From Bilabrum cf. latius (Eukaryota): DNA of 64,000 nt. A model generated the notes under the pieces. It worked only from the letters and a program-made list of their open reading frames with translations. It was not told the origin of the DNA and did not search any database. The position numbers and the translations under genes are program-made. The stretch is taken from the NCBI GenBank assembly GCA_965178125.1, contig OZ237772.1, positions 124,001 to 188,000 of the forward strand, given 5' to 3'. Positions 1 through 64,000 of the stretch are shown here, piece by piece (positions within the stretch are counted from its first letter, which is position 1; each line of letters starts with the position of its first letter).

Positions 1-471
1 CTAAGCTGAGTTGTAACTTGCGGCAATACTTGCTGCGTCTTCTGAGTGAGCTCCTGATAGCAAAAAATCCACGAGAGAAGCGTTGATCCTGCTGCTCCAT
101 GGACCTGTGCAGTCAGAACAAGCGGCATGAGCCGGCGTGGCTTCGCGATCAGCTTCGGCCTACATAGAAGTAGCAATTGCAGCGCTTGCGTTGGCCGAAT
201 CATCCTTGGACTCCTGTTCCGCATGTCTGGGCCCCTGCTCGATACCCGGATCGTTAACCTCGACCTTGATACCAGACGCGCTGGCATCTTGAATCATGGC
301 GGATGCTTCTCCAGCCTACCAGCATTCTCGGATGATTCGAGTTAGTTCACTTGTGCTGCCTTCCATTCGCACTATCGTGTAGTCTTTGTGCCAGATACAA
401 CGGAAAACTTCGCCGTCGCCGCGCATCATGACTGCGGAACCAAACACACCCAAGTGACGTGACGTCGTCAT
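1..471 (-). CDS. Hypothetical protein, 5' part (runs off the window start); visible only with TAG=Gln
   Basis: Minus frame from ATG 471 (MTTSRHLGVFGSAVMMRGDGEVFRCIWHKDYT...) has no TAA/TGA down to base 1, only TAG codons. Head-to-head with the gene starting at 577. Confidence 0.5.
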
Positions 472-576
472 TGTTTTTCTTGCCCGAATACCTCTGCGTC
501 AGCATATGGCTCCACAGTCTGGTTCGACTGCTTTAGTGATACCAGGATACGGCTATTGACCATCAGTGCGACCTGC

Positions 577-3500
577 ATGGAGTCGAGAAGACGACGTCGT
601 GGTGCATCGTCATCACCACGCTTTCGAGCGGAGCAGCCGGCAGGAAGAGTCCAAGCGTTGCGTAGAAGTTCATTGACATATTGTCTGAGCGCATTAAAAT
701 TCCGCGAGCCCCGCTTGATCCACCCGCATATTGTCACTGTCCTGCTATGCTGGATGATCGCATGTGCAACTGCCGCAAAACCGGTGTGGCGACGAGCAAA
801 CACTGGTCTTCCCAGCAGCGGGAGTCAGTACTTTGCCGACGATGATACATCGGAAATTCAGCCACCTCCGGCAGGCATGGGATGGAGGTCTGGGCACGTC
901 CTTGCGGGTGCGGTGACGTGCGGCGGACTCGAGAGCGGGACCACGGCTGGCAGTCGCAGACTGTCGGACCCACGCACTGACCCAAGAATAACACAAGATC
1001 AAGCATCGAATACCGATACAAATCGTGCACTCCAGTCTCCATCGAATCCACACGGAGACAGCCCAACCCTGTGGCTGCTCGCGTTCGGCGGCCAGGTGGG
1101 CGATGGCCCCCACGCCCTGCGATCAGACCTGCAGGTGGCCCGGTACTCGATCGGAGCAAGCGGTGAGGCATCACAGACAGAAAATGCCGATCGCACGGGC
1201 GATGCATCGCGCGGTGGCGCATCGCAGCTGGACTGGCTTGTCCCCGAAATAGTGGGGGATCCCGCAGCGTCGAGGGGGCTTTGCTCCCCTGGGAGCCCGC
1301 GAACCTTCGCCGAAGGTTCGTGCGAGCCGGTCCCATCTGCAAGGGCGTTCGCGGGCGGGGGCAGCAGGGGCAGCGAGATGGTCGTGTTCGGCGGGCTGGG
1401 TGCTGGCGGTGACCTGGGTGACCTGTGGAGTGCCAGAGTGCTAGAGCGAGAGGTGCAGGTGCAGGACGATGTCACGATGGCAGCAGCGTCAGCAGCAGCC
1501 GGAGGCAGGAATGGGGATGGTGGAAGCACGAGGCCCCCAGAAGAGGAAGAACATGGTGGTGCTCGCCGGTCCTCCACCACACCGCAGGGTGGTCAACGTG
1601 AGGGCAGCGGCAGTGTGCAGGTGGCCTGGACGCGACTTTGGCCACCGCAAGGAGCACTCGTCACACCACTGATGGATGCGTGCCAGGACGGACCAGCTGA
1701 CGCGAACCGAGCGGTTTCAAGGGGTCTTCTGCTCTGCCCTAGGCCTCGGCGGGAGGCTGTCGTGGCCGTGTGGGAGGGCATGGTGTTCGTGGCCGGCGGG
1801 GGCTGGTCCCTGGGAGCAGCGATCGGGCCAGTGCCTGGGAGCACCAGCACGTCCGGTCTTTGGGGTGAGCTGGGGGCAGGGGGTGGCGCGTTTGTTCCCC
1901 AGCCCACTCAGGTGGAGGCTGGGCCAGGGCTGTGGGTATGGACGGACGGTTGGTCTGCCGGATCGGGTGCATCGCACGATGGTGCTAGCGGCCAGTGGCA
2001 CATCGTGCCCGAGTCTGTTCCCTATTCGGAATCATTATCACCAGACAAGGCCGCTTCCCAGTGGCTGCTGGGGCGCATGGCTGCCGCGGGTGGTGCGGCC
2101 ACAGCGGTGGAATGGGTGGTTCCGCAGGACGGAACAGGCGCCGCGCAGTCCCAGTGGCAGGAGCGCGTGCCGGTGTCTCTAGCATGGGGTGGCATGCCGC
2201 CTGCGGAACTTGCCGCGCGGTGCCGCGGCGCCGCGCAGAACGGTTCCGCCACGGGACAAGCAAACCCTCGCCTCGCGACCATTTTTATTGCCGGTGGCCG
2301 CACGCCCATCGGGCCGGATTCCGGCTCCGGACTGGGGCCTCGCCCGACCCAGTCTCGGTTTGCAATGCTGCGGCCGCTGGTGGTGGCTGTGGATCTCGCA
2401 TTGACTCCCGAGGGGATTTCCCCCAGCGTATCGGGGTCAAGCACAGGTGGCAGCCAACAGGGAGCATAGAGAAGAACAAGTCAGTCGGAGACACTCGACC
2501 ACGGAGCTGGCACAGGCGTAACGGGCGCAGGCGCGGGGCTGGGCAGCACTCGTCACCGGAGGTCGCTCCAACTGACGCCCAGCCCGAGCCCCTCTGCGTC
2601 TGTCACACCCGCCCCCTCCGTGACCCCGAGCCCCTCTGTGTCTGTCACACCCGCCCCCTCCGTGACCCCGAGTGCCTCACCGGGTCCGATCGAATGCCCC
2701 TTGCTGTGGGAGGGCCGAGACGCGACCGATGACGATGGGCCGCAGGGTGCCGCCACCCCCGGCGACGCCCTCTGGCCGCAGGGGCCCTCTGTTTCGCGCG
2801 GCGTCTGCGGGAGGTTCCGCACGCTTCGGTCCGTGCTGGGCGATGGGGAGGTTGCAACCAGCAGTGCATTGGGACCGGAGCGGGGCTTCGCGGGTGCCGC
2901 TGTAGTGCGCGGCGCCATTGGTCCCGCTGGTGCCGGTGCAGGGCATCGGTCGGCAATGAGCCTAGTGGTCTCGGGGGGTTACAACCGGTTCTCGGCCACG
3001 GGGCGCGGCGGCGCCGCCGGTATCGTTCTGCGTGACGTGCTGGCTGCGGAACTCCCGGCGCCGCGCAATCCAGGTCCCGCGGAACCCGCCCCGCAGTCGC
3101 AGCAGCTCAGCTGGAAGATCAACGATGAGCCCGGGCCGCAGCAGCAATAGGCACTGCAGGACAACACCGATGCACCTGCTCCTCGATTCGGAGCCGCAAT
3201 GATCCCAGCGGTGCCGGTGGAGCTGCTCGCAACAGGCGACATGTCGAATGCGGAACCGGCGCCGCGCGAACTGGCCCTGCTCGCTGGCGGTCGCCTGGGC
3301 CTGGTGCTGGACGACGGCTGGTGGCTCTTGGACTCCGAATCGCACTCAGAAGGCGCCGCGCAATCTAGTGCGGAACCTGGCGCGGCGTGGCGTGTCGCCG
3401 TGGCGGCGGATTTCCAGCACGAGCTGATGAGGCCTCGCTTCGTGTCGCCGGGGACCATCACTCTCCTCGCCGCGGCCGGTGTGACGATCGCGGTGTTCGG

Positions 3501-4506
3501 GGGGATCGAGGCGGCGCGGCGGTGCGGCACGCTCGGGGCGTGTCTCGGCTGCGACTGCTGCCTGGGTGAGGATGACGAGTACGAGGAGAACGGCGGTGCC
3601 GGGGGCCAGGGATGGTTCGGCACCGGCACCGGCGGTAGTAATGGGGGTGGACTCAGGATAGGAGAGCTAGGCATGCTGAAGGAGAAGAAATGGAGGGGAA
3701 GACGGAGGCGTCGGATCAGCAGCGGGCGGATCGCTGAGTAGTGCAAGGCCCCAGAATCCACCGATGTTGCCCCAGCGGCAACTACTAGAGCCACGCAAGG
3801 TTCCGAGACCTAGTGTGGTGAGTGCAGCCACAGCAATGGTACTGTGACGAGTGGTCGAGTTGGAGAACGGCAGTAGCAACAACAAGAGGAGGAGGAGGAG
3901 CAGTGCGCCGTGTGCCTGAGCGAGTTCGAGACGGGCGAGGACGTGACGGTGCTGCCCTGCAAGCACGCGTACCACACGCCGTGCATCCGGCAGTGGCTGG
4001 GCCAGCACACGACGTGTCCTCTGTGCAAGCGATCAGTGCGCGCCGCTTTGCGTCGTCAGGCCATGGCCCAGGCTCGGCGCGAGAGACTTTGCTGCGGTCT
4101 GTGGGGCGCGTGCTGCCCGGAGTAGGAGTAGGAGTAGGAGGACGAAGAGGAAGATGAAGGAGGGGTGAATGAAATCGAAATGGTCGAGGCTGCAGGGGCA
4201 GGTCGTCCAGAAGGTACAAGCGTAGACAATGATGGCGTCATAGGTGGATCTACCGGTGGAAATCGCGGGAATAGTAGGACTGGGGGCGGTGATGCCGGTG
4301 CTGTGGACGGGGTCGGTCTGCCTGGATAGCGCGGGGGCTATAGCTATAGTATCCGTCGGGAAGGCTCCAATGGTGTGGAAGACATGGCTGCACGCGAAAC
4401 GTCGGCATCTGCCGTGGGGTCATCGTCCAGAGCAGGTGGAGCAACCGTTGTACGGCGGGATACCGAGGGGCGAGAGGCATCAGAACCAAATGGTATCCTT
4501 GTTTGA
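577..4506 (+). CDS. Kelch-like beta-propeller, Ser/Pro/Thr linker, transmembrane and C-terminal RING-H2 protein (putative membrane E3 ubiquitin ligase), ~1309 aa
   Basis: ORFs 556-2469, 2620-3150, 3199-3741 and 3910-4125 are in one frame, separated only by TAG; first real stop is TGA 4504-4506. Kelch-type motifs (MVVFGGLGAGGDLGDLW, PRPRREAVVAVWEGMVFVAGG, PAPRFGAAM), hydrophobic ITLLAAAGVTIAVFGGI, and RING-H2 CAVCLSEFETGEDVTVLPCKHAYHTPCIRQWLGQHTTCPLC. Confidence 0.85.
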
Positions 4507-4548
4507 ATCGATCTGGTGCTGAATCCACGTGATCCAGGAATACCTATC

Positions 4549-4855
4549 GGGGCAAGTCCCAGGATACATGAGGGAAATCTCTACTCGGCGGTTATGATAG
4601 CATGCCAACTCAGTATGACGGAACCCGCCGTCGCCCTGTCGGCGGATCCATGCGAAAAACTTTCACACCGAACGGCACGAATTGAAGTGTTTGCAAGAAG
4701 GACCGCTTATAACCCTCATAGGATATTAAGCCCTTAAATAAAATAAGGGTACGGCATCGTGACTTCCATGAAAGCTTCTTTTACGTAACCTTACAGACTC
4801 AACCACCCAAATACAACTAGAAATCTAGGGCATCGAACACAGAGCCGTCGCAATG
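4549..4855. repeat. Diverged direct repeat, copy 1 (~300 bp)
   Basis: Collinear with 11449-11716; shared blocks include GGGGCAAGTCC, ATGACGGAACCCGC, TCGGCGGATCCA, CACCGAACGGCACGAAT, GACCGCTTAT, GGCATCGTGACTT, CATGAAAGCTTCTTTTAC, GGCATCGAACACAGAGCCGTCGC. Confidence 0.9.
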
Positions 4856-5259
4856 CGTCCATCGAAGGAGACACACGGATGGGCGGTAGACCCCAGTGCC
4901 TAGTCTACATCTGTACATCTGTGGCTCTGCATGTTCCTCCTCAGCCTCCACTCGAGCACGTGTCCCAAGGACAGTGCCTCGGGAGGGAGCACAAACCAGG
5001 ACCCGAACAACTCGGAATCAGTCGGGCCTGATCCCAAGTCTAAGTGTGCCTTGCACCTGGAGCCCCTTCCTCGCGTTGGGTTCTCCCTGTTGACACCGCA
5101 CTATCGTCGCCTGTGCCGGTGTCCCCCTCTTCTTCTCCACCTCCTGTCCTCCTGCGCCCGCCTCGTCTTCCGGCTCCCCTCTGCTCCCCGTCGCTTCAAT
5201 TCTGATGTCTAAGTAAGTACACAGACCATCAGTACAGCAGGCCCGAGTCGTCTTCAAAC

Positions 5260-8200
5260 TTAAACACTGCCCTGTTCCTTGCCGGCCCGGGCCTTTTGCA
5301 TCGACGACACCCAGGAGTGGGTCTAGGCTGGCGACTTAGGGCTGACCCGTCTTTCAACTGGATCGGCGTCCTGCATCAGCTTGCGCTTCTCGTCTGCCTG
5401 CAGGTCCCAAGGATGCATTCGATTCAGGGTAATCTGCGCATCAGGGAACAAAAACCTGCGGAACTCATCCCCTTTCAGAATCCACACATCTGACACATCC
5501 ACACCCTCGAGTTTCTCTGTCTCATCCTGGGTTTTGCCGCCCACCTACCCAGCAGCTACCATTTTCTGAACTTTCCGTGCCACGGGTGCCAGGGACATCA
5601 GCATGCGATGGAACTGGATTTCGTCCTCTCCCACGCCAAGCGCACGAGCATATGCAGCTCTCGCCTGGTCAACATTTGCCTTGCTCAGGAACGACTTAAC
5701 CCTTGTCTTGTCCACGGAAGATTCGCCGCCTTTCACCTGAATTCGAATTACGTGGTACTGCACCTGTGATTGTGACTACGTGCCAGTGCCGTGTGTCGTG
5801 CCCCTCGCTTCCAAAATCACAGAGAGATCGACTCCTGCCTCGTCCGGTGCCTCCCGCATCACGCGTCCGATGAGCTCTTCTCGGCTACGCTCGAATGGCT
5901 TGTCAATGTAAAAGAGGGACTCGGTTTCTTGAAAACAGCCCCCACGGTCGTGCTCTACGATGGGGTCCGATATGCCCTCCCACACCTCCTTGGGCACCTT
6001 GGGCAGCAAACCCTTCGCCAGTATCTTTGACACCAGCCCGCGGTGCAGCGACTCGGCCACTACCATCTCGAAATCCTTGCCAAAGCGGCCGTCCTAGGTC
6101 TGCAGAGATCCGTGCTCGCGCTAGGTTAAGTACACACCTTTTATACTGGCGGTGTGCTGCTTGACCAAGAAAGCAAATGCGCCCCCGAGGAAGCTCGTGA
6201 AGGCTGGCGATATGGCCCCTTCCTGCGGGTTGTGCGGCCCCTCGTGCTTGGTGCGATACCCGACTAGCTGCTTATTACGCCAAAGAGACAACCGTTTCTC
6301 GAGCTCTAGCGCTTTCTTCTCTCTATCCTCGCCCTAGCTGATCTCTACGCCTGCCAGCCTCTCCATCTGTGTCAAAACTTCCGGCACGGGGAGCTGCGGA
6401 AGGCTAGCAAGTGGATTCCTCAGGGAATCCCGCAGCCACGTTGGGTTATCGGAGTCCATGAGGCTCAGCATTCCTAGCATCACATCTCGGAAACCATCTG
6501 TGTTCTCGTCCATGTGCCGGAACCAGTCCACCATCTTGACCTCCATAGACCCCCCGCCATTGATATCAGCTAGACTACGCGCCAGGCCCCCAGTCTGCCA
6601 CACCATGTGTCTCAGCTTGTCTCTGGCCCTGATTGCAGCACCCATGGCCCTTGGATCACTCAGCAATTCCTTGGCAAGCTGCTGGGTCAGCCTGCCAGCA
6701 TGTACCTTAGACTACGACTCGCCATCCAGGACAGCGCCCTCTGACAATGCAGCATGGTCTGTCCGCACCCAGAACGACCGCATAGCTTCGTTGACGGCCT
6801 CCAGGCTCGGAAACACCATCTGACCTGTACTGGCCCATGGACTCGAGGCTGGGGCATCTTGAATGGCTAGTGCAAGGGCCAGAACGACATCCTGCCCACA
6901 CACAGGCCCATTAACTGCAGCCGGATCGCTGCCGTCGTCTGGTAACCAATCTTTCTTCCAAGCCGCCGCATTTCGCTACCGGAGCAGCATGAGGCAGATC
7001 TCATCCTCTGCATAGGTGAAATCCATCCACCTCGACTTGAACTTGGAGCGCTGCAGCGCAAGCTTGAACTAGGTACTGTCTTTCGGCCGTTCGTAGACGA
7101 TGCTGCCCAGCTCACTTCCAGTTCCAGTAAGCACGACCATGACACCAAAATCAATGCTGACACCGCGATCCACCGCCCTCCAGAACTTCAGGGACCTCGG
7201 CGTATACTCGGCATTGCAAGCGGGACTCGCTTCCTGCACTACTTCACGCGCTAGCTAGGCCTCATCAATGGCAATCACACAGTCAATCTTTCGATCCTGC
7301 ATGAACTAAGCAATGCCCTCCATCCTTGCTGATGATGGTTTCGATGATTGGGCCCAATTCGGCACAACGCCCTTGCTGTCTCGCAGAAGACCCAACTAGT
7401 CCAGTGACACGGCGATGTACGCCCAAAGAGGTGCTATATCAAGTGGTGTGGGTTCATCTTGAACGACCTCCGGAATGTAAATCCCTACGTGGTGCATGGA
7501 ACCAGCGTGAGTGCTACAGTCTCGGAGCGCCCACCCAGCCAACTACTTGCCAAGTACCATGTTGCGCACCAACTGAGACTTGCCGAATCCCTTGTATCCC
7601 ATCAGTGTGCCACCCCGTAGACCGACGTTGTCTTTCTAGAAACAGAGTTCAAGCAAGTCCTTCAGCTGCTACCCGCGCGGAGACACACCATCTTCTACAT
7701 CCACGATTGGTAGGAATCTATCATCGAAGATGGCGGATGCAGGAGCGCACTTTACGATGACATGCACCATTGCATCCCCAAGTAGCCTCAAAGACTAACG
7801 CACTGCGCCTGCAAGCTTGGGAGGGACACTATTCGACTGAATGTGGCCCTTGATGGCCTCCTCGAGCGTGTCTGCCTGAAAGGGCTGTGGAATTTTGAAA
7901 CCGCTCTCTGCTGCTGCGGCGCTGATTGCTGTAACTAATTTGCCGGCATTTGGCATAAACTAGTTTCGATGGTTGGGGTCTCCCCTAATTTGGTCGAGGT
8001 AACTTGGCGCAGGCAGGCCCTCCCTCGTGAGCTTGTCTTCCTCTTCCTGGCGCATCTAGGCATCGTGCTCAAGCAGCTTGTCCACAGCTTCACGCAATTT
8101 CTCGAGATCTATCTCTGCCTGCTCACTCCGGAGGTACTCGATCGAGCTCTCATGCGCCAAATAGCCCAGCAAGCCCATGCCGTGCAAGTAGACGGCCTTG

Positions 8201-8733
8201 TCAACCTCCGCAGCAGTCAAACCATCGGCCTGCAACAAATCGGCGCTATCACCCGCATCCAGACGCAACAAAATAGCATGAATGGATTCCGCAGCTCCTG
8301 CGGGCTCCTTTTCAGCATTCAAGAAAGACAACGATATACCATACACTTGGCACTGTGCCATGTCGTCGGCGGCCTTCTCCACAACCTCTCGAGGGTGCAA
8401 ATGAAGCTATTTAAATATCGATTTGACCTCTAATCTAAAGGTGTAGATGGATTTATGTTTTTGCCAAGCCGTCCCCAATGCTGGCGTCCAATCCTTGAGG
8501 TCACTCATGGTGTTGCGGCCAGCTCCCGTCGACATGGTACGGTCGACTATTTTGTGGCTTGTTCTCACCAAATACATACCATCACTTCTAAATTGTCTTA
8601 CATCGCGAATATGCAGACTGCACCTTCCTACCGTTAGCGCTGGAAAGGTTGAACGGATAGAAAGCACACCCCTCGCAGCATCTCGGAAAGGCTTCCACGA
8701 AATGGCACTTAAAGCCCTCCAGCTTCGATGCAT
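5260..8733 (-). CDS. P-loop NTPase fused to C-terminal PD-(D/E)xK restriction-endonuclease-fold domain (Crinkler/RHS 'CR-NTPase+REase'-like), ~1157 aa, intronless
   Basis: One minus frame from ATG 8733 to TAA 5260-5262 with about 19 in-frame TAGs and no TAA/TGA. Walker A GYKGFGKS (~7580-7600), Walker B CVIAIDEA[TAG] (~7255-7285), VVLTGTG sensor strand, TGGLARSL helical motif, then nuclease motifs GKDFE...PDEAGVDL...IRIQVK. Confidence 0.85.
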
Positions 8734-9111
8734 AACTAGACTAAATGGTTAAAGGCTCCCACTTGCTAGTTCCCCACGACAAAAAAGTGCTCTGATCGAG
8801 CAGATTACGGCGCTAAAACGTACTCTGTGGTCCGGCGTACGGGGGCACTGCGTCCCCGGTAGCCGAGGGGAGAATAACGGGGGGGTGCAGGCCGCAGGGT
8901 TACTTCCGTACTTTTTTGCGCGGCGCCAATCAGCAGATGCATTCGGAGCCAAATCGCGTAAAATAGTGCACTGGCCGACTAGACTGGGTTCACAAGCGAC
9001 CTAGGCCACGGAAGAGTGGCCCGACGCAGCGAAACGGAACGTAGGGCGCGCGGTGAGCAGTCCACCTCACTTCTACTGAGGAACCAGGTGTACAGCAGCC
9101 GAGAGCTCGGG

Positions 9112-11374
9112 ATGTTTTCGCCATCATCTACACTTGACAATATTCTTCGTCGCCGCGCGCAGTTCGAAGGGCTCCTAAAGACGCAAAATGCAGGATTCTC
9201 GCGGGTAGGTTTCTTTCTACAACGGGCAGCGTGGTCCGCCCAAGTCTCCATCAGCAGTGCATCCACGCGTTCTGCACTTTCACCGCGCACCATTCAAGAT
9301 GTACTGCTCCCCGACAGTGCCAGTGCCAACCCGCGTTCAACGACGGCTTTTGAGTTTTGGCAACAACTTCTCTTCCGTGACGGACAGATGGCACCCGGTA
9401 TAGCAGGCCGTGTCTTCCAGGCGATCGGATTCGATGCAACCCAACAACACCGCGCGGAATGGCCCGATATCTTGCGCAGCACCCAACTGGACGGCATTCC
9501 TACCCCGTTTCCTGCGAACTTCGCATGCGAGGCTTTGAACCTTCTGCTGGAGCCGCTGGAGGTCGACCTCACGGAAGGGTCGGCGGCGCTCGGCGGAAGA
9601 ATCGTCATCTGGGGTTCTCTTCTGCGGCTCCTCCAAACGAACCCGCTTGACCCAGGTCTGCACTACACGGCGAACCAGTACGGCATTGCAATCATCCCCT
9701 TTGCACAGGCCCTGTACCACACGAACCCCCCAGCACATGCCCATCTGGCTGGGCCGCCTCCAGTGCCGGAAGAAGGGACCAGTCGAGCTGCAGGCCCGCC
9801 TGCACTGCCGGGGAAGGACCCCCACCACTACCCACCTTATCCGCTCCAACGTACAGCACTGGAGCCGTGGCCAACGATGGGAGTAATCGGCGGCCCCGTT
9901 TCCTCTCGCGACGCCAATCTCCTCGATTGCGCAGATGGGCACGACCCGCTGGGACCTGCAGCACCAAGGAGTCAGCCCAGGCCTGCAGTACAGTACCGCC
10001 GGCGGGGAGCGGAGTCACGACACAGCCTCGGGTGCCCCAGATGCCCTGGGAGGCATCGGTCGGAAGCGCGTGGCGGATACGGTTTTCGTTGACCAACCAG
10101 ACGCGCAGCGAGCCCGACTGGATCCGCAGGCAGGGTCCAGCGACGGGCCTGCGCCCCATGGTGAGTGCGCCTGGCACGACTCTATCTTGGGCCGTGTTCA
10201 TCGTGCTGCGTTGCCATTTGAAGCCAAGCGATCGGATAAGACAGTGGGGGGCTCCAACCCATCGTCATGGTTCCTGTTCCGTGGGTAGCGCTATGCAGCA
10301 GGTAGGGACGGTGGGGGCAACTAGATGGTGCAGGACGAGGCCGTACAACGCCCATTCGCAGGCCAGTTCGCGGGAACCACGACGTTAGATGTAGGGCCCA
10401 GTACCCGGCTGTTACGAGATCTGGGGCGGTCGCTGCGGCTATGCAAGGACGAACAGGCATGGCACACACAGACGATTGCCAAGGCCCAAGGCCCCGGCCT
10501 GCAGACGCACATGATAGTAGTGGCTCGGCCAGCCATGCTTCTATGCTCACACCTTCTGCCCGCACTGGGGTTCTCGGGGGTCAAGAACTCCTTGGACTCA
10601 GATGGGCGTATGCCGCCAGACTTTGAGCAGTTGCGCGCAGGTCTTACGGGCCTGGAAGCGAGGTCGTGGGGAGTGACGGCTACGGATGCCGTGATGGACG
10701 CGTTCGATTGGATGAACGCATCGGCAGCGTGGAGATGCACTCCGTTCCTAACGGAGCACGTGTGCATTGGCATCCAGGGAGTGATTGAAGGGGACGAGCA
10801 GTGTGAGGCAGCTGGGCTGCAGGTACTGGACGCATACTCATCGGGTACCGACGCTGGATCAGGGGCGGACACGATCGCCATCAGCACTGCCATGCAAGCA
10901 CTGTACGCAGCGACGAAGGATGCGGTGGAGGCGGACACGATCGCCATCAGCACTGCCATGCAAGCACTGTACGCAGCGATGAAGGATGCGGTGGAGGCGG
11001 ACACGATCGCCATCAGCACTGCCATGCAAGCACTGTACGCAGCGATGAAGGATGCGGTGGAGGCGGACACGATCGCCATCAGCACTGCCATGCAAGCACT
11101 GTACGCAGCGATGAAGGATGCGGTGGAGGCGGACACGATCGCCATCAGCACTGCCATGCAAGCACTGTACGCAGCGATGAAGGATGCGGTGGAGGCGGAC
11201 ACGATCGCCATCAGCACTGCCATGCAAGCACTGTACGCAGCGATGAAGGATGCGGTGGAGGCGGACACGATCGCCATCAGCACTGCCATGCAAGCACTGT
11301 ACGCAGCGATGAAGGATGCGGTGGAGGCGGACACGATCGCCATCAGCACTGCCATGCAAGCACTGTACGAATAA
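9112..11374 (+). CDS. Hypothetical protein with possible PD-(D/E)xK-like motif and C-terminal 22-aa tandem repeats, ~736 aa; exons 9112-9882 and 9935-11374
   Basis: ORF 9016-10092 joins the 9935 frame through a 52-nt phase-0 intron (GTAATC...TTGCGCAG, 9883-9934). ORFs 9935-10288 and 10325-11374 are same-frame, linked via TAGs, ending in TAA. Motif VADTVFVD...LPFEAKR. Start codon uncertain. Confidence 0.6.
10865..11369 (+). repeat. Coding minisatellite, 66-bp unit x ~7.6 (encodes ADTIAISTAMQALYAAMKDAVE)
   Basis: Unit GCGGACACGATCGCCATCAGCACTGCCATGCAAGCACTGTACGCAGCGATGAAGGATGCGGTGGAG starts at 10865, 10931, 10997 ... 11327 (partial); near-perfect identity. Confidence 0.97.
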
Positions 11375-11448
11375 AAGCGCAAAATTCAGCTCCCCGCCGC
11401 CCCCTGAGGGATACCCATACGAGAGGTTCGAGAAGGCTTTTGATTATT

Positions 11449-11716
11449 GGGGCAAGTCCTAGGATGAATGATGGAAATCTGCGTTCGGCGGTTTTGATAG
11501 AACGCCAACTCGGCATGACGGAACCCGCTCTCGCCCTCTCGGCGGATCCACGCGAAATGCTTCCTCACCGAACGGCACGAATAAAAGTGATTGCAAGAGC
11601 GACCGCTTATACTAACCCCTTAAGTAGGGCATCGTGACTTTCATGAAAGCTTCTTTTACAGACTCAACCACTCAAATACAACCAGATATGGCATCGAACA
11701 CAGAGCCGTCGCCATG
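11449..11716. repeat. Diverged direct repeat, copy 2
   Basis: Collinear homolog of 4549-4855 with substitutions and small indels. Confidence 0.9.
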
Positions 11717-11733
11717 TGCCTGCATCCACCGAT

Positions 11734-12158
11734 GGGCATGCCGGTCTCCCGCAGCATATTCTTGATCCTCGTTAGGCCCATCGGGGGCATCCACCTTGCT
11801 TGCCAGTGGGCATGCCGGTCTCTTGCAGCATATTCTTGATCCTCGTTAGGCCCATCGGGGGCATCCACCTTGCTTGCCAGTGGGCATGCCGGTCTCTTGC
11901 AGCATATTCTTGATCCTCGTTAGGCCCATCGGGGGCATCCACCTTGCTTGCCAGTGGGCATGCTGGTCTCCTGCAGCATATTCTTGATCCTCGTTAGGCC
12001 CATCGGGGGCATCCACCTTGCTTGCCAGTGGGCATGCTGGTCTCCTGCAGCATATTCTTGATCCTCGTTAGGCCCATCGGGGGCATCCACCTTGCTTGCC
12101 AGTGGGCATGCTGGTCTCCTGCAGCATATTCTTGATCCTCGTTAGGCCCATCGGGGGC
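11734..12158. repeat. Minisatellite, 74-bp unit x ~5.7
   Basis: Unit GGGCATGCCGGTCTCTTGCAGCATATTCTTGATCCTCGTTAGGCCCATCGGGGGCATCCACCTTGCTTGCCAGT at 11734, 11808, 11882, 11956, 12030, 12104 (partial). Confidence 0.97.
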
Positions 12159-12430
12159 AGAGGCCAACAGGCGGGTGGATGGACGGGTAGTATGCCAGGT
12201 CGGCCAGGACCTGAACGAGCTGACCCTGCCCGGGTCGGGTTATGAATCTGATCATGGCTTGCTTTGTTGAGCTGTAAACGGATCAGGGCGTTGAGGCCTT
12301 CAACAAGTTGTCGTCATCCCTAGTAGCAACCCGGAACTGCAACTAAACGAATCCATCTGCCGAAAATTAAGGAATTCGTGGGTTTCACGTGACAGAAAGT
12401 GCAACCACTGGATTAGCTGTGGAATATTGT

Positions 12431-14898
12431 ATGCATATGACATGTGGTGCAGGCGAGGCTTCGGTAGCTTAGCCGCATGGGGCCGTAATAACTGTTTTGC
12501 TGTGCTGCACATTGATGTGTACAGTTCAGGCTTCAAGCGAAACACTCGGCGACCAGCAGGAATCTGTTGTGAGTCAAACGAAAACAATCATACATGTTCC
12601 TTATACAAACGGTGCATTCGGTGATTTGTTGTGCCGAACAGCCCTTCCTCAAATGCATGGTTTGTTCGAATGTGCCTCTCCCACCAGATTCGCTGCACTG
12701 TTGCACAATATATATATATCGATTTCTTGCAGATTTCAATACAATCAGGGCCAGTATGGCTTCCGCTGCAGTCTCGCGGTATACCGTACGAAGCCGCTAC
12801 CGCCTGCAAGTTGTCGCAGCAGGGGCTCTCCAGCGAGGGAGAGGTATCGACTGGCATTGAGCTCAGGCCAGGTGTGAACTAGAGGTGCGTTAGACGGTGT
12901 TTCGTCAATGCAACCGTACATGACGGACGGATCTCCCGCTGGCTGGAGCTTGCATAGAACCACGCGAGGCTACACTGGACGCTGGATGGAATACCTGCAG
13001 TCGTCAGAAATGCGATCAACCAAGGCACTTCCAAAGACTATCGCGGAAACGGAATCCCACTGGTGCTGAAATATGACCAGGATTCAGGCAATGCAGCGTA
13101 TGCTATCTTAAACCATCACTACATCACGGTAAAGTACGCCCGCACCGATGCTGGTACGCTTCACCTTCCTGCCGGTTCCAGGACCAGTACCAGTGCCAGT
13201 GCCAGTGCCAGTGCCGCCCACTGGCACTAGAACGTATCGATAGCAGTGGTGGGATTCGAGGTATATGCGACATCTATGGCTGGCCTAGAACTGACAACGA
13301 GTGGTCAACGTGCTGGCACAGAACCCTTCTGCAACACTTTCTCACAGTCCAAAGAAACTGCCAGTGGTGCTGGAGGGGTCGGAAGGACCCGGAGCTCCAG
13401 CGGGGCGCAAGGGGGTCACAGTGCTCCTGTTTCAGGCGTTGTGCAATTGACCGACAAATAGGGCCATAGTGTGGATTCGCTGCAGCAGTGGTTCACGTAC
13501 GACGTCACCTGGGCGGAGGATCCCATGGCCAAAGTGGAGGACAGGTGGAGATAGTACGAGCAGGCCACTGGCTTGTTCGAGCAGCGGACCATGGCGCACT
13601 GGAACTCGTGGCTGGTAGTATTCTTCGCCGCTGCGTTCGCTGTCGTCACACTCGTTAAATTGATGCGATCAAACTACCAAGACGATCGCGCTGCAGACGA
13701 GGAGGGCGGACGGGGCGGCATCAACGCATTCCCAGCAGAAGCCCAAGGGCAGCAAGTGCCACGAGCGTGGATTGCAGTGGCCAAAGACGTGTTTCGCCCA
13801 CCATCGTCCGGATTGGATCGCATCCGACTAGTGGCCATAGTGGGTGCTGGTCTATCCATGGGAATTGCAGCAACTACAGTTGCCATCCTGGACTGGGTGC
13901 ACGGTCCCAGGACTGGATGGATTGCCGCCCAGATACGGCGCTTTGTGGTTGCCCTCCCGGCAGCCAGCTGGTTATCAGGGTTTGTTGTTGGACGCCTGTG
14001 GCACGACATGGGAGAGCGGCGTCTTGTGGTTGTTTCGGCTCTCCACGCATCGATCGGGCCTGCGTGGGCTATTGTGATGTCGGTGGCTCTGATGGGCATG
14101 GGCTGGGTCGGTGCCGGCAGCATAGAATCGGTGGAGGGCGGCGAATGGGCGGGGTTAAGCGGCAGCATTCAATGGGGTGTGCTGGTGTTAATGCTTCTCG
14201 GGCCCGTTCCTCTTGGCGTTGCTGGAGTAACGTGCGGTTTCCAGCGTGCTGCTCGAGCCCATCAGTGCCGCACCCAGCGGCATACACCTGGGGTTGAGAG
14301 GATGACGACCGCACTAGATCTAGTCCGAGACGATTCATGGATCCCACCATCTCCAACTTGGCGGCAGGTGCCACGACCCATCCCGGGAGATGGCAATACC
14401 CGATTGTTCATTCGATTGTCGTTGATGGTCGCGATAGGCTTGCTACCAGCGGGCGCCGTGTGGCTCGAGCTCATGGTCGGATTGCGGTCAGTGCAGCTTG
14501 GGGAACAGTACCACGCTGGAGTGCACTTGCTCATGGCTATCGTGTGTATGATGTTGACGAGTGGACTCGGAGCTGTGCTTTCAACTTCGGTCCTGCTGCA
14601 CCGAGAAGACCACGAGTGGCAAGCTGCGGCCTGGGGCGGGGGCATTTCAGCCGGGACATGGGTGGCAGTGATGAGCCTGATACACGCAGGCAGCACCTGG
14701 GCTAATTCTTTGAACGGGCAAGAAACCAGACAGGCTGCACCAGAGCTGCTGCCTTGGGGTCCTCATCCGCAATTGATCGTGCTGGTCCTGCTGGTCTTGC
14801 TAGCGTGTGGGATCGGGCTGGTGTCTGGTGCTGTGGGGTACGCGACTGCCTGGCTCTTTCTAATGAGGACCTACGCAAAGCTCCGAGCAGGGCCGTGA
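12431..14898 (+). CDS. TM9SF: Divergent transmembrane-9 superfamily (nonaspanin/EMP70) protein, ~767 aa; exons 12431-12568 and 12733-14898
   Basis: Signal-like VITVLLCCTLMCTVQA; intron GTGAGT...TTGCAG (12569-12732). With TAG read-through: LHWTLDGIPA, ILNHHYITVKY, VVGFEV, FTYDVTW, RW..Y...AHWNSW, GW..VAKDVFRPP, RQVPRPIP, EDHEWQ, multiple TM helices; ends TGA. Confidence 0.88.
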
Positions 14899-15581
14899 CT
14901 ATCCCACAGTGCAGTGATTCCGGTGTACTCCGGTCTGCCATGCGGGGCAGTAGATTATGCCAGGACAGGCTGCAGGAAAGTGCAGGGGCGGCATGCATTC
15001 CCACGGATAGAGAGTGAGCACAAGGGGCTCGGACCTGAGCGTATCCGTCAAGGGCTGCTAGAAAGGGGGTCTATAAGGCCAGGCGCGAGGCGATGGCGAT
15101 AGATAATATACGTCCCATAATTATCTGTATCTGGCTGCCCTCGCATCAGAGCAAGAAACGCGTGTACGCAGTGAATCGTCAGGAAAGTGCGATGCGATGG
15201 GCCACCTACCCGAAATTCGGAGCTTACGGCGGTACTAACGGCCAGTGACGGAGACACAGGAAGGCATCTAGCTGGACTAATGCGCTAGAATAAATACACG
15301 GGTTTTCAATGTTTGAATCAGTCGTAGCTTAAAATGCCTTGCGTTTGGAGCTGGCGTGAGTGAACCACTCATCTTGCGACCAGGGTGGTCAAGGATAGGT
15401 CGCAAGGCCACCGGACATTACGCGCGGTCACGCTCTATAAGGACATGGCGAAACAGCATAATGAAAGGAAAGGGGTGCATGGCGAGACAATCCTTGGATC
15501 TAGATCTACACTTAGAGTTCCAGCTCCGGATACAATGCTTTTCCCATGTTAGGGCGTTCTCAGTGCAACTGAAGCAGAAAC

Positions 15582-18500
15582 ATGGCTAGTTCAGGAGGAA
15601 ACATACCCAATACATGTACTGCCAAAGCATATTGGGGATTTACGACCCAGATTCGGGGGATAGTGCTATTGGATCCATCAAAGGACGTTGGACAGTACAA
15701 GGTGCCGACTGAGGAGGAGCTATAGCGCTTTACGTCTTCCACTAATGATGCCTTGAACGGAAATTGTGACGAATCATATATTGATACAGATAGGACTGTT
15801 GTGTACCTTCAGAAGTACGGCCTCCACTTGCTGCGCTGGAAGCTTCGCCACGGTATCGTCAGTCTCGGTGGCCACGATTCAGCTATGAAGGGCCTTTTCC
15901 ATCCGCTGTAGTCAATTTGCACTCATGTTTGTCGGGAGAGCGAATCAGACAGCGATTACAGAATGGATTTTATCTAGAAGGGGTGAGGAGAGTTGAGGTG
16001 CCTCAGTACTCAGCAGTAGTATTTCCCATTGCATGCAAAGATGCATTGTATCTGCTTCCTTGGACCATGTATCGCAGCTTTTTGCGCCATATACGAGAAT
16101 ATTTGCAATATCAAAGCCTCCCTGCCTTCCAGGGCAAATCAGGCCCTGCTCTGCTGATTGAATTTGGCCGGAAGTGGGAAGAGCTGCTGCTACTGACCGA
16201 TTGGTACCGTCGAGTGCACTTGCATGTCGAGTCTAGGCTACCGAACGACTGTGAAACATCCGGATCTCGACCCAAGAGTCTCACTGAAATGTCAGTGGCA
16301 GAGTTTCGAGACGTGAGCAGGGTTGGTGTCCAAGTGTTGCTCACCGCAGACTCCAACCCCGGATCTGGTGGATCCTGTGGGCGCCCAATCATGATGCTAT
16401 GCTAGCAATTCCATGTATCACGTCAACCTCGCGTCCATTGAAGATCCAGCTATCCCCGACATCTATGTTCGCAGATTGTGCTCTCTCCGCTCAAGACGCG
16501 CCTCCTCATCGCAATTCAAGCAGAGGTGGTGCGGTATGCCTCGCGCAAAGAGACTCACGTTGACCGCGCCACTCTCAGGTCTGCCATCGAGTCAGTCCTC
16601 ACGATCGAAGCCCTTGAGAAGCTGACGGGTATCCGCAGCGTCATTAGTCTGAGGCGGGCATCGAAGTCCGCAAAGGTTATAGTCGATAGCGAGACATACG
16701 ACCGCTCGATCGAATGGACCTACAAGATCTCTGCACAGCACGCGGCCAAGCTGGCCGCGCAGGAGTGGCAGGAGGGCGATTCTGTGCCCGAGTACGTTGC
16801 CAAAGTGCATGCATATCTGGCGGAAGAAGAATCCAGCTGCGCTAGTTTCCTGTACCCCGCTTCTGTCCCTGGGATTCGTTCAGTGCTCGTGCACGTGCTC
16901 GTGTTTGACAGGCTGAAGTGGATGCTGCAGGGGTCCAGCACTGGGCTTCGTGACATGCTGCGGCATGGCAGACGCGATGACATCAATCGGCTATTCGTCT
17001 TGGCGTGCCAGCTGCAGGGAGGGCGGGGTGTCATTGCCATGGGTAAAGTCATCCGGAACCACGTGTCGATGCAGATCGAGGGGCTGCTGAGAGAGCGCGG
17101 TGACTTCATTGCCCACCTCCGCAGTCGCTCCGTCAAGAAAGTAAACGATGGTGCTGGGACTGGTGCTGGTGCTGGTGCTGGTGCTGGTGCTGGCGCTGGT
17201 GCTGGTGCTGGCGCTGGTGCTGGTGCTGGTGCTGGTGCTGGTGCTGGTGCTGGTGCTGGTGCTGGTGCTGGTGCTGGTGCTGGTGCTGGTGCTGGTGCTG
17301 GTGCTGGTGCTTGTGCTAGTGCTGGTGCTGCAGGCAAGAGCGGGCGAGCACCGGCGCATGCAAAGCACTCAGGTCGCTCTCTCTAGCGCGACCCCATGCT
17401 CATTGGCAGTCTCATCGACACGTGTGAGGGATGGAGGGATTTGCTCATAGAGCAGCTGGGTAACAACGAAGTGATTGCTGCCAACATCGATAGTGGCATA
17501 AAGACGTCGATAAACGCAGTGCCGCAAGGCTGCGAAGCCAAATGGGTCGCAGTTCCCGTTCTCCTGGCCAGCTACACTGACATGGTGCTGCGAGGCACTG
17601 ACCGCGGCGATCGGCTGTCGGAAGCAGACATCAGGGAGAAAATCGAGCGGGTCTGTCGGCTGTTCCGGTTTATCAGCTCCAGGGACCTATTCCAGAGCAG
17701 CCTTGAGGAGCACATGTCAACAAGGCTGCTGGGGAACTAGTCGGCTTCCTTCGACGCGGAAGAGGCTCTGCTGGCGGGGCTGAAAACCGATGCAGGGGTG
17801 ATGTACGTGCGGGCCTTGCGCAACAAAATGGTCGACTTCAGATACAAGGACGAATCAATGGATTCGTACAGCGAGACGTGGGCGAGTGAAGGAGCTGCGC
17901 TGATTGCCGCTGAAGGAGACCCTCTTGCAGCGCAGGCCAGCTGCGCTGGAGGTGCTCCCTTCGATTTCAGCTGCAAGGTTCTCACTGGGGCTTTTTGGCC
18001 CGCGACACAGTCGTCGGTGGAGTCAGTCCCGCCCCCACTCCCGATGCAGGTGGCAATTGACCACCATCGCAATGCGTACCGGGCCCAGCACACGGACGAT
18101 CGCAGGCTGCGGTACTCCATGCAGCTGGGGTCGGCGGAGATGACCTTCACCCCATCCCACGCATCATCTGAAAAGTAGTACACTGTCACAACCTCGACCC
18201 TGCAGTGCATTGCAGTGCTTCGCATTCAACACCTTGAGGCGGGGGGCAAGGCTCCGTCGGTCGGGACACTGTGCGGCGATTTGCGCCTCGAGATACCTGT
18301 GCTGCAGAGAGTGCTGGACCCCATGCTCAAGCCGAGCAGGTTCAATGGAAGCGTGGGTCTCCTGCTGAATTCCAGTGCCGCTGGGGGGAACCGGCCTGGG
18401 CCGTTGCAGAGGGATGACACGGTTTCAATCAACGATGCATTCCAGGCTAGGCGCAGAAAGATCGCAGTGCGGGCGCTGTCGCTGTCCGTCAGGTCGCTGG

Positions 18501-18742
18501 CGACCAAGTCACGGACTAGTGTAGCGCTGCAGCGTAACAGCACGATGGACGCGTGTATCGTGCGAATCATGAAGAGCAGGAAGACCATGAAAATCGCGGA
18601 TTTGATCGCTGAGACTGGCAGGCAGATCAGAACCTTTGACATGGACCCGCGAGCGTGCAAGATCCGGATCGAGTCGCTCGTCGAGAATGACTACGTGGAG
18701 CGAAGCGAGAAAGATAGAAAGGTGATCGAGTACATTGCGTGA
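15582..18742 (+). CDS. CUL: Divergent cullin family protein, ~967 aa; exons 15582-15982, 16078-16312, 16475-18742
   Basis: Cullin motifs LLASYTDMVLRG, LFRFISSRDLF, RLLGN[TAG]SASFDAEEALLAGLK, VLTGAFWP, STLQCIAVL, and C-terminal neddylation region DACIVRIMKSRK...IESLVENDYVERSEKDRKVIEYIA-TGA. Two phase-compatible GT-AG introns. N-terminal exon is less certain. Confidence 0.9.
17150..17332 (+). repeat. (GGTGCT)n microsatellite encoding a poly-Gly-Ala insertion in the cullin
   Basis: About 30 near-perfect hexamer units in frame. Confidence 0.95.
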
Positions 18743-20180
18743 TTCATGGATGCAGGAGGGATGTGCGGTACCATTAGGTTAACAACCAGGCCAAGTAGCC
18801 TTTGCTGATCCAGGGCTTGTTTGCTCACTGCGTATCCGGAACCAAATATTTTCTCTTAACCATACGGACTGAAACAGTGTGCATAAAACGTCAGCCCACC
18901 TCTCAGACAGTTTTTCAGTTCTGGTGCAGGGAGATACAGTAACTATTTTGCGATGCAGCAGAATCTGAAGGATGTTGCCTTCGAAATTAATGCGGCCTAG
19001 CCTAAAACCGAGGGCAATGTCACTGCGGGTCCTACGAATGCTGGACTCTGTGCATCACTGCGTCTTCCTTGCTCATCAAGCCAGAGAGGATCCGCTGTCA
19101 TTCAGGCGACCCTCGCAACGCTGCCGATAATCTGGATGGTAAGTAAGGTTACGTTAGTTAGGTTATGTAAGTGTAAGCTTGTAAGCTTGCTTTATGCTGG
19201 GTTGGTTGCAGCCGTGACCCACACTTGCGCATCTCCAAGGGCGCCACTAAGCTCACCTTTCGCGGGGATCGGCGGTACGACCGATGCTGTTTCTGCTTGC
19301 ACCGGCGCTGCTGGTAGTGACAGCGCCAGTACCAGGGTAGGCATGAGGTTATCGCTTTCGGTGTACTATGGCTTCACCTGCACTCGCTGCTCGGTGAGAG
19401 CCTTGTCCCGACAAGCGTCTCCATTCAACCGATCTGCGCTTCAGCTCGTCCCCCTTTTCTCGCCTACGGCTGACAGGCCTTTTGTCCTCCACCACCTTTA
19501 TGGCGCTCGGCAGGACGCTCGCCCATGCGTACCATGTGGGGTTGGTGCCCGAACCGGCTCATACCGCCTGCCGAGCTGTCCATGGTGATGTCCTCGTCAA
19601 GGATTGTTGCAAGCATTGAACCACATCGCGTTGCATCTCTGCGCATAGCCACATCAGCAAGCTGCGTATTCTCGGTTATCCGATACGAGTTCTTGGAACG
19701 CTCAGTACACCCGCTTCGGAAAAGGCGAACGAGCTTAGGTGCCGCTGGATTCTCGCCGCCAGCCTGAGGCTGCTTGACGCTCATAGTCCCCAGTTCTGCG
19801 CTCACATTTGCGGTCACGTGGTGACAACGTCTTTTTCCTACCTGCACGCGCGAAATACTTGTGCGTTCTGCGCAGGCTTGCCTAGGTTTGCGCACGACGC
19901 GAACTCCTTCCACAGTACCTCCCAGCCAAGAGGCATTTATTTGGGAGGGCAAATCTGATTCCGGTACATGTGACCTGCGTTTTGCTGGATAGATAGTGTA
20001 AAAACAGGCAGGACCAAAATTTCGGCCACAAGTTTACGGTCTCGGGTCTTTAGATGCGTACCACAAGCGCTTGCAGTGCTGGTGCCGAGGCGCCGAGCTG
20101 AAGGAAGTCGGGCGCGCTCCTGAGTGGATACGAATCGAAACGCAGCTAACACTGAATACATGTGAACAAACTATAGTCAA

Positions 20181-23100
20181 TCAAACTAGGACGTCAAATG
20201 GCTGGCTCACAGCCGCAGCCCCGCGCTGCATCCAGTCGCGCACCTGTGGCAAGCCAGCGGCCCCTGTCGCTGCAAGCAGGAGCATACCAGGGGCGTTCGG
20301 GGTCGGCACCCCACGCTTCTATGATTGCTGTGCTTGCAGATTGCTCAAGCTCTCGCTGCTTGGAACTTTTCCGCTTGGCGGATTCACGGCATGCACCTTG
20401 TCGCCCGACTATTCGACCGCCCGCGAATCTTGTTGCATCGGCGAGCCAACTTGAAGCGCTCCAGACATATTCAGCTTGCCAGTCGCAATGCCATCAAAAC
20501 GCTGCATGATCTGGCCTTTCCCGGAATGGTGCTTTCTTGCGGCTTCAATCCTGCTCCGCCTAGAAGTGCCCTTCTGTTTGTGTCCTGCCCCGCTGCCGTT
20601 CGACACACTAAGCAGTGCCCGGACAGCATGCCTCAGTATGTTCAGCGCCGTAAAGACTAGTGCTAGCAAGCCAAGCATGCTGATGTTTCGACGATCGAGG
20701 GACAGTGCCCATGCCTGCACCACTAGCTGCACCACATCCTCTAGCACCAGCTGCGGAATCCCAAGCATCCGCACTCGGTGGCTCATCTCTCGTCTCCTTT
20801 TCGTGTCCTCTGGCGTGCCACCGCAGTACAGGCTGAAGCCCTTCTTGCGGAACAGCTCGCTCGTCAAAAGATCAAGCGCTTTGATCCCGAAGAGCGACAG
20901 GAACGCCACGGCGGACACCTCTCCGAAGTGGTTCTCAGTGTGTGCCACCATGCCATCCATTGGCCAGAGGCGCAGAAGCACCACTGCGAGTACCATGTTC
21001 ACAGCAACGGAAGCCGCGATAGACGCAATAGCCATGTACACCAGGCCTGGATTCTCGCACATACGTTCCTTCGCGAGCTGGTACGTAAAGCTAGCGTCAG
21101 ATACCACATCTAGAATCTGCAGGCACACGCTTGCTACGGTAAACGCGCCAGTGATAGACACATTTCCCAGGCATAGCAGGGCCACTGCCATCGCGGCAAC
21201 CACTGCAGCAACCACGATCACGGACACGGATAGCGCTCTAGCGTCGACCTGGATCGTGGGGCATACTTGCTGCAGGGCTGGCACGGTCCATGCGCCCTTG
21301 TAGCACAGGCATTTCTGTGCCTCTGGCGCCCCAAGCCCGGGCAGGATATCTACACCAGTGGTGCTGGTGGTGCTGGAGGTGCTGGTGTTCAGTGCTATTA
21401 GTTCTCTAGTCAGGAGCCGCTCGTGCACCAGCTACCGGACAACGCGGGCAGGCAGCACGTCGGTATAGGCAGCGTCATTTTCCGGTTCTCCATCTGGGCC
21501 GAACCCTGGAGAGTTGACTCTGACCAGCACATCCACAGCGGATGCCAAGTCTTTGCTTTGCCTCGCCTGCAGCACCACGAATTGATCGCTCCAAGTAACA
21601 CCCGGTCGCAACGACGGCCTCCCTCTCACCGTCTCCATGCCTGCCGCCTTCACTAAAGCCACCGGCAGTCTTCGCCTGATTGTCTCCAGGCTCATGCTCA
21701 TACCCCTGCCGCCCGACTAAACGTCCTCGGAGGCAGAAGAATCCGATCCGATACCCAAAGTGCCCGAGATAGACACCTGCATGTAGATATGCTCGCGCAT
21801 ATTCTCCTCTATAGATACAAAGACGGGCGCAGAGCTCGGGGACGGGGTCGGGGTCGGTGAATCTGCGATGGGGGGCCAGCGGCTGGCTGCTGCTGTCGCG
21901 CTGGCGGTGGGACTCGGTGTCAAGCTCGGTGTTGGGGACGTGCTTGGGCTACTGGACGGCGTCTGCGTAGCAGATGAGGATGGCGTCGCCGTGGTCGTGG
22001 TTGAGGGCGATACGCTCGGGGTGGGCGAAGGAGTTGGAGTGGCCCTTACAGCGGGATCGAAGGACCAAAGGAAGCTCGCTCCCAGCTGGCCGGCAGCAGC
22101 AGCAGCCGCAGTGTCGTTCCTTGCACCAGAGAACAAGAGCAGCTCCCTATCTATACCAGGCGGGGCGAACGGCAGGAAACTCTGCGGATTGGAGGACTAG
22201 TTGCCTGGCACCACATCGTCTACGAAGAATGGAAACTGCCTCGTCAACGGTATGTACCCCCACACCTCCCTCCCCCTGTTCCCTGGCTTTGACTCCGCCG
22301 AGAAATACACAACACCTTGTGGTCCAACGGAGAGGTCCCTCGGCTCGTATGAGCTGGAGAGGATCACACGTGGCGGCTGGCTCCAGTTGGATGGGTTCAT
22401 CTCGATCAGGCTGGGGGGCACTGCCCCGAGCATGATGTCCTCGCTGCTCCTGCTCGCGGTCAGCAGCAGCGTGTCGTTGTCGATTTGCAGCAGGTGCCGG
22501 GGGTCGGTCCAGCCGCCCCGGTAGGACAACACGGCATTGAAAGCAGGCTCCTCTGAGAATGGCGGCACCACGTACAGCGAATAGACGAATGCGAACTCGT
22601 CGATGGCTCGCACGAACAAGCCGGCGGGGAGCCCCGTCAGCAGTGGGACTCCAGTGCTCCCAAGGTCCAGGTCCAGTCCCTCGATCCATTGGGGCGCGTT
22701 GGCGCCGTCGTACCACCATAGTTCGTCGCTTTCCCGGTCCGTCCACGCGATGAAGAAGAGCTTTTCATTGAATACCGTCAGCTCCCTCAGCTGCGAAGAG
22801 GGTCGGCCGGCGTTGATGTCGGCCACGAGCTCGGGCTGGCCTACTCCGGTGTATCGATACAGCTCATCGCCGATTTCTTCCCCTCCGAAAATAGACAGGT
22901 ACAGTGCGTGCGGCCCCATTCCACCGAATACGCACATGGAGTCTGCTCCCCACGTGTTGCTGACGAGTCGTGCGGATGCCTGGCCTGGATCTGCTTCCAG
23001 CTCCTAGATGCTGTATGAATGGAGCTCGAAGAAACCAATGAAGCTGGTGATTGCGCTGAAGTATAAACGGTCTTTATATTCGATCATCCCGCGTGGTAAT

Positions 23101-23475
23101 GATGATTCATCCCCCTGCATCAGATCGTCGACCAGTTCCACCCCGGCAGCATCCGATACCCACAACTCTGCCCCATGCGTCTCATCCCATCCCTGAAAGT
23201 AGAGTCTGTTCCTAATACGAACAATATCGTTGGCAATACTGGGGCTAGAAATAGGCTTGGATACGCTGGAGGGTGCACTGGATAGCCTCCTCTCTGCCCT
23301 GACGCACGCCTGTCGTCCATGGCACGCTGCGGCCTAGGCTACCACATCGTTGCCGTCCCCGTCCAAGGAAAGATGTTGTTTGATCACATGTGTCTGATGC
23401 AACAACTGAGCTCAGAATAAGTACAGCGAGCCAAGCAGACAAAGCACCCGTATGGCAGGAGTCTCTGGTGCCCAT
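20181..23475 (-). CDS. ELWxxDGT-like repeat extracellular domain, Ser/Thr/Pro stalk and multi-pass TM domain (surface receptor-like), ~1050-1100 aa
   Basis: ORFs 22197-22937, 21717-22136, 21432-21701 and 20409-21428 are in one frame, joined by TAGs, ending TGA 20181-20183. Repeats RLYFQGWDETHGAELWVSD, DRLYFSA, GDELYRYTG, KLFFIAWTDRESDELWWYDG, VVYFSAE..NRGREVW. Signal-like exon (ALSAWLAVLILSSVVAS) lies in another frame, so a 5' intron is needed; its boundaries are unresolved. Confidence 0.75.
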
Positions 23476-24391
23476 GATCTTTGTCGGCAGAAGCAGCGCG
23501 TGCCTATCCATAGTATCGGGGATCACAATATTCGTCTTCTCATGAAATGCATACTGCTATTTCCCTTCCCGTCATTAAATCGATTTTTATACGCTACATA
23601 GCAAAACTCTTTTCGATTTTGTGGAGTTCCTTCTTCCTTTTGCTTTCTCTTTGGGCCTTGGCCCTTACTTTCAGGGGACAATTGCGGGTCTCTTTATCGT
23701 TTTGTTTTCTAAGATCGTCTGTGATGGCCCCATCTAGCGGTTGTGACGTCATCCGTGGTGATCTGCCGTGCCGATGCCTGGCCGATGCGTGCGTGGTGGG
23801 CTACTGGTGGCACACGTTACTTTGTGTGGTATCCGGATTCTGGCCATGGGCGACGAGGGGCCCACGAGGCCTGTACAATACAACCAAGCGCGCAGTATCC
23901 TCTTGCATATCCACACTGATGACCCAGTCATTCCCCACAACGTTTCCAATCGCAAACACATCCGTTGGAGAAACCGTACGCGCCCAGCATCGTAAGCGCC
24001 CAGCACCGTACGCGAGGCCCATGACGCTGCCCACGACGCGCACCTGCCTTGCACTGCCTCCCACCCTATCCATTCTCCAAGCAGCCCCACCCTTCCCATA
24101 TAGTGCTCCCGTCGAATCCATCGAAAGGCTCAAAGACAACGCAGGTATGCAATTTCTCGGACCTCCTTGCAGCACGTCGGAAGAGGTAGACTCACCCATG
24201 TGAGACTCTGCTCGAGCCACACAAGCGCCCACCCGGAATCTCTGCTAATTTTCATCGCATGCAACTATCTTAGCGTGCTTCGTATCGCGTTGCGGTAAGT
24301 TCCAATGCTCTCTGGAGCACTGGCTCGCAAATCCTCGGCACTTCTGAATCGCCGCAGCACAGGCCCGCAGGCCGACCGGTACACTTGATCG

Positions 24392-24544
24392 CAAGCACAG
24401 GGGCCAGTCACAGATGCACGCAGTCCAGGCCTACCTCTCCCAAGCACAGGGGCCAGTCACAGATGCACGCAGTCCAGGCCTGCCTCTCCCAAGCACAGGG
24501 GCCAGTCACACATGCACGCAGTGCAGGCCTGCCTCTCGCAAGCA
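24392..24544. repeat. Tandem repeat, 49-bp unit x ~3, overlapping the stop of the 24506-29232 gene
   Basis: CAAGCACAGGGGCCAGTCACAGATGCACGCAGTCCAGGCCT(A/G)CCTCTCC at 24392, 24441, 24490. Confidence 0.9.
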
Positions 24545-27500
24545 ATCCATCATATCCTACAGAGTGAGCCGAATCAAAATTTCTCGTGGGCCTGTCGTTG
24601 TCGGTCCCGCACCGGCCTGAACGATCGTGATGCGTTCAACATGCAATGCAGGCCAGCAAATACTGCTGCCATGCACCTCATGGCCCACCTTTCGCTCGAT
24701 GCGGGCAGCAGTGGAACTATCTGATGCGACTCCTGTTGCCCTGGGCGGTGATAGGCATGGGCGACTGCCCACATCGGCTGTTGCAGTGCGCTCCTGCTCT
24801 GGTTTCCGGGTGCTTTGGAGCTGATCGGCAAGCACCCGGACACACTCGTGGTGCTCGTGAAGCATCGCAGCAACCAGCGGGGTGCAGCGCACTGTGGTTA
24901 CTGCAGCTAACGCGGCAGGGGCAATAGGGACTGATGAAGTGCCATCGTAGATCCCGCGCCTACTGATCATCAACTCAACCGGTCTCGCCACTTTGTTGCC
25001 TGGCAGCACTTTGAGCGTGCCAGTTGATGCCATGCCGCCTGCCAGCTAGCCCAGTCGCACTCGCTTGTCCAGTTCCAGGGGCCTTCCCTCGCTGGCCATC
25101 TAGAAAAGCAAATCGGCATCCCTCTTGGCCTCCGTTGCCCTTCTCCACAGTAGAACCGGGTGTAGGCGTGGGGGCACAGCGATGACCAGCTCTTTCTCGC
25201 GTATCTTATGGAGGAGTGTCGTGCCATCCGACCATAGGATCCATTCGCTGCGTTTCATGGGATCGGACTGAGATGCTCCGCATATCATGATGCCTTGCCG
25301 GGTTGGCATTAGCCTATCGCAATCCATGTCATTTTGGTCATCTGCAATACTACGGGTTGGGTGCTTGCACAAGTAGTTCACGGGTAGCAGCTGCCCAGCC
25401 TTATGGCAATAAACCGGAAATCTCGGGGGAAGCTTGACCTTTCCTGAGTTCCAAACGGCTAGAAACGTCTTTCTGAGGTGCTCGTCTACGACACCACAGC
25501 TTGGACTCAGCCTTTCCATGTCATCGGCTAGCAGCAGCAGTATTTCGGACAACAAAGCCAAGTAGCGCGGATGCCGAGGAAGGACTCGCCCCGGTTTGCT
25601 ACCCACAGCGAATGTCTAGGGCTCTTCGGCTGCCATGCCCACGACTGATCGAAGCTATTCTTCCGAATGCCCGATACTGCCCGTACCTGAAGCTGGGCCA
25701 GCCTGTCTACAAGTCCATGGCTCCCTAGCAGCCTTCATCGCTTCGGCCTCCCCTGCCATAAACTGCGATGCATGAGGGTCTATTAGCGCAACACATGTCC
25801 GAAGTGGACGATCGGGTTCATCCCCATCTAGAGTGGCCCTGCGCCTGATCACACCCGAAAGGTCACCGTCTTCTGCAGCACCGAGCAGTGCCTTGACCAC
25901 ACCGGCCTCCTTGATCCACTTGACGAGGGTTGGGCCCGTCCAGTACTGTGCTACTGGGAATCTCTGCGTCCACCACGTAAGTGAGCGCCGGCTGTAACGG
26001 CGCACCGTCGTGGGTAGCTTGCCTTCTCTGCGCCTGGTTTGCTGCACGATGCCAATGAGGGGATCCAATGCCTCGAGACGGAGGCCCGCTGAGGCAGTCC
26101 TTAGCTGTCGCAGGGCGATCATCGTCCTCCATTCCTCAGGGACTATCAAAAAGCCTAGTGCTCCGTAGCCTCGGAATGCAAAGCGTACAGACAAATTTGC
26201 ACAGGGTTGCAGTGCGAGCAGTGCTGTCTCATTCGTGACTACCTTCAACTCGCTGGTACTCATCCTCAGCATCCGGTTCATTGCGGCTATGCACAGCCTG
26301 GGAAACTCATTTATAGCAAACGACACCGTATATAGCTTACATGGCGTCGCTATCACGTCCTTTAAAACTTCCCTGAGCTCCTCGATGGGCACCTAAAATC
26401 CGGTGCTGCTGTCAAACCGACGAGCCAACACTTCATATCCTCCGATCTTTGCAAAATAGTTCAAGTTTCCAACGTAGTACTTACAGGCTCCAGTGTTCGG
26501 GAATTCGGCAGTCTCGCCGACGTAGAGATCTGCTTCTGAACTGGCCGCGAAAACTCTGTGTCGCCTTTGGTTGAAAAATGTCGAGCACTTCGAGTCCTCG
26601 GCCGGGAATAGCCGCACCAGCTGCTGCCGAATGGCAGGGTGCAGTGGCTCCGGTCTGCACATGAAGTACACGCACAATCGAAGAACCGAGTGTGTCAACA
26701 CATAAATGTTGTCATCGAGTTCCTCGGCAACACTGCCTGAGAGGGCTAAATGCAAGCACGGTGCGAGCCGCTGCTCGACGAATGCAATGGCAGCCTCGAA
26801 GGTAACTTTGCCGTGGATGATGGCGTCGATATCTTTCCCCATTGCCCTCAGTGTTTCCTCATTGATTTCAACTGCCTCGCTCAGGCTATCCCTAGCCAGT
26901 GATATAGTGCCGCATGCCGCCAGATTCTTGGACCTTTTGGGTAGCTCAACCTCGGGGTCTATCTCATGTCCGCATCTCTTGACGTACACGTGGGATCTGG
27001 TCAAGATTGTCACGTGCCCCGTTCTCCACTGTCCTTGCCACCTCACGTTGCATCGGTCGCCCACTCTGAGCGTCTCGCCGGCAAACTCGGGGAGGTCAAG
27101 CTCGCTATCCAATAGCATGCACTGAGAGGCCTTGGAATCTACCATTAATACATTTGAAAGCAGATGACGATCCGATCTGTCTTCAACAGGACTGGCCCTG
27201 GACGTGATCATCCCGAGTGTATCACGGTTTCCTGCTGCTCTCAGTACCGCCTCAGACTAGACGTCAACTGGCTCTCCTTTGAGATGAACGAGACCTCGTC
27301 TGGTGACCCAACGTCCAATAGTCTTGATTTGATCATCAGTCAGGACCTTAGTATTTTCGATGCATTTGTCTTTACTCCGCGCATATGCCACCTTGAGAGC
27401 CGAGTACACTTTGTTCATGGGCTGTAGCACTTCCTGGATGGCCACGTCCGTCGGATAGCACTTCTGCTCATTGGCGCTCATCCGAAGCAACCGGTTCAGC

Positions 27501-29232
27501 ACGGCCATGTATAGCCCAGGGAATACATCCTTGGCAAACTTGTTCGTAAACACGTTGCGTGGTGCCATGATCATGTGCAGCAACACCTCCTGCAGCTCCT
27601 CGATTGGCACCAACTAAAAATCGAAAGAGTTGTCAAGCCGGCGAGCTAGGACCTCGTATCCCCCGATCTTGGCAAAATAGTTCACGGTCCCAACAAAGTA
27701 CTTGCAAGCTCCACGGCGCGGAAACTTGGCTGTCTCGCCGATGTAGAGCTCTGCTTCTGGGGCAGTCCCGCACAATACATGCCGTCTGTGATTGAAGAAG
27801 TTAGCGCACTTCTCATCTCCCCGAAATACCCGCACAAGTTGCTAACGAATAACCGGATGCAGTGGCTCGGGCCTGCACATAAAGTATACCCACAAGCGCA
27901 GGATGGCTTGCGTAAAGCTGTATATTTTGTCATCGAGCTCTGGTCTAGCTTCGGTGGAAAGCGCCGATTCAACGACCGGTGCGAGCTACTGCTCGACGAA
28001 TGCAATGGCAGCCTCGAAGGCAACTTTGCCGTGGATGATGGCGTCTATTTCTTTCCCCATTCCCCTTAGAGTCTCTGCATCGATTTTGATTCCATCGCCC
28101 TGACTGCCCACGACGCTAGACGCAGCACCGCCTCGGCCACCGGTGGGTCGCCGACCTTGGGCCCAAGACATAGTCCCCCATGCAGCAAGGTCCTTTGACC
28201 GCTTCAAGAGCTCAAGCTCGGGGTCCATCCCATGTCCGTACCTCTTGACGTACACGTGGGATCTGGTCAGGATCGTCACGTGCCCCAAGCTCCACTGTCC
28301 TTGCCACCTCACGTTGCATCGGTCGCCCACCCTGAGCGTCTCGCCGGCGAACTCGGGGAGGTCGCCCGGCTGCCGATGGCGGACTGCGAGCCTTACCTTC
28401 ACGGGGGCTCCCTCCGGACTGGCCGTGTGCTCTAGCACTGTGTAGCCATCTGCGCAGGAAGGTATTCAATGGAAATAATATACAGGAGAAGTATGGCTGT
28501 TTGGAATCGCTCGTGTTTCTCGGGGCACCCATCCGAGCGGCCCGGGCCCGATCAGGACTCTGCACATATCGATGAATCGGAAAACATGACAGCAAGTAAT
28601 GCACCCGCGACTGCCGCATGGCTGGCCTTGCGTGCGCTCGTCAACTTAGGGGTGGGCGTTGCTACCATCACCACCGATACGTGCATTGCTGCCAAGAGGC
28701 TGTTTGCCATCTTCGAGGGTGATGCAGACGTGGAACGGAGCTAGACAGAGCGCAAGAAGCTGCTCGTGGCAGCGTGCACCTCCTGACGATGATGTCCGCG
28801 AAAGGGATTAGTAGTCGTCAAGATAGCTAAGACCAGGCTCCTAGGCTCAACTTCTTTCATGTAAAACAAAATACCAATGAAAGTAAACGTCTCACCCGGT
28901 GCAGCATCAGCGCCGTGCAGGACGGCAACATCGACGACAGGTGGTTCATCTGCATCTTCTGCCATTCGCCGGACAGCAATAGAACGATGTGTACTTGCCT
29001 CAGGCCCACATGTGGCATCTATCTGTAGCCTTTCCCAACCCGCTGGGCAAGCTTCCGTACCTTGCATCAGCCGAATCTCAGCGATTTCATGTTTAGGAAT
29101 TTGTTTAGACAGCCACAGCCAGGACGCAGCGTCGCCGCTTGCTCCGTTCAATGATTGATCATGCTTGCAATTGAACATTGTTGATTTCTGGGCCTATCCG
29201 TGCGTAATGCCTATGTCAGTGATGCCAGACAT
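24506..29232 (-). CDS. Chimeric protein: MABP beta-prism, 2x [Tudor/Agenet-like + USP9X/24/34-like N-terminal helical segment], C-terminal 'WRRA-SEGRP' ankyrin-like module; ~1426 aa; exons 29232-28896 and 28449-24506
   Basis: MABP-like motifs ITDIGITHG, EIRLMQGTEACPAGWERL, PPVVDVAVLHGADAAP|DGYTVLEHT across a GTGAGA...TGCGCAG intron. LRVGDRCNVRWQGQW..GHVTILTRSHVYVKR occurs twice, as does NYFAKIGGYEVLARR. Seven standard-code ORFs share one frame separated by TAG; first TGA at 24506-24508. Confidence 0.75.
26190..28365 (-). repeat. Intragenic duplication (~0.9-kb units at ~27400-28365 and ~26190-27098)
   Basis: Near-identical nucleotide block encoding DLPEFAGETLRVGDRCNVRWQGQW, with collinear protein similarity through FEAAIAFVEQ, MCRPEPLHP, GACKY, VPIEEL. 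Confidence 0.9.
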
Positions 29233-29376
29233 GGTTCGGGCGTTCTCGTTGCGACTGGTGAAAGCTGTCGCTGGAAAGTGACTGACAGATAGGTCTTGGA
29301 AAAGATCGTCTGTGAAGTAGTCCCGAGTAAACTATGTAAACGAATCTATTCAGCAGACCCAAAGCTACACAGATTG

Positions 29377-31179
29377 ATGTGCTGCCTGCTGCTAACACCC
29401 AAGAGTTGCCCAGTACCATTCTCTGGTAGGCATATTATATTGCAGATCACACGCTACAATATACCAGGAAGGGGCGCTGAGCATGAGCGTCACGCCGAAA
29501 CGAAGCCGTGGCAACCTGATGCCGGGGATCAGAATAGAGGGAGGTCGCCCGCCTCTCTTCAGAAGGCATGGGCGAGGACAGCTCTCGCCTTGGATCCTTG
29601 GGACGAGAAGCTGGAGCACACCAACAGGGCCAAGCCAATCGTCGAAGGCGCGCTCATTCGGATAGAGCGCACGATTGCACGGTCCTCGGAACGTACAGCT
29701 GTCAAGGTGCTGGCCAACCGAGTGGTGCGGGTGCTCAGAAACCAGCTGCGCCAGCAGGAGCAGCTGACATGCAGGCAGTGGATGCGTGGTGATGCTGCGG
29801 CTGCCTTAGCCGCCACGGCCACGCAGGAGCTGATAGCGGCAACCAATGCGAACGCCCGACTACAGCGACGGATTTTCAAGCCCCACGGCTTGCTAAAGGA
29901 TATAGAGAGGCAATGGGCCAAAGGCATGAGCGCGTGCATGCTCGCCTCTCTGAAGGATCGTGAGACGCAGAGACGGTCATGGAGGAGGAAATGGTGGGTC
30001 TCGACTGGGGACGCCGATGTGGGACTGGACCGCGCCTTGTGCCGGGCACACGCTCCGCACCTGTATGCTTTCTCCTTGTGAAGGCAACAGGCTGGGGGCC
30101 TGTGGGGGACCACACTGATGGCGAAGAATGGGAACTCGGCGGCATAGGCTGAGAACGGGGGGCCTTTGGCCTGAAAGGGTCGGGGGTCTTGTAGTCCTTT
30201 GTTTTAGGGCTCCTCTGGATCTAGGTGATCACCCAAACCCCCTCGGGGGCGACGGTGCATCTGGGTGCTTACGGAATGTTTACCCAACAATGTATTTCTG
30301 TATTTCTGGGGCGGCAAATTATTCTGGTATTCTGGTATTCTGGGCGGCGGGGTGTGACTCAACCGGCCAATGCGCGACTCTCGTGGTCTTTTGTAGCTAG
30401 GGCTCGCCTTTCGGTCGCCACCGAACACCAGCACATGCGCCGGGAACAGCGTGTGTGCCACACTATGTACTCAAGGGTCATGCAGGACCACTCAAGGATC
30501 CTCGATTTTGTCTCGATGAGATCGAGGAGGGCTGCAGCGAAGGCCAAACGGGCGCTCGTAAGGGCGGTCCGGGAGGACTTTGCCAGCCTGGCTGTAGGGG
30601 CAACCGAAAACAACATCCTCGCCATGGCGAATGCCAATGTCAAGGCAGGGTTGACTCAGAACGGGCAGCAGGACGGGGTGCCGGCAGCGGGCACCGGAGG
30701 GAACGTGAATGATGTCGCTCCCCAGGGGGAATTGGGTCCTCAGGGTGGAGCTCAGGTAGTTTAGGCCATTGCAGCTAAAGTGTGAAGTCTGATAAGTCCC
30801 AGGCCCTCGTTCCAGATGTGGTTTCGCGATATCGTGCACCTTTACTATTCGTCGTGCCATTGCCGAGGAGGAGGAGAGGACGGAGGATGCAGAGAGAGCA
30901 GAGCAGCAACAGGAAGCAGCAGCAGTGGCAGCTGCAGGTGAAGTGGCAGATGCCGAAGTACTTGCAGCAGTAGCTGAGCATGCCGAAGCTGAAGTCAGCC
31001 AGCAGCAGGGAGTAACGCCGGTCGCACTTAACGCGCAGAGTGGAGTCAAGGGAGGAGCAGTCGCAGCTGCTGACCCTGGCGAAGCACCTCCTCAAGAGGG
31101 GTCCGGGGATGCAGGAGCTCCAGCTGCAGCACAACCCCACCACGGCGGGGTATCGGTGCTTCTGGATCATCCTGAGTGA
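29377..31179 (+). CDS. Probable multi-exon hypothetical gene(s), Ala/Glu/Arg-rich helical; structure unresolved
   Basis: Long coding-like frames 29296-30081, 30400-30785 and 30841-31179, head-to-head with the MABP gene. No recognisable domain, and splice junctions could not be fixed. Confidence 0.35.
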
Positions 31180-32324
31180 ACTCGGGAGCCTCTATACGTG
31201 TCACAGATATTATGTATACCTCACGCCGGATGGGGTCCGGGTTTGATGTGACGATGGGAGCGCAGGTAGGAATGTCTCCCAGTTTGTTCCGTTATAGGAC
31301 CGGTCGCAACCGGTGGTCGACGCGCAAGGAGACAGAGTCTGATTCGTTGTTGACGTCATGATCCTAACGCCGGATGGGGTTCGGTGTTGATGCCAGAGTG
31401 GGAGCGCGTGAATGTCTCGTTGGGTTCCGATGGCGGTTGCGACCGGGAAGGTGCGACCAAGCCAACGGATTTCTTGCGATGACGCGCATACCCTCTCTGT
31501 GTTCAGGAGAGGGGCGGAGATTGGGTAATTTTTGCATCAAATGAGATGATAAGCGTCTGTGCCATGAGAATGGCTCTGCGAAGAAGGAGAACGCGGCAAC
31601 ACCTTGTCCGTAAGTGGGAAGAGGAATTGTAGCCTCGAACGAGGGTCCGATACGAGATCTCGAAGGTGGTGATGGTGAGTGAATGTCACGATACGACTTT
31701 TTCTCAAACTATTTGAGTCCCCCCCAAGGACACGGGTCCGCTAGACAAGGCAGCGAGCGAGGGGGGGGGGGGGGGTCCTTGGGGCTGGCCAGAAGGCTGC
31801 TACAAGGAACTCTTGCCAGCGGACTGAATACCAATGGCACAGTCATCATACCATAAGGCATCTCCTGCCGTTATATTCCGCAGGTAGAAGCACCAGGCAG
31901 TCTACACAGGTAGAATGTGGTCCATAGAGGACACACTAAAGTCTCGTTATCAGAGCAGTGGGAGCAACCGTTGCATAAATGATATATTCCAAGTTCGAAC
32001 TACTACTCAAACATATTATTCATTCAAGGCACCCTGCAAAGGAGCAGTTGCAGTTCCGGCCGGTCATTCCGAATCCGTAAGAATGGACCGACAATAGCAA
32101 AGCTTTGCGTTAGTTTTCTTGAAATTATTTTTAGGCGGTTTTAATGTAAGGCATATTCATGCTCTGTAATCCTTCTCTATACGTTCCACACTGGCCTACT
32201 GCCTAGACTACATTTCTTTACCGAGAACTGCATTTGACAAGGATCCAAGAGTATGCCTAAAGAAGGAATTCAATTCGTTATTATCAATTTCACGCACTTC
32301 AAACAAATTTTCATTTTGGAACAG

Positions 32325-34125
32325 GTCGGATGATCGCATTCTGAATGCCATCAATGTCAATGTAGATGCACTGAAGCTTTGTATTGAATCTGGAGCCGAC
32401 ATTGAAGCGAAGGATGAGGTGAGATGGCGGCGATTCCGCTGCAAAATGCACCAAATTGTGTGCACTATAGCTCAATGTAGATACCATATGATGGCCCATT
32501 TGCTACTCCGAACGGCTCAATATTGGCTGCCATCCGGTCATCGTTGACCGCGGAGGCGGGGCAGAGACTGCGCCGAGGCTGCACTATGCAACCACTACAG
32601 CCAATACGATCTTAATGGCTCGACATTAATACTAAAATAGTTATTGGTGTTTGACTGCATCTCAAATCCAAAGCAATTCGTGTTTCGTCCCCTGATGTGC
32701 AGGACGGACAAACAGCCTTGTTCCACATGGCTGCGAAAGGTAATACCGAATGTTTAGCGGTGCTCATTGCCAGTGGGGCATATGTGAACGCAGCCTCTGA
32801 GGTGAGAAAGCATGATCAATTGTTTCTTTGCGATGCAAAGCAATCCTTTTGTGAGGGTATTAAGTTCGAGGGCTGGCAAGCCGTTCAACTAGATTCTAGG
32901 CGACAGAGTGGTGCGTGTGATTGCATACAAGTCGGAATCAGGCGCTCTTGTTGGATCTAACTATCAAGAACCTGTTAAACTGTGCCTTTACAAGCCTGGA
33001 GCAGCGGCCTCGTAAGCTTGGATCTCGGACGGACTGACTGGCATACACGCCAGCGGCCAGTCCAGGCGCGCATCTGTCTATCGGCAATGACAGCCATTGT
33101 AGGGATTCGAGCAAGGGAGGCAGGCTCTACTTATAAATACTTGACAGTGTCCACATGGGAATATTTCGGTACCCTCTGCAGGTCACGATGTGCTTGCTAC
33201 TGTACGTGTGACCTGAGAGTACCTACTCCCCTACATACCTGCACAGCCTTGCACATGCCCCCCGACGCTTGGCCTCAGGACGGTGACACTGCTCTGCACT
33301 GGGCTGCCGCACACGGGCGTAACGACTGCGTGCAGCTGCTCGTTGATAATGGGGCAGACGTAGACCGGCAGAACAAGGTAAGGTGCTAAGAGACTGCATG
33401 TAAGCGCGGCGATGGGTCGAAGATCCAGCCGATCTTGGAACGATTCGAGGAACGACTGAGACAGGACGTTCCAACCTGACTCTCATCATGGAACCATCCA
33501 TAGTTTACTGGTCTCAGTTCTGCCCATATTTGAATTGGCGCTGCTGCAGCTTCGGCTAGTTGGCCAAACAATGTCGCGATGTTTCGCAGGACGGATTTAC
33601 ACCCCTGCACTGGGCAGCACAGTACGGCCAAACCGGTTGTGCCTGTATCCTAATGGAAGCAGGCGCCCATCGATTTGTTAAGAGTACTGTAAGTCTCAAT
33701 TCGGCGTTTCGAGCGGCCTTGAGCCAGCCCGCGAAACGGACGTGTATCCTATACTAGAAGCTCTAGATACATATCATACTTCGCAGGCTGGCTTCACACC
33801 TGTTGAATGTTCTGACGCCGAGGAATGCACCGACACATCAGCTGCCATACGGTCCTTTGTCCCAGCTCGGATTCTTCGTGTCTGGTGTTGGCGGCGTGCA
33901 GCGCAGGCTGGTGTGGATGCTGGGATGGTGTTCCAGGCAGCGAGCGAGGGCAGGCCCATGGAGCTTGCCAGGAGGCTTGCACTTGGTAGTCTGGCGGGTG
34001 GGCTGGAAATTAAAGGCTTATCGGTACTAGCTGATGGCAGCACTTGCAGTGTGCTACCGATAGAGGCAGCCAGGCTAGGAGGTCATGACGAGTGCGTGAA
34101 GCTGCTGCAGGAGGCCATGGAGTAA
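32325..34125 (+). CDS. Ankyrin-repeat protein with C-terminal 'WRRA-SEGRP' module; exons ~32325-32418, 32703-32801, 33279-33377, 33590-33688, 33787-34125 (5' end upstream, unresolved)
   Basis: Ankyrin repeats LCIESGADIEAKDE|DGQTALFHMAAKGNTECLAVLIASGAYVNAASE|DGDTALHWAAAHGRNDCVQLLVDNGADVDRQNK|DGFTPLHWAAQYGQTGCACILMEAGA, with GT-AG phase-0 introns; ends TAA. Confidence 0.88.
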
Positions 34126-34482
34126 CGTATGTTAAGGATGACATTACTTGGGAGCGGGCCAAGGTGGGAATAGGACCATGGGCGTTATTGTAGTGAATCC
34201 ATGTGATTTGCACCGGCACGATCTCCGAGGTTGGGGCCACCGGTCGCATAAAGTACCTGCTTGTGGTGCAGAAAACGACCTGTAATGACAGAATGGCCAC
34301 GAGCGAGAACAGGTCAGCAGGAGGGGTTGACTAGATATCTAGCACGGATCATGGATATGCCAGTGGTGGGTTTGTTTGGCAGGTGGGCTAGCTACAGACT
34401 ACTGCCGACAGATCTGACCATCGTCTATAGGGTATACGTAGTAGCTCAGTATCTAGAAAGTTTTCATCCCCAATTTCTTAAT

Positions 34483-37400
34483 TTAGTCGTGCCTCTTCCA
34501 TAGGCACTGACGAGCCTCGAATAGCCCTAACCTGTCACTCGGGCTCCACTGCAGCAGCCCCCGCACCATCGTGCGGAACCAATCAGGATATCGAGTTGCT
34601 CCGGATCCAGAATCATCCTCGAGCGCTGTAATCTCTTCCTCACCGTACTCTGCGCCAGAATAGTCATTGTAGTCCGGAATCGGGTGCGTGCCGCATGTTG
34701 CCAGCTCGTGCAACAGCACACCAAGTGCAAAGGCTGCTTGCTTTCCATAAGGAATTTTGAAACGCGGTCTCTGTCTTCGCGGGATGTGGCAGCTTCGCTC
34801 TGATGCTCGAATTCAACAAAGCGTCTTACCACCTCAGGCGCAATGTGTTGTGGATTTCCGCCCCGATGATTCTATACATCCACCATGGTTGTCGAATTGA
34901 GCTAGTTCAGCACATCAGTGTACCGACTTGGTGGAGCACCAGCACCAGCACCAGCACCAGCACCAGCACCAGCACCAGCACCAGCACCAGCACCAGCACC
35001 AGCACCAGCACCAGCACCAGCACCAGCACCAGCACTGCGCCCTGGTGTAGCACGTTCAAGCCAGGCTTGGTCACATGACTAGTGCGTCTCAGGCACAGGA
35101 GCACGGTATGACTCACCCATGTCTATTATAACGAATCGGAGGCCCTCGTGGAGAGACAAGATCCCATCGGAGTCTTTGCAGCGGCCAGTCAGTACTGGGT
35201 CGTCCACCATCACGTTATTTAGCTTGAGGTCCCGGTGCACCACGCCGTGCCAGTGCAGGTGCCAAAGACCTTCCGTGATCTGCCTCGCGGCTTGCAGCAT
35301 CAATGGCCATGGGAGCAGCTCATCAGTCAGAAAGCACATGCGCCACATTTCAAGTGACTGTGGAATCCATTCCATTGCCATGAACAAAGCGGATAGTCGC
35401 TATCGCTGTGGTGACATTGAGCCAGCTGACGCATGGGTTTCAGCGCCTACTGTCCCTAAAACTTGCTCATCACTCGTCATGCAGTCGTGCCAAATCCAGT
35501 CGGGCGGAGCGGCCTGCAATACACCAAGTATTCGAACCAGGTTGCGATGCCTTGGAATTTTCTGTAGTGCACGGTGCTCGGCTTGAAAGAGCCTCCTGTT
35601 GCCCACCGAAGACCTACCGAAGTTCGGGAGGAGTTTTAGGGCAAGGCAAGCTGGTGCCCCCTATGATGGCTGGGGTGTACTGCAACCTGCACCGGACGCT
35701 GATGCAGCAGCTTGTTCAGTCGGAACTGCCACTTTGCACAGGCACACAGTACCTATTGCGCCCCAGCCCACGACCCAGCTGCCTTTAGGGACTCGAAATG
35801 TACCAGGAGGTCGCGCAGCGAGCTTGCGTGCGGCCCGGCCCGCTAGCTCTGGAAACAGTGCCGACTCAAGATCCTTGAACTTGTCTGCTTCCTCTTTTGC
35901 CAGCTGCAGAGAGTCAAGCACCTGATTGGCCAGGTCGCCTTTTACCACCCCGTTCAACTGGGTCTAGCTTACCTCGCTGGCTCCAGTTGCAGCGTCGGTA
36001 CTGGTAGGTCCCGAATCGGCCAATCTATCTCTGATTGGCCGGAGCTGGGGCGAAAGCTCTGGTGGCTGGGTTGCCGAAATCACGTATTCCATTGCATCGG
36101 CTTCCCTGGCAGCAGCCATAGCAAGCGCCTCACAATGGTTCTTTGGCTTACTATTCGACACAATCTCATCACGTGCTGCAATCTCATGCTTCAGAGATTG
36201 TTCCCTCGCTTTGGCTGCGCGTACCTTCTGCTACAATGCTGCAGACGCGTCACGCTGCTGCTACATTTCACGCTAGAGCTCGCGGAGCTGAAGCCTGGAT
36301 GCAAACAACTCGTCATCTTTGGCTTGTATCGCCGCCTCAGCATCCCCTTGCACCTGCGACAGTCTCGACCGTAAAGATGTATTGTCCCGCTTCGCCTCGG
36401 CCAAGCTCGCCGACGTCGCGCCAAGCTCCGCCTCCCGACGGGCCTTGTCGTCCCGCAGCTCCCGCAGCTCAGCCTCCATCCCAGCCTTCTGCTCCGACAG
36501 CCCAGACACCTCCTGCTTGGCCTAACCCAGCTGACGCTCTGAATCTTCCAGCCGAGCCTACAGCTTGCTACGGGCGATATCCAATAATCTGAGCGCATTT
36601 TCGGCGTGTGCCGTTCTTGCTTCTAGCTGCTACTGGCAAGCTGCAGCCTACTATCTTTCAAGTGCGCGCCCCTCCTTCTCCGCCTTGCCTTCCTCCTCGG
36701 CCCGGGCCAGCTTCACGCGCACCTCCTCCAGCTCGCGCTCCTTCACAGCCAGTGCCTCTGCCGATGCCTTCCCAGCCTGCTCCAAGGCCTGCTGCTCCGC
36801 ATTCAATGCGCCCTTGAAACCATCACGCTCAGACTCTATGGTTGTCAAATCTCTTCGCAGCTCTGACTCTTTGGCCTCAAAGGCCTCTATTCTCGCCATA
36901 TGATGCTGTTCCGTGGTATGCAGACGAGACACTAGGGAGTTCCGGTCCTTGGTTGTCTTGGCCAGCTCCTTCTGCAGCTCATCCCGCTCCTTACCCAATT
37001 GAGACAGGGTGCCAGACAGCTCCGCCACCCGATCCGACAGGCTGCTGGCCTTGGCAGACTGACTGCTCAGCTCCGCTTGACTAGTGCTGTACATTTCGTG
37101 CAGCATGGAGTGCTCTCTTGCTGCCACTGCCCTGGCGATACTGTGCGAAGCCCTAACCCACCGTAAAAACGCACGTCCAGTATTCGCTTTGCACCTCGAA
37201 TTCAAGACATCCCTCAGCTTTTTACGAGCAAAACGTCGCCGCTCAACAAACGCACGCCACGTCCCAAATAACTTGCACAGATTACTCTAGCGCAACCTTT
37301 GATCAGCTACGGCGCGTGCTTGTTGCAGCTTGGCTTGTAGGCGTGCAATTGAAGCAGCCAAAGCCTTTTTGACATTTTTCTAATTTCTCTTCAAACGCAA

Positions 37401-40400
37401 CCCTTGCACCTTCTGATCTTCCACTAGACTTTGCACCCTCCTCAGGCACAACACTGCAGCCCCCGGTTTTGCCAAAGGAAAATCATCCAAGCGTGGCAAG
37501 TCCGTTGATCCTTGCCTACCTAAATCTAGGTCTAGGATCCTACTTTGGTAGTCTTGAGACGACCCATACAGAACCTAAATGGATCGCTCGAGCTAATGGT
37601 GCATTGCTTCAAGATCGGTTTGGACGCAACGTAACTCCCTAATGGCATCACCACCCTTCGATGCGCCGGCCCAGCAGGCTTCCTTAAAGAAATCAAAGGC
37701 GGACGAATTTGAGCCCGCTGCCATCCTGATCAGTCGCAAGGAAACCGTAGCTATGCTGTTCTGCACGTCATGACCTTGTGTCAAAGTACATTGGTCCACA
37801 CCGCCAACTTCTGACTGCATCGGTTGTTGCTCGGTTACTCTCCGCGGCAAACTACCAATCACCCGCACGCAGCCCGATACCATCTAGACCCGTGGCAGTG
37901 GAAAGTAGTGCTCCTCTGTAAATCCTGTAGACGCCGCAGAAGCCGCCGGATTAGTATGTTGGGATTGCGCGGAATACTCGATTATCTTGAGGATGTGCAA
38001 GAGGGCAAGCTGCCCCTCAGGGCATGCGAGTGTCTTCGGCAGGTCAATAGCTTCATCCAGCATGATTTTGGCGAGACTCTCGATCGCGCGAGTCTTCATG
38101 AGGGCTCTCATCCAGACCCTACGAATCGTATCTCGCTCATCTGAGAAGAATTTGTGCAGAAACTAGACCAAGACTGCAATCGTCCGCGTTGCAGTCGCAA
38201 CAAGGGGACCGGCCGTGAATCTGCGATGTTGACTAGCTCCGAAAAGTAGCAATGACATTTAATTGTACAGATCCCAAGAAATCCGATTTATACTTAAGAT
38301 AACACGCATGAACAATGGCAAGCAAGCACTATGTAGACCGTTGCCAGCACGGCTCGTTGCCAGCACGGCTTACCGCAAAGATGGTAACTGCTCTTCTATC
38401 AGCTGTATTGCCTTATCAATGCAGGCACATCCACATGACAACCGATCAATACCTTTGACATGAGCGTATGTCAATCGAAGCAGGCTCGATACATCAGCTC
38501 TAACATTGGGATCCGTTACCTGCGAACACGAACCTAGTCAACATCATAGAAAAGCATCATGTGAGCAACTGCAAAGCATTTCTATGGAACCAGACCTCAG
38601 GCTAAGCTAGTATGTATACGATTCATGTGAATTCGCGCTCACCTTCACCAGCATTTCCCATAAGGCAGATATCCCCGGCGTACATGGGGTGGCCGCATGT
38701 CCTGCCTGCTGCTCGATCATGCCTAGATTCAAGGAAACAAACAACCTCTCAAAGCACGAAAACGCCTGCCTCGACAAGCTTTCATACTGCATTTCCTCTT
38801 TGTTGCACATGAACGCATAGAAGATGTCCTGGGCACTGCAGTCTGGGAGGTGCAAGTCGGTGTCGGCCCTACCAAAAGAGTAGATCTACTCCAGCCATGA
38901 GTACAGCACATCGCGCTTCCAGCTAGATCCTGTCTTCAGTTGTTGCCAAATACTGCTAAAGGTCTCGATATTCACTGCAAAGCCTCTTACCTCGAGATTG
39001 ATCGAGCCGATTAAGTCCAAAATCAACCTCAACTCTCGAATGTGCCTTTCCTTGGATGGATCTTGTAAGGCTTGAACGTCCGCGATCGAACAGCTGACCC
39101 TGCTCACTCCAGCGCGATGCGGATCCCTCCGGGGTGATACTGATCGCTCCTTCGCACCATGCTGCGGCTGCAGTGACCCAAGAAGTAACGAAGTGAGATC
39201 TAGGTTTTGATCCATGTACGTTGCCACGGTTTTAGCCAATGTTCTGCGTTCCTCGGAAATCCCTCGTGCGGCTGAGAAGCCGCTGACTTCATGTGCCTCA
39301 GCTGCATCGGATATATCGTGTCGTTTTGCCTGCTCTAGAACTTCCCAGAAAAATTGAATGCATCCGAGGACTTTCGAAGCTGATTGCAATCCGCCTTTAG
39401 CCCTGGAGGCGCTGTGGTGCCACACACAGTCCATGTCTTCTCGAATTGACAGGCGCCCTAAAGCACGTCGTGCAGCTTTTGCCACGTCACGGTGCTGAGA
39501 TGTAGATACGCCAAAGAGAAAATCAGCAATGATCTGCTGCGTGTCGACTCTCATGGTTGTCGGGAAGGTCGACGATCGACCTGACGGGCAATCGCAGGCA
39601 CCCGCCGAGGCAAGGCAAAGCTGTTCCATGAGGTAAATCACAGACTGGCGGTAGTCACTAACTTCAACCAATTTTACAATACGTTGGACGCAACAGACCA
39701 ACTTGCATAGCGTCATGTATGGGGCGATACTCTCGATAAGTTTAATGATGCCATCGCCTTGGTCGCTGTGCGTTGCCATCACTCGTCTGCGCAAGACCAG
39801 CATGCCATCTATGTCTGCCTCAGTCAGCTACTTCGTCCTCGCAAGCAATTCTAAGATGCTAGTTGCTTCAAGCAGGAGATCGGCTCTCTCAGCGTCAGAT
39901 ATTTGCAGATACCTTGGGTCACCAGCTGCTCCAGCCGATCCAACACAGGACGCTCCCTTTGTCCGTTCCAATGCGTGGCTCTCTTCTTCGAACGCAATGC
40001 ATTCCTTCTAGTCATAACCATTTTCTAATGATCCTGATTCTTGCAATTCGACATGAGAAGCTGGGTCTTGGCTTGAGCTAGGACCGTCTCGAGAAAGTCG
40101 TCTGAGTAGATCTGGCATCCACATGTCTTCGTCAAATGCACATCTGCACGCCTATGGGTCCTTCGGATCTTGCACAAGCAGCTGGACTAACGGCGTCATG
40201 CCGAGAAGCCGAGCATATACACATGTATCCAGCTTGATGCGGGGATCATGAGGGGAATCGGTGACTACACGGCGCAAGGATTCCTTGACTCTCGTATTCA
40301 GCTTTCTCAACGCAGCTCGTCTCGTTTCAAAGGTCCCGGTGATGCTTTGTTTCATGCACATGGACGCATGCCATGCCTCCATAGTCTTTTCTGGGGCCGC

Positions 40401-41647
40401 TCCTAGTACTTTCCCATATCCATGGAAGCCACATCGATCTCGCGAGTACGGCACAGGCTTGCAGATGTTCAAGCTCAGTCTGTTTATCCGTTTGACAACA
40501 GCCCCAGGAGATCCATCGGACAGTTCGCGAGCGGTGCGTCGGATGAGTCTTGACAACACTGCAGTATACAGCCTCGGAAAAACTTCCTCGGCAAACCTTC
40601 TTGAATACAAGGGCATCGGCTTACAGATCACAGTGGCTGTCAGCATCTGAAGTTCGTCCAAAGGCACCTAGAATTCAGTAGATCCCTCTATCCGCCTACA
40701 AACGGTTTTGTAACCATCGATGTTGCAAAAATATGTGATCATACCGACAAAGTATTTGCAAGCGCCTCCTGGAGGAAACTTGATGAAGTGCCCAGAGTAA
40801 AATTTGGCATCCCACGCGCTGTCATATGCTCCCGTCTCCCGCATGTTGAAAAAGTAAGCACAGCTCTCGTCGAGCAAGAATAGCCTCTTGAGCTACTCGG
40901 TAATAATAGGTGGTATTGGCTTTGGCATCGACAGATAGTGAACGCACAAGTGAAGCACCTCCTTTGCAAACCCGTACACGGCCTCAAAATCGTCGGCCGG
41001 GACTCTTGAAGCAAGCATTCTCTACAATCGTGGTGCCATCGTATTCTCAATGTAGTCCAAAGCTTCTTGTTCAGTCTTTTCGCGTTTGATGATCGAAGCG
41101 ATCTGATCCACAAGACTCTTTAAGGCAATCGGCCGGGCGATTTCCCGTGCGCCTTTACTTGCAGACGGGTGTTTCGATGTTTTCCCCGCCAGAATAAGGT
41201 CGTACTTGCCATCCGCCCCGATCCTATACTCGTAGACCTCACCATTTTCCCACCGAACTGCAGCCCAACCACGCCTCGGATGCCCAACTATGGTCCCTTC
41301 CGTAGAGTGGCTCTAAGGGAACCAATCCCTGTGTCGAGTTCAATTGCAGTAAATTATGTGAAGCTACATAGATGTAAAATTATGTGCGACAAATGGGGTG
41401 TCATGCACAGCAAAGCAGAGCCTCACCAATCATGACCTTTTCGGACAGTTGTCCCTAGCGTGGAGAATTTCTTATTTACGCGAGTCACTGGCTGCGGAAC
41501 ATCTAATAAGAATATTCTTCGCAGAAGTGAGCCAGGATTAGGTGATAGTATGCGCCGTATTCGTAAGAAGGCTACGTAGATCGAAGTAGCACTAGAGCCT
41601 ACTGCTACTCGGGCCGAAATATGTTTGGACTGCTTCACATATTTCAT
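34483..41647 (-). CDS. Chimeric protein: Mib/HERC2 domain, USP9X/24/34-like N-terminal helical scaffold, coiled coil, PINK1-like protein kinase; ~2243 aa; exons 41647-41427, 41328-38643, 38519-38374, 38220-34830, 34770-34483
   Basis: Mib/HERC2 GTTVRKGHDW|DWFP[TAG]SHSTEGTIVG..GWAAVRWENGEVYEYRIGADGKYDL; USP9X-like AFSCFERLFVSLN and GISALWEMLVK|VTDPNVRADVSSLLRLTY; kinase VGWGAIGTV, LALK, HRNLVRILG, HRDLKLNNVMV, IIDMG, RGGNPQHIAPEV, YGKQAAFALGVLLHEL, GLLQWSPSDR. More than a dozen standard-code ORFs share one frame joined by TAG; in-frame TAA/TGA occur only inside predicted introns. Confidence 0.8.
34935..35036 (-). repeat. (GCTGGT)n microsatellite encoding poly-Ala-Gly within the kinase activation segment
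   Basis: About 16 perfect hexamers (ACCAGC)n on the + strand, between DMG and APE. Confidence 0.95.
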
Positions 41648-42846
41648 TTAATATCTTACCATTTTACAGAGTTGTTTAGTGCCTATATTTAAATAGCCCA
41701 CTCAGATGGCTACGACGCTCGCGAATATGAGGTTGCACGAAACTGTGCGCCGATCCCGAGCAAGGTCGATGTGCCTTTGACCACTTAGCGAACGTTCGCG
41801 ACGGGTTCATCTTTCGTCGTTCATTCTAGACTATTGAACTTTGAGTGCTCCTTCTACATGCCCAGTGGCCAAATCACGGGATCCACTCCCACAGTTGGAG
41901 CAGTTCAATTATACGAAAGATGTCATCTACCCCCAGCTCTATCCCCCCTCTGGAACAGTCTGCCCCGAATCGACTGAACCGCTCAGTCTCGTCTCGCACA
42001 TGCTAAACCACACTCGTCACAAATGTACACGTTACCCCTGTTATTGCACCGTCCGCGCCTCCAGGCTCGCCCCGGTGCCTCCCTGTCTATTCCAACCCCA
42101 TTCTGATCTGCTGTCACCCTTGGCACCCTTGCGAGTCAGCCCTCGTCAGAAATCCTGCCGCCTCGTGATCTGGATCCACTTGGCTGCGCCCGCTTCACCT
42201 CCCTACCCAATGGGCCTCCACGCTCCCGAGCCCGCTGGCTTGCTCGGGCCTGTCAGTGCCCCTTCGTTGTCCCTGCCACGCGCCTGGTACCGCGCTCGGG
42301 CCCCCCCTTCCCCTCTTTCTCCCTTTCTCCCTTTCTTCCTTTCTTCCAATCATCTTGGAATCTTTCTCCTCTCCTCAGCCTTGCCCTCTCCCGGCCAACC
42401 TCACTCGTACTGATCATCGCATCAACCCCCCCCCTCTGCTCTATCCTGACCCGTTGCCCTCCTCTACCCACCCCCCCTCGCCGTTCCATCATATCCTTCC
42501 ATCACTGCTGTTCTCCACCTGCCTGCACCCTGCCGCTGTATCCCTCCCCGGCGGAGCCCTCACTGCCGTCTCACAGACCTCAATCCCAATGTCTTGACGA
42601 CACAGATAAATGGAGAGTGTAAAAGACCTCGACTTGGAGTAACAGGGGGCAACAAACAAGCAAAGCTCGTGGACCGACCTGTATCCCTCAGTGTCAAGAC
42701 AACTCTGGACAAGCAGGAAAATCAGTTGAGTAGTCGGTGACGCCGCGCAACCGCTCAGCGCAACATGCAAGAGACCCTGATCACAGTGTCACATCAGAGT
42801 CGAAAGCTTCGCGTTAGGTATCTGACATCAAATCAGCTCTCAAACA

Positions 42847-45122
42847 TCACAAGGCTTCAATCATGGCTTCTAGGCGGCGCACCTCAGCCTCGTCCTCGTC
42901 CTCGTCCTCAGGTTCCTCCTGCCCACCACTGCCAGCGGCAACCTCCTTCCCAGTACTACTAGAAGCCGCGACGCTGCCGAGGAAATCTTCCAACGCGTCC
43001 TCCGACTCCGGTCCGCCACCCGCCCCGGAAGCGCCCCTGGGCCTCTTTGGTGTTAACGACCCACCACTGACATGAGCCCCAGACGCGCCTGACGTCGATT
43101 TGTCGCCCATCGCCTCCTGCTGGCCCTGCACCGCCATGCGATGAATCTCAGAGAGGATTTCGGCGGTGGCCGTCGCGCTGGGCACGGAATCACCGGTTTC
43201 ATCCATGTCCCTTGCATGCTCCTGCCCCACTAGCCTATCTTGCTACTGCTGCTGCTGTCGCTGTCGCCTTGCAGCCGACTGTTTCCTGGCGTACTCCACC
43301 CGTTCCTGCCTCTGGGCTGCCTGCGATGGCATGCCATACGGTCCGGGCTGCTACTGCTACCAGCCGGCATCAGCGTCGACCGTGGCTACACGAGTCTCTC
43401 GCGTTCGCTGGCTTGCTCTCGTACCCGTGATGGAGGGACCTTCCGGAGTCGCGTGCAGCTGCTGCAGCTGCTACCCGCTGGAATGTATCTGAATCTCTGC
43501 CTGAGCCTGCCTCTCCAGCTCTCCTTCAAGGAACTGAATCCTGCGCAGGATCGCTTGTCGCGACTCTGACACCGCCGCGCGCGCCGCCTCGTGCTCGCGC
43601 TCTCGCCCAGGTGCAGGCGCGCTCACCCTCACACCGCTCTCCTCCGCACCCAAGATGCTCCGCAGCTCTCGTAAGGTCGCCTCTACGTCCTACCGGTCCT
43701 GAGTCGAGAGGATGTTGACCTTGCGGTCGCGACCCGCTGCCATGCGTCGTGCCGTGGCGGTCGGGACCCCTGTGGGTGGTGTGCCAGCTTGCCCACTGCC
43801 CCGGGGTGATCGCGCCAGCACGCTGTTCCAGGCTCCTTTTCGTTCGGCTGGAGTCATGGTAGATCTTGCGGGCTGCTTGTCCACCGCGCGGCCGAACGCA
43901 TGCCTGGGCCTTGCACCTCGCGAGCGGCTGCGAGCTCGGGGGCCTCTGGCATGTCTCGATTGGCCGCCTGCACCACCCTTGCCATGTCGATCAAGGCCCA
44001 TCTGCTGCCCGATTCGGTCGAGGACGATGCGAGCCGCCTGCTCCTCTGGTGTTCCGGACTCGTCAGGCAGCGAGTTCTCCCAGGATAGAGACTCGTGTTT
44101 TGCTCCTTGTGTACCAGCACGTGCCCTTCGTTTCCTGCCACTGCCAGCCGACTCTCTCGAAGCCCGCTCCTAGGCGTCCTGCCTCCGTCTCGCCTCTTGC
44201 ACCTTTTGGGCCGCGATCTATCGAGCGGTCTCGCGCGGGTTTGTGCCTTGCTGCTTTGCTGCCATACTGCCGGCGCCAGTGCTTCTTTGGAGATCGGCTG
44301 TCTGGAAGCGGGACCCGGAGGCAGCATGGGCTGCAGGAGACACGGCGCTGCCGCTCATGCGATGTGACGAGTGCCTGGGCGGCGGCGGGGGCGGGGGATT
44401 CCTCCCCCCGTCCCCCGATGGGTTGTACGAAGCCACGGTGTCGGCGTCGCTGAAGCTGACGCTGAATCCCCGGCTAGACCCGTGGGGCGACCGAGGCGGG
44501 GAGCCCTATTTACGCAGTGCGGGGGGTGGCACTGTGTCTGGTCCGCGCCCTGGATTGTATTTGTGGCTCTGCATCGGTCCCGTTGGTCCAGCCGTTGCAA
44601 TGCCTGATGGTTGCCGGCGGGCCTCGTCATCTGTCCGGCTCTTCATTCGCCTGCTGGTGCCTTTCCGATGCCTGTTGTCTTGCGAAGATTCGTGCAGGCG
44701 GCCACGCACGGTACCATGCCTGCCACGCTCACGGCCATGAGAGCCACCCTGCTCCACGTCTTCCAACCACTCTTTCTGGTTATCCCCGAGCCCGGCCGCC
44801 CTCGCCGCCCTCTCTGCGCTCCCTGTCACGGCCAGCTCCCCCCTATCCAGCAGGCGGCTGCGCTCCGCTCTGGCGCGACGCTCCGCCGCCTCTGTCCGGG
44901 CGGCAGCACGGGCAGCCTCCCGGCGGCGCCTCCGCGCCGCTGGGCTGTCGTCCTTGGATTGCGCGGCGCCAGCGGAACCGTGGCCCGATCGAGGCGGGCT
45001 CGCAGTGCGCACAGAGGCGCCGAGCTCTGCAGCCGCCATCTCGATGAGAGCCGTTGAGTTCTGAGACCGGGGCGCCCCCTGGCCGCCGTGCGTGCTTTTG
45101 ACAGGGTGAGCAAGGCTGGCTG

Positions 45123-45153
<31 letters not shown>

Positions 45154-48100
45154 TCTCTCTCGCCTGGCCTCCCCACGCGCCTTTGCCTCCGCCACCTTCC
45201 GCTTGGCCTCCTCGAGCGCGTGTTCCCTGTCCGCCAGGGTGGCGTAGGTGGCAACTGCCTTGCGTGCGGGTGACCGGGATCGCCCCCTCCCGATTTGCTG
45301 ATGCTTCTGCTTCTACAAGCGAGCCTGTCTCGCGTCAGCGGCATCAGCGATGGCCTGGTACTCAGCGATCTGTGCTCGGCGGCTTTCTTCCTCCTGCTGC
45401 CTGCTGCGGCGCATTGCGTTGCGGTGCTCCTGCTGCAGCATGTGCTCTTGCGTGGCTTCGTCAAGAGGAACGTCGATCGACCTGCTGAGGCCCAGGGACT
45501 GAACAGCAGCGGAGGCGTCTGGGCGTTGCGGGGATCGTGGCCCCGTGACTTTGCCGACCGGTGGGGGCGCCGCTTTGTCCACGTCTAGAGGCAGGTACAC
45601 CCCGAGCGGCTTCTCGTACATGGATGCTTTGCCCTCGTGTATGGCTGCCTCCGTCCTTCTTCGCTGTTCTCGCCTCACAGCCATGTGCTCCTCGGACTGC
45701 TGCTAGGCGAGCTGGAGAGCGGCGGATCCACGTGCGGAACGTGGGGATGAACGAGCGGAAGATGATGATGATGATGACGATGAGGAGGAGGACCGGGTGC
45801 GCTGGGAGTGGGGAAGCTCTGCCCCTCCTCCTTGCCTATGGCTCCTGCCGAGGTCCTTGGCCCTGCGCACGGTATCTCTCACGGACCGTCGCTGCATCGC
45901 TGCCTGCGATAAGACAGTCGAGTCTTCGTGATCCTGGATGCGGGCCAGTTGCATGGCTTGCGCTTGTTCGTGTCCCTTCCCGTTGCCCGGGGCGTGGAAT
46001 CCCCGCGCGCGGTCAGAGTCGACCTGGGCATCCAACCGGTTGCCGCCGATAGCAAACTCGGCATCATCTGCCCTCCCATGGTGCATCTCATTGCGGGGCC
46101 CAGTCGACGAAGCGGAGCGGGGAGAAGGCAAACCCGTGGGAGGCAGAGCTGCCACGGGCGCAAACCTGTCAAACTTGCTGCGGCCTGGCCTGGTGGCGAA
46201 ATCGCCGTACGATCTCATCCCCTTGGCGTTGGGTGGAGGTGGTCTCGAGGTTGCCAGAGTTGGGATGGATGCACCGGCATCGTCTTTCGCATCGCGCTAA
46301 CGCTGCCTTGGCTGCCCGCTCTTTGGCGGCGGTGGTGGCGGCGGCAAGCTGCCGTCATCTTCGTGCTCGTGGCGATAAGCGTACGCGTCGGCGTGCGTAT
46401 GACTGCCCCATGCGCGCCCTGCGCTGCGCTCGCCCTCATCCTCGAGCGATTGCGCATCGACATCGTAGTCCTCGCCGGTGCCGTACTAGACCGTACCTCG
46501 TGCAGAGTCAGAGTGTTTGGAGCCAGAACCATCTTCCAGCAAGCCGCCCACACCGGCCCGGTGCCCCTCCGGCCCGAGCTGCCTTCTAAGCATCCTCTCG
46601 AGCGCGTCATTCCGTCTCCTTTCCTGCACCAGCTTGGCTTCCTGCGAGTGCAGCCTGTTCCGCAGCGTGGCAGCTAGCTTGAAGCCCTCGGCAGAGGCAA
46701 GGAGCTCGTGCATGGCTGCCTCATGGAGCTTGTTGGCCCGATCCAGTCGCCTGGACAGCACGGCGTTCACGCGCCTTGCCTCGTCCACGGTCTGCTTCTG
46801 CCTCTCCTCTACCCTCCGTAGGGCGTCTTCCAGCTCTGCCTTCTTGTTGGCGGCTTCCTCCCTCAGCTCTTCCTCTTTGGCCATCCATTCATCCTTTTCC
46901 CGCTGCAGCACCTGCTGCCCCTGCCTCTCGCTTGTCGCCCTGGCCTGTTCCGCTGCGCCCAACGCCCGCATCATCTCGTGCCTCTTGCGCTCAGCTTCGT
47001 CCCGGATGTAGGCGATCTCGGCCTGGGACGAGGAAAGCACCTTGGCTTTCTCCGCCTCTATTTCGGACCGAATTCGGTTCTGCTCGGCCCGGCTGCGTGC
47101 TTCCAGCTCCATCATCTGGGACTGCATCTTGCGTTCTGCCTCCTCCTTTGCCTCCTCCCTGGCCCGTGCAGTGGCCTGTGCGGCGAGCTCGCGCTCCTTG
47201 GCGGCTCGTTCCGTTGCCTCGATCTGCAGCTTGGCGATGTCTCTTGCATGCTGCTCAGCTCTCGCCGACTCTTTGTCTCGGGCTTCCTTGGCCTCTTTCT
47301 CGAGCTGTTTGGCACGGTGAGCCTCCTGCTGCCGGAGGGCCCGCTCCTGCTTGGCTGCTGCCTCCAGCACTCGGGCACGCTCTTTTTCCTCCTGCAGCTG
47401 CCGCTCGATCCTCCGACGGAGGCCAGACTCGCGAGCTTCAAGCCGTCGGCGCTCTGCCGCTGCCGCGGCCCACGCCTCGTCCTATGCCTGCCTGGACTGC
47501 AGCTCAGCTTCAGATCTGGCGTGCTCCAGCACCGTGAGCTGCTGCGCAGCCTGCCGTTCTCGTTCAAGGGCGGCTCTGGCAGCCTGCCTCACTGCAACCA
47601 GCTGCGATCGGAGCTCCTCGCTCGGTGCATCGTGTCTTAGTTCGGTGGCACCGGTATTTGGCGCAGCGGTTGACGATGTCCCTGCGGCTGGTGCTTGGGC
47701 TGCATTGAGCAGGACTTCGCTCGATGCGCTGTCTCGGGCGCGTCTCGTCATGGCGATCGCGGCGGATAGCGTGGCAGGCGCTCCCACGAACATCGCCGCA
47801 TTGCCTGGCTGCCTTGCGGCCGCTTGCGCGGCGAGCGAATCGGAGGCAGGCAGGCCACCCGTCCCTCCCTCGGCCAGAGCCGCCACCGCCTCTTCCACTG
47901 CCTGCTGTGCGGGAGGAAGAGCCTTCGCGTCGCGAGCCAAGGCGAGGGCGCGTGCTGCCACAGCCGCCACTGCGTACCTTGCTTCAGGGTCTAGCCCGTT
48001 CGCCACAGAGACCATTCCTCGGATGCGTCGCAGCTCGGTGGATATATCGCTCGCTCGTTCCTTCCACTCTGTCGCGTCTGCTTGGGTGGGGCCGGAGTAG

Positions 48101-51100
48101 GATCGATTCGAAGAGCCTTCGCCCTCGGCTCCCGATGCAGGGTTGTCGTTGCCGTGGTTGCGCAAGGCCATGGCCTGCACCTGCATGGCAGACACGTGCA
48201 CGCTCTCGACAGCCTCATCTGCGTCCTGCAGCACAGCGAGCGCCGCAAGTGCACCATGCGCGCTGCCTGCAGCACGGGCCAGGTGTTCCCTGGCTAGCGC
48301 CCAATGCCTCCCTTCCGATCGGAGCAGTTCCGCTTCCTGCGCGGCGCCGCTATCGGCGTGCTCGCGCAGGGCTTCAAGCCCCCTCGTGCACTCGTCCAAG
48401 CTTGCGCGTGCCCGGTCCTGGGCCGACACGGAGCCAGGCAAGTCACTGGTTCCACTAGTACCTGCGTCCGATTCAGAGCCTCTGGGTGCCAGTACGGTGC
48501 GTAGGCCCTTTGCCATGCGAACGCACCTGTGGATGACCGCCAGCCTGTGCAGAGAGGACACGGGAGCTTCTTGCGCGCTAGCACCGGGTGGCGGTAGCGC
48601 GGCGCTGTCCCCGTGAAAGCAGGAGGCGAGCGTGTCGAGGGCTCCCAGGAACGTCGCTGCTACTCGCCGAACAGATGCACGCTGCACGATAGAGTCTCGC
48701 ACGGATTTGGCCGGTCCAGATTCATCGGAACTCGCCTAGCTTGGCTCCGCCTTGCTCGTCTGGTCTAGGTCTATGGTACCGTCTTCGTCTACGGCATCTT
48801 TATCCCCGTCCGCAATTGCCCGAGCTGCCGCCTCTTTGATCTGTTCTGACGACTTGGACAGCAGTGCTAGTGGCCCGGCCAATGTGCCAGCAAGCTGCGC
48901 TGCCTCGTCATTCCGCATCACGATCTCAGACTGAAGGGCTGCCAGCTTCTCCGAGACTGCCAGCACCTTGTCCAGCGAATCTTTGGACCCACCCGTCGCC
49001 ATGGCCGCAAAGAAGCGCACCTCATCCACGGCTTCGAGCGCTCTGGTGCAGGCCGATAGGCCTGGCGCGTCCGTCGGCTTGCTGCTATTGGGCTGTAGGG
49101 GCTCGCTCGACTTGCCCGCATCTGTGGGCCCTGCAGCCAGTGCGAATCCCAGCTGCCTCGCTGCCGACGATGCGACCGGCCCGATGGTGGCGAGAACCGC
49201 GAGAGGGCGAGCTGTTGTGACGTCAGCGCCGAGGGCCCGGATTGATGCGCCGAGGGCCTCGATCGCCTTGGAATAGTCCTGGAAGAACTCTGACGATGGT
49301 TCGCTGACGATGCCGGACAGGCCTTGCGCAGCGAATTGGATCGATCGGCACTGACTGATGGATTCGTTGACCCGGCTGTGCTCCAGCTCCAGCATCCGAC
49401 TCGCTGCGTCGTATATCGGGACAGCTGCAGCCTTGCAGGCTTTCGCGGCGGCAGCAAGAGGTGGAACGATCGTCTCAGTATCCTCAGTGGAGGATTGCTG
49501 CCCCTCTGCAGCTCCCTCAAGCCGTTCGCATGCCAGGGTCAAGGAGTCGGCGAGATGCTGCAGCCGATGCAACGGTGTTGCATAAGCTCTACCGCTCGCT
49601 GGTTGTCCTACTTCATCAGAGAAAGTACCGGCGCTGCGTTCGTCAGGGCCAGTGCCTCCTGACTCAGTGTACACGAGGCGGAGCATCCGCCCTGAGAGCT
49701 CAGCCGCCTGTGCTGCGGTTCCCGCCAGCGGAATTCCCCCGCGCGGCGCCTCAGCGTCTGAGCCGTTGGCCGGTCCGGCTCCACTTGCGTCAATGTCTGC
49801 CCCGCGCGCTGACCTCCCACTGCCACGCAGGAGGGTACGGGGCACATCACTCCCGCTGAGATCCATGCCCGTCGCACCGGCCTCGGCAATGCACTGTCCG
49901 AGCTGTTGCCCCGCTGAAGCCACCTCCCGCAGTAGCGCGCCTGCACCCAGCTCCAAGGCATCAATTGCCAGCGCTCTCTTCTCCGAGTGCTCTTGGGCCA
50001 GTGCCGCCTCCTTGTCAGCGTCAATGAGATGGCCCCAGTAGGTGGTCTTCCTTGCAGCTGACGAGTCTAACGACGAGGACGAGGACGAGGATGATGATCC
50101 CCGACTTGAGGCAGGCAGCAGATGGCCGTCACCCTGATGGATCCCGCTGTCGTCACCCATGTGCATGGCAATGCGGTGCATGTTTGCCTCATCAAGTGCA
50201 GCCGACACCTTTGCCTGAAGGCCTTTGATGGCTGCAGCAAGCGCCGCAGGCTCGGTTGTACCTAGAGCGGCTTCAACGCCTCCTTTGGCAGCAGACGCGT
50301 CCTTTGCAGCCGCTGCCCCGCCCTACTAATGACCGACTGCATCGCGCCTTCGAATCCTCGCAGCTGCCGTCTGTGCCCTGCTGGCCGCCTGCATCGCACG
50401 GTCACGCGCTTCGTGCAGAGCCAGCACGAGCACTCTGGCAGCCGGCCCCTGCCCCAGCCGTGCGGCACGAGCGGCCACAGCGGCAGCAGCCATTGCGTGC
50501 CGACCGGGAGAAGCTGGCTAATGCAGAGCTGGCGATATGGGCTTCACAGGTTCTGGTGGTGTGGACGGACCTTGGTCATGTTCCTCGTCCTCGTCTTCCG
50601 CCACCGGTTTGCTGCCTCCTGCGGGTCCTTGGCTGCTGCACGTAGCCTCTCCTGACCTGGAGGCACTGGCGCTCCTCCTGCCGCTGTCGTCAACCACTGC
50701 TTGGTCGAAGGCAGCACTTGCATCTTTCGCGGCGGCCTCAACAGCGGCCCGCTCCAGGGCGGCCGCTGCCTCTGCTGCCTGAGTCTCCAGCTTCCTCTGC
50801 TCTAGCCTGCGCTGCTGCTGGGCTAGTCTAGATGCCTCATCCTGCCTTTCCTTCTCTTTTTGCACCTCGGCCAGCCTCTTGGCCGCCTCTCTCCCGGCTT
50901 CTTTGGCCACCCTCTCGGCCTCCTGTTCCGCGATCTTTCGCTGTCTGGCCATCTCCTCTTCATGCCTCATCTACGCCAGACGCAGCGTCTCTTCGCTTTC
51001 TTCCTTTGCCTTTCGTAGGTCCTCTAGGGCCTTTTGTTCCCTGGCGCGCAGCTCCGATTCTGTTCGTGCCATGGCCTCGGCTGCCTCGGCTCGCGCCCTC

Positions 51101-52447
51101 TCTTTCTCCCGGCTTGCGCTCTCTTTGAGCTTGCGCTGCTCCTCAGCGAGCTTCAGCTACGAGTCTCGCTGCAGGTCCTGCACCTGACGCTGCAGCTGAG
51201 CGGTCTGCTCCTGCAGTGCCTGCTCGGCAGCCCGTCGCTTCACTTCCGCCTCAGCCTCCTTCTCGGATTTCGCCGCCGCCTCCTGCTCGGCCTTGGCTGC
51301 TCGATCCTTCTGCTGCTGCAGGAGGTCCTGCAGCCTGAGTCTTTCCTGCTCCGCCTTTGCCTCAGCCTCCCGGATCCGGGCTTGAAGTTCCTCCTGCTTC
51401 TGCGACTCCTTCAGCACTTTGGCCAGGAGGTCAGCCTCTGCCTTGGCTGCCTCTGCCTTGATGCGGGCCAACTCTGTCGCTGCCCCGCTGTCTCGTAGCT
51501 CGGGTGTGTCAGCGTGAGCGGGTTGGACGGTGTGACTCGCAACTGGTACTGCCTACAGAGGCTGCATATCACCGGTGTCGTCAGCTGGTGCAGTCTCATG
51601 GTCGGGAGGTGTGGACATTCCCGACTCTGGCTAGCTCCTCAAACGACTGGGTGGTGCAATGACCCCTGGCGATTTCTAGGCATCATCGCTAATTCCATCG
51701 GTGTCGCTTGCTGCCTCGTCCGTCCTTGGGAGCGCTTGCTGCAAATCGTTGTCGGAGTTGGCAATACCCTCACTACCCGGATTGCTGGTGCCTGGTGCAG
51801 AGCTTGACACGTTCTTGCCGGCGGATCCCTTGGAGTTGTTTTCATTGATCTGCTGAGCTGCCTCTGCATGCTGGCTCGACGCAGTTGGGGCCTTATCAGC
51901 GGGTGGGGCAATCGTCGAGATGGCCGTAGCAGCGGCAGCTGGCGTCAAATCTTTTCCAAGTGCATCACCATCGCCATGACTTGCATGGGCTGCATCCTCT
52001 ACAGCCTTCTCAGCGGCAAAGTCTGTTTTGCTCTCGTTTGCAGCTCTATCAATGTTTACTGCGCCGGCAGGATCATCGTTGGCACCAGCTTCTTCCGACC
52101 CTCTACCTGGTCTCGGCGTATTGCCCGCAGCCTCTCCACTGCCGGACTGCTTGGGCAAGTCATCTACAACAAGATCAGATGTTGAATCCACGTCCGTGCC
52201 AAGCGAGCGTCCGGCATCGGTTCCGTGCTCCTGCTGCATTACGCTGGTCGATGCCGAGGGATCATCTATTGGTGTTGGAGGTGCTTGCACGGACCGGCTT
52301 CCATCTGCGTCGATCGGCTTGCTGTGAGAATGCCCAGAGGAACTGGCCACTCTTGCCACGAGCGGTGGTCCCTCAGTACCATCTGGTTCAGGATCAAACT
52401 CAGGTGCAGGTGCAGGCGCAGGCGCGGGCGCAGGCGCAGGCGCAGGT

Positions 52448-52481
<34 letters not shown>

Positions 52482-54399
52482 GTGCAGATGTGTCTGTCTG
52501 GTGCACCTCTACCGACTCCTTTCCGATGCTCCGTGTACTGCTGCTAACGCTAGCAGCTGGCGATCGCTTGCTTGATGCAGCCTTGCGGCCAATTTTGCGC
52601 TTCGGAAAGCCAGGTTTTGACGTTGGTGGAGACTGTTTGCCTGCTGTCTTGCCTCTGAACATAGCACCCAGAGCAGCGACACCCTTGCCCTTGGTCTTGC
52701 CTTTAGACTTCGGTTTTCCCTTGACCATTCCCTTGCCTGTTCCCGAGGTCTTGGCCTTAGGTTTGGCTGTTTTTGGCTTTGCGTGGGCCTTTGATCCCGT
52801 AGGAGACCCCTTGGAACCGCTCGCAACAACGCTTGGCGAAGGCAACGACCCCTGCGCACCTGGAGCTGCGTCCACTGTGCTGCTCGTGTCTAGCTCGGGA
52901 GCGGACGCTGCAGAGGCTGCATCCATCCGCTTTGCATTTGGTGCGTTGTCGGCCTGGTTTGCTGGATCTGGAGGACTAACACCTTTGCCGGTTGTCTCTT
53001 GGCCAGGGGGGGCGGCGTTCTCGTTGCCGGGCACATCTCTAGACGGCATGGTCAGTGCCCCTGGCTCGATGGAATCGTCAGGCAGCACTGATTTGGGTTC
53101 TGGATCCGGTACTGGCGCACCACCGTCTGCAGGTTGACTTCCTGGGAGTTGCAGAGACTTGGCTGGAGCCTTACCGGCGGTTTGTGCCCCAGCTGCAGCA
53201 CCCTCTGCCCGTGGCTCAGGCTCATGGCGACCCGTCGCCTGAGGGCCTCTTTCGGTGCGTGGAGCACCTTGCTGTGCCCTGGCATTCTCCAGCGGCTTTG
53301 ATGCATGCACTGGAGCACTCTTAGCTGAGGACACCTTGTCCTGCGCTACGGTGGGTGACTGGCTTGGCACTGGAGGTGCAGGGGGCGGGATTGCCACCCT
53401 GGACCCTGACTGACTCGGCACTGGAGGTGCAGGGGGCGGGATTGCCATCCTAGACCCTCGGGTGGGTGCGGGTGCAGCCGGTGCTTTGGGGCTTGCTGCC
53501 TTTGTAGGTGGTGAAGGTTTTGCTCCTGGTGGTCTAGAAGACGGCGGCTGGGCCTAGGGTGGTGGAGGTCTCGCACCTGGTGGTCTAGACGACGGCGGCT
53601 GGGTCTAAGTCGGCTGGGTCTAAGTCGGGCGCGCAGCTGGCGGCTTCCTTCCCGCTGATTTCTTGGCTGGCGGTCTCTTCTTGGATGGCGGGGCTGCACT
53701 GTTTGTTGCAGCTACTAGAGGCATCTCGGGGGGTACCGGCGGACTTGCTGAAGTGGGGGGCACTGGGCTCTTCGCTGCAGATCCTTTGCTCGTGGTGGGC
53801 GGCTTCCCAGATGGCGGCTTCCCAGATGGCGGCTTCCCAGATGGCGGCTTCCCAGATGGCGGTGGCGTCGGTACGGGTGGTGGGCGAGGACGAGTTGACC
53901 GCGATGATGAAGGCGGGGCCGGGCTAGCTTTGGAGCCTTCCGGCGCTGCGGGTGTTTTCGGTCCTGCTCGGCGTCCTGCATCTCGCGGTGCTGCTGATGG
54001 TGGTCTCGGGCGAGGCGCGCTGGATCCTGGAGGTGGGATTCCAGGCGGTCTTGGCGCACTCTTCCGTGATAGTTTGGACCCGGTTCCCGAAGGGGGCGTT
54101 GGTGGTGGCCTTGCTTTCACCGGGGCAGTTGCTCCCCGCGTCGGGGGCGATGCTCGCTTCTGCGGCGGTGGCGCGCCAGGCGGCTTCGCGCCAGGTTTTT
54201 TGGGCTTAGCGCCACTAGCTCCGGGCGGTCCTGCGGTAAATGGGTGCTATCGTATGGATATCTCTGAAAAGTCGGTTGCTGACTATCTGTAATGGTATGA
54301 ATCAATGCAAAGCTGGTTGATCTTACTCGGAGGTCTCGGCGCCGGGGGTGGCGCTGCGCCAGAACCAGGCGGCGGTGGCGGCGGCGGTGGTCCAGACAT
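42847..54399 (-). CDS. Very large hypothetical protein (~3818 aa): Pro-rich N-terminus, low-complexity region, Ala-rich helical and long coiled-coil segments; exons 54399-54327 and 54230-42847
   Basis: MSGPPPPPPPPPG start; 96-nt GTAAGA...CCGCAG intron; about 14 standard-code ORFs (53620-54120 down to 42847-43230) in the same frame separated by TAG; terminal TGA at 42847. Gaps between ORFs were spot-checked, not exhaustively. Confidence 0.75.
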
Positions 54400-55008
54400 T
54401 AAGATGATACTACCGTTTTGTATGTCTCTCCCGCGTACTTCCTGAAAATGTCAAGGACGACTGCGTAAAATGCAAAGTAGGAGGAGAGAAATCATCGAGT
54501 AGGCCGTCGCAGCGAGAACCGAGGATCATTGGAAAATCTAACTGCCAAAGTCAATGTTATGCATGTAATTGAACATGGGCACGAAATTGCCGTGCGGCAG
54601 TCATGCAAGGGTACCTGATTCGGCGGTGTGAGACTTGGGTGGTGCTTCTGTCGATGCTATCCTTGGTCGACTCACTTAGCTAAAAACACAACTAGTCGCC
54701 AGTGGGTGATTACGGATATATTTCGCAAAAGCAATAACTGTAGTGTGTTTCCCCTTAACAGATTCGTTGGTCGTGCTCGCCTCGTCCGAGTCATCCCAAT
54801 CTGTTTTCGGACATGGACTGTTGGGTGCTGTTTGGTCGTGCACCACCCAGCGGCGCAGCTCAACGGATTACAGCTGGTTCAGAATGGCTCGATAATTAGC
54901 GATACAAGAACACACGAAACATAAAGCGGTACAGTATTGCATTATTTCAGTGCATTCACACGACAGGCCGCAAAATAGACTGGCGGGGCACGCATGCCGC
55001 ACAGCCGC

Positions 55009-57803
55009 TCACCGCTCCCGGGCGGTCATATCCCCATCTTCCTCCCCACCATCCATCATGATCATGCCCGCGCCGGATCCCCCACCTGAGCCAATGCATG
55101 CGCCCGATCCCGTGCTACTACCAATACTATGGCAACTTCCACGCCGAGCCCAAGCCCCCATTGACCCCCATTCGCCCATCGCACCACTGGCACTGGCACC
55201 GGCACCGGCACCGGCACCGGCAGAATGTGCCCCCAGGCGGACCCCCAGCCCCACGCCGCCCATCATCCCATCCCCTGCCTCCATGTCTCCCGTGTCACCC
55301 TCCGGACCCACACTCACGCAGTCCTCCATTCCCCTCTCCTTGGCATCCACGGGCAGCTCATACCGGTCCATGCTGGTGAACTAGTCCATGCGACTGCCGC
55401 CCGCGAGGTGGCTCCAGCTGCCATACCCTTGGCCCCTAGCAGTAGTATGCTGCAGATCACGGTCTCGACCCTGGCTGCGATCTTCCCCGCGATCAGACCC
55501 AGTGTTCCCTCCCATTGTCACGCTGCATGCCGCATCCATCTCGTGCTCCAGCTGCACAGACGCGCCCATGAGGGACCGATGCTCGCACTCGTCACACGCA
55601 GCCACACTCAGCGACGGCACCCGCATCCCACCAGCGGCATCGACGCCATCGCCGTCAGGCCGAAACTCCCCCATCATCTCCCCGTCGTTCCTCCATGCGA
55701 TCGGGATCATCCGACTGCCCCGCCTGCCACCACCAGATGGTACCTGCTGGAGCATACCCCCACTGTGGCTGCGGCTGCCGCCATTGCTACTGCTAGCCCC
55801 CGTCCTGGCTCTCTTGGCTCGAGGTGGCAGGCCGGCGGTGCCAGTGGCAGTGGCAGTGCCCCCTCGGGCTGCTCCACGCACCATGTCCATCGCCTTCTCC
55901 TTCTCCTTCTGCTTCTCGTCGACCTCGACCCCGCGCATGCGACTGGCTCTGCGACTTGTTCCTCGGGATTGTGTTTCCTGAGCCTGGTCCCGGGTCACTC
56001 CAATGCGTTCCTGCTCCTCCTCCTCCTCCTCGTCCTGCTCCTTGTCACCCTAGACCCCCTGCCTCTGCAGCACCAGCGCCTCCTGCATCTCGTGCCTCTG
56101 TCGCTTCCTGGGGCGGATGAATCCGCCAGATGTTGTGGCTCCACTGCTTTCCTGATCCTGACCTGACCCTCTAGCAAATTCCTCCGTCTGCGCAGTACTA
56201 AGTCGAATGAACCTGCGAGGGTCGGACTGTTCCGATTTGCCTGCCGCTTTGTCAGCAGTTCCGCGATGCCGTGCTGGCGTTCCCGTCCGGATGCGGAACC
56301 GCATGAGGGGCGCCGCGCAAGGGCTCTGCCCGTGCTGCGGTGTATCAATCGGGTCGCGGGGCGATTCGTCTTTGCATGCCTCTTGGTGGTTCCGTTGCAT
56401 TGCGCGGCGCCGCGCCCTGCCGGCCAGAGCAGCCGACTACATGCGGGCCCGGGCCGATGAGTCCACGAGCTCGACCGGGTGTGACGAGTGATACCCGACC
56501 CCTTGTCCCACCAGCTGACCGGCCTCGCCCGGCACACCACCATCCTGGTTCTCACCGCCACTGCAGTCGTCGGTGCCCTCGCCCCATGCACCACTGGCAC
56601 CCCCATCCATCAAAGCACCCGCAAAAGAGCCCTGCGACTTTCTGCTGTGACTTGTGCTAAGTCTGGTGACCCTGCCAGTCCCCACCTGCCTTCCGATCGG
56701 AGCAACCGATGGATGCCTCACGATGCCCATCTACGCTCCCTCGGCATCTGTGGGAACAGAGGAGGGCCGTTGGGTGTGACGAGTGCAGTCCGACGGGCCC
56801 CAGCCGAGCAATCGCCAGGCAGACCCACCGAAGCCGCGGTCGTCCCGTCCACCGGTGGATTCACTGCCACCCATGCCCGCGCCCGCACTCGCAATCCGCG
56901 TGCCACACCCGCTGCTGGGGTCAGCGGCTTGGCTACTTCTGCCGCTGCAGAGAACACAGCCGCGCGATGCACCCCCGGTGCCGCCCGGTACCAGTCGGTC
57001 AGGCTCCGAGGCCCTGGATCTCGTCCTCCTCCTTGTTCCCTAAGTAGAGCGGCGGCTGGCCGCAAGCCTGCCCAGGAAGCTGTTGATGGCGGCGTACGTG
57101 TTCCCCGCGGCGGTTGCAACCGACTGGATGAGAGAGGGTGCTTTCTGTGACGATTGAGACTCGTGTGACGAGTGAGAGGCGCAGCCGTCATCCTCATCCC
57201 ACTCGTCACACTCCATGGCAGCCGATGCCGCACCGGTCCTGCGAGGACTGCACTATGCCCCAAGCCCACCCAAAGGTGCGTGTGACGAGTGAATCTGGGG
57301 AACAGCGAGGATACCGTCGTCGCTTGACTCGTCCTCATCCGCTGGACCCGTGGGGGAAGATCGGCTAGACCGCTCGAATCCATGGTCTGGCTGCCCCACC
57401 GTCCTGCCCAGAGCGATTCTGCTGGTGTCAACTGCGCCAGTGGCAGCACCTGCACTTGCACTAGCACTGGCACTGGCACTCCCACTTGTGCCACTGCCAC
57501 TGCCACTGCCACTGCCACTGGAGCTAGAGCTAGACGACATCTCCTTTCGATCCATACGGCTTGTCACGAGTGCTCGGTCCGCTGTGCTCAACAGACCCGG
57601 TGTGCGCCATTGCAAGGCATTAGCGCCATGCCTCGATGCACCCGAGCCAGCAGCCTGTGCCCAATTACCATTACCATTACCATTACTATAACCGCTGATC
57701 TAGCTGCTTGTGCGCCCAGCATTCTCGTGCCATTGCCACGACCCAGCATTGCCATTGGGCCTGTCATGCGGAGCGATCCCAGTTCCATTGCCTCTAGCAA
57801 AAA

Positions 57804-57843
<40 letters not shown>

Positions 57844-58896
57844 GCTGCTGCTGTGACGCCCTACCATGCCGCCGTTCAAATAGGAAGCTCCTGGCGCGAG
57901 CAATTGGGGCACTCGGGGCGCTGCCACGGGGGAGCGCGCAGACTGCGTACTCGCGGCAGACTGACCTAGCCCGGTGTGAAGCGGTTCGTGTTCAGCGGCT
58001 TGTGAAGCGGGCGGCTTGGCTGGCCCGTGGTGAGCCAACTGCCACAGGCCCACCACCCCCTCCGAATCGCTGAACGTGGGCGGCGCGTGCAGGCTACTGG
58101 TTGCGGAACCTGATCCGGATCCTGCGCGGCGCCTACCCCCAACGGAAGCGCTCTCGCGCTCGTCACGCTCAGCCAGATGATGGGCAGGGCTGTCCCTGTC
58201 ATGGCTGGCGATGCTTCCGAGCCTTGGCGATGGCAGCTCGACACCTGGCGACACGGAGGCTGAGGCTGCCCTGCTGTACCCGGAGCAATAGTGGCTCTCC
58301 TGCTTGCCGATAGACGGAACTGTTTCTGGCGCAGCGCTGCCCGAGGAGTCGGCTCTCTGCTTGGAGGAGGCAGAGGCAGTTGCTTCCGTGCTCGGTTCGC
58401 GGCTCGTGCCAGACGATGCATCCCAGGCCAGCGGATCGGCAAGGGGCCCGGGTGCACCAGAAAGGAAGCCCGGTCCTGCCGTTGGTAGCCGTGGAATTTT
58501 AGGCGGTATCACGTTTGCATTACCATTTGGTCGCCATCTGGCCTGATTTCCGGCTTTAAGCAATGCGCTAGAACCCAAATCGAACCGACCTGCAGACCGG
58601 GGTCCCAAAGCAGCCGTTGCTCCAGCGTACGGGCCATTATGTGAAGTAGTATGTAGCTCCTATGATATGCCATTTACAAAGCATGACATTAAGTCATCCG
58701 AGCTTCCCCGCAGGATTGCTACGCGTCGACGCTTGGGCAACCGGAATGGCTACTGGGGATGTGCATTCGCATCGGTATCGCCAACGGCTCCTGCTGGTCC
58801 AGTCGATACCTACGTATGTATTGCCCCAGCCACATCGCCGGCGCTATGCTGGTACACTTCTGATAGGCGCCTCTTTCGCTGCTTAGCTCGCCTCAT
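55009..58896 (-). CDS. Low-complexity, probably disordered Gly/Ser-rich protein with basic NLS-like N-terminus, ~1295 aa
   Basis: Single frame from ATG 58896 (MRRAKQRKRRLS...LPKRRRV) to TGA 55009, interrupted only by TAG; poly-Ser, GS and NG repeats. Confidence 0.65.
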
Positions 58897-59148
58897 GATT
58901 ACAGACAGGCTGCGATTTACGGCAACCACCTTGCTTTCGGCACAATACAACCAAGTATGCGTGTATTGAAGCTAGTATCACAAGCTTTGATATCTGCAAA
59001 ACTTGCTGTGTATGAACACCGCGAATCGAACAATTACGATTCGTTAATTGCGAACGTCGATCAAATCATATCGTTACAGTACGTCTATATCAGATTTATG
59101 AAATTGGACGGCGAGTCAAACCAAGATTAGTTGTGTACTATTGCTAAT

Positions 59149-62100
59149 TCAGCTCAAGTGTATTTGAACCGAGACACCACCGCCTCCTTGTCCAAGTGGG
59201 TTTTGCGTCCCGATGGTCGGCCCAGAGCTTGCTGCAGCACCCTGCATCTGCGCCGCAGCCTGCATTTGCGCAGCAAGCATGCTCTTCTGCAAAAGCCCTG
59301 CAGGTGCTCTCATTGAAGATTTACGCATCGCCCTATGACCACCGAAGATCTGGGAATTTGCCTCGCGCTGTAGCTCCATTCGTGCCTGCTCGACTTCAAG
59401 CAGCCAGCGAGCCTCCTCCTGGCGATCTAGGCGCAGGTTCATCATCGCCCTCTCCGTCATCCGCACGCCCGTCTCCTCCATGATAAGCCGTGCGAGGTAC
59501 GCCTTCTTGGTAGTTCGTGGGGATTTCGCGTGCCGCACGAGGTAGTCCCTGCTGGAGTCCTTCATGCTATCGATCTCGCGGAGCAGCTGCTTGAGCGCCT
59601 GCTCCTCGGAGCGCTCCAGGTCCTCGCGGCGCTCCAGCTCCTCAAGAGCATGTTTGAAGTGCACGAAATGACCGGGGTGCCGCCGCGCATTCCGAGCCAC
59701 GCGATGCAGCGTGTCGAGCGATGGCTGCTGCACGTACTGCTGGTCGAACTTCGAGACCGCCTGCCCTCCGGGGATCCCGCCGGCCATGCGCGAGGTGCCG
59801 AAGCGAGCGGGAGGGTTGGAGGGACTGGAGCCCGGCACCGCCGCTGGAATCGCAGCCCCGGCAGCCCCAGCAGCCCCGGCGGCCCCAGCAGCCCCGGCGG
59901 CCCCAGCAGCCCCGGCGGCTCCAGCACCAGTATCAGCTGCCAACCCGCCAGCGATGGCAGCCCGCTTAGCTCGGGAGCTTGCTTCATCCCCCGAGTCATC
60001 GCTGTCAGAGTCAGCATCCCCGGAGCTCTTCCCGGCCGAGGCAGCTGCCGCCACGGCAGGTGCGACATACGCAGCGGTGCGTGCCTGGAGCAACGGGTCA
60101 GCGTCGTGGCTGCCTTTTTTTGCGGCTCGAACGGGCCCACAGCAGCCTGTACAGCACGCGAAGAGGCCGCAGCAGCAGGAGCTCAGGTCGAAGCAGCACC
60201 ATGAGAAAGGGGGAGAGCGGTAGCAGCAGGATGGGCATCCGCCCCTCATGTCAGGGGAGCGGTAATGCAGCGGGATGCCGTACCGCCCCATCTTGCCCTT
60301 GTTCCTCGGGTACATGAGCGACTCGTCCATGTCCAGCGCAAAGCACACCATCGCAGCGTCGATCGCCACCTCCCACACAGTGAAGAAGGCGCTTGCCACG
60401 CCGTATGCGAACGCCATCGTGACCATGACTGGGACCCAAGTGCCCGTCAGCTCCCGCTTGCCCCCGGGCTGGAACTCCGCCAGGTTGTCAAGGAACAGGT
60501 AGGCAAAGTACCCGCACAGCAATGTCACGCTGACCTTGCCCAGGAACATGATCACGTCGGCCACCGCGTTCACGATGGCCAGGAGGGCAGTGTACCGGAA
60601 CAGGAGGAGGAAGGCGTTGCGGGCCGATCTGCAGTACCCCTGTCCCTTCACTGCCGTGAAGAACATGGCGTTGGTGGACACGAACCGGACCATCTGCTCC
60701 AGCAGCCACAACGCGAAGCCAATGCAGCACCTGATGTAGTGGGCCGCCGCGTTTCTCTGCTCCAGCTGCTCCAGCCTGGTAGACATGTACTGGAAGACGA
60801 ACCGGACCAGCTGCACGAAGGCAATCAGGAAACTGCCGAAGGAGGCTGTGCCCAGATGGTACCGCACCGCCCTCCAGAGGCTCGCCACGATCTCGTAGTT
60901 GCCCCATGGGCCGTGTTTGTGGTACAAGGTGAAGTCCGGTATCTCCTCGGCGTCAGGGTCGTTCGCAGAACCAGCCGTGCCATCCGGTTTGATGTAGTGG
61001 GGCACCTCGCCCAGCGTGCTCTCGTCCTTGAGCGCCTTGGTCGAATCGTGAGCTGCCTTGTCATTGGCGTGCTCGGCATGGTGCATGCCCAGGAAGGCGA
61101 GCATGCCTCCATGGCCTCCCTCAGCGCCGCCGCCCGTCTTGCCCTCCTCGTGCTCGTGCTCCGTGGCGGGATTCGTCTCCAGAGCCGCCCCCGTGGTGCG
61201 CCAGTTCTCCCTGATCTTCCACCGTTTGAGCCTCTCTCCGTACACGGGGGAGGACTCCCTGCCGTCCAAGGAGAAGTAGTACGCGCCCACGGCGCCTCCG
61301 ATGGTCATCACTCCGATGCAAAGGATGAACTGGTTGGTCCACAGCAGGCCAAAGAAGTGGTACAGCAGCAGGTACTTGAGCGTGTCCACAGTCTCATACC
61401 GCGCGATCGTCCCGTTGTTGTTTGACAGGTCGTTGAGGATGGCAGTGGCGTTTGTGCCCGGGAAGTACTTCTGCACGTAGCTTCTGTCAACCGCCCCTGC
61501 CACGTCCTCGAGGGTCACTGACCCGGCGCTGGCCAGGGCAGCCGCGGCGTAGGCCCACCAGGCCAAAAAGGCGAGCATGAGAGCGGCACCGGCGAATGGC
61601 ATGAAGATGAGGAGCGGCATCTGGAACATGGACATCGCCGCGAGCTTGATGATCGCGATGGCGTTCTTGATCTGCTGCCGCACGGCGATGATGATCCCGA
61701 TGAGCAGGATGGTCACAGCGGTCATCGTGTACGCAGCCACCTTGTATGCAGTCCGGTAGCGAGTCGGGTCGTCAAGGCTCTGAGACACTCCGTCGTACTG
61801 CGAAAAGTCAGTGTCCAGCAGGTCCTCCGCCCGCGACTGCACTGCTTGAGCGTTCAGAATGCCCGCGCGGGCGTAGCAGAATATGGCGAAGAAGACGCTG
61901 ACCACAACGGTCAGCACCACGATGGTCCACACCACGATCCCGACAAACATCTGGGTGAGCTTGACGAAGGCGAACCCGAACAGGCACCCGAACACAACCG
62001 CGCACAGAAATATCACCCATGCGGACCGCTGCAAGTCACCAAAGTACCGAGACCACGTGGACTTTGCGCTCTGGAGCTGGTCCAGAACCAGCGAGGGCTG

Positions 62101-63223
62101 CGGCGGCTTGAACACGTCGGCGGCAATCACGTCTTGCATGAGCACGCACCTCGGGTCCTTGTGGTCGGTGATGCCGGGCGGAAGGACGCAGGCCTGCCTC
62201 CCGTTGTCTGTGACGTTGAAATCGGGGACGCACCGGTTCAGCACCGGCACGGAGTTGGTCGGTTGCAACCAGCAGTTCCTGCTCGCCCGCTGGCAGATGC
62301 TCTCCTGCTCGGCTTGCAGGCCGCGGGCCTCCAAGTCCGACCGGTGCTCGCGCTCAACCAGCATCCGAGCGTGTGACGAGTGTTCCATGCTGTGCTCTCC
62401 GAAGGGCAGGTCGAATTCATCGAAGATTTCCTCCTCGAACGCCTCCACTTGGTCCTCTCCGGCGCCCAGGGCAATCAGCCTCCTGGCCTGCTCGCTTGAC
62501 GACACGATCGCGCTTCGAACGCAGGCGTCTGCGAACGGCTTCTCCTCGGCTGAAATTTCATAGTTGCATATGACATCCAGAGCGCTGGGGCACTTTGCCT
62601 GACACACGCCGTAGAACCTCATCTGGTCGAAATCGCCCTGCAGCGCCAGCCTCACGTTGTAGACGTAGTCCTCGTTCATGCGCGGGTACGTGATCACTTG
62701 CTCGTCTTTGAAACCGTCCGTAACGCCGCACGTGTTGCCTTCATAGTCGGTGCCGTAAAACAGCCTCCTTGGGTTGCCAAGGGCAAACCCAGTGGACGCC
62801 ACGCCCACCATTCCGACCCAGAAGATTATGAACGCAATGCAGCAGCACATGTCTGTCATCTTTCGCTTTTCGGAAGGGATAAATCCAAGGGGCTGCGATA
62901 TCCGTGGGGGCAATGCCAGAGGCGTATGAGTCGGTCTCGTTTGCGGGGTGCGCGGGGTAGACGGGCCCATACATGCTGTGGCTGTATGCTAAATGCAGCA
63001 GATTGAACGCATGAGAAAGCTACCAATAGAAACAATGTGTACATCTTACCTCGTCGCCTTCATCACTACAAGTGCTGCATAGCTTTGCACAGCAACCGCA
63101 CTGCGCTGGCACGTCACGATCAACGTACTGTGGTCTCCCATCGGAAGCTCCTTTCTGCTTCGAAAGCTCGCTCTTTGGAGCTTCGGAAGGATTGGGTGCG
63201 TTTGTTGCGTCTTTGTCTGCCAT
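59149..63223 (-). CDS. SLC44A: Choline transporter-like (CTL/SLC44) membrane protein, ~1305 aa; exons 63223-63050 and 62892-59149
   Basis: RKMTDMCCCIAF, GNPRRLFYGTDYEGNTCG, GVCQAKCP, FGLLWTNQF, RYHLGTASFGSFLIAFVQLVR, VRFVSTNA, AVKGQGYCRSARNAF, FLGKVSV, IDAAMVCFALD. First exon spliced via GTAAGA...ATCGCAG (62893-63049). Confidence 0.93.
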
Positions 63224-64000
63224 GCTGTCGGATGATCGACCGGGCAGGAAATAAAGCACACAACTCTGCTCTCGTGCTCCGGTCTAGCTGCCTCTGGTTT
63301 TCGTGGCTCCGGTTGTATACAAACATCTCGTTACAAAGTCACAATACAGACAGACTTGTGAGCCCTACCGTTCCGTCAGGGGGCTCATTACCGGAATAAA
63401 AATCGCCGATTGGGCCTATTTTCAGGGGCCGTGTTCCAACCATTGAAAATCATTAAAGAGAATAATAACTCATTTAATATAATATTTACTTCATTAATAG
63501 TATTGTGTGCAAATTTCAAGTCTGAAACGTACTTATTGACGAAGATACAGCGGGTGCAGTTCAAGCTGTCGGCCACCGAGCACGGGATTCACGAAATTCG
63601 CCCCGGCAGGTCGCATAGGAGGATATATTTCAGGTAGCGTTTATGCTTTCATTCCTCGATGAATCGGCATGATCTTCTCTCTCACACTAAATGTATTTAT
63701 AATTATACTAATGGCGGTCTGAAATTGCACGAATTGCAGTTATTGATGCCTGGGTTTGGTGAAGAGCGTGGGCGGGCCGCTGTGAGCAATTTTCGAGGCA
63801 CCTGCATCCTATTTCCTGTGCACCCATTGGCCTCATCAGGCGGCTACAGTATGTTATCCGTACAAAAGAGCATTGTAGGTCCACACGTGCTTGCTGCTCG
63901 CAACGACGAGCCTGGTGCCTCCCGGTTTCTGCCAGAGGGCTGCATGGGCTGGTTGTAGTTTTTTCTGCCTGCAATGCGTGTTCGGCATACCTGCTGGTTA

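What the first reader, a model, noticed from the sequence alone, without database searches (positions are those of the whole stretch)
1..64000. Non-canonical nuclear genetic code: UAG reassigned to glutamine while UAA and UGA stay stops
Seen: in at least 10 genes, standard-code ORF fragments lie in one frame separated only by TAG, and every reconstructed complete gene ends in TAA (5260, 11374, 34125, 34483) or TGA (4506, 14898, 18742, 20181, 24506, 42847, 55009, 59149). Identity as Gln is supported by: TAG inside a Gln run (CAG TAG CAA CAA CAA, 3871-3885); Walker B IDEA-TAG (7255-7257), matching the common DEAQ; the WxWxxQ position of the Mib/HERC2 motif (41313-41315); and TAG aligning with CAG between paralogous segments in this window (27842-27844 vs 26624-26626 in RQQLVR; 25100-25102 vs 33934-33936 in FQxASEGRP). 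Established: UAA and UAG are usually reassigned together; UAG-only reassignment is rare (e.g. the fornicate Iotanema and some ciliates). Inference: this GC-rich genome may represent an independent origin. The host lineage is unknown to me.
Basis: partly seen in the sequence, partly recalled or inferred. Interest (0 to 1): 0.95.

Follow-up and report, generated by a model that had tools for sequence, protein, structure and literature searches.

The report
Eukaryote that reads TAG as glutamine
This stretch of nuclear DNA from an unidentified GC-rich microbial eukaryote uses the stop codon TAG as an ordinary codon, most likely for glutamine, while TAA and TGA still end genes; this is a rare kind of genetic-code change, already known from a few unrelated protists.

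Summary
Reading TAG through turns scattered fragments into 12 long ORFs of 495-3867 codons covering 73% of the window. They hold 124 in-frame TAG, 0 TAA and 0 TGA. TAG is as frequent in frame as out of frame. Ten ORFs end in TGA and two in TAA.

Contigs of three public runs that splice out four GT..AG introns carry 32 of 38 checked in-frame TAGs unchanged. The TAGs are therefore not edited or spliced out.

Residue identity was tested in one gene family: two window paralogues, three fragments from a run-derived (Logan) contig, and two metagenome contigs from a relative that also need TAG read-through. Of 23 TAG sites with a non-TAG partner, 10 face Gln and 4 face Glu. True Gln sites face Gln 47% of the time. 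Every other amino acid tested gives P ≤ 8e-7.

No tRNA(CUA), eRF1 or organism identity could be tested, because no genome is held.

UAG-only = Gln is already known in Iotanema, Protocruzia and phyllopharyngean ciliates. GC content, TGA-dominated stops, gene layout and introns argue against those lineages. This is probably a further, possibly independent, case shared by at least two related organisms.

The parts
463..4506 (+). ORF of 1347 codons, RING-H2 protein; 9 in-frame TAG; ends TGA
   Evidence: (zf-RING_2 E=1e-14). TAG at 3874 lies inside the run CAG TAG CAA CAA CAA.
5260..8748 (-). ORF of 1162 codons with no Pfam family; 19 in-frame TAG; ends TAA
   Evidence: Contig pieces of the spliced runs X5-X7 cover 5147-8818 with 0 other letters.
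9887..11374 (+). ORF of 495 codons ending in 7.7 copies of a 66-bp (22-residue) tandem repeat; 2 TAG; ends TAA. An intron at 9052-9161 lies upstream.
   Evidence: joint 9051/9162
12625..14898 (+). TM9SF/EMP70 gene, last exon; 5 TAG; ends TGA. The intron 12569-12732 is spliced in X5.
   Evidence: EMP70 E=4e-45
16442..18742 (+). Cullin gene, last exon; 3 TAG. The TGA falls exactly at the canonical cullin C-terminus. Introns at 15982-16076 and 16313-16474.
   Evidence: Cullin E=4e-52, Cullin_Nedd8 E=2e-18; alignment runs to the last residue of query and chain
20181..23411 (-). ORF of 1076 codons, membrane protein with no family; 7 TAG; ends TGA
24506..28465 (-). g1: ORF of 1319 codons with an internal duplication; 10 TAG; ends TGA. 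TAG 27842-27844 faces CAG 26624-26626. TAG 27614-27616 and TAG 26393-26395 share one family column.
28552..29346 (-). Small gene directly upstream of g1, homologous to L001:1265-2038. Both diverge at a GGTGAG 5' splice-site-like motif, and the gene order is the same as in L001.
33682..34125 (+). ORF of 147 codons related to the g1 C-terminal part; ends TAA. CAG 33934-33936 faces TAG 25100-25102.
34464..38258 (-). ORF of 1264 codons, coiled coil plus divergent protein kinase; 21 TAG. The 3' end is uncertain: TGA at 34464 in this frame, TAA at 34483 in another frame.
   Evidence: Pkinase E=1.4e-8
38544..41339 (-). g2: ORF of 931 codons starting with a MIB_HERC2-like piece; 9 TAG (residues 9, 106, 149, 224, 396, 444, 504, 818, 911); ends TGA
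   Evidence: Residues 149, 396 and 504 face Gln in the 70-76% identical fragments P0055 and P0054. The fragment ORFs break at residue 224.
42847..54450 (-). ORF of 3867 codons, low-complexity and coiled-coil protein; 27 TAG; ends TGA
55009..58977 (-). ORF of 1322 codons, low-complexity protein; 11 TAG; ends TGA
59149..63045 (-). Choline-transporter-like gene. Its single TAG lies upstream of the likely start Met. GC3 is 0.78. Ends TGA.
   Evidence: Choline_transpo E=1e-72

Best explanation
The window is nuclear DNA of an unidentified, GC-rich (58%), intron-poor microbial eukaryote. In its genetic code UAG is a sense codon read as glutamine, while UAA and UGA remain the terminators. This is the pattern of NCBI table 15.

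Shown here: TAG sits in frame in nearly every gene at the frequency of a neutral triplet. It is kept in spliced transcripts. It faces Gln in paralogues and in relatives. TAA and TGA are excluded from frames.

Inferred from the known UAG-only cases (passages of PMC5304391), not shown: a tRNA-Gln with anticodon CUA, probably derived from tRNA-Gln(CUG), decodes UAG but not UAA, and eRF1 has lost or weakened UAG recognition.

TAG makes up about 16% of Gln-type codons. It is rarer in genes with high GC3. At least one related organism, seen in a metagenome, shares the code.
For: (1) TAG read-through. It creates 12 ORFs of 495-3867 codons covering 46.8 of 64 kb. TAA read-through does not.

(2) In-frame counts. 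TAG 124, TAA 0 and TGA 0 in 15,604 codons. In-frame TAG is 7.95 per 1000 against 8.52 off frame. If TAA were used relative to TAG as CAA is to CAG, 49 TAA would be expected.

(3) Eukaryotic nuclear genes. Cullin, EMP70/TM9SF, a choline-transporter-like protein, RING and a kinase are present. The cullin ends with TGA at the canonical C-terminus.

(4) Transcripts. Contigs of runs X5, X6 and X7 join across four GT..AG intervals (9051/9162, 12568/12733, 15981/16077, 16312/16475). No such joint is listed for X1. Only 3 letter differences are listed over 20 kb, and none is at a TAG. Of the 38 in-frame TAGs of genes 1-5, 32 lie in listed pieces of these runs with 0 other letters.

(5) Residue, per site. 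There are 25 TAG sites in one gene family (g1, g2, L001, L002; partner sequences also include g3, P0054, P0055 and P0079), each paired with its closest homologue. Two face TAG. Of the other 23, Gln takes 10, Glu 4, Leu 2 and seven other residues 1 each. True Gln sites face Gln 47% of the time. P(≥10 Gln of 23) is 0.71 under Gln and ≤8e-7 under Glu, Lys, Arg, Leu, Ser, His, Asp, Thr, Asn or Ala. Log-likelihood is -51.0 for Gln and -69.3 for the next best, Glu.

(6) Residue, per column. One family column is Gln in 4 members and TAG in g2. Another is TAG in 4 members and CAG in L002. The ORFs of the 70-76% identical fragments P0055 and P0054 break there. In 29 wider homologues the column of g1's TAG at residue 208 is most often Gln, 11 of 27 non-gap.

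(7) Same code in a relative. The metagenome contigs L001 and L002 need TAG read-through. Their ORFs grow from 344 to 1217 codons and from 388 to 1094. They hold 9 and 6 in-frame TAG, 0 TAA and 0 TGA, and both end in TGA. L001 keeps the window's gene order around g1.
Against: The residue test rests on one fast-evolving gene family, and its pairs are not all independent.

Glu is over-represented among TAG partners. In L001 against L002 it takes 4 of 13, whereas true Gln sites face Glu 9% of the time.

In the well-conserved proteins the TAGs fall at variable columns. The cullin TAG faces Lys 23, Arg 21 and Thr 7 of 53, with no Gln at all. The TBC-domain TAG in L001 faces Asn, Asn, Asn and Arg in the four chains shown, the first two being two constructs of one protein. 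Both results are compatible with Gln but do not point to it.

A neighbour-composition classifier ranked Gln first, but only by a hair, and it fails on real Gln codons.

No tRNA(CUA) and no eRF1 were seen. No gene end was shown to avoid TAG, other than by how the ORFs were delimited. The runs X5-X7 are not on record as RNA; their RNA origin is inferred from spliced contigs.
Confidence: 0.85

Rival explanations
1. UAG has a context-dependent dual meaning. It is Gln inside genes but still a terminator at some gene ends, as stop codons are in Condylostoma, the karyorelicts or Blastocrithidia.
For: Nothing in the window excludes it. ORFs were delimited by TAA and TGA, so a gene that truly ends in TAG would simply be read on. 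Only the cullin and the TBC gene of L001 have a homology-defined end, and both end in TGA. TAG is used less in high-GC3 genes (Spearman -0.75, P=0.005, 12 ORFs). That would fit residual competition with the release factor.
Against: In-frame TAG density equals the off-frame density (7.95 against 8.52 per 1000). There is therefore no visible selection against TAG in frames. TAGs are spread along whole ORFs, including near their starts. The two homology-defined ends use TGA.
Confidence: 0.08
2. UAG is a sense codon for another residue (Glu is next best, then Lys), or is decoded as a mixture of Gln and Glu.
For: Glu is the second commonest partner of TAG: 4 of 23 sites and 12 of 47 pairs. The conserved cullin column holds Lys, Arg or Thr. 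UAG = Glu, Leu and Ser are known elsewhere (passages of PMC11687900).
Against: P(≥10 Gln partners of 23) is 3e-8 under Glu, 8e-7 under Lys, 1e-12 under Leu and 2e-12 under Ser. Log-likelihoods are -69.3 (Glu), -72.7 (Lys), -101.5 (Leu) and -79.8 (Ser) against -51.0 for Gln. Ser faces TAG at 1 of 23 sites. Of the 2 Leu, one (g1 residue 691) is a one-column alignment offset beside a TAG.
Confidence: 0.05
3. This is not a code change. The TAGs would be removed or bypassed (RNA editing, unrecognised introns), or the genes would be pseudogenes or assembly errors.
For: The runs used as transcript evidence are not on record as RNA. Contigs can drop rare variants.
Against: Contigs that splice out four introns carry 32 of 38 checked TAGs with 0 other letters. 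There are 124 TAG but 0 TAA and 0 TGA in 15,604 codons, whereas decaying pseudogenes would gather all three. Four runs of another sample and three further studies hold the same letters. Two metagenome contigs show the same pattern.
Confidence: 0.01
4. The DNA belongs to a GC-rich giant virus, or to another non-nuclear element, that has its own TAG=Gln code.
For: Earlier notes of this scan describe giant viruses that read TAG as Gln (unchecked). I recall that some giant viruses are GC-rich and have spliceosomal introns.
Against: The gene content is cellular housekeeping: cullin with a neddylation domain, TM9SF, a choline-transporter-like protein. ORFs average about 1300 codons and carry coding microsatellites. 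A scan of viral contigs with the family alignment found no relative.
Confidence: 0.01

Closest known systems
Iotanema spirale (Fornicata): UAG = Gln, UAA and UGA = stop (PMC5304391; passages read)
   Same: Only UAG is reassigned, and to Gln. UAA and UGA end genes. Gln at UAG positions is only moderately conserved: 23% of conserved columns there, and 43% of closest-partner sites here.
   Different: Iotanema ends 104 of 119 genes with UAA and 15 with UGA. Here 10 of 12 ORFs end with TGA, and P(≥10 of 12) at Iotanema's UGA share is 5e-8. The window is 58% GC. No Iotanema sequence was compared directly. That paper's supplementary tables were not seen.
Ciliates with UAG-only = Gln (NCBI table 15): Protocruzia tuzeti and two phyllopharyngean lineages (PMC11687900; passages read)
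   Same: The same code table.
   Different: The window holds at least 13 genes on one 64-kb piece. From recall, phyllopharyngean macronuclei have gene-sized chromosomes, and ciliate genomes are mostly AT-rich with very short introns. Here the introns are 95-164 bp and start with GTGAG. The best full-length cullin hit in 5.8 billion proteins is only 29% identical, so no close sequenced relative with the standard code turned up.
UAR = Gln codes (NCBI table 6): many ciliates, Hexamita, Streblomastix, ulvophycean algae, Amoeboaphelidium (named in passages of PMC11687900)
   Same: UAG is read as Gln, presumably by a tRNA-Gln with a changed anticodon.
   Different: TAA is not a sense codon here: 0 in-frame TAA where about 49 would be expected.
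Other UAG-only reassignments: rhizarian exLh (Leu) and Scotinosphaera (Ser)
   Same: UAG is uncoupled from UAA.
   Different: Leu and Ser fit the partners of TAG far worse than Gln does.
TAG = Gln phages and giant-virus genome bins with alternative codes (PMC9523058 abstract; PMC13524828 passages; earlier scan notes)
   Same: The same codon has the same new meaning.
   Different: Those are viruses. This is a cellular nuclear genome with spliceosomal introns. No sequence link to viral contigs was found.

Membership tests
Nuclear code with UAG = Gln and UAA/UGA = stop (NCBI table 15 type) | In-frame TAG in many genes, including conserved ones, at a frequency not depleted relative to other frames | tested here: met
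   124 TAG in 15,604 codons, 7.95 per 1000 against 8.52 off frame. TAGs occur inside the cullin, TM9SF, kinase and RING genes.
Nuclear code with UAG = Gln and UAA/UGA = stop (NCBI table 15 type) | TAG is retained in mature transcripts (not edited, not spliced out) | tested here: met
   Contigs of three runs that join across four GT..AG introns cover 32 of 38 checked TAGs with 0 other letters. The runs are contigs, not raw reads, and are not on record as RNA.
Nuclear code with UAG = Gln and UAA/UGA = stop (NCBI table 15 type) | TAG positions align with Gln in homologues as often as true Gln codons do | tested here: met
   10 of 23 sites (43%) against 47% for true Gln sites. All other residues tested give P ≤ 8e-7. 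The test covers one gene family only. Cullin and TBC sites are uninformative.
Nuclear code with UAG = Gln and UAA/UGA = stop (NCBI table 15 type) | TAA and TGA are absent from reading frames and used as terminators | tested here: met
   0 TAA and 0 TGA in frame, where 57.5 and 301.5 are expected from off-frame density. Ten ORFs end in TGA and two in TAA. The cullin's TGA is at the canonical C-terminus. The in-frame count is partly circular, because ORFs were delimited by these codons.
Nuclear code with UAG = Gln and UAA/UGA = stop (NCBI table 15 type) | TAG is never used as a terminator | tested here: inconclusive
   Only two homology-defined gene ends were available, the cullin and the L001 TBC gene. 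Both are TGA.
Nuclear code with UAG = Gln and UAA/UGA = stop (NCBI table 15 type) | A tRNA-Gln with anticodon CUA | not testable with these tools
   No genome is held. There is no tRNA in the window, L001 or L002 and no Rfam match.
Nuclear code with UAG = Gln and UAA/UGA = stop (NCBI table 15 type) | eRF1 domain-1 changes that weaken UAG recognition | not testable with these tools
   eRF1 is not in the window, and no other DNA of the organism could be reached.
UAR = Gln code (NCBI table 6) | TAA is also used as an in-frame Gln codon | tested here: not met
   0 in-frame TAA where about 49 are expected if TAA:TAG followed CAA:CAG (P = 5e-22). Reading TAA through as well lengthens only a few ORFs, by 6-110 codons.

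The most novel reading that the evidence does not exclude
This may be an undescribed eukaryotic lineage, with at least two related organisms (the window's and that of metagenome contigs L001/L002), that reassigned UAG to Gln on its own in a GC-rich genome where UGA is the main terminator.

That would be a UAG-only change arising without the AT pressure usually invoked to make a stop codon vanish first. It would favour a route driven by a suppressor tRNA or an ambiguous intermediate.

Such a lineage would also be a candidate for the unknown hosts of giant viruses that read TAG as Gln. I put that last link alone at about 5%.
Probability: 0.4. Interest if true: 0.8.

Novelty: new member of a known kind. 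Interest (0 to 1): 0.65.

Why it matters
Nuclear code changes that separate UAG from UAA are few. Passages of PMC11687900 and PMC5304391 list Iotanema, Protocruzia, phyllopharyngean ciliates, a rhizarian and Scotinosphaera. Each new, independent case tests ideas on how a stop codon is captured.

A GC-rich genome that ends genes mostly with TGA, yet has freed TAG, is informative for the debate between codon capture and an ambiguous intermediate.

There is a practical point too. Any standard-code annotation of this organism, or of its relatives in metagenomes, will cut most genes into pieces. The public protein fragments P0054, P0055, P0056 and P0103 are such pieces, broken at the shared TAG column. 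The contigs may then be misfiled.

Giant-virus catalogues now report genome bins with single stop-codon reassignments and no known host (PMC13524828 passages). Cellular lineages with matching codes are what is needed to test host-virus code matching.

Tried and rejected
- Whole genome: none is held. tRNA(CUA), eRF1, rRNA and genome-wide codon inference were therefore out of reach.
- The search for homologous proteins: the TM9SF ORF and the kinase ORF in 'shorter' mode both returned nothing. Low-complexity words probably swamped the candidate lists. This used 2 of the 3 searches.
- Solved structures (PDB): no match for TM9SF. In the kinase the only TAG inside a shown alignment lies in a low-complexity match, not in the kinase-domain stretch. 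The transporter's TAG lies outside the protein.
- Neighbour-composition classifier: Gln ranked first for TAG but was tied with His, Leu and Arg. In controls 25 of 57 codons ranked first, while CAG ranked 7th and CAA 11th. It has no power for Gln and was dropped as evidence.
- tRNA and Rfam scans of the window, L001 and L002: nothing.
- Scans of genome contigs and viral contigs with the family alignment A1: no relatives.
- Protein Atlas on the transporter: it returned only the family and gave no usable taxonomy.
- Pfam on 10 ORFs of the gene-poor stretch 28.5-34.1 kb: nothing.
- Earlier findings of this scan: by place and by sequence there was nothing. One word query gave nothing. Another gave giant-virus leads only.
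- The look-up of sequencing runs: no RNA holder listed.
- Literature: searches for a GC-rich non-ciliate eukaryote with UAG = Gln listed only the known cases. The library holds open-access papers only, and supplements were not seen.
- Considered and rejected: Amoebophrya sp. ex Karlodinium, which is AT-rich with all three stops in frame (passages of PMC12005148); Iotanema and rhizarian exLh, which both end genes mainly with UAA (P = 5e-8 and 8e-6).

Full report
What is in the window.
- The 64 kb are 58% GC.
- Under the standard code only 4 ORFs reach 500 codons. If TAG alone is read through, 13 do. The 12 analysed here run from 495 to 3867 codons and cover 46.8 kb, or 73%.
- Twenty mononucleotide shuffles never gave a TAG-read ORF above 505 codons.
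- Pfam identifies ordinary eukaryotic nuclear genes: a cullin with its neddylation domain, a TM9SF/EMP70 protein, a choline-transporter-like protein, a RING-H2 protein, a divergent protein kinase and a MIB_HERC2-like piece. The remaining ORFs are long, partly low-complexity proteins without a family.
- No tRNA and no Rfam family lies in the window. No whole genome is held for it.

Is TAG really in frame, and only TAG?
- The 12 ORFs hold 15,604 codons with 124 TAG, 0 TAA and 0 TGA.
- The two other frames of the same DNA carry TAG at 8.52, TAA at 3.68 and TGA at 19.32 per 1000 triplets. Without selection one would therefore expect about 133, 57.5 and 301.5 in frame. In-frame TAG stands at 7.95 per 1000, which is no depletion.
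- The zero counts are partly circular, because the ORFs were delimited by TAA and TGA. But also reading TAA through lengthens only a few ORFs, by 6-110 codons, and fuses none.
- If TAA were a Gln codon used relative to TAG as CAA is to CAG (ratio 0.40), about 49 would be expected.
- Ten ORFs end in TGA and two in TAA. The cullin's TGA sits exactly at the family's C-terminus: the alignment to human cullins runs to the last residue of both.
The TAA at 34483 is out of frame with the long kinase ORF, whose 3' end is unresolved. The only TAG of the transporter ORF lies upstream of its likely start.

Are the TAGs kept in RNA?
- A search of public runs found eight holders from four studies, none on record as RNA.
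- Four runs were laid on 1-20000. Contigs of X5, X6 and X7 join across four intervals that start GT and end AG (9051/9162, 12568/12733, 15981/16077, 16312/16475). No such joint is listed for X1, the likely DNA source. I therefore take those contigs to derive from spliced transcripts. The introns are 95-164 bp and begin GTGAG.
- Only three letter differences are listed over the 20 kb (5177, 11672, 11687), and none is at a TAG.
- Of the 38 in-frame TAGs of the first five genes, 32 lie inside listed pieces of these three runs with 0 other letters.
- These are contigs, which can drop rare variants, so low-level editing is not excluded. Wholesale editing or splicing-out of TAG is.

Which residue?
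- Conserved proteins gave little. The one cullin TAG in a well-aligned column faces Lys 23, Arg 21 and Thr 7 of 53 homologues. A TBC-domain TAG in the related contig L001 faces Asn, Asn, Asn and Arg in the four solved chains shown, the first two being two constructs of one protein.
- A classifier based on neighbouring residues had no power for Gln and was dropped.
- The useful evidence came from one gene family. The window holds g1 (24506-28465, internally duplicated), g2 (38544-41339) and a short relative at 33682-34125.
- An exhaustive profile-free search with g2 found two fragments, P0054 and P0055, that are 70-76% identical. They come from one 4932-bp Logan contig. Their ORFs stop and restart around g2's TAG at residue 224. 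At g2's other TAGs they show Gln at residues 149, 396 and 504, Cys at 106 and Ala at 444.
- Two further fragments, P0056 and P0103, from a 5612-bp metagenome contig, break at the same column. Fetching that contig (L001) and a second one (L002) showed that both need TAG read-through. Their ORFs grow from 344 to 1217 and from 388 to 1094 codons. They hold 9 and 6 in-frame TAG, no TAA or TGA, and both end in TGA.
- L001 also keeps the window's gene order: a small gene directly upstream of the g1 homologue, with both copies diverging at a GGTGAG splice-site-like motif. It therefore comes from a related organism with the same code.
- Each of the 25 TAG sites of g1, g2, L001 and L002 was paired with its closest homologue, requiring at least 3 of 8 flanking identities. 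Two face TAG. Of the other 23, Gln takes 10, Glu 4, Leu 2, and Arg, Ser, Cys, Asp, Gly, Thr and Ala 1 each.
- In the same alignments true Gln codons face Gln 47% of the time. The chance of 10 or more Gln of 23 is 0.71 under Gln and at most 8e-7 under Glu, Lys, Arg, Leu, Ser, His, Asp, Thr, Asn or Ala. Log-likelihoods are -51.0 (Gln), -69.3 (Glu) and -72.7 (Lys).
- Counting all 47 pairs gives Gln 18 and Glu 12, with the same ranking.
- Column by column: one column is Gln in four members and TAG in g2. One is TAG in four members and CAG in L002. In 29 more distant homologues the column of g1's TAG at residue 208 is most often Gln, 11 of 27 non-gap.
- Against a clean picture, Glu is commoner opposite TAG than opposite true Gln: 4 of 13 against 9% in L001 versus L002. 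All of this rests on one fast-evolving family. I put Gln at about 0.9 given that TAG is sense.

Mechanism.
- Shown: TAG behaves as a neutral sense triplet, TAA and TGA as terminators, in at least two related organisms.
- Inferred from the known cases (passages of PMC5304391): a tRNA-Gln(CUA), one mutation away from tRNA-Gln(CUG), reads UAG but cannot read UAA, and eRF1 has lost efficient UAG recognition. Neither could be looked at here.
- TAG makes up 15.6% of Gln-type codons. Its share falls with GC3 across the 12 ORFs (Spearman -0.75, P = 0.005). The high-GC3 transporter gene has none inside its coding part. This fits a minor codon served by a scarce tRNA, or residual competition with eRF1. 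A dual meaning at some gene ends is not excluded.

Comparison with what is known.
- From passages of PMC11687900 and PMC5304391: UAG-only = Gln is reported for Iotanema spirale, Protocruzia tuzeti and two phyllopharyngean ciliate lineages. UAG = Leu is reported for a rhizarian and UAG = Ser for Scotinosphaera. UAR = Gln is reported for many ciliates, Hexamita, Streblomastix, ulvophytes and Amoeboaphelidium.
- The window fails the UAR test, having no in-frame TAA, and fits the UAG-only Gln type.
- It does not look like the known bearers. Iotanema ends 104 of 119 genes in UAA, while here 10 of 12 ORFs end in TGA (P = 5e-8).
- The window packs at least 13 genes on 64 kb, with 95-164-bp GTGAG introns and 58% GC. 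From recall, that is unlike ciliate macronuclear DNA.
- The best full-length cullin relative among 5.8 billion proteins is 29% identical, so no close standard-code relative surfaced.
- Amoebophrya sp. ex Karlodinium is AT-rich and has all three stops in frame (passages of PMC12005148).
- Seven literature searches listed no further case. Subscription journals and supplements were not visible. The organism itself stays unplaced.

Verdict.
- The kind of code is already known, so this is a new member of a known kind. It is probably an independent origin in a GC-rich lineage, shared by at least two organisms, but that needs the organism placed.
- Interest is moderate to high rather than the 0.95 first given.

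Noticed in passing
window 24506-28465 and 38544-41339; L001:1870-5520; L002:1-3282: A lineage-specific gene family: an N-terminal MIB_HERC2-like piece, then a roughly 230-residue conserved domain with the motif GAC-KYFVG. It is duplicated in tandem inside g1. One column (F-x-VP-I/L-E/D-E) is TAG in four members and CAG in one. Distant homologues are 800-3700-residue proteins. Function unknown.
   Followed up: partly
window, 12 long ORFs: The share of TAG among Gln-type codons ranges from 2% to 30% per ORF and falls with GC3 (Spearman -0.75, P = 0.005). The choline-transporter-like gene (GC3 0.78) has none in its coding part. This may reflect codon bias against a weakly decoded codon.
   Followed up: partly
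L001 vs L002; window g1/g2: Glu is more frequent opposite TAG (4 of 13 in L001 against L002) than opposite true Gln codons (9%). It could be sampling noise, or a hint of the mutational routes into TAG (GAG to TAG). Unexplained.
   Followed up: no
window 10864-11369: 7.7 near-identical (99%) copies of a 66-bp unit encode a 22-residue repeat at the end of the ORF 9887-11374.
   Followed up: no
window 17149-17330 and 34935-35035: Hexanucleotide microsatellites (30 and 17 copies) lie inside the cullin and kinase ORFs and encode long Ala-Gly runs. Contigs of all runs break at the cullin one.
   Followed up: no
window 11733-12159, also about 4670-5336 and 12674-13340: A 74-bp tandem array of 5.8 copies. 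Three stretches have 10-20 times higher summed contig depth in X1 and many loose ends. They are probably dispersed repeats or mobile elements.
   Followed up: no
window 28552-29346 (-) and L001:1265-2038: A small conserved gene upstream of g1 in both organisms starts MSGITDI. In both, similarity stops at a GGTGAG motif, suggesting a conserved intron position.
   Followed up: partly
L001:2-958: The related metagenome contig carries a GYP1/TBC1D22-type Rab-GAP gene (E = 7.5e-55 to yeast Gyp1p) with one in-frame TAG and a TGA end. No counterpart was found next to g1 in the window.
   Followed up: partly

What the first reader, a model, noticed from the sequence alone, without database searches (positions are those of the whole stretch)
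34483..41647. Deubiquitinase-type scaffold whose catalytic domain appears replaced by a PINK1-like kinase
Seen: USP9X/24/34-like helical region with no USP Cys-box or His-box recognised, followed by coiled coil and a kinase with PINK1-like signatures (ALKLLPNFG, RGGNPQHIAPEV, IPYGKQAAFALGVLLHEL..HP) and intact Lys, HRD and D(M)G residues. Established: PINK1 phosphorylates ubiquitin, and Mib/HERC2 domains occur in ubiquitin ligases. Inference: an architecture I do not recognise, potentially a scaffold-targeted ubiquitin kinase.
Basis: partly seen in the sequence, partly recalled or inferred. Interest (0 to 1): 0.72.

Follow-up and report, generated by a model that had tools for sequence, protein, structure and literature searches.

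The report
Patchwork kinase gene with broken end
This is a transcribed gene in a single-celled eukaryote, stitched together from parts of three of its other genes, and its PINK1-related kinase has lost its last part to a frameshift, so it is probably a young, dying chimera and not a new ubiquitin kinase.

Summary
The architecture is real once TAG is read as Gln. A five-exon model gives one stop-free 2218-aa frame: Mib/HERC2, the N-terminal half of a USP9X/24/34-type DUB without Cys or His box, a coiled coil, and a PINK1-related kinase.

Both ends, and the first two introns, come from a Mib/HERC2-SPRY-coiled-coil-kinase gene family of this genome. The DUB part is a copy of an intact DUB on C29 and shares two introns with it. 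The coiled coil is 83-86% identical in DNA to a giant repeat gene on the same contig.

Contigs of 4 of 4 runs from three studies, one of them spliced, match the assembly there. The encoded kinase therefore lacks helices alphaF to alphaI. PINK1's ubiquitin-binding insertion-3 motif, targeting signals and C-terminal region are missing.

Best reading: a lineage-specific chimera, once under selection, recently broken. Seen in passing: nuclear UAG=Gln with UAA as stop and a CUA tRNA.

The parts
41660..41662 (-). Likely start codon, followed at once by a 168-nt GT-AG intron (41659-41492)
   Evidence: The same ATG|GTAAG layout and the same 22-residue run up to 'DW' occur in the C10 Mib/HERC2-kinase gene. 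Inferred, not covered by laid RNA.
41184..41470 (-). Mib/HERC2 domain (aa ~9-71), split by a 98-nt phase-2 intron (41426-41329)
   Evidence: PF06701 E 2e-6 on the downstream half. The same intron site is found at 7 donor sites in Mib/HERC2 units of the C10 and C18 kinase genes.
40269..41126 (-). DUB-derived block 1 (aa 91-376 = parent 121-408)
   Evidence: 37% identity, E 3e-54; coordinates
37974..39056 (-). DUB-derived blocks 2 and 3 (aa 781-1049 = parent 961-1189 and 1549-1601), with introns 38642-38520 and 38373-38221
   Evidence: E 4.5e-12 and 2.4e-6. Parent block 941-1072 hits PF25010 ARM_UBP24_USP9X-Y. Both introns match the parent's in place and phase.
36210..37394 (-). Coiled coil copied from a 4930-aa repeat ORF at G000:C38:278847-293636
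   Evidence: 83-86% DNA identity over 189 and 456 nt
35769..36065 (-). Pre-kinase segment shared with the C10 and C18 kinases
   Evidence: BLASTP alignment to the C10 kinase starts here
34761..35768 (-). PINK1-related kinase, in-frame part: Gly loop, Lys (35636), alphaC Glu (35579), HRD Asp (35231), DMG Asp (35123), APE Glu (34835)
34935..35048 (-). Gly-Ala repeat inside the activation segment
   Evidence: sequence; repeat reported at 34935-35035
34755..34830 (-). Loop holding the frameshift: 74 nt between APEV and IPY, not a multiple of three
   Evidence: Same letters in contigs of 4 of 4 runs. The exact lesion site is not fixed; paralog loops are 15-28 aa.
34483..34755 (-). Out-of-frame kinase C-lobe (alphaF to alphaI, 90 codons, still stop-free)
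   Evidence: PF00069 positions 179-260, E 0.0097; 51-54% identity to the C10 and C18 kinases
34464..34757 (-). 96-residue unrelated tail actually encoded after the shift, ending in TGA

Best explanation
A lineage-specific chimeric gene, transcribed but now encoding a dead kinase. A copy of a Mib/HERC2-SPRY-coiled-coil-kinase gene lost its SPRY region. By DNA-level rearrangement it took up the non-catalytic N-terminal half of the genome's USP9X/24/34-type DUB and, probably later, part of a giant coiled-coil repeat gene (composition shown; order inferred). While intact it most likely worked as a cytosolic, scaffold-tethered Ser/Thr kinase, with Mib/HERC2 and the helical solenoid as binding modules and the coiled coil as a spacer or oligomeriser (inferred). 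A recent frameshift replaced helices alphaF to alphaI with an unrelated tail (shown). Without alphaF the kinase domain cannot assemble (established kinase structure, recalled). The present product is at most a binding scaffold, or an early-stage pseudogene product.
For: Single stop-free 2218-aa model with four GT-AG introns, two shared with the C10 kinase gene and two with the C29 DUB. DUB-derived block 3, the coiled coil and the kinase lie in one exon. The kinase groups with the Mib/HERC2-bearing C10 and C18 kinases and one public protein (support 99) and has the longest branch of the four, 0.76 against 0.28-0.44. The frameshift is matched by contigs of 4 of 4 runs from three studies; X6 shows five GT..AG joints in the neighbouring ankyrin gene, so it holds spliced RNA. 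All 14 paralog loci read have the C-lobe in frame. GC3 is 0.50-0.62 against 0.87 in the parent DUB and 0.67-0.70 in the kinase and giant donors. The C-lobe query matches 32 places in the genome, so the family is large. Two other truncated copies of the same DUB start exist. No DUB-type segment was found in 177 public relatives.
Against: Pairwise dN/dS is below 1 in every module where it could be computed (0.17-0.62; 0.24-0.25 for the out-of-frame C-lobe; several dS saturated), and the C-lobe has no stop. This fits a recent lesion but also a rescued frame, and pairwise values include selection on the donor. The X6 contig over the gene's 3' end has depth 121 (the tool warns against ranking by contig depth). 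Contigs drop rare variants, so a minor spliced form or allele is not excluded. The runs may all be one strain.
Confidence: 0.68

Rival explanations
1. A functional scaffold that no longer needs its kinase: the Mib/HERC2, DUB-solenoid and coiled-coil parts are under selection as an adaptor, or as a decoy for partners of the intact DUB, and the kinase was lost without harm.
For: About 2100 codons stay open upstream of the lesion. dN/dS 0.17-0.49 in the youngest, coiled-coil blocks. The shifted stop lies only 19 nt past the old one, so the mRNA should be stable (inference). Two other DUB-start copies also keep long open frames.
Against: No ortholog found. Strong divergence from the parent (28-37% identity) and low GC3. 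No binding data.
Confidence: 0.17
2. The frame is rescued in a fraction of molecules, by a 59-nt GT..AG intron (34829-34771) or by -1 ribosomal slippage at A_AAA_TTC (34758), giving an active scaffold-tethered kinase of unknown substrate.
For: The 59-nt candidate has a GTAAG donor and would leave a short loop before the C-lobe. The C-lobe is intact and conserved.
Against: No joint in X6 or X7 contigs there. The introns modelled or seen at this locus are 98-477 nt. The heptamer is not of the X_XXY_YYZ form, and the downstream fold is no better than shuffles (z about -0.3). Frameshifts were absent from 14 of 14 paralogs.
Confidence: 0.1
3. One reading: an intact scaffold-targeted ubiquitin (Ser65) kinase derived from a DUB by replacing its catalytic domain.
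For: The family profile ranks 12 PINK1 sequences first. A Ser sits at the position of PhPINK1 Ser202 when counted from the catalytic Lys. Ubiquitin-like domains are fused to 5 of 55 scanned relatives and a U-box to 1.
Against: The frameshift is real. The insertion-3 pattern is absent in 0 of 95 domains, and Pro stands where PINK1 has Phe in the FNY motif, in 1 of 51 domains with that motif. No transmembrane segment and no C-terminal region. The gene's ends come from a kinase gene.
Confidence: 0.02
4. Two or more separate genes, or a mis-assembly, read as one.
For: No ortholog confirms the fusion.
Against: DUB-derived block 3 and the kinase share one exon. Five runs hold 95-98% of the sampled words of 33500-42000. 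X6 holds 0.83 of them, against 0.816 expected for exons only. In-frame stops fall only in introns conserved with the donors.
Confidence: 0.03

Closest known systems
PINK1 (Pediculus, Tribolium, human; PDB 7t4k, 6eqi, 9kmr)
   Same: Top PDB matches of a 51-sequence family profile (155-177 bits; next 142; Aurora up to 118). Ranks 1-5 in Foldseek for a model of the C10 paralog, though only slightly ahead of ULK1. Shared AxKxxxN, LPxHxN and GGNxxxxAPE motifs, and an insertion at the insertion-3 position.
   Different: No mitochondrial targeting or transmembrane segment, no insertion-3 motif, no C-terminal region; in this gene the C-lobe is out of frame. The window's own kinase was not in that profile. 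A 5-row profile that held it ranked FGFR4 first and PINK1 lower.
USP9X / USP24 / USP34 deubiquitinases
   Same: The parent on C29 hits PF25010 and PF00443, and its catalytic part is closest to USP9X, then USP34, in the PDB. The window gene holds three colinear blocks of its N-terminal half.
   Different: No catalytic domain and no C-terminal half; parent residues 1-120 and about 1190-1548 are absent.
Unnamed PINK1-related kinase family of diverse eukaryotes (GGNxxHLAPE ... YxKQxxFxxG ... HP)
   Same: 173 public representatives at E <= 1e-10. About 30 places in this genome. Readily fused to other domains: ubiquitin-like 5, SPRY 3, Sel1 7, Ras 2, Arm 2, U-box 1, of 55 scanned. One member is named as a sponge protein.
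   Different: None of the 177 public proteins tested carries a DUB-type or Mib/HERC2 segment.
Mib/HERC2-SPRY-coiled-coil-kinase genes at G000:C10 and C18
   Same: Closest kinases (51-54% identity), with shared 5' intron layout.
   Different: They carry several Mib/HERC2 units (SPRY hit in C10) and an intact kinase; they have no DUB part.

Membership tests
PINK1 orthologs | Kinase domain closer to PINK1 than to other solved kinases | tested here: met
   Family profile A2 and Foldseek on a paralog model (narrow margin). The window kinase is linked to the family by the tree. The small profile A1 did not rank PINK1 first.
PINK1 orthologs | One clade with bona fide PINK1 in a tree | not tested
   No named PINK1 sequence was among the stored proteins; the tree has 95 rows without one.
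PINK1 orthologs | Mitochondrial targeting sequence and transmembrane helix before the kinase (PMC8828467, passages) | tested here: not met
   The N-terminus is Mib/HERC2. Highest 19-residue hydropathy is 1.55, inside the kinase (run on the earlier 2269-aa model).
PINK1 orthologs | Insertion-3 forming the ubiquitin-binding site (PMC8828467, passages) | tested here: not met
   An insertion exists at that place but with unrelated sequence; the motif pattern matched 0 of 95 domains.
PINK1 orthologs | Autophosphorylated Ser202/Ser228 after strand beta3 | tested here: inconclusive
   A Ser lies nine residues after the catalytic Lys, as in PhPINK1; position only, in a Ser-rich loop.
PINK1 orthologs | C-terminal region packing on the N-helix | tested here: not met
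   Even the out-of-frame C-lobe stops right after the last kinase helix.
PINK1 orthologs | Phosphorylates ubiquitin Ser65 | not testable with these tools
   Needs an in vitro assay.
Active eukaryotic protein kinases | Lys, alphaC Glu, HRD Asp, DFG-type Asp, APE | tested here: met
Active eukaryotic protein kinases | Complete C-lobe (alphaF to alphaI) in frame | tested here: not met
USP9X/24/34 deubiquitinases | USP catalytic domain with Cys and His boxes | tested here: not met
USP9X/24/34 deubiquitinases | N-terminal helical scaffold (PF25010 region) | tested here: met
   No direct Pfam hit in the window gene; met through homology to the parent, which hits PF25010.
Mib/HERC2-containing E3 ligases | RING or HECT ligase domain | tested here: not met
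   No such Pfam hit in either long ORF.

The most novel reading that the evidence does not exclude
A minor splice or a ribosomal -1 shift restores the C-lobe, giving a 250-kDa kinase that a captured DUB scaffold carries to the DUB's own clients. In addition, this widespread PINK1-related family, repeatedly fused to ubiquitin-like, U-box, SPRY and Mib/HERC2 modules, phosphorylates ubiquitin or Ubl domains outside mitochondria. That would make ubiquitin phosphorylation an old, modular eukaryotic signal.
Probability: 0.04. Interest if true: 0.75.

Novelty: new variant of a known kind. Interest (0 to 1): 0.3.

Why it matters
As it stands, this is a clear case of gene birth and probable death by domain shuffling: all three donors, their shared introns and a rough order of events can be read in one genome. 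It does not give a new ubiquitin kinase. Two leads look more valuable than the gene itself. First, the intact C10 and C18 kinases and their many relatives allow a direct test of whether PINK1-like ubiquitin phosphorylation exists beyond animal mitochondria. Second, the organism uses UAG for Gln while keeping UAA as stop. The papers I saw list that variant only for a fornicate and some ciliates, and this organism is probably neither.

Tried and rejected
Standard code: the region breaks into short ORFs. Table 6 versus 15: TAA is not needed as sense; in-frame TAA fall in introns, and TAA ends an actin and a tubulin gene (2 of 9 loci).

Assembly error at the A-run near 34758: rejected, 4 of 4 runs match.

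Word-index homolog searches were poor. The window kinase region gave nothing among 8000 candidates, probably swamped by the Gly-Ala repeat. The parent DUB start gave nothing among 769 long proteins. The family alignment gave 25 hits, mostly generic kinases. These blanks are weak evidence of absence.

The JGI metagenome scan gave 2 loci. The close one starts mid-gene, so its upstream architecture is unseen.

A single-sequence fold of the DUB-derived block failed (pLDDT 41) and was not searched. A recalled resemblance of the giant coiled-coil donor to Sfi1 got no Pfam support. A consensus pattern for a suppressor tRNA found nothing; the Rfam search did. The within-genome and external TAG tally was noisy (Q in 21 of 56 and 3 of 9 sites) and was superseded by the dynein test.

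No named PINK1 could be placed in the tree. No ESM Atlas result is available for this protein. The exact lineage was not settled. No RNA holder was listed on record as RNA; RNA status of X6 rests on its joints, that of X7 is a guess.

Earlier scan notes: none found. Literature searches for this architecture or family and for this code in stramenopiles listed nothing on point; the library lacks most subscription papers. No supplements were read.
Full report
Setting. The window is G000:C38:124001-188000 of a 48.6-Mb, 111-contig eukaryotic assembly. Under the standard code the region breaks into short ORFs. With TAG read as sense, long ORFs appear throughout the window, for example 3867 codons with 27 TAG and no TAA. 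In dynein heavy chain paralogs, 16 of 26 conserved columns holding a TAG have Gln as consensus, against 149 of 219 for CAA/CAG-coded Gln (96 TAG sites aligned in all, 29 of them Gln-majority). A nuclear tRNA with anticodon CTA lies on C23 (22 nuclear loci scanned out of 48 matches). TAA ends 2 of 9 actin and tubulin genes checked. I therefore used table 15.

Gene model. The best model on the minus strand is ATG 41662-41660, then exons 41491-41427, 41328-38643, 38519-38374 and 38220-34464. It has four GT-AG introns of 168, 98, 123 and 153 nt and gives 2218 residues with no internal stop. All in-frame TGA and TAA codons fall in introns.

Donor 1, a kinase gene. The kinase query found many paralogs (64 matches of 134 scored, many of the weak ones only through the Gly-Ala repeat); the C-lobe query found 32 places of 34 scored. 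The closest are on C10 and C18. Both carry Mib/HERC2 units, a coiled coil and an intact kinase, with a SPRY hit in C10. In a 95-row FastTree the window kinase groups with these two and one public protein (support 99) and has the longest branch of the four. The intron inside the Mib/HERC2 'DW' motif occurs at 7 donor sites in the C10 and C18 genes. The ATG|GTAAG start with a 22-residue run to 'DW' is shared with C10 (not found in the C18 stretch held). Both ends of the gene thus come from this family.

Donor 2, a DUB. An intact 3172-aa USP gene on C29 has its Cys box at 2075 and His box at 2363. It hits PF25010 and PF00443, and its catalytic part is closest to USP9X and USP34 in the PDB. Window residues 91-376, 781-997 and 996-1049 match parent 121-408, 961-1189 and 1549-1601 in order (renumbered). 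Introns 3 and 4 match the parent's in place and phase, so the copy was made at DNA level. Nothing of the catalytic domain is in the window. Two more truncated copies of the DUB start exist, on C34 and at window 24506-28465. They are 58-61% identical to the parent and only 35-37% to this gene.

Donor 3, a coiled-coil gene. The coiled coil matches the 511-residue repeats of a 4930-aa ORF about 120 kb away on C38, with 83-86% DNA identity over 189 and 456 nt. Synonymous divergence is 0.3-0.5 here, against about 2 or saturated for the kinase and 1.4 or saturated for the DUB blocks, so this piece probably came last. Pfam names no informative family for it.

The kinase is broken. Lys, alphaC Glu, HRD, DMG and APE are in frame. 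The stretch between APEV and IPY is 74 nt, so IPYGKQ...HP and the rest of the C-lobe lie in another frame. In 14 of 14 paralog loci read, this loop is in frame (15-28 residues). Contigs of 4 of 4 runs from three studies cover the site with no other letter, gap or joint. Run X6, labelled 'probably DNA' by the tool, has one contig with five GT..AG joints in the neighbouring ankyrin gene and no cover of those introns, so it holds spliced RNA. X7 covers only 34511-34930 of the gene and its RNA status is a guess; X1 may be the assembly's source. X6 holds 0.83 of the sampled words of 33500-42000, close to the 0.816 expected from exons alone. That fits transcription along the gene but does not prove one transcript. 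The product ends in a 96-residue unrelated tail. Contigs drop rare variants, so minor forms are not excluded. A 59-nt GT..AG stretch could reopen the frame but is not seen spliced. The only slippery-looking heptamer, A_AAA_TTC, is non-canonical and has no downstream structure (z about -0.3).

Against simple decay: pairwise dN/dS is below 1 wherever computed (0.17-0.62), including 0.24-0.25 for the out-of-frame C-lobe, which has no stop. The lesion must be recent, or the frame rescued. For relaxed constraint: GC3 is 0.50-0.62 against 0.87 in the parent DUB and 0.67-0.70 in the other donors. Other window genes range from 0.61 to 0.80, so this sign is modest.

Kinship to PINK1. A profile of 51 family members (three paralogs from this genome and 48 public proteins, not the window kinase itself) ranks 12 PINK1 sequences first in the PDB. 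A model of the C10 paralog (pLDDT 83) ranks PINK1 at 1-5 in Foldseek, by a narrow margin over ULK1. A five-row profile with the window kinase ranked FGFR4 first. PINK1's hallmarks, from passages of PMC8828467, are a targeting sequence, a transmembrane segment, an N-helix with C-terminal region, Ser202, and insertion-3 as the ubiquitin site. Here the targeting parts and C-terminal region are absent, the insertion-3 pattern matches 0 of 95 domains, and Pro replaces the Phe of the FNY motif (the role of that Phe is recalled). A Ser does sit at the Ser202 position. So this is a member of a broad PINK1-related family (173 representatives at E <= 1e-10), not a PINK1 ortholog. The family is fused to many partners: of 55 longer hits scanned out of 150, 5 carry ubiquitin-like domains, 3 SPRY, 7 Sel1, 2 Ras, 2 Arm and 1 a U-box (for six proteins only the best five families were shown, and a few of the 55 are generic multi-kinase proteins). 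None of 177 public proteins matched the DUB or Mib/HERC2 parts. A tree with named PINK1 was not possible.

Mechanism. Shown: mosaic origin, missing DUB catalytic domain, out-of-frame C-lobe, transcription of the 3' end. Inferred: before the lesion the protein was a cytosolic kinase tethered through Mib/HERC2, the helical solenoid and the coiled coil, with unknown substrates. Now it is a kinase-dead product, either on its way to loss (0.68) or kept as a scaffold (0.17). Rescue by splicing or slippage gets 0.10, separate genes 0.03, and an intact ubiquitin kinase 0.02.

Novelty. I found the architecture nowhere else, but coverage of protists in the searched collections is thin. Literature searches listed nothing on it (listings only). 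It is a new variant of a known kind of event, domain shuffling in an expanded kinase family.

The code. UAG=Gln with UAA as stop is reported for Iotanema spirale (PMC5304391, abstract) and for phyllopharyngean ciliates and Protocruzia (PMC11687900, passages). The mitochondrial contig C111 (38.4 kb) gives 23 long ORFs under table 4 against 7 under table 11. UGA=Trp is described for bicosoecid mitochondria (PMC6723347, passages). A bicosoecid stramenopile is my inference, partly from recalled gene features, and is untested by phylogeny. A related metagenome contig shows the same TAG read-through (5 in 802 codons, 10 in 1178). Three searches listed no paper on this code in stramenopiles.

Noticed in passing
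whole genome; tRNA at G000:C23:907607-907679 (L078:1500-1574): Nuclear code with UAG=Gln and UAA/UGA as stops: Gln consensus in 16 of 26 conserved dynein columns, and a single-copy tRNA with CTA anticodon. The organism is probably a bicosoecid-like stramenopile (inferred). Three searches listed no report of this code there. Possibly more notable than the finding itself.
   Followed up: partly
L122:1-2406: A metagenome contig from a related organism (kinase 53% identical) also reads through TAG in its long ORFs, so the code may mark a clade.
   Followed up: partly
L078:1500-1574: The CUA tRNA resembles this genome's tRNA-Gln(UUG) in the D-arm but its tRNA-Tyr in the acceptor stem; its origin is open.
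   Followed up: no
window 24506-28465 (-) and L025:4555-7440: Two further truncated copies of the same DUB's N-terminus with long open frames; the window copy holds the start twice in tandem, and both end in a shared unrelated C-terminal part.
   Followed up: partly
G000:C38:278847-293636 (L047, L048): A 4930-codon ORF with near-identical 511-residue coiled-coil repeats (98% between two units compared), no informative Pfam hit.
   Followed up: partly
L049 (C10:205400-208400) and L050 (C18:430300-434600): Intact PINK1-related kinases preceded by tandem Mib/HERC2 units, each split by the same intron; C10 has repeated Mib/HERC2-SPRY blocks. These are the best candidates for an activity test.
   Followed up: partly
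P0011, P0017, P0022, P0029, P0101, P0034: Public PINK1-related kinases fused to ubiquitin-like or U-box domains, in more than one branch of the tree.
   Followed up: no
L005-L015: A local expansion of the same kinase family, many members followed by armadillo-like repeats (repeat type recognised by eye).
   Followed up: no
window 32145-34125 (+): Neighbouring gene, ankyrin-repeat type by eye, with five introns confirmed by a spliced contig; its 3' end (33915-33977, 34050-34116) matches many other contigs, so it belongs to a repeat or gene family.
   Followed up: partly
window 5260-8748 (-): A 1162-codon ORF with a weak AAA_16 P-loop hit (E 0.0013) and 19 TAG codons.
   Followed up: no
window 42847-54450 (-): A 3867-codon low-complexity, coiled-coil-rich ORF just upstream on the same strand.
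   Followed up: no
G000:C111 (L118-L121): A 38.4-kb mitochondrial contig, 24% GC, opening under table 4.
   Followed up: partly
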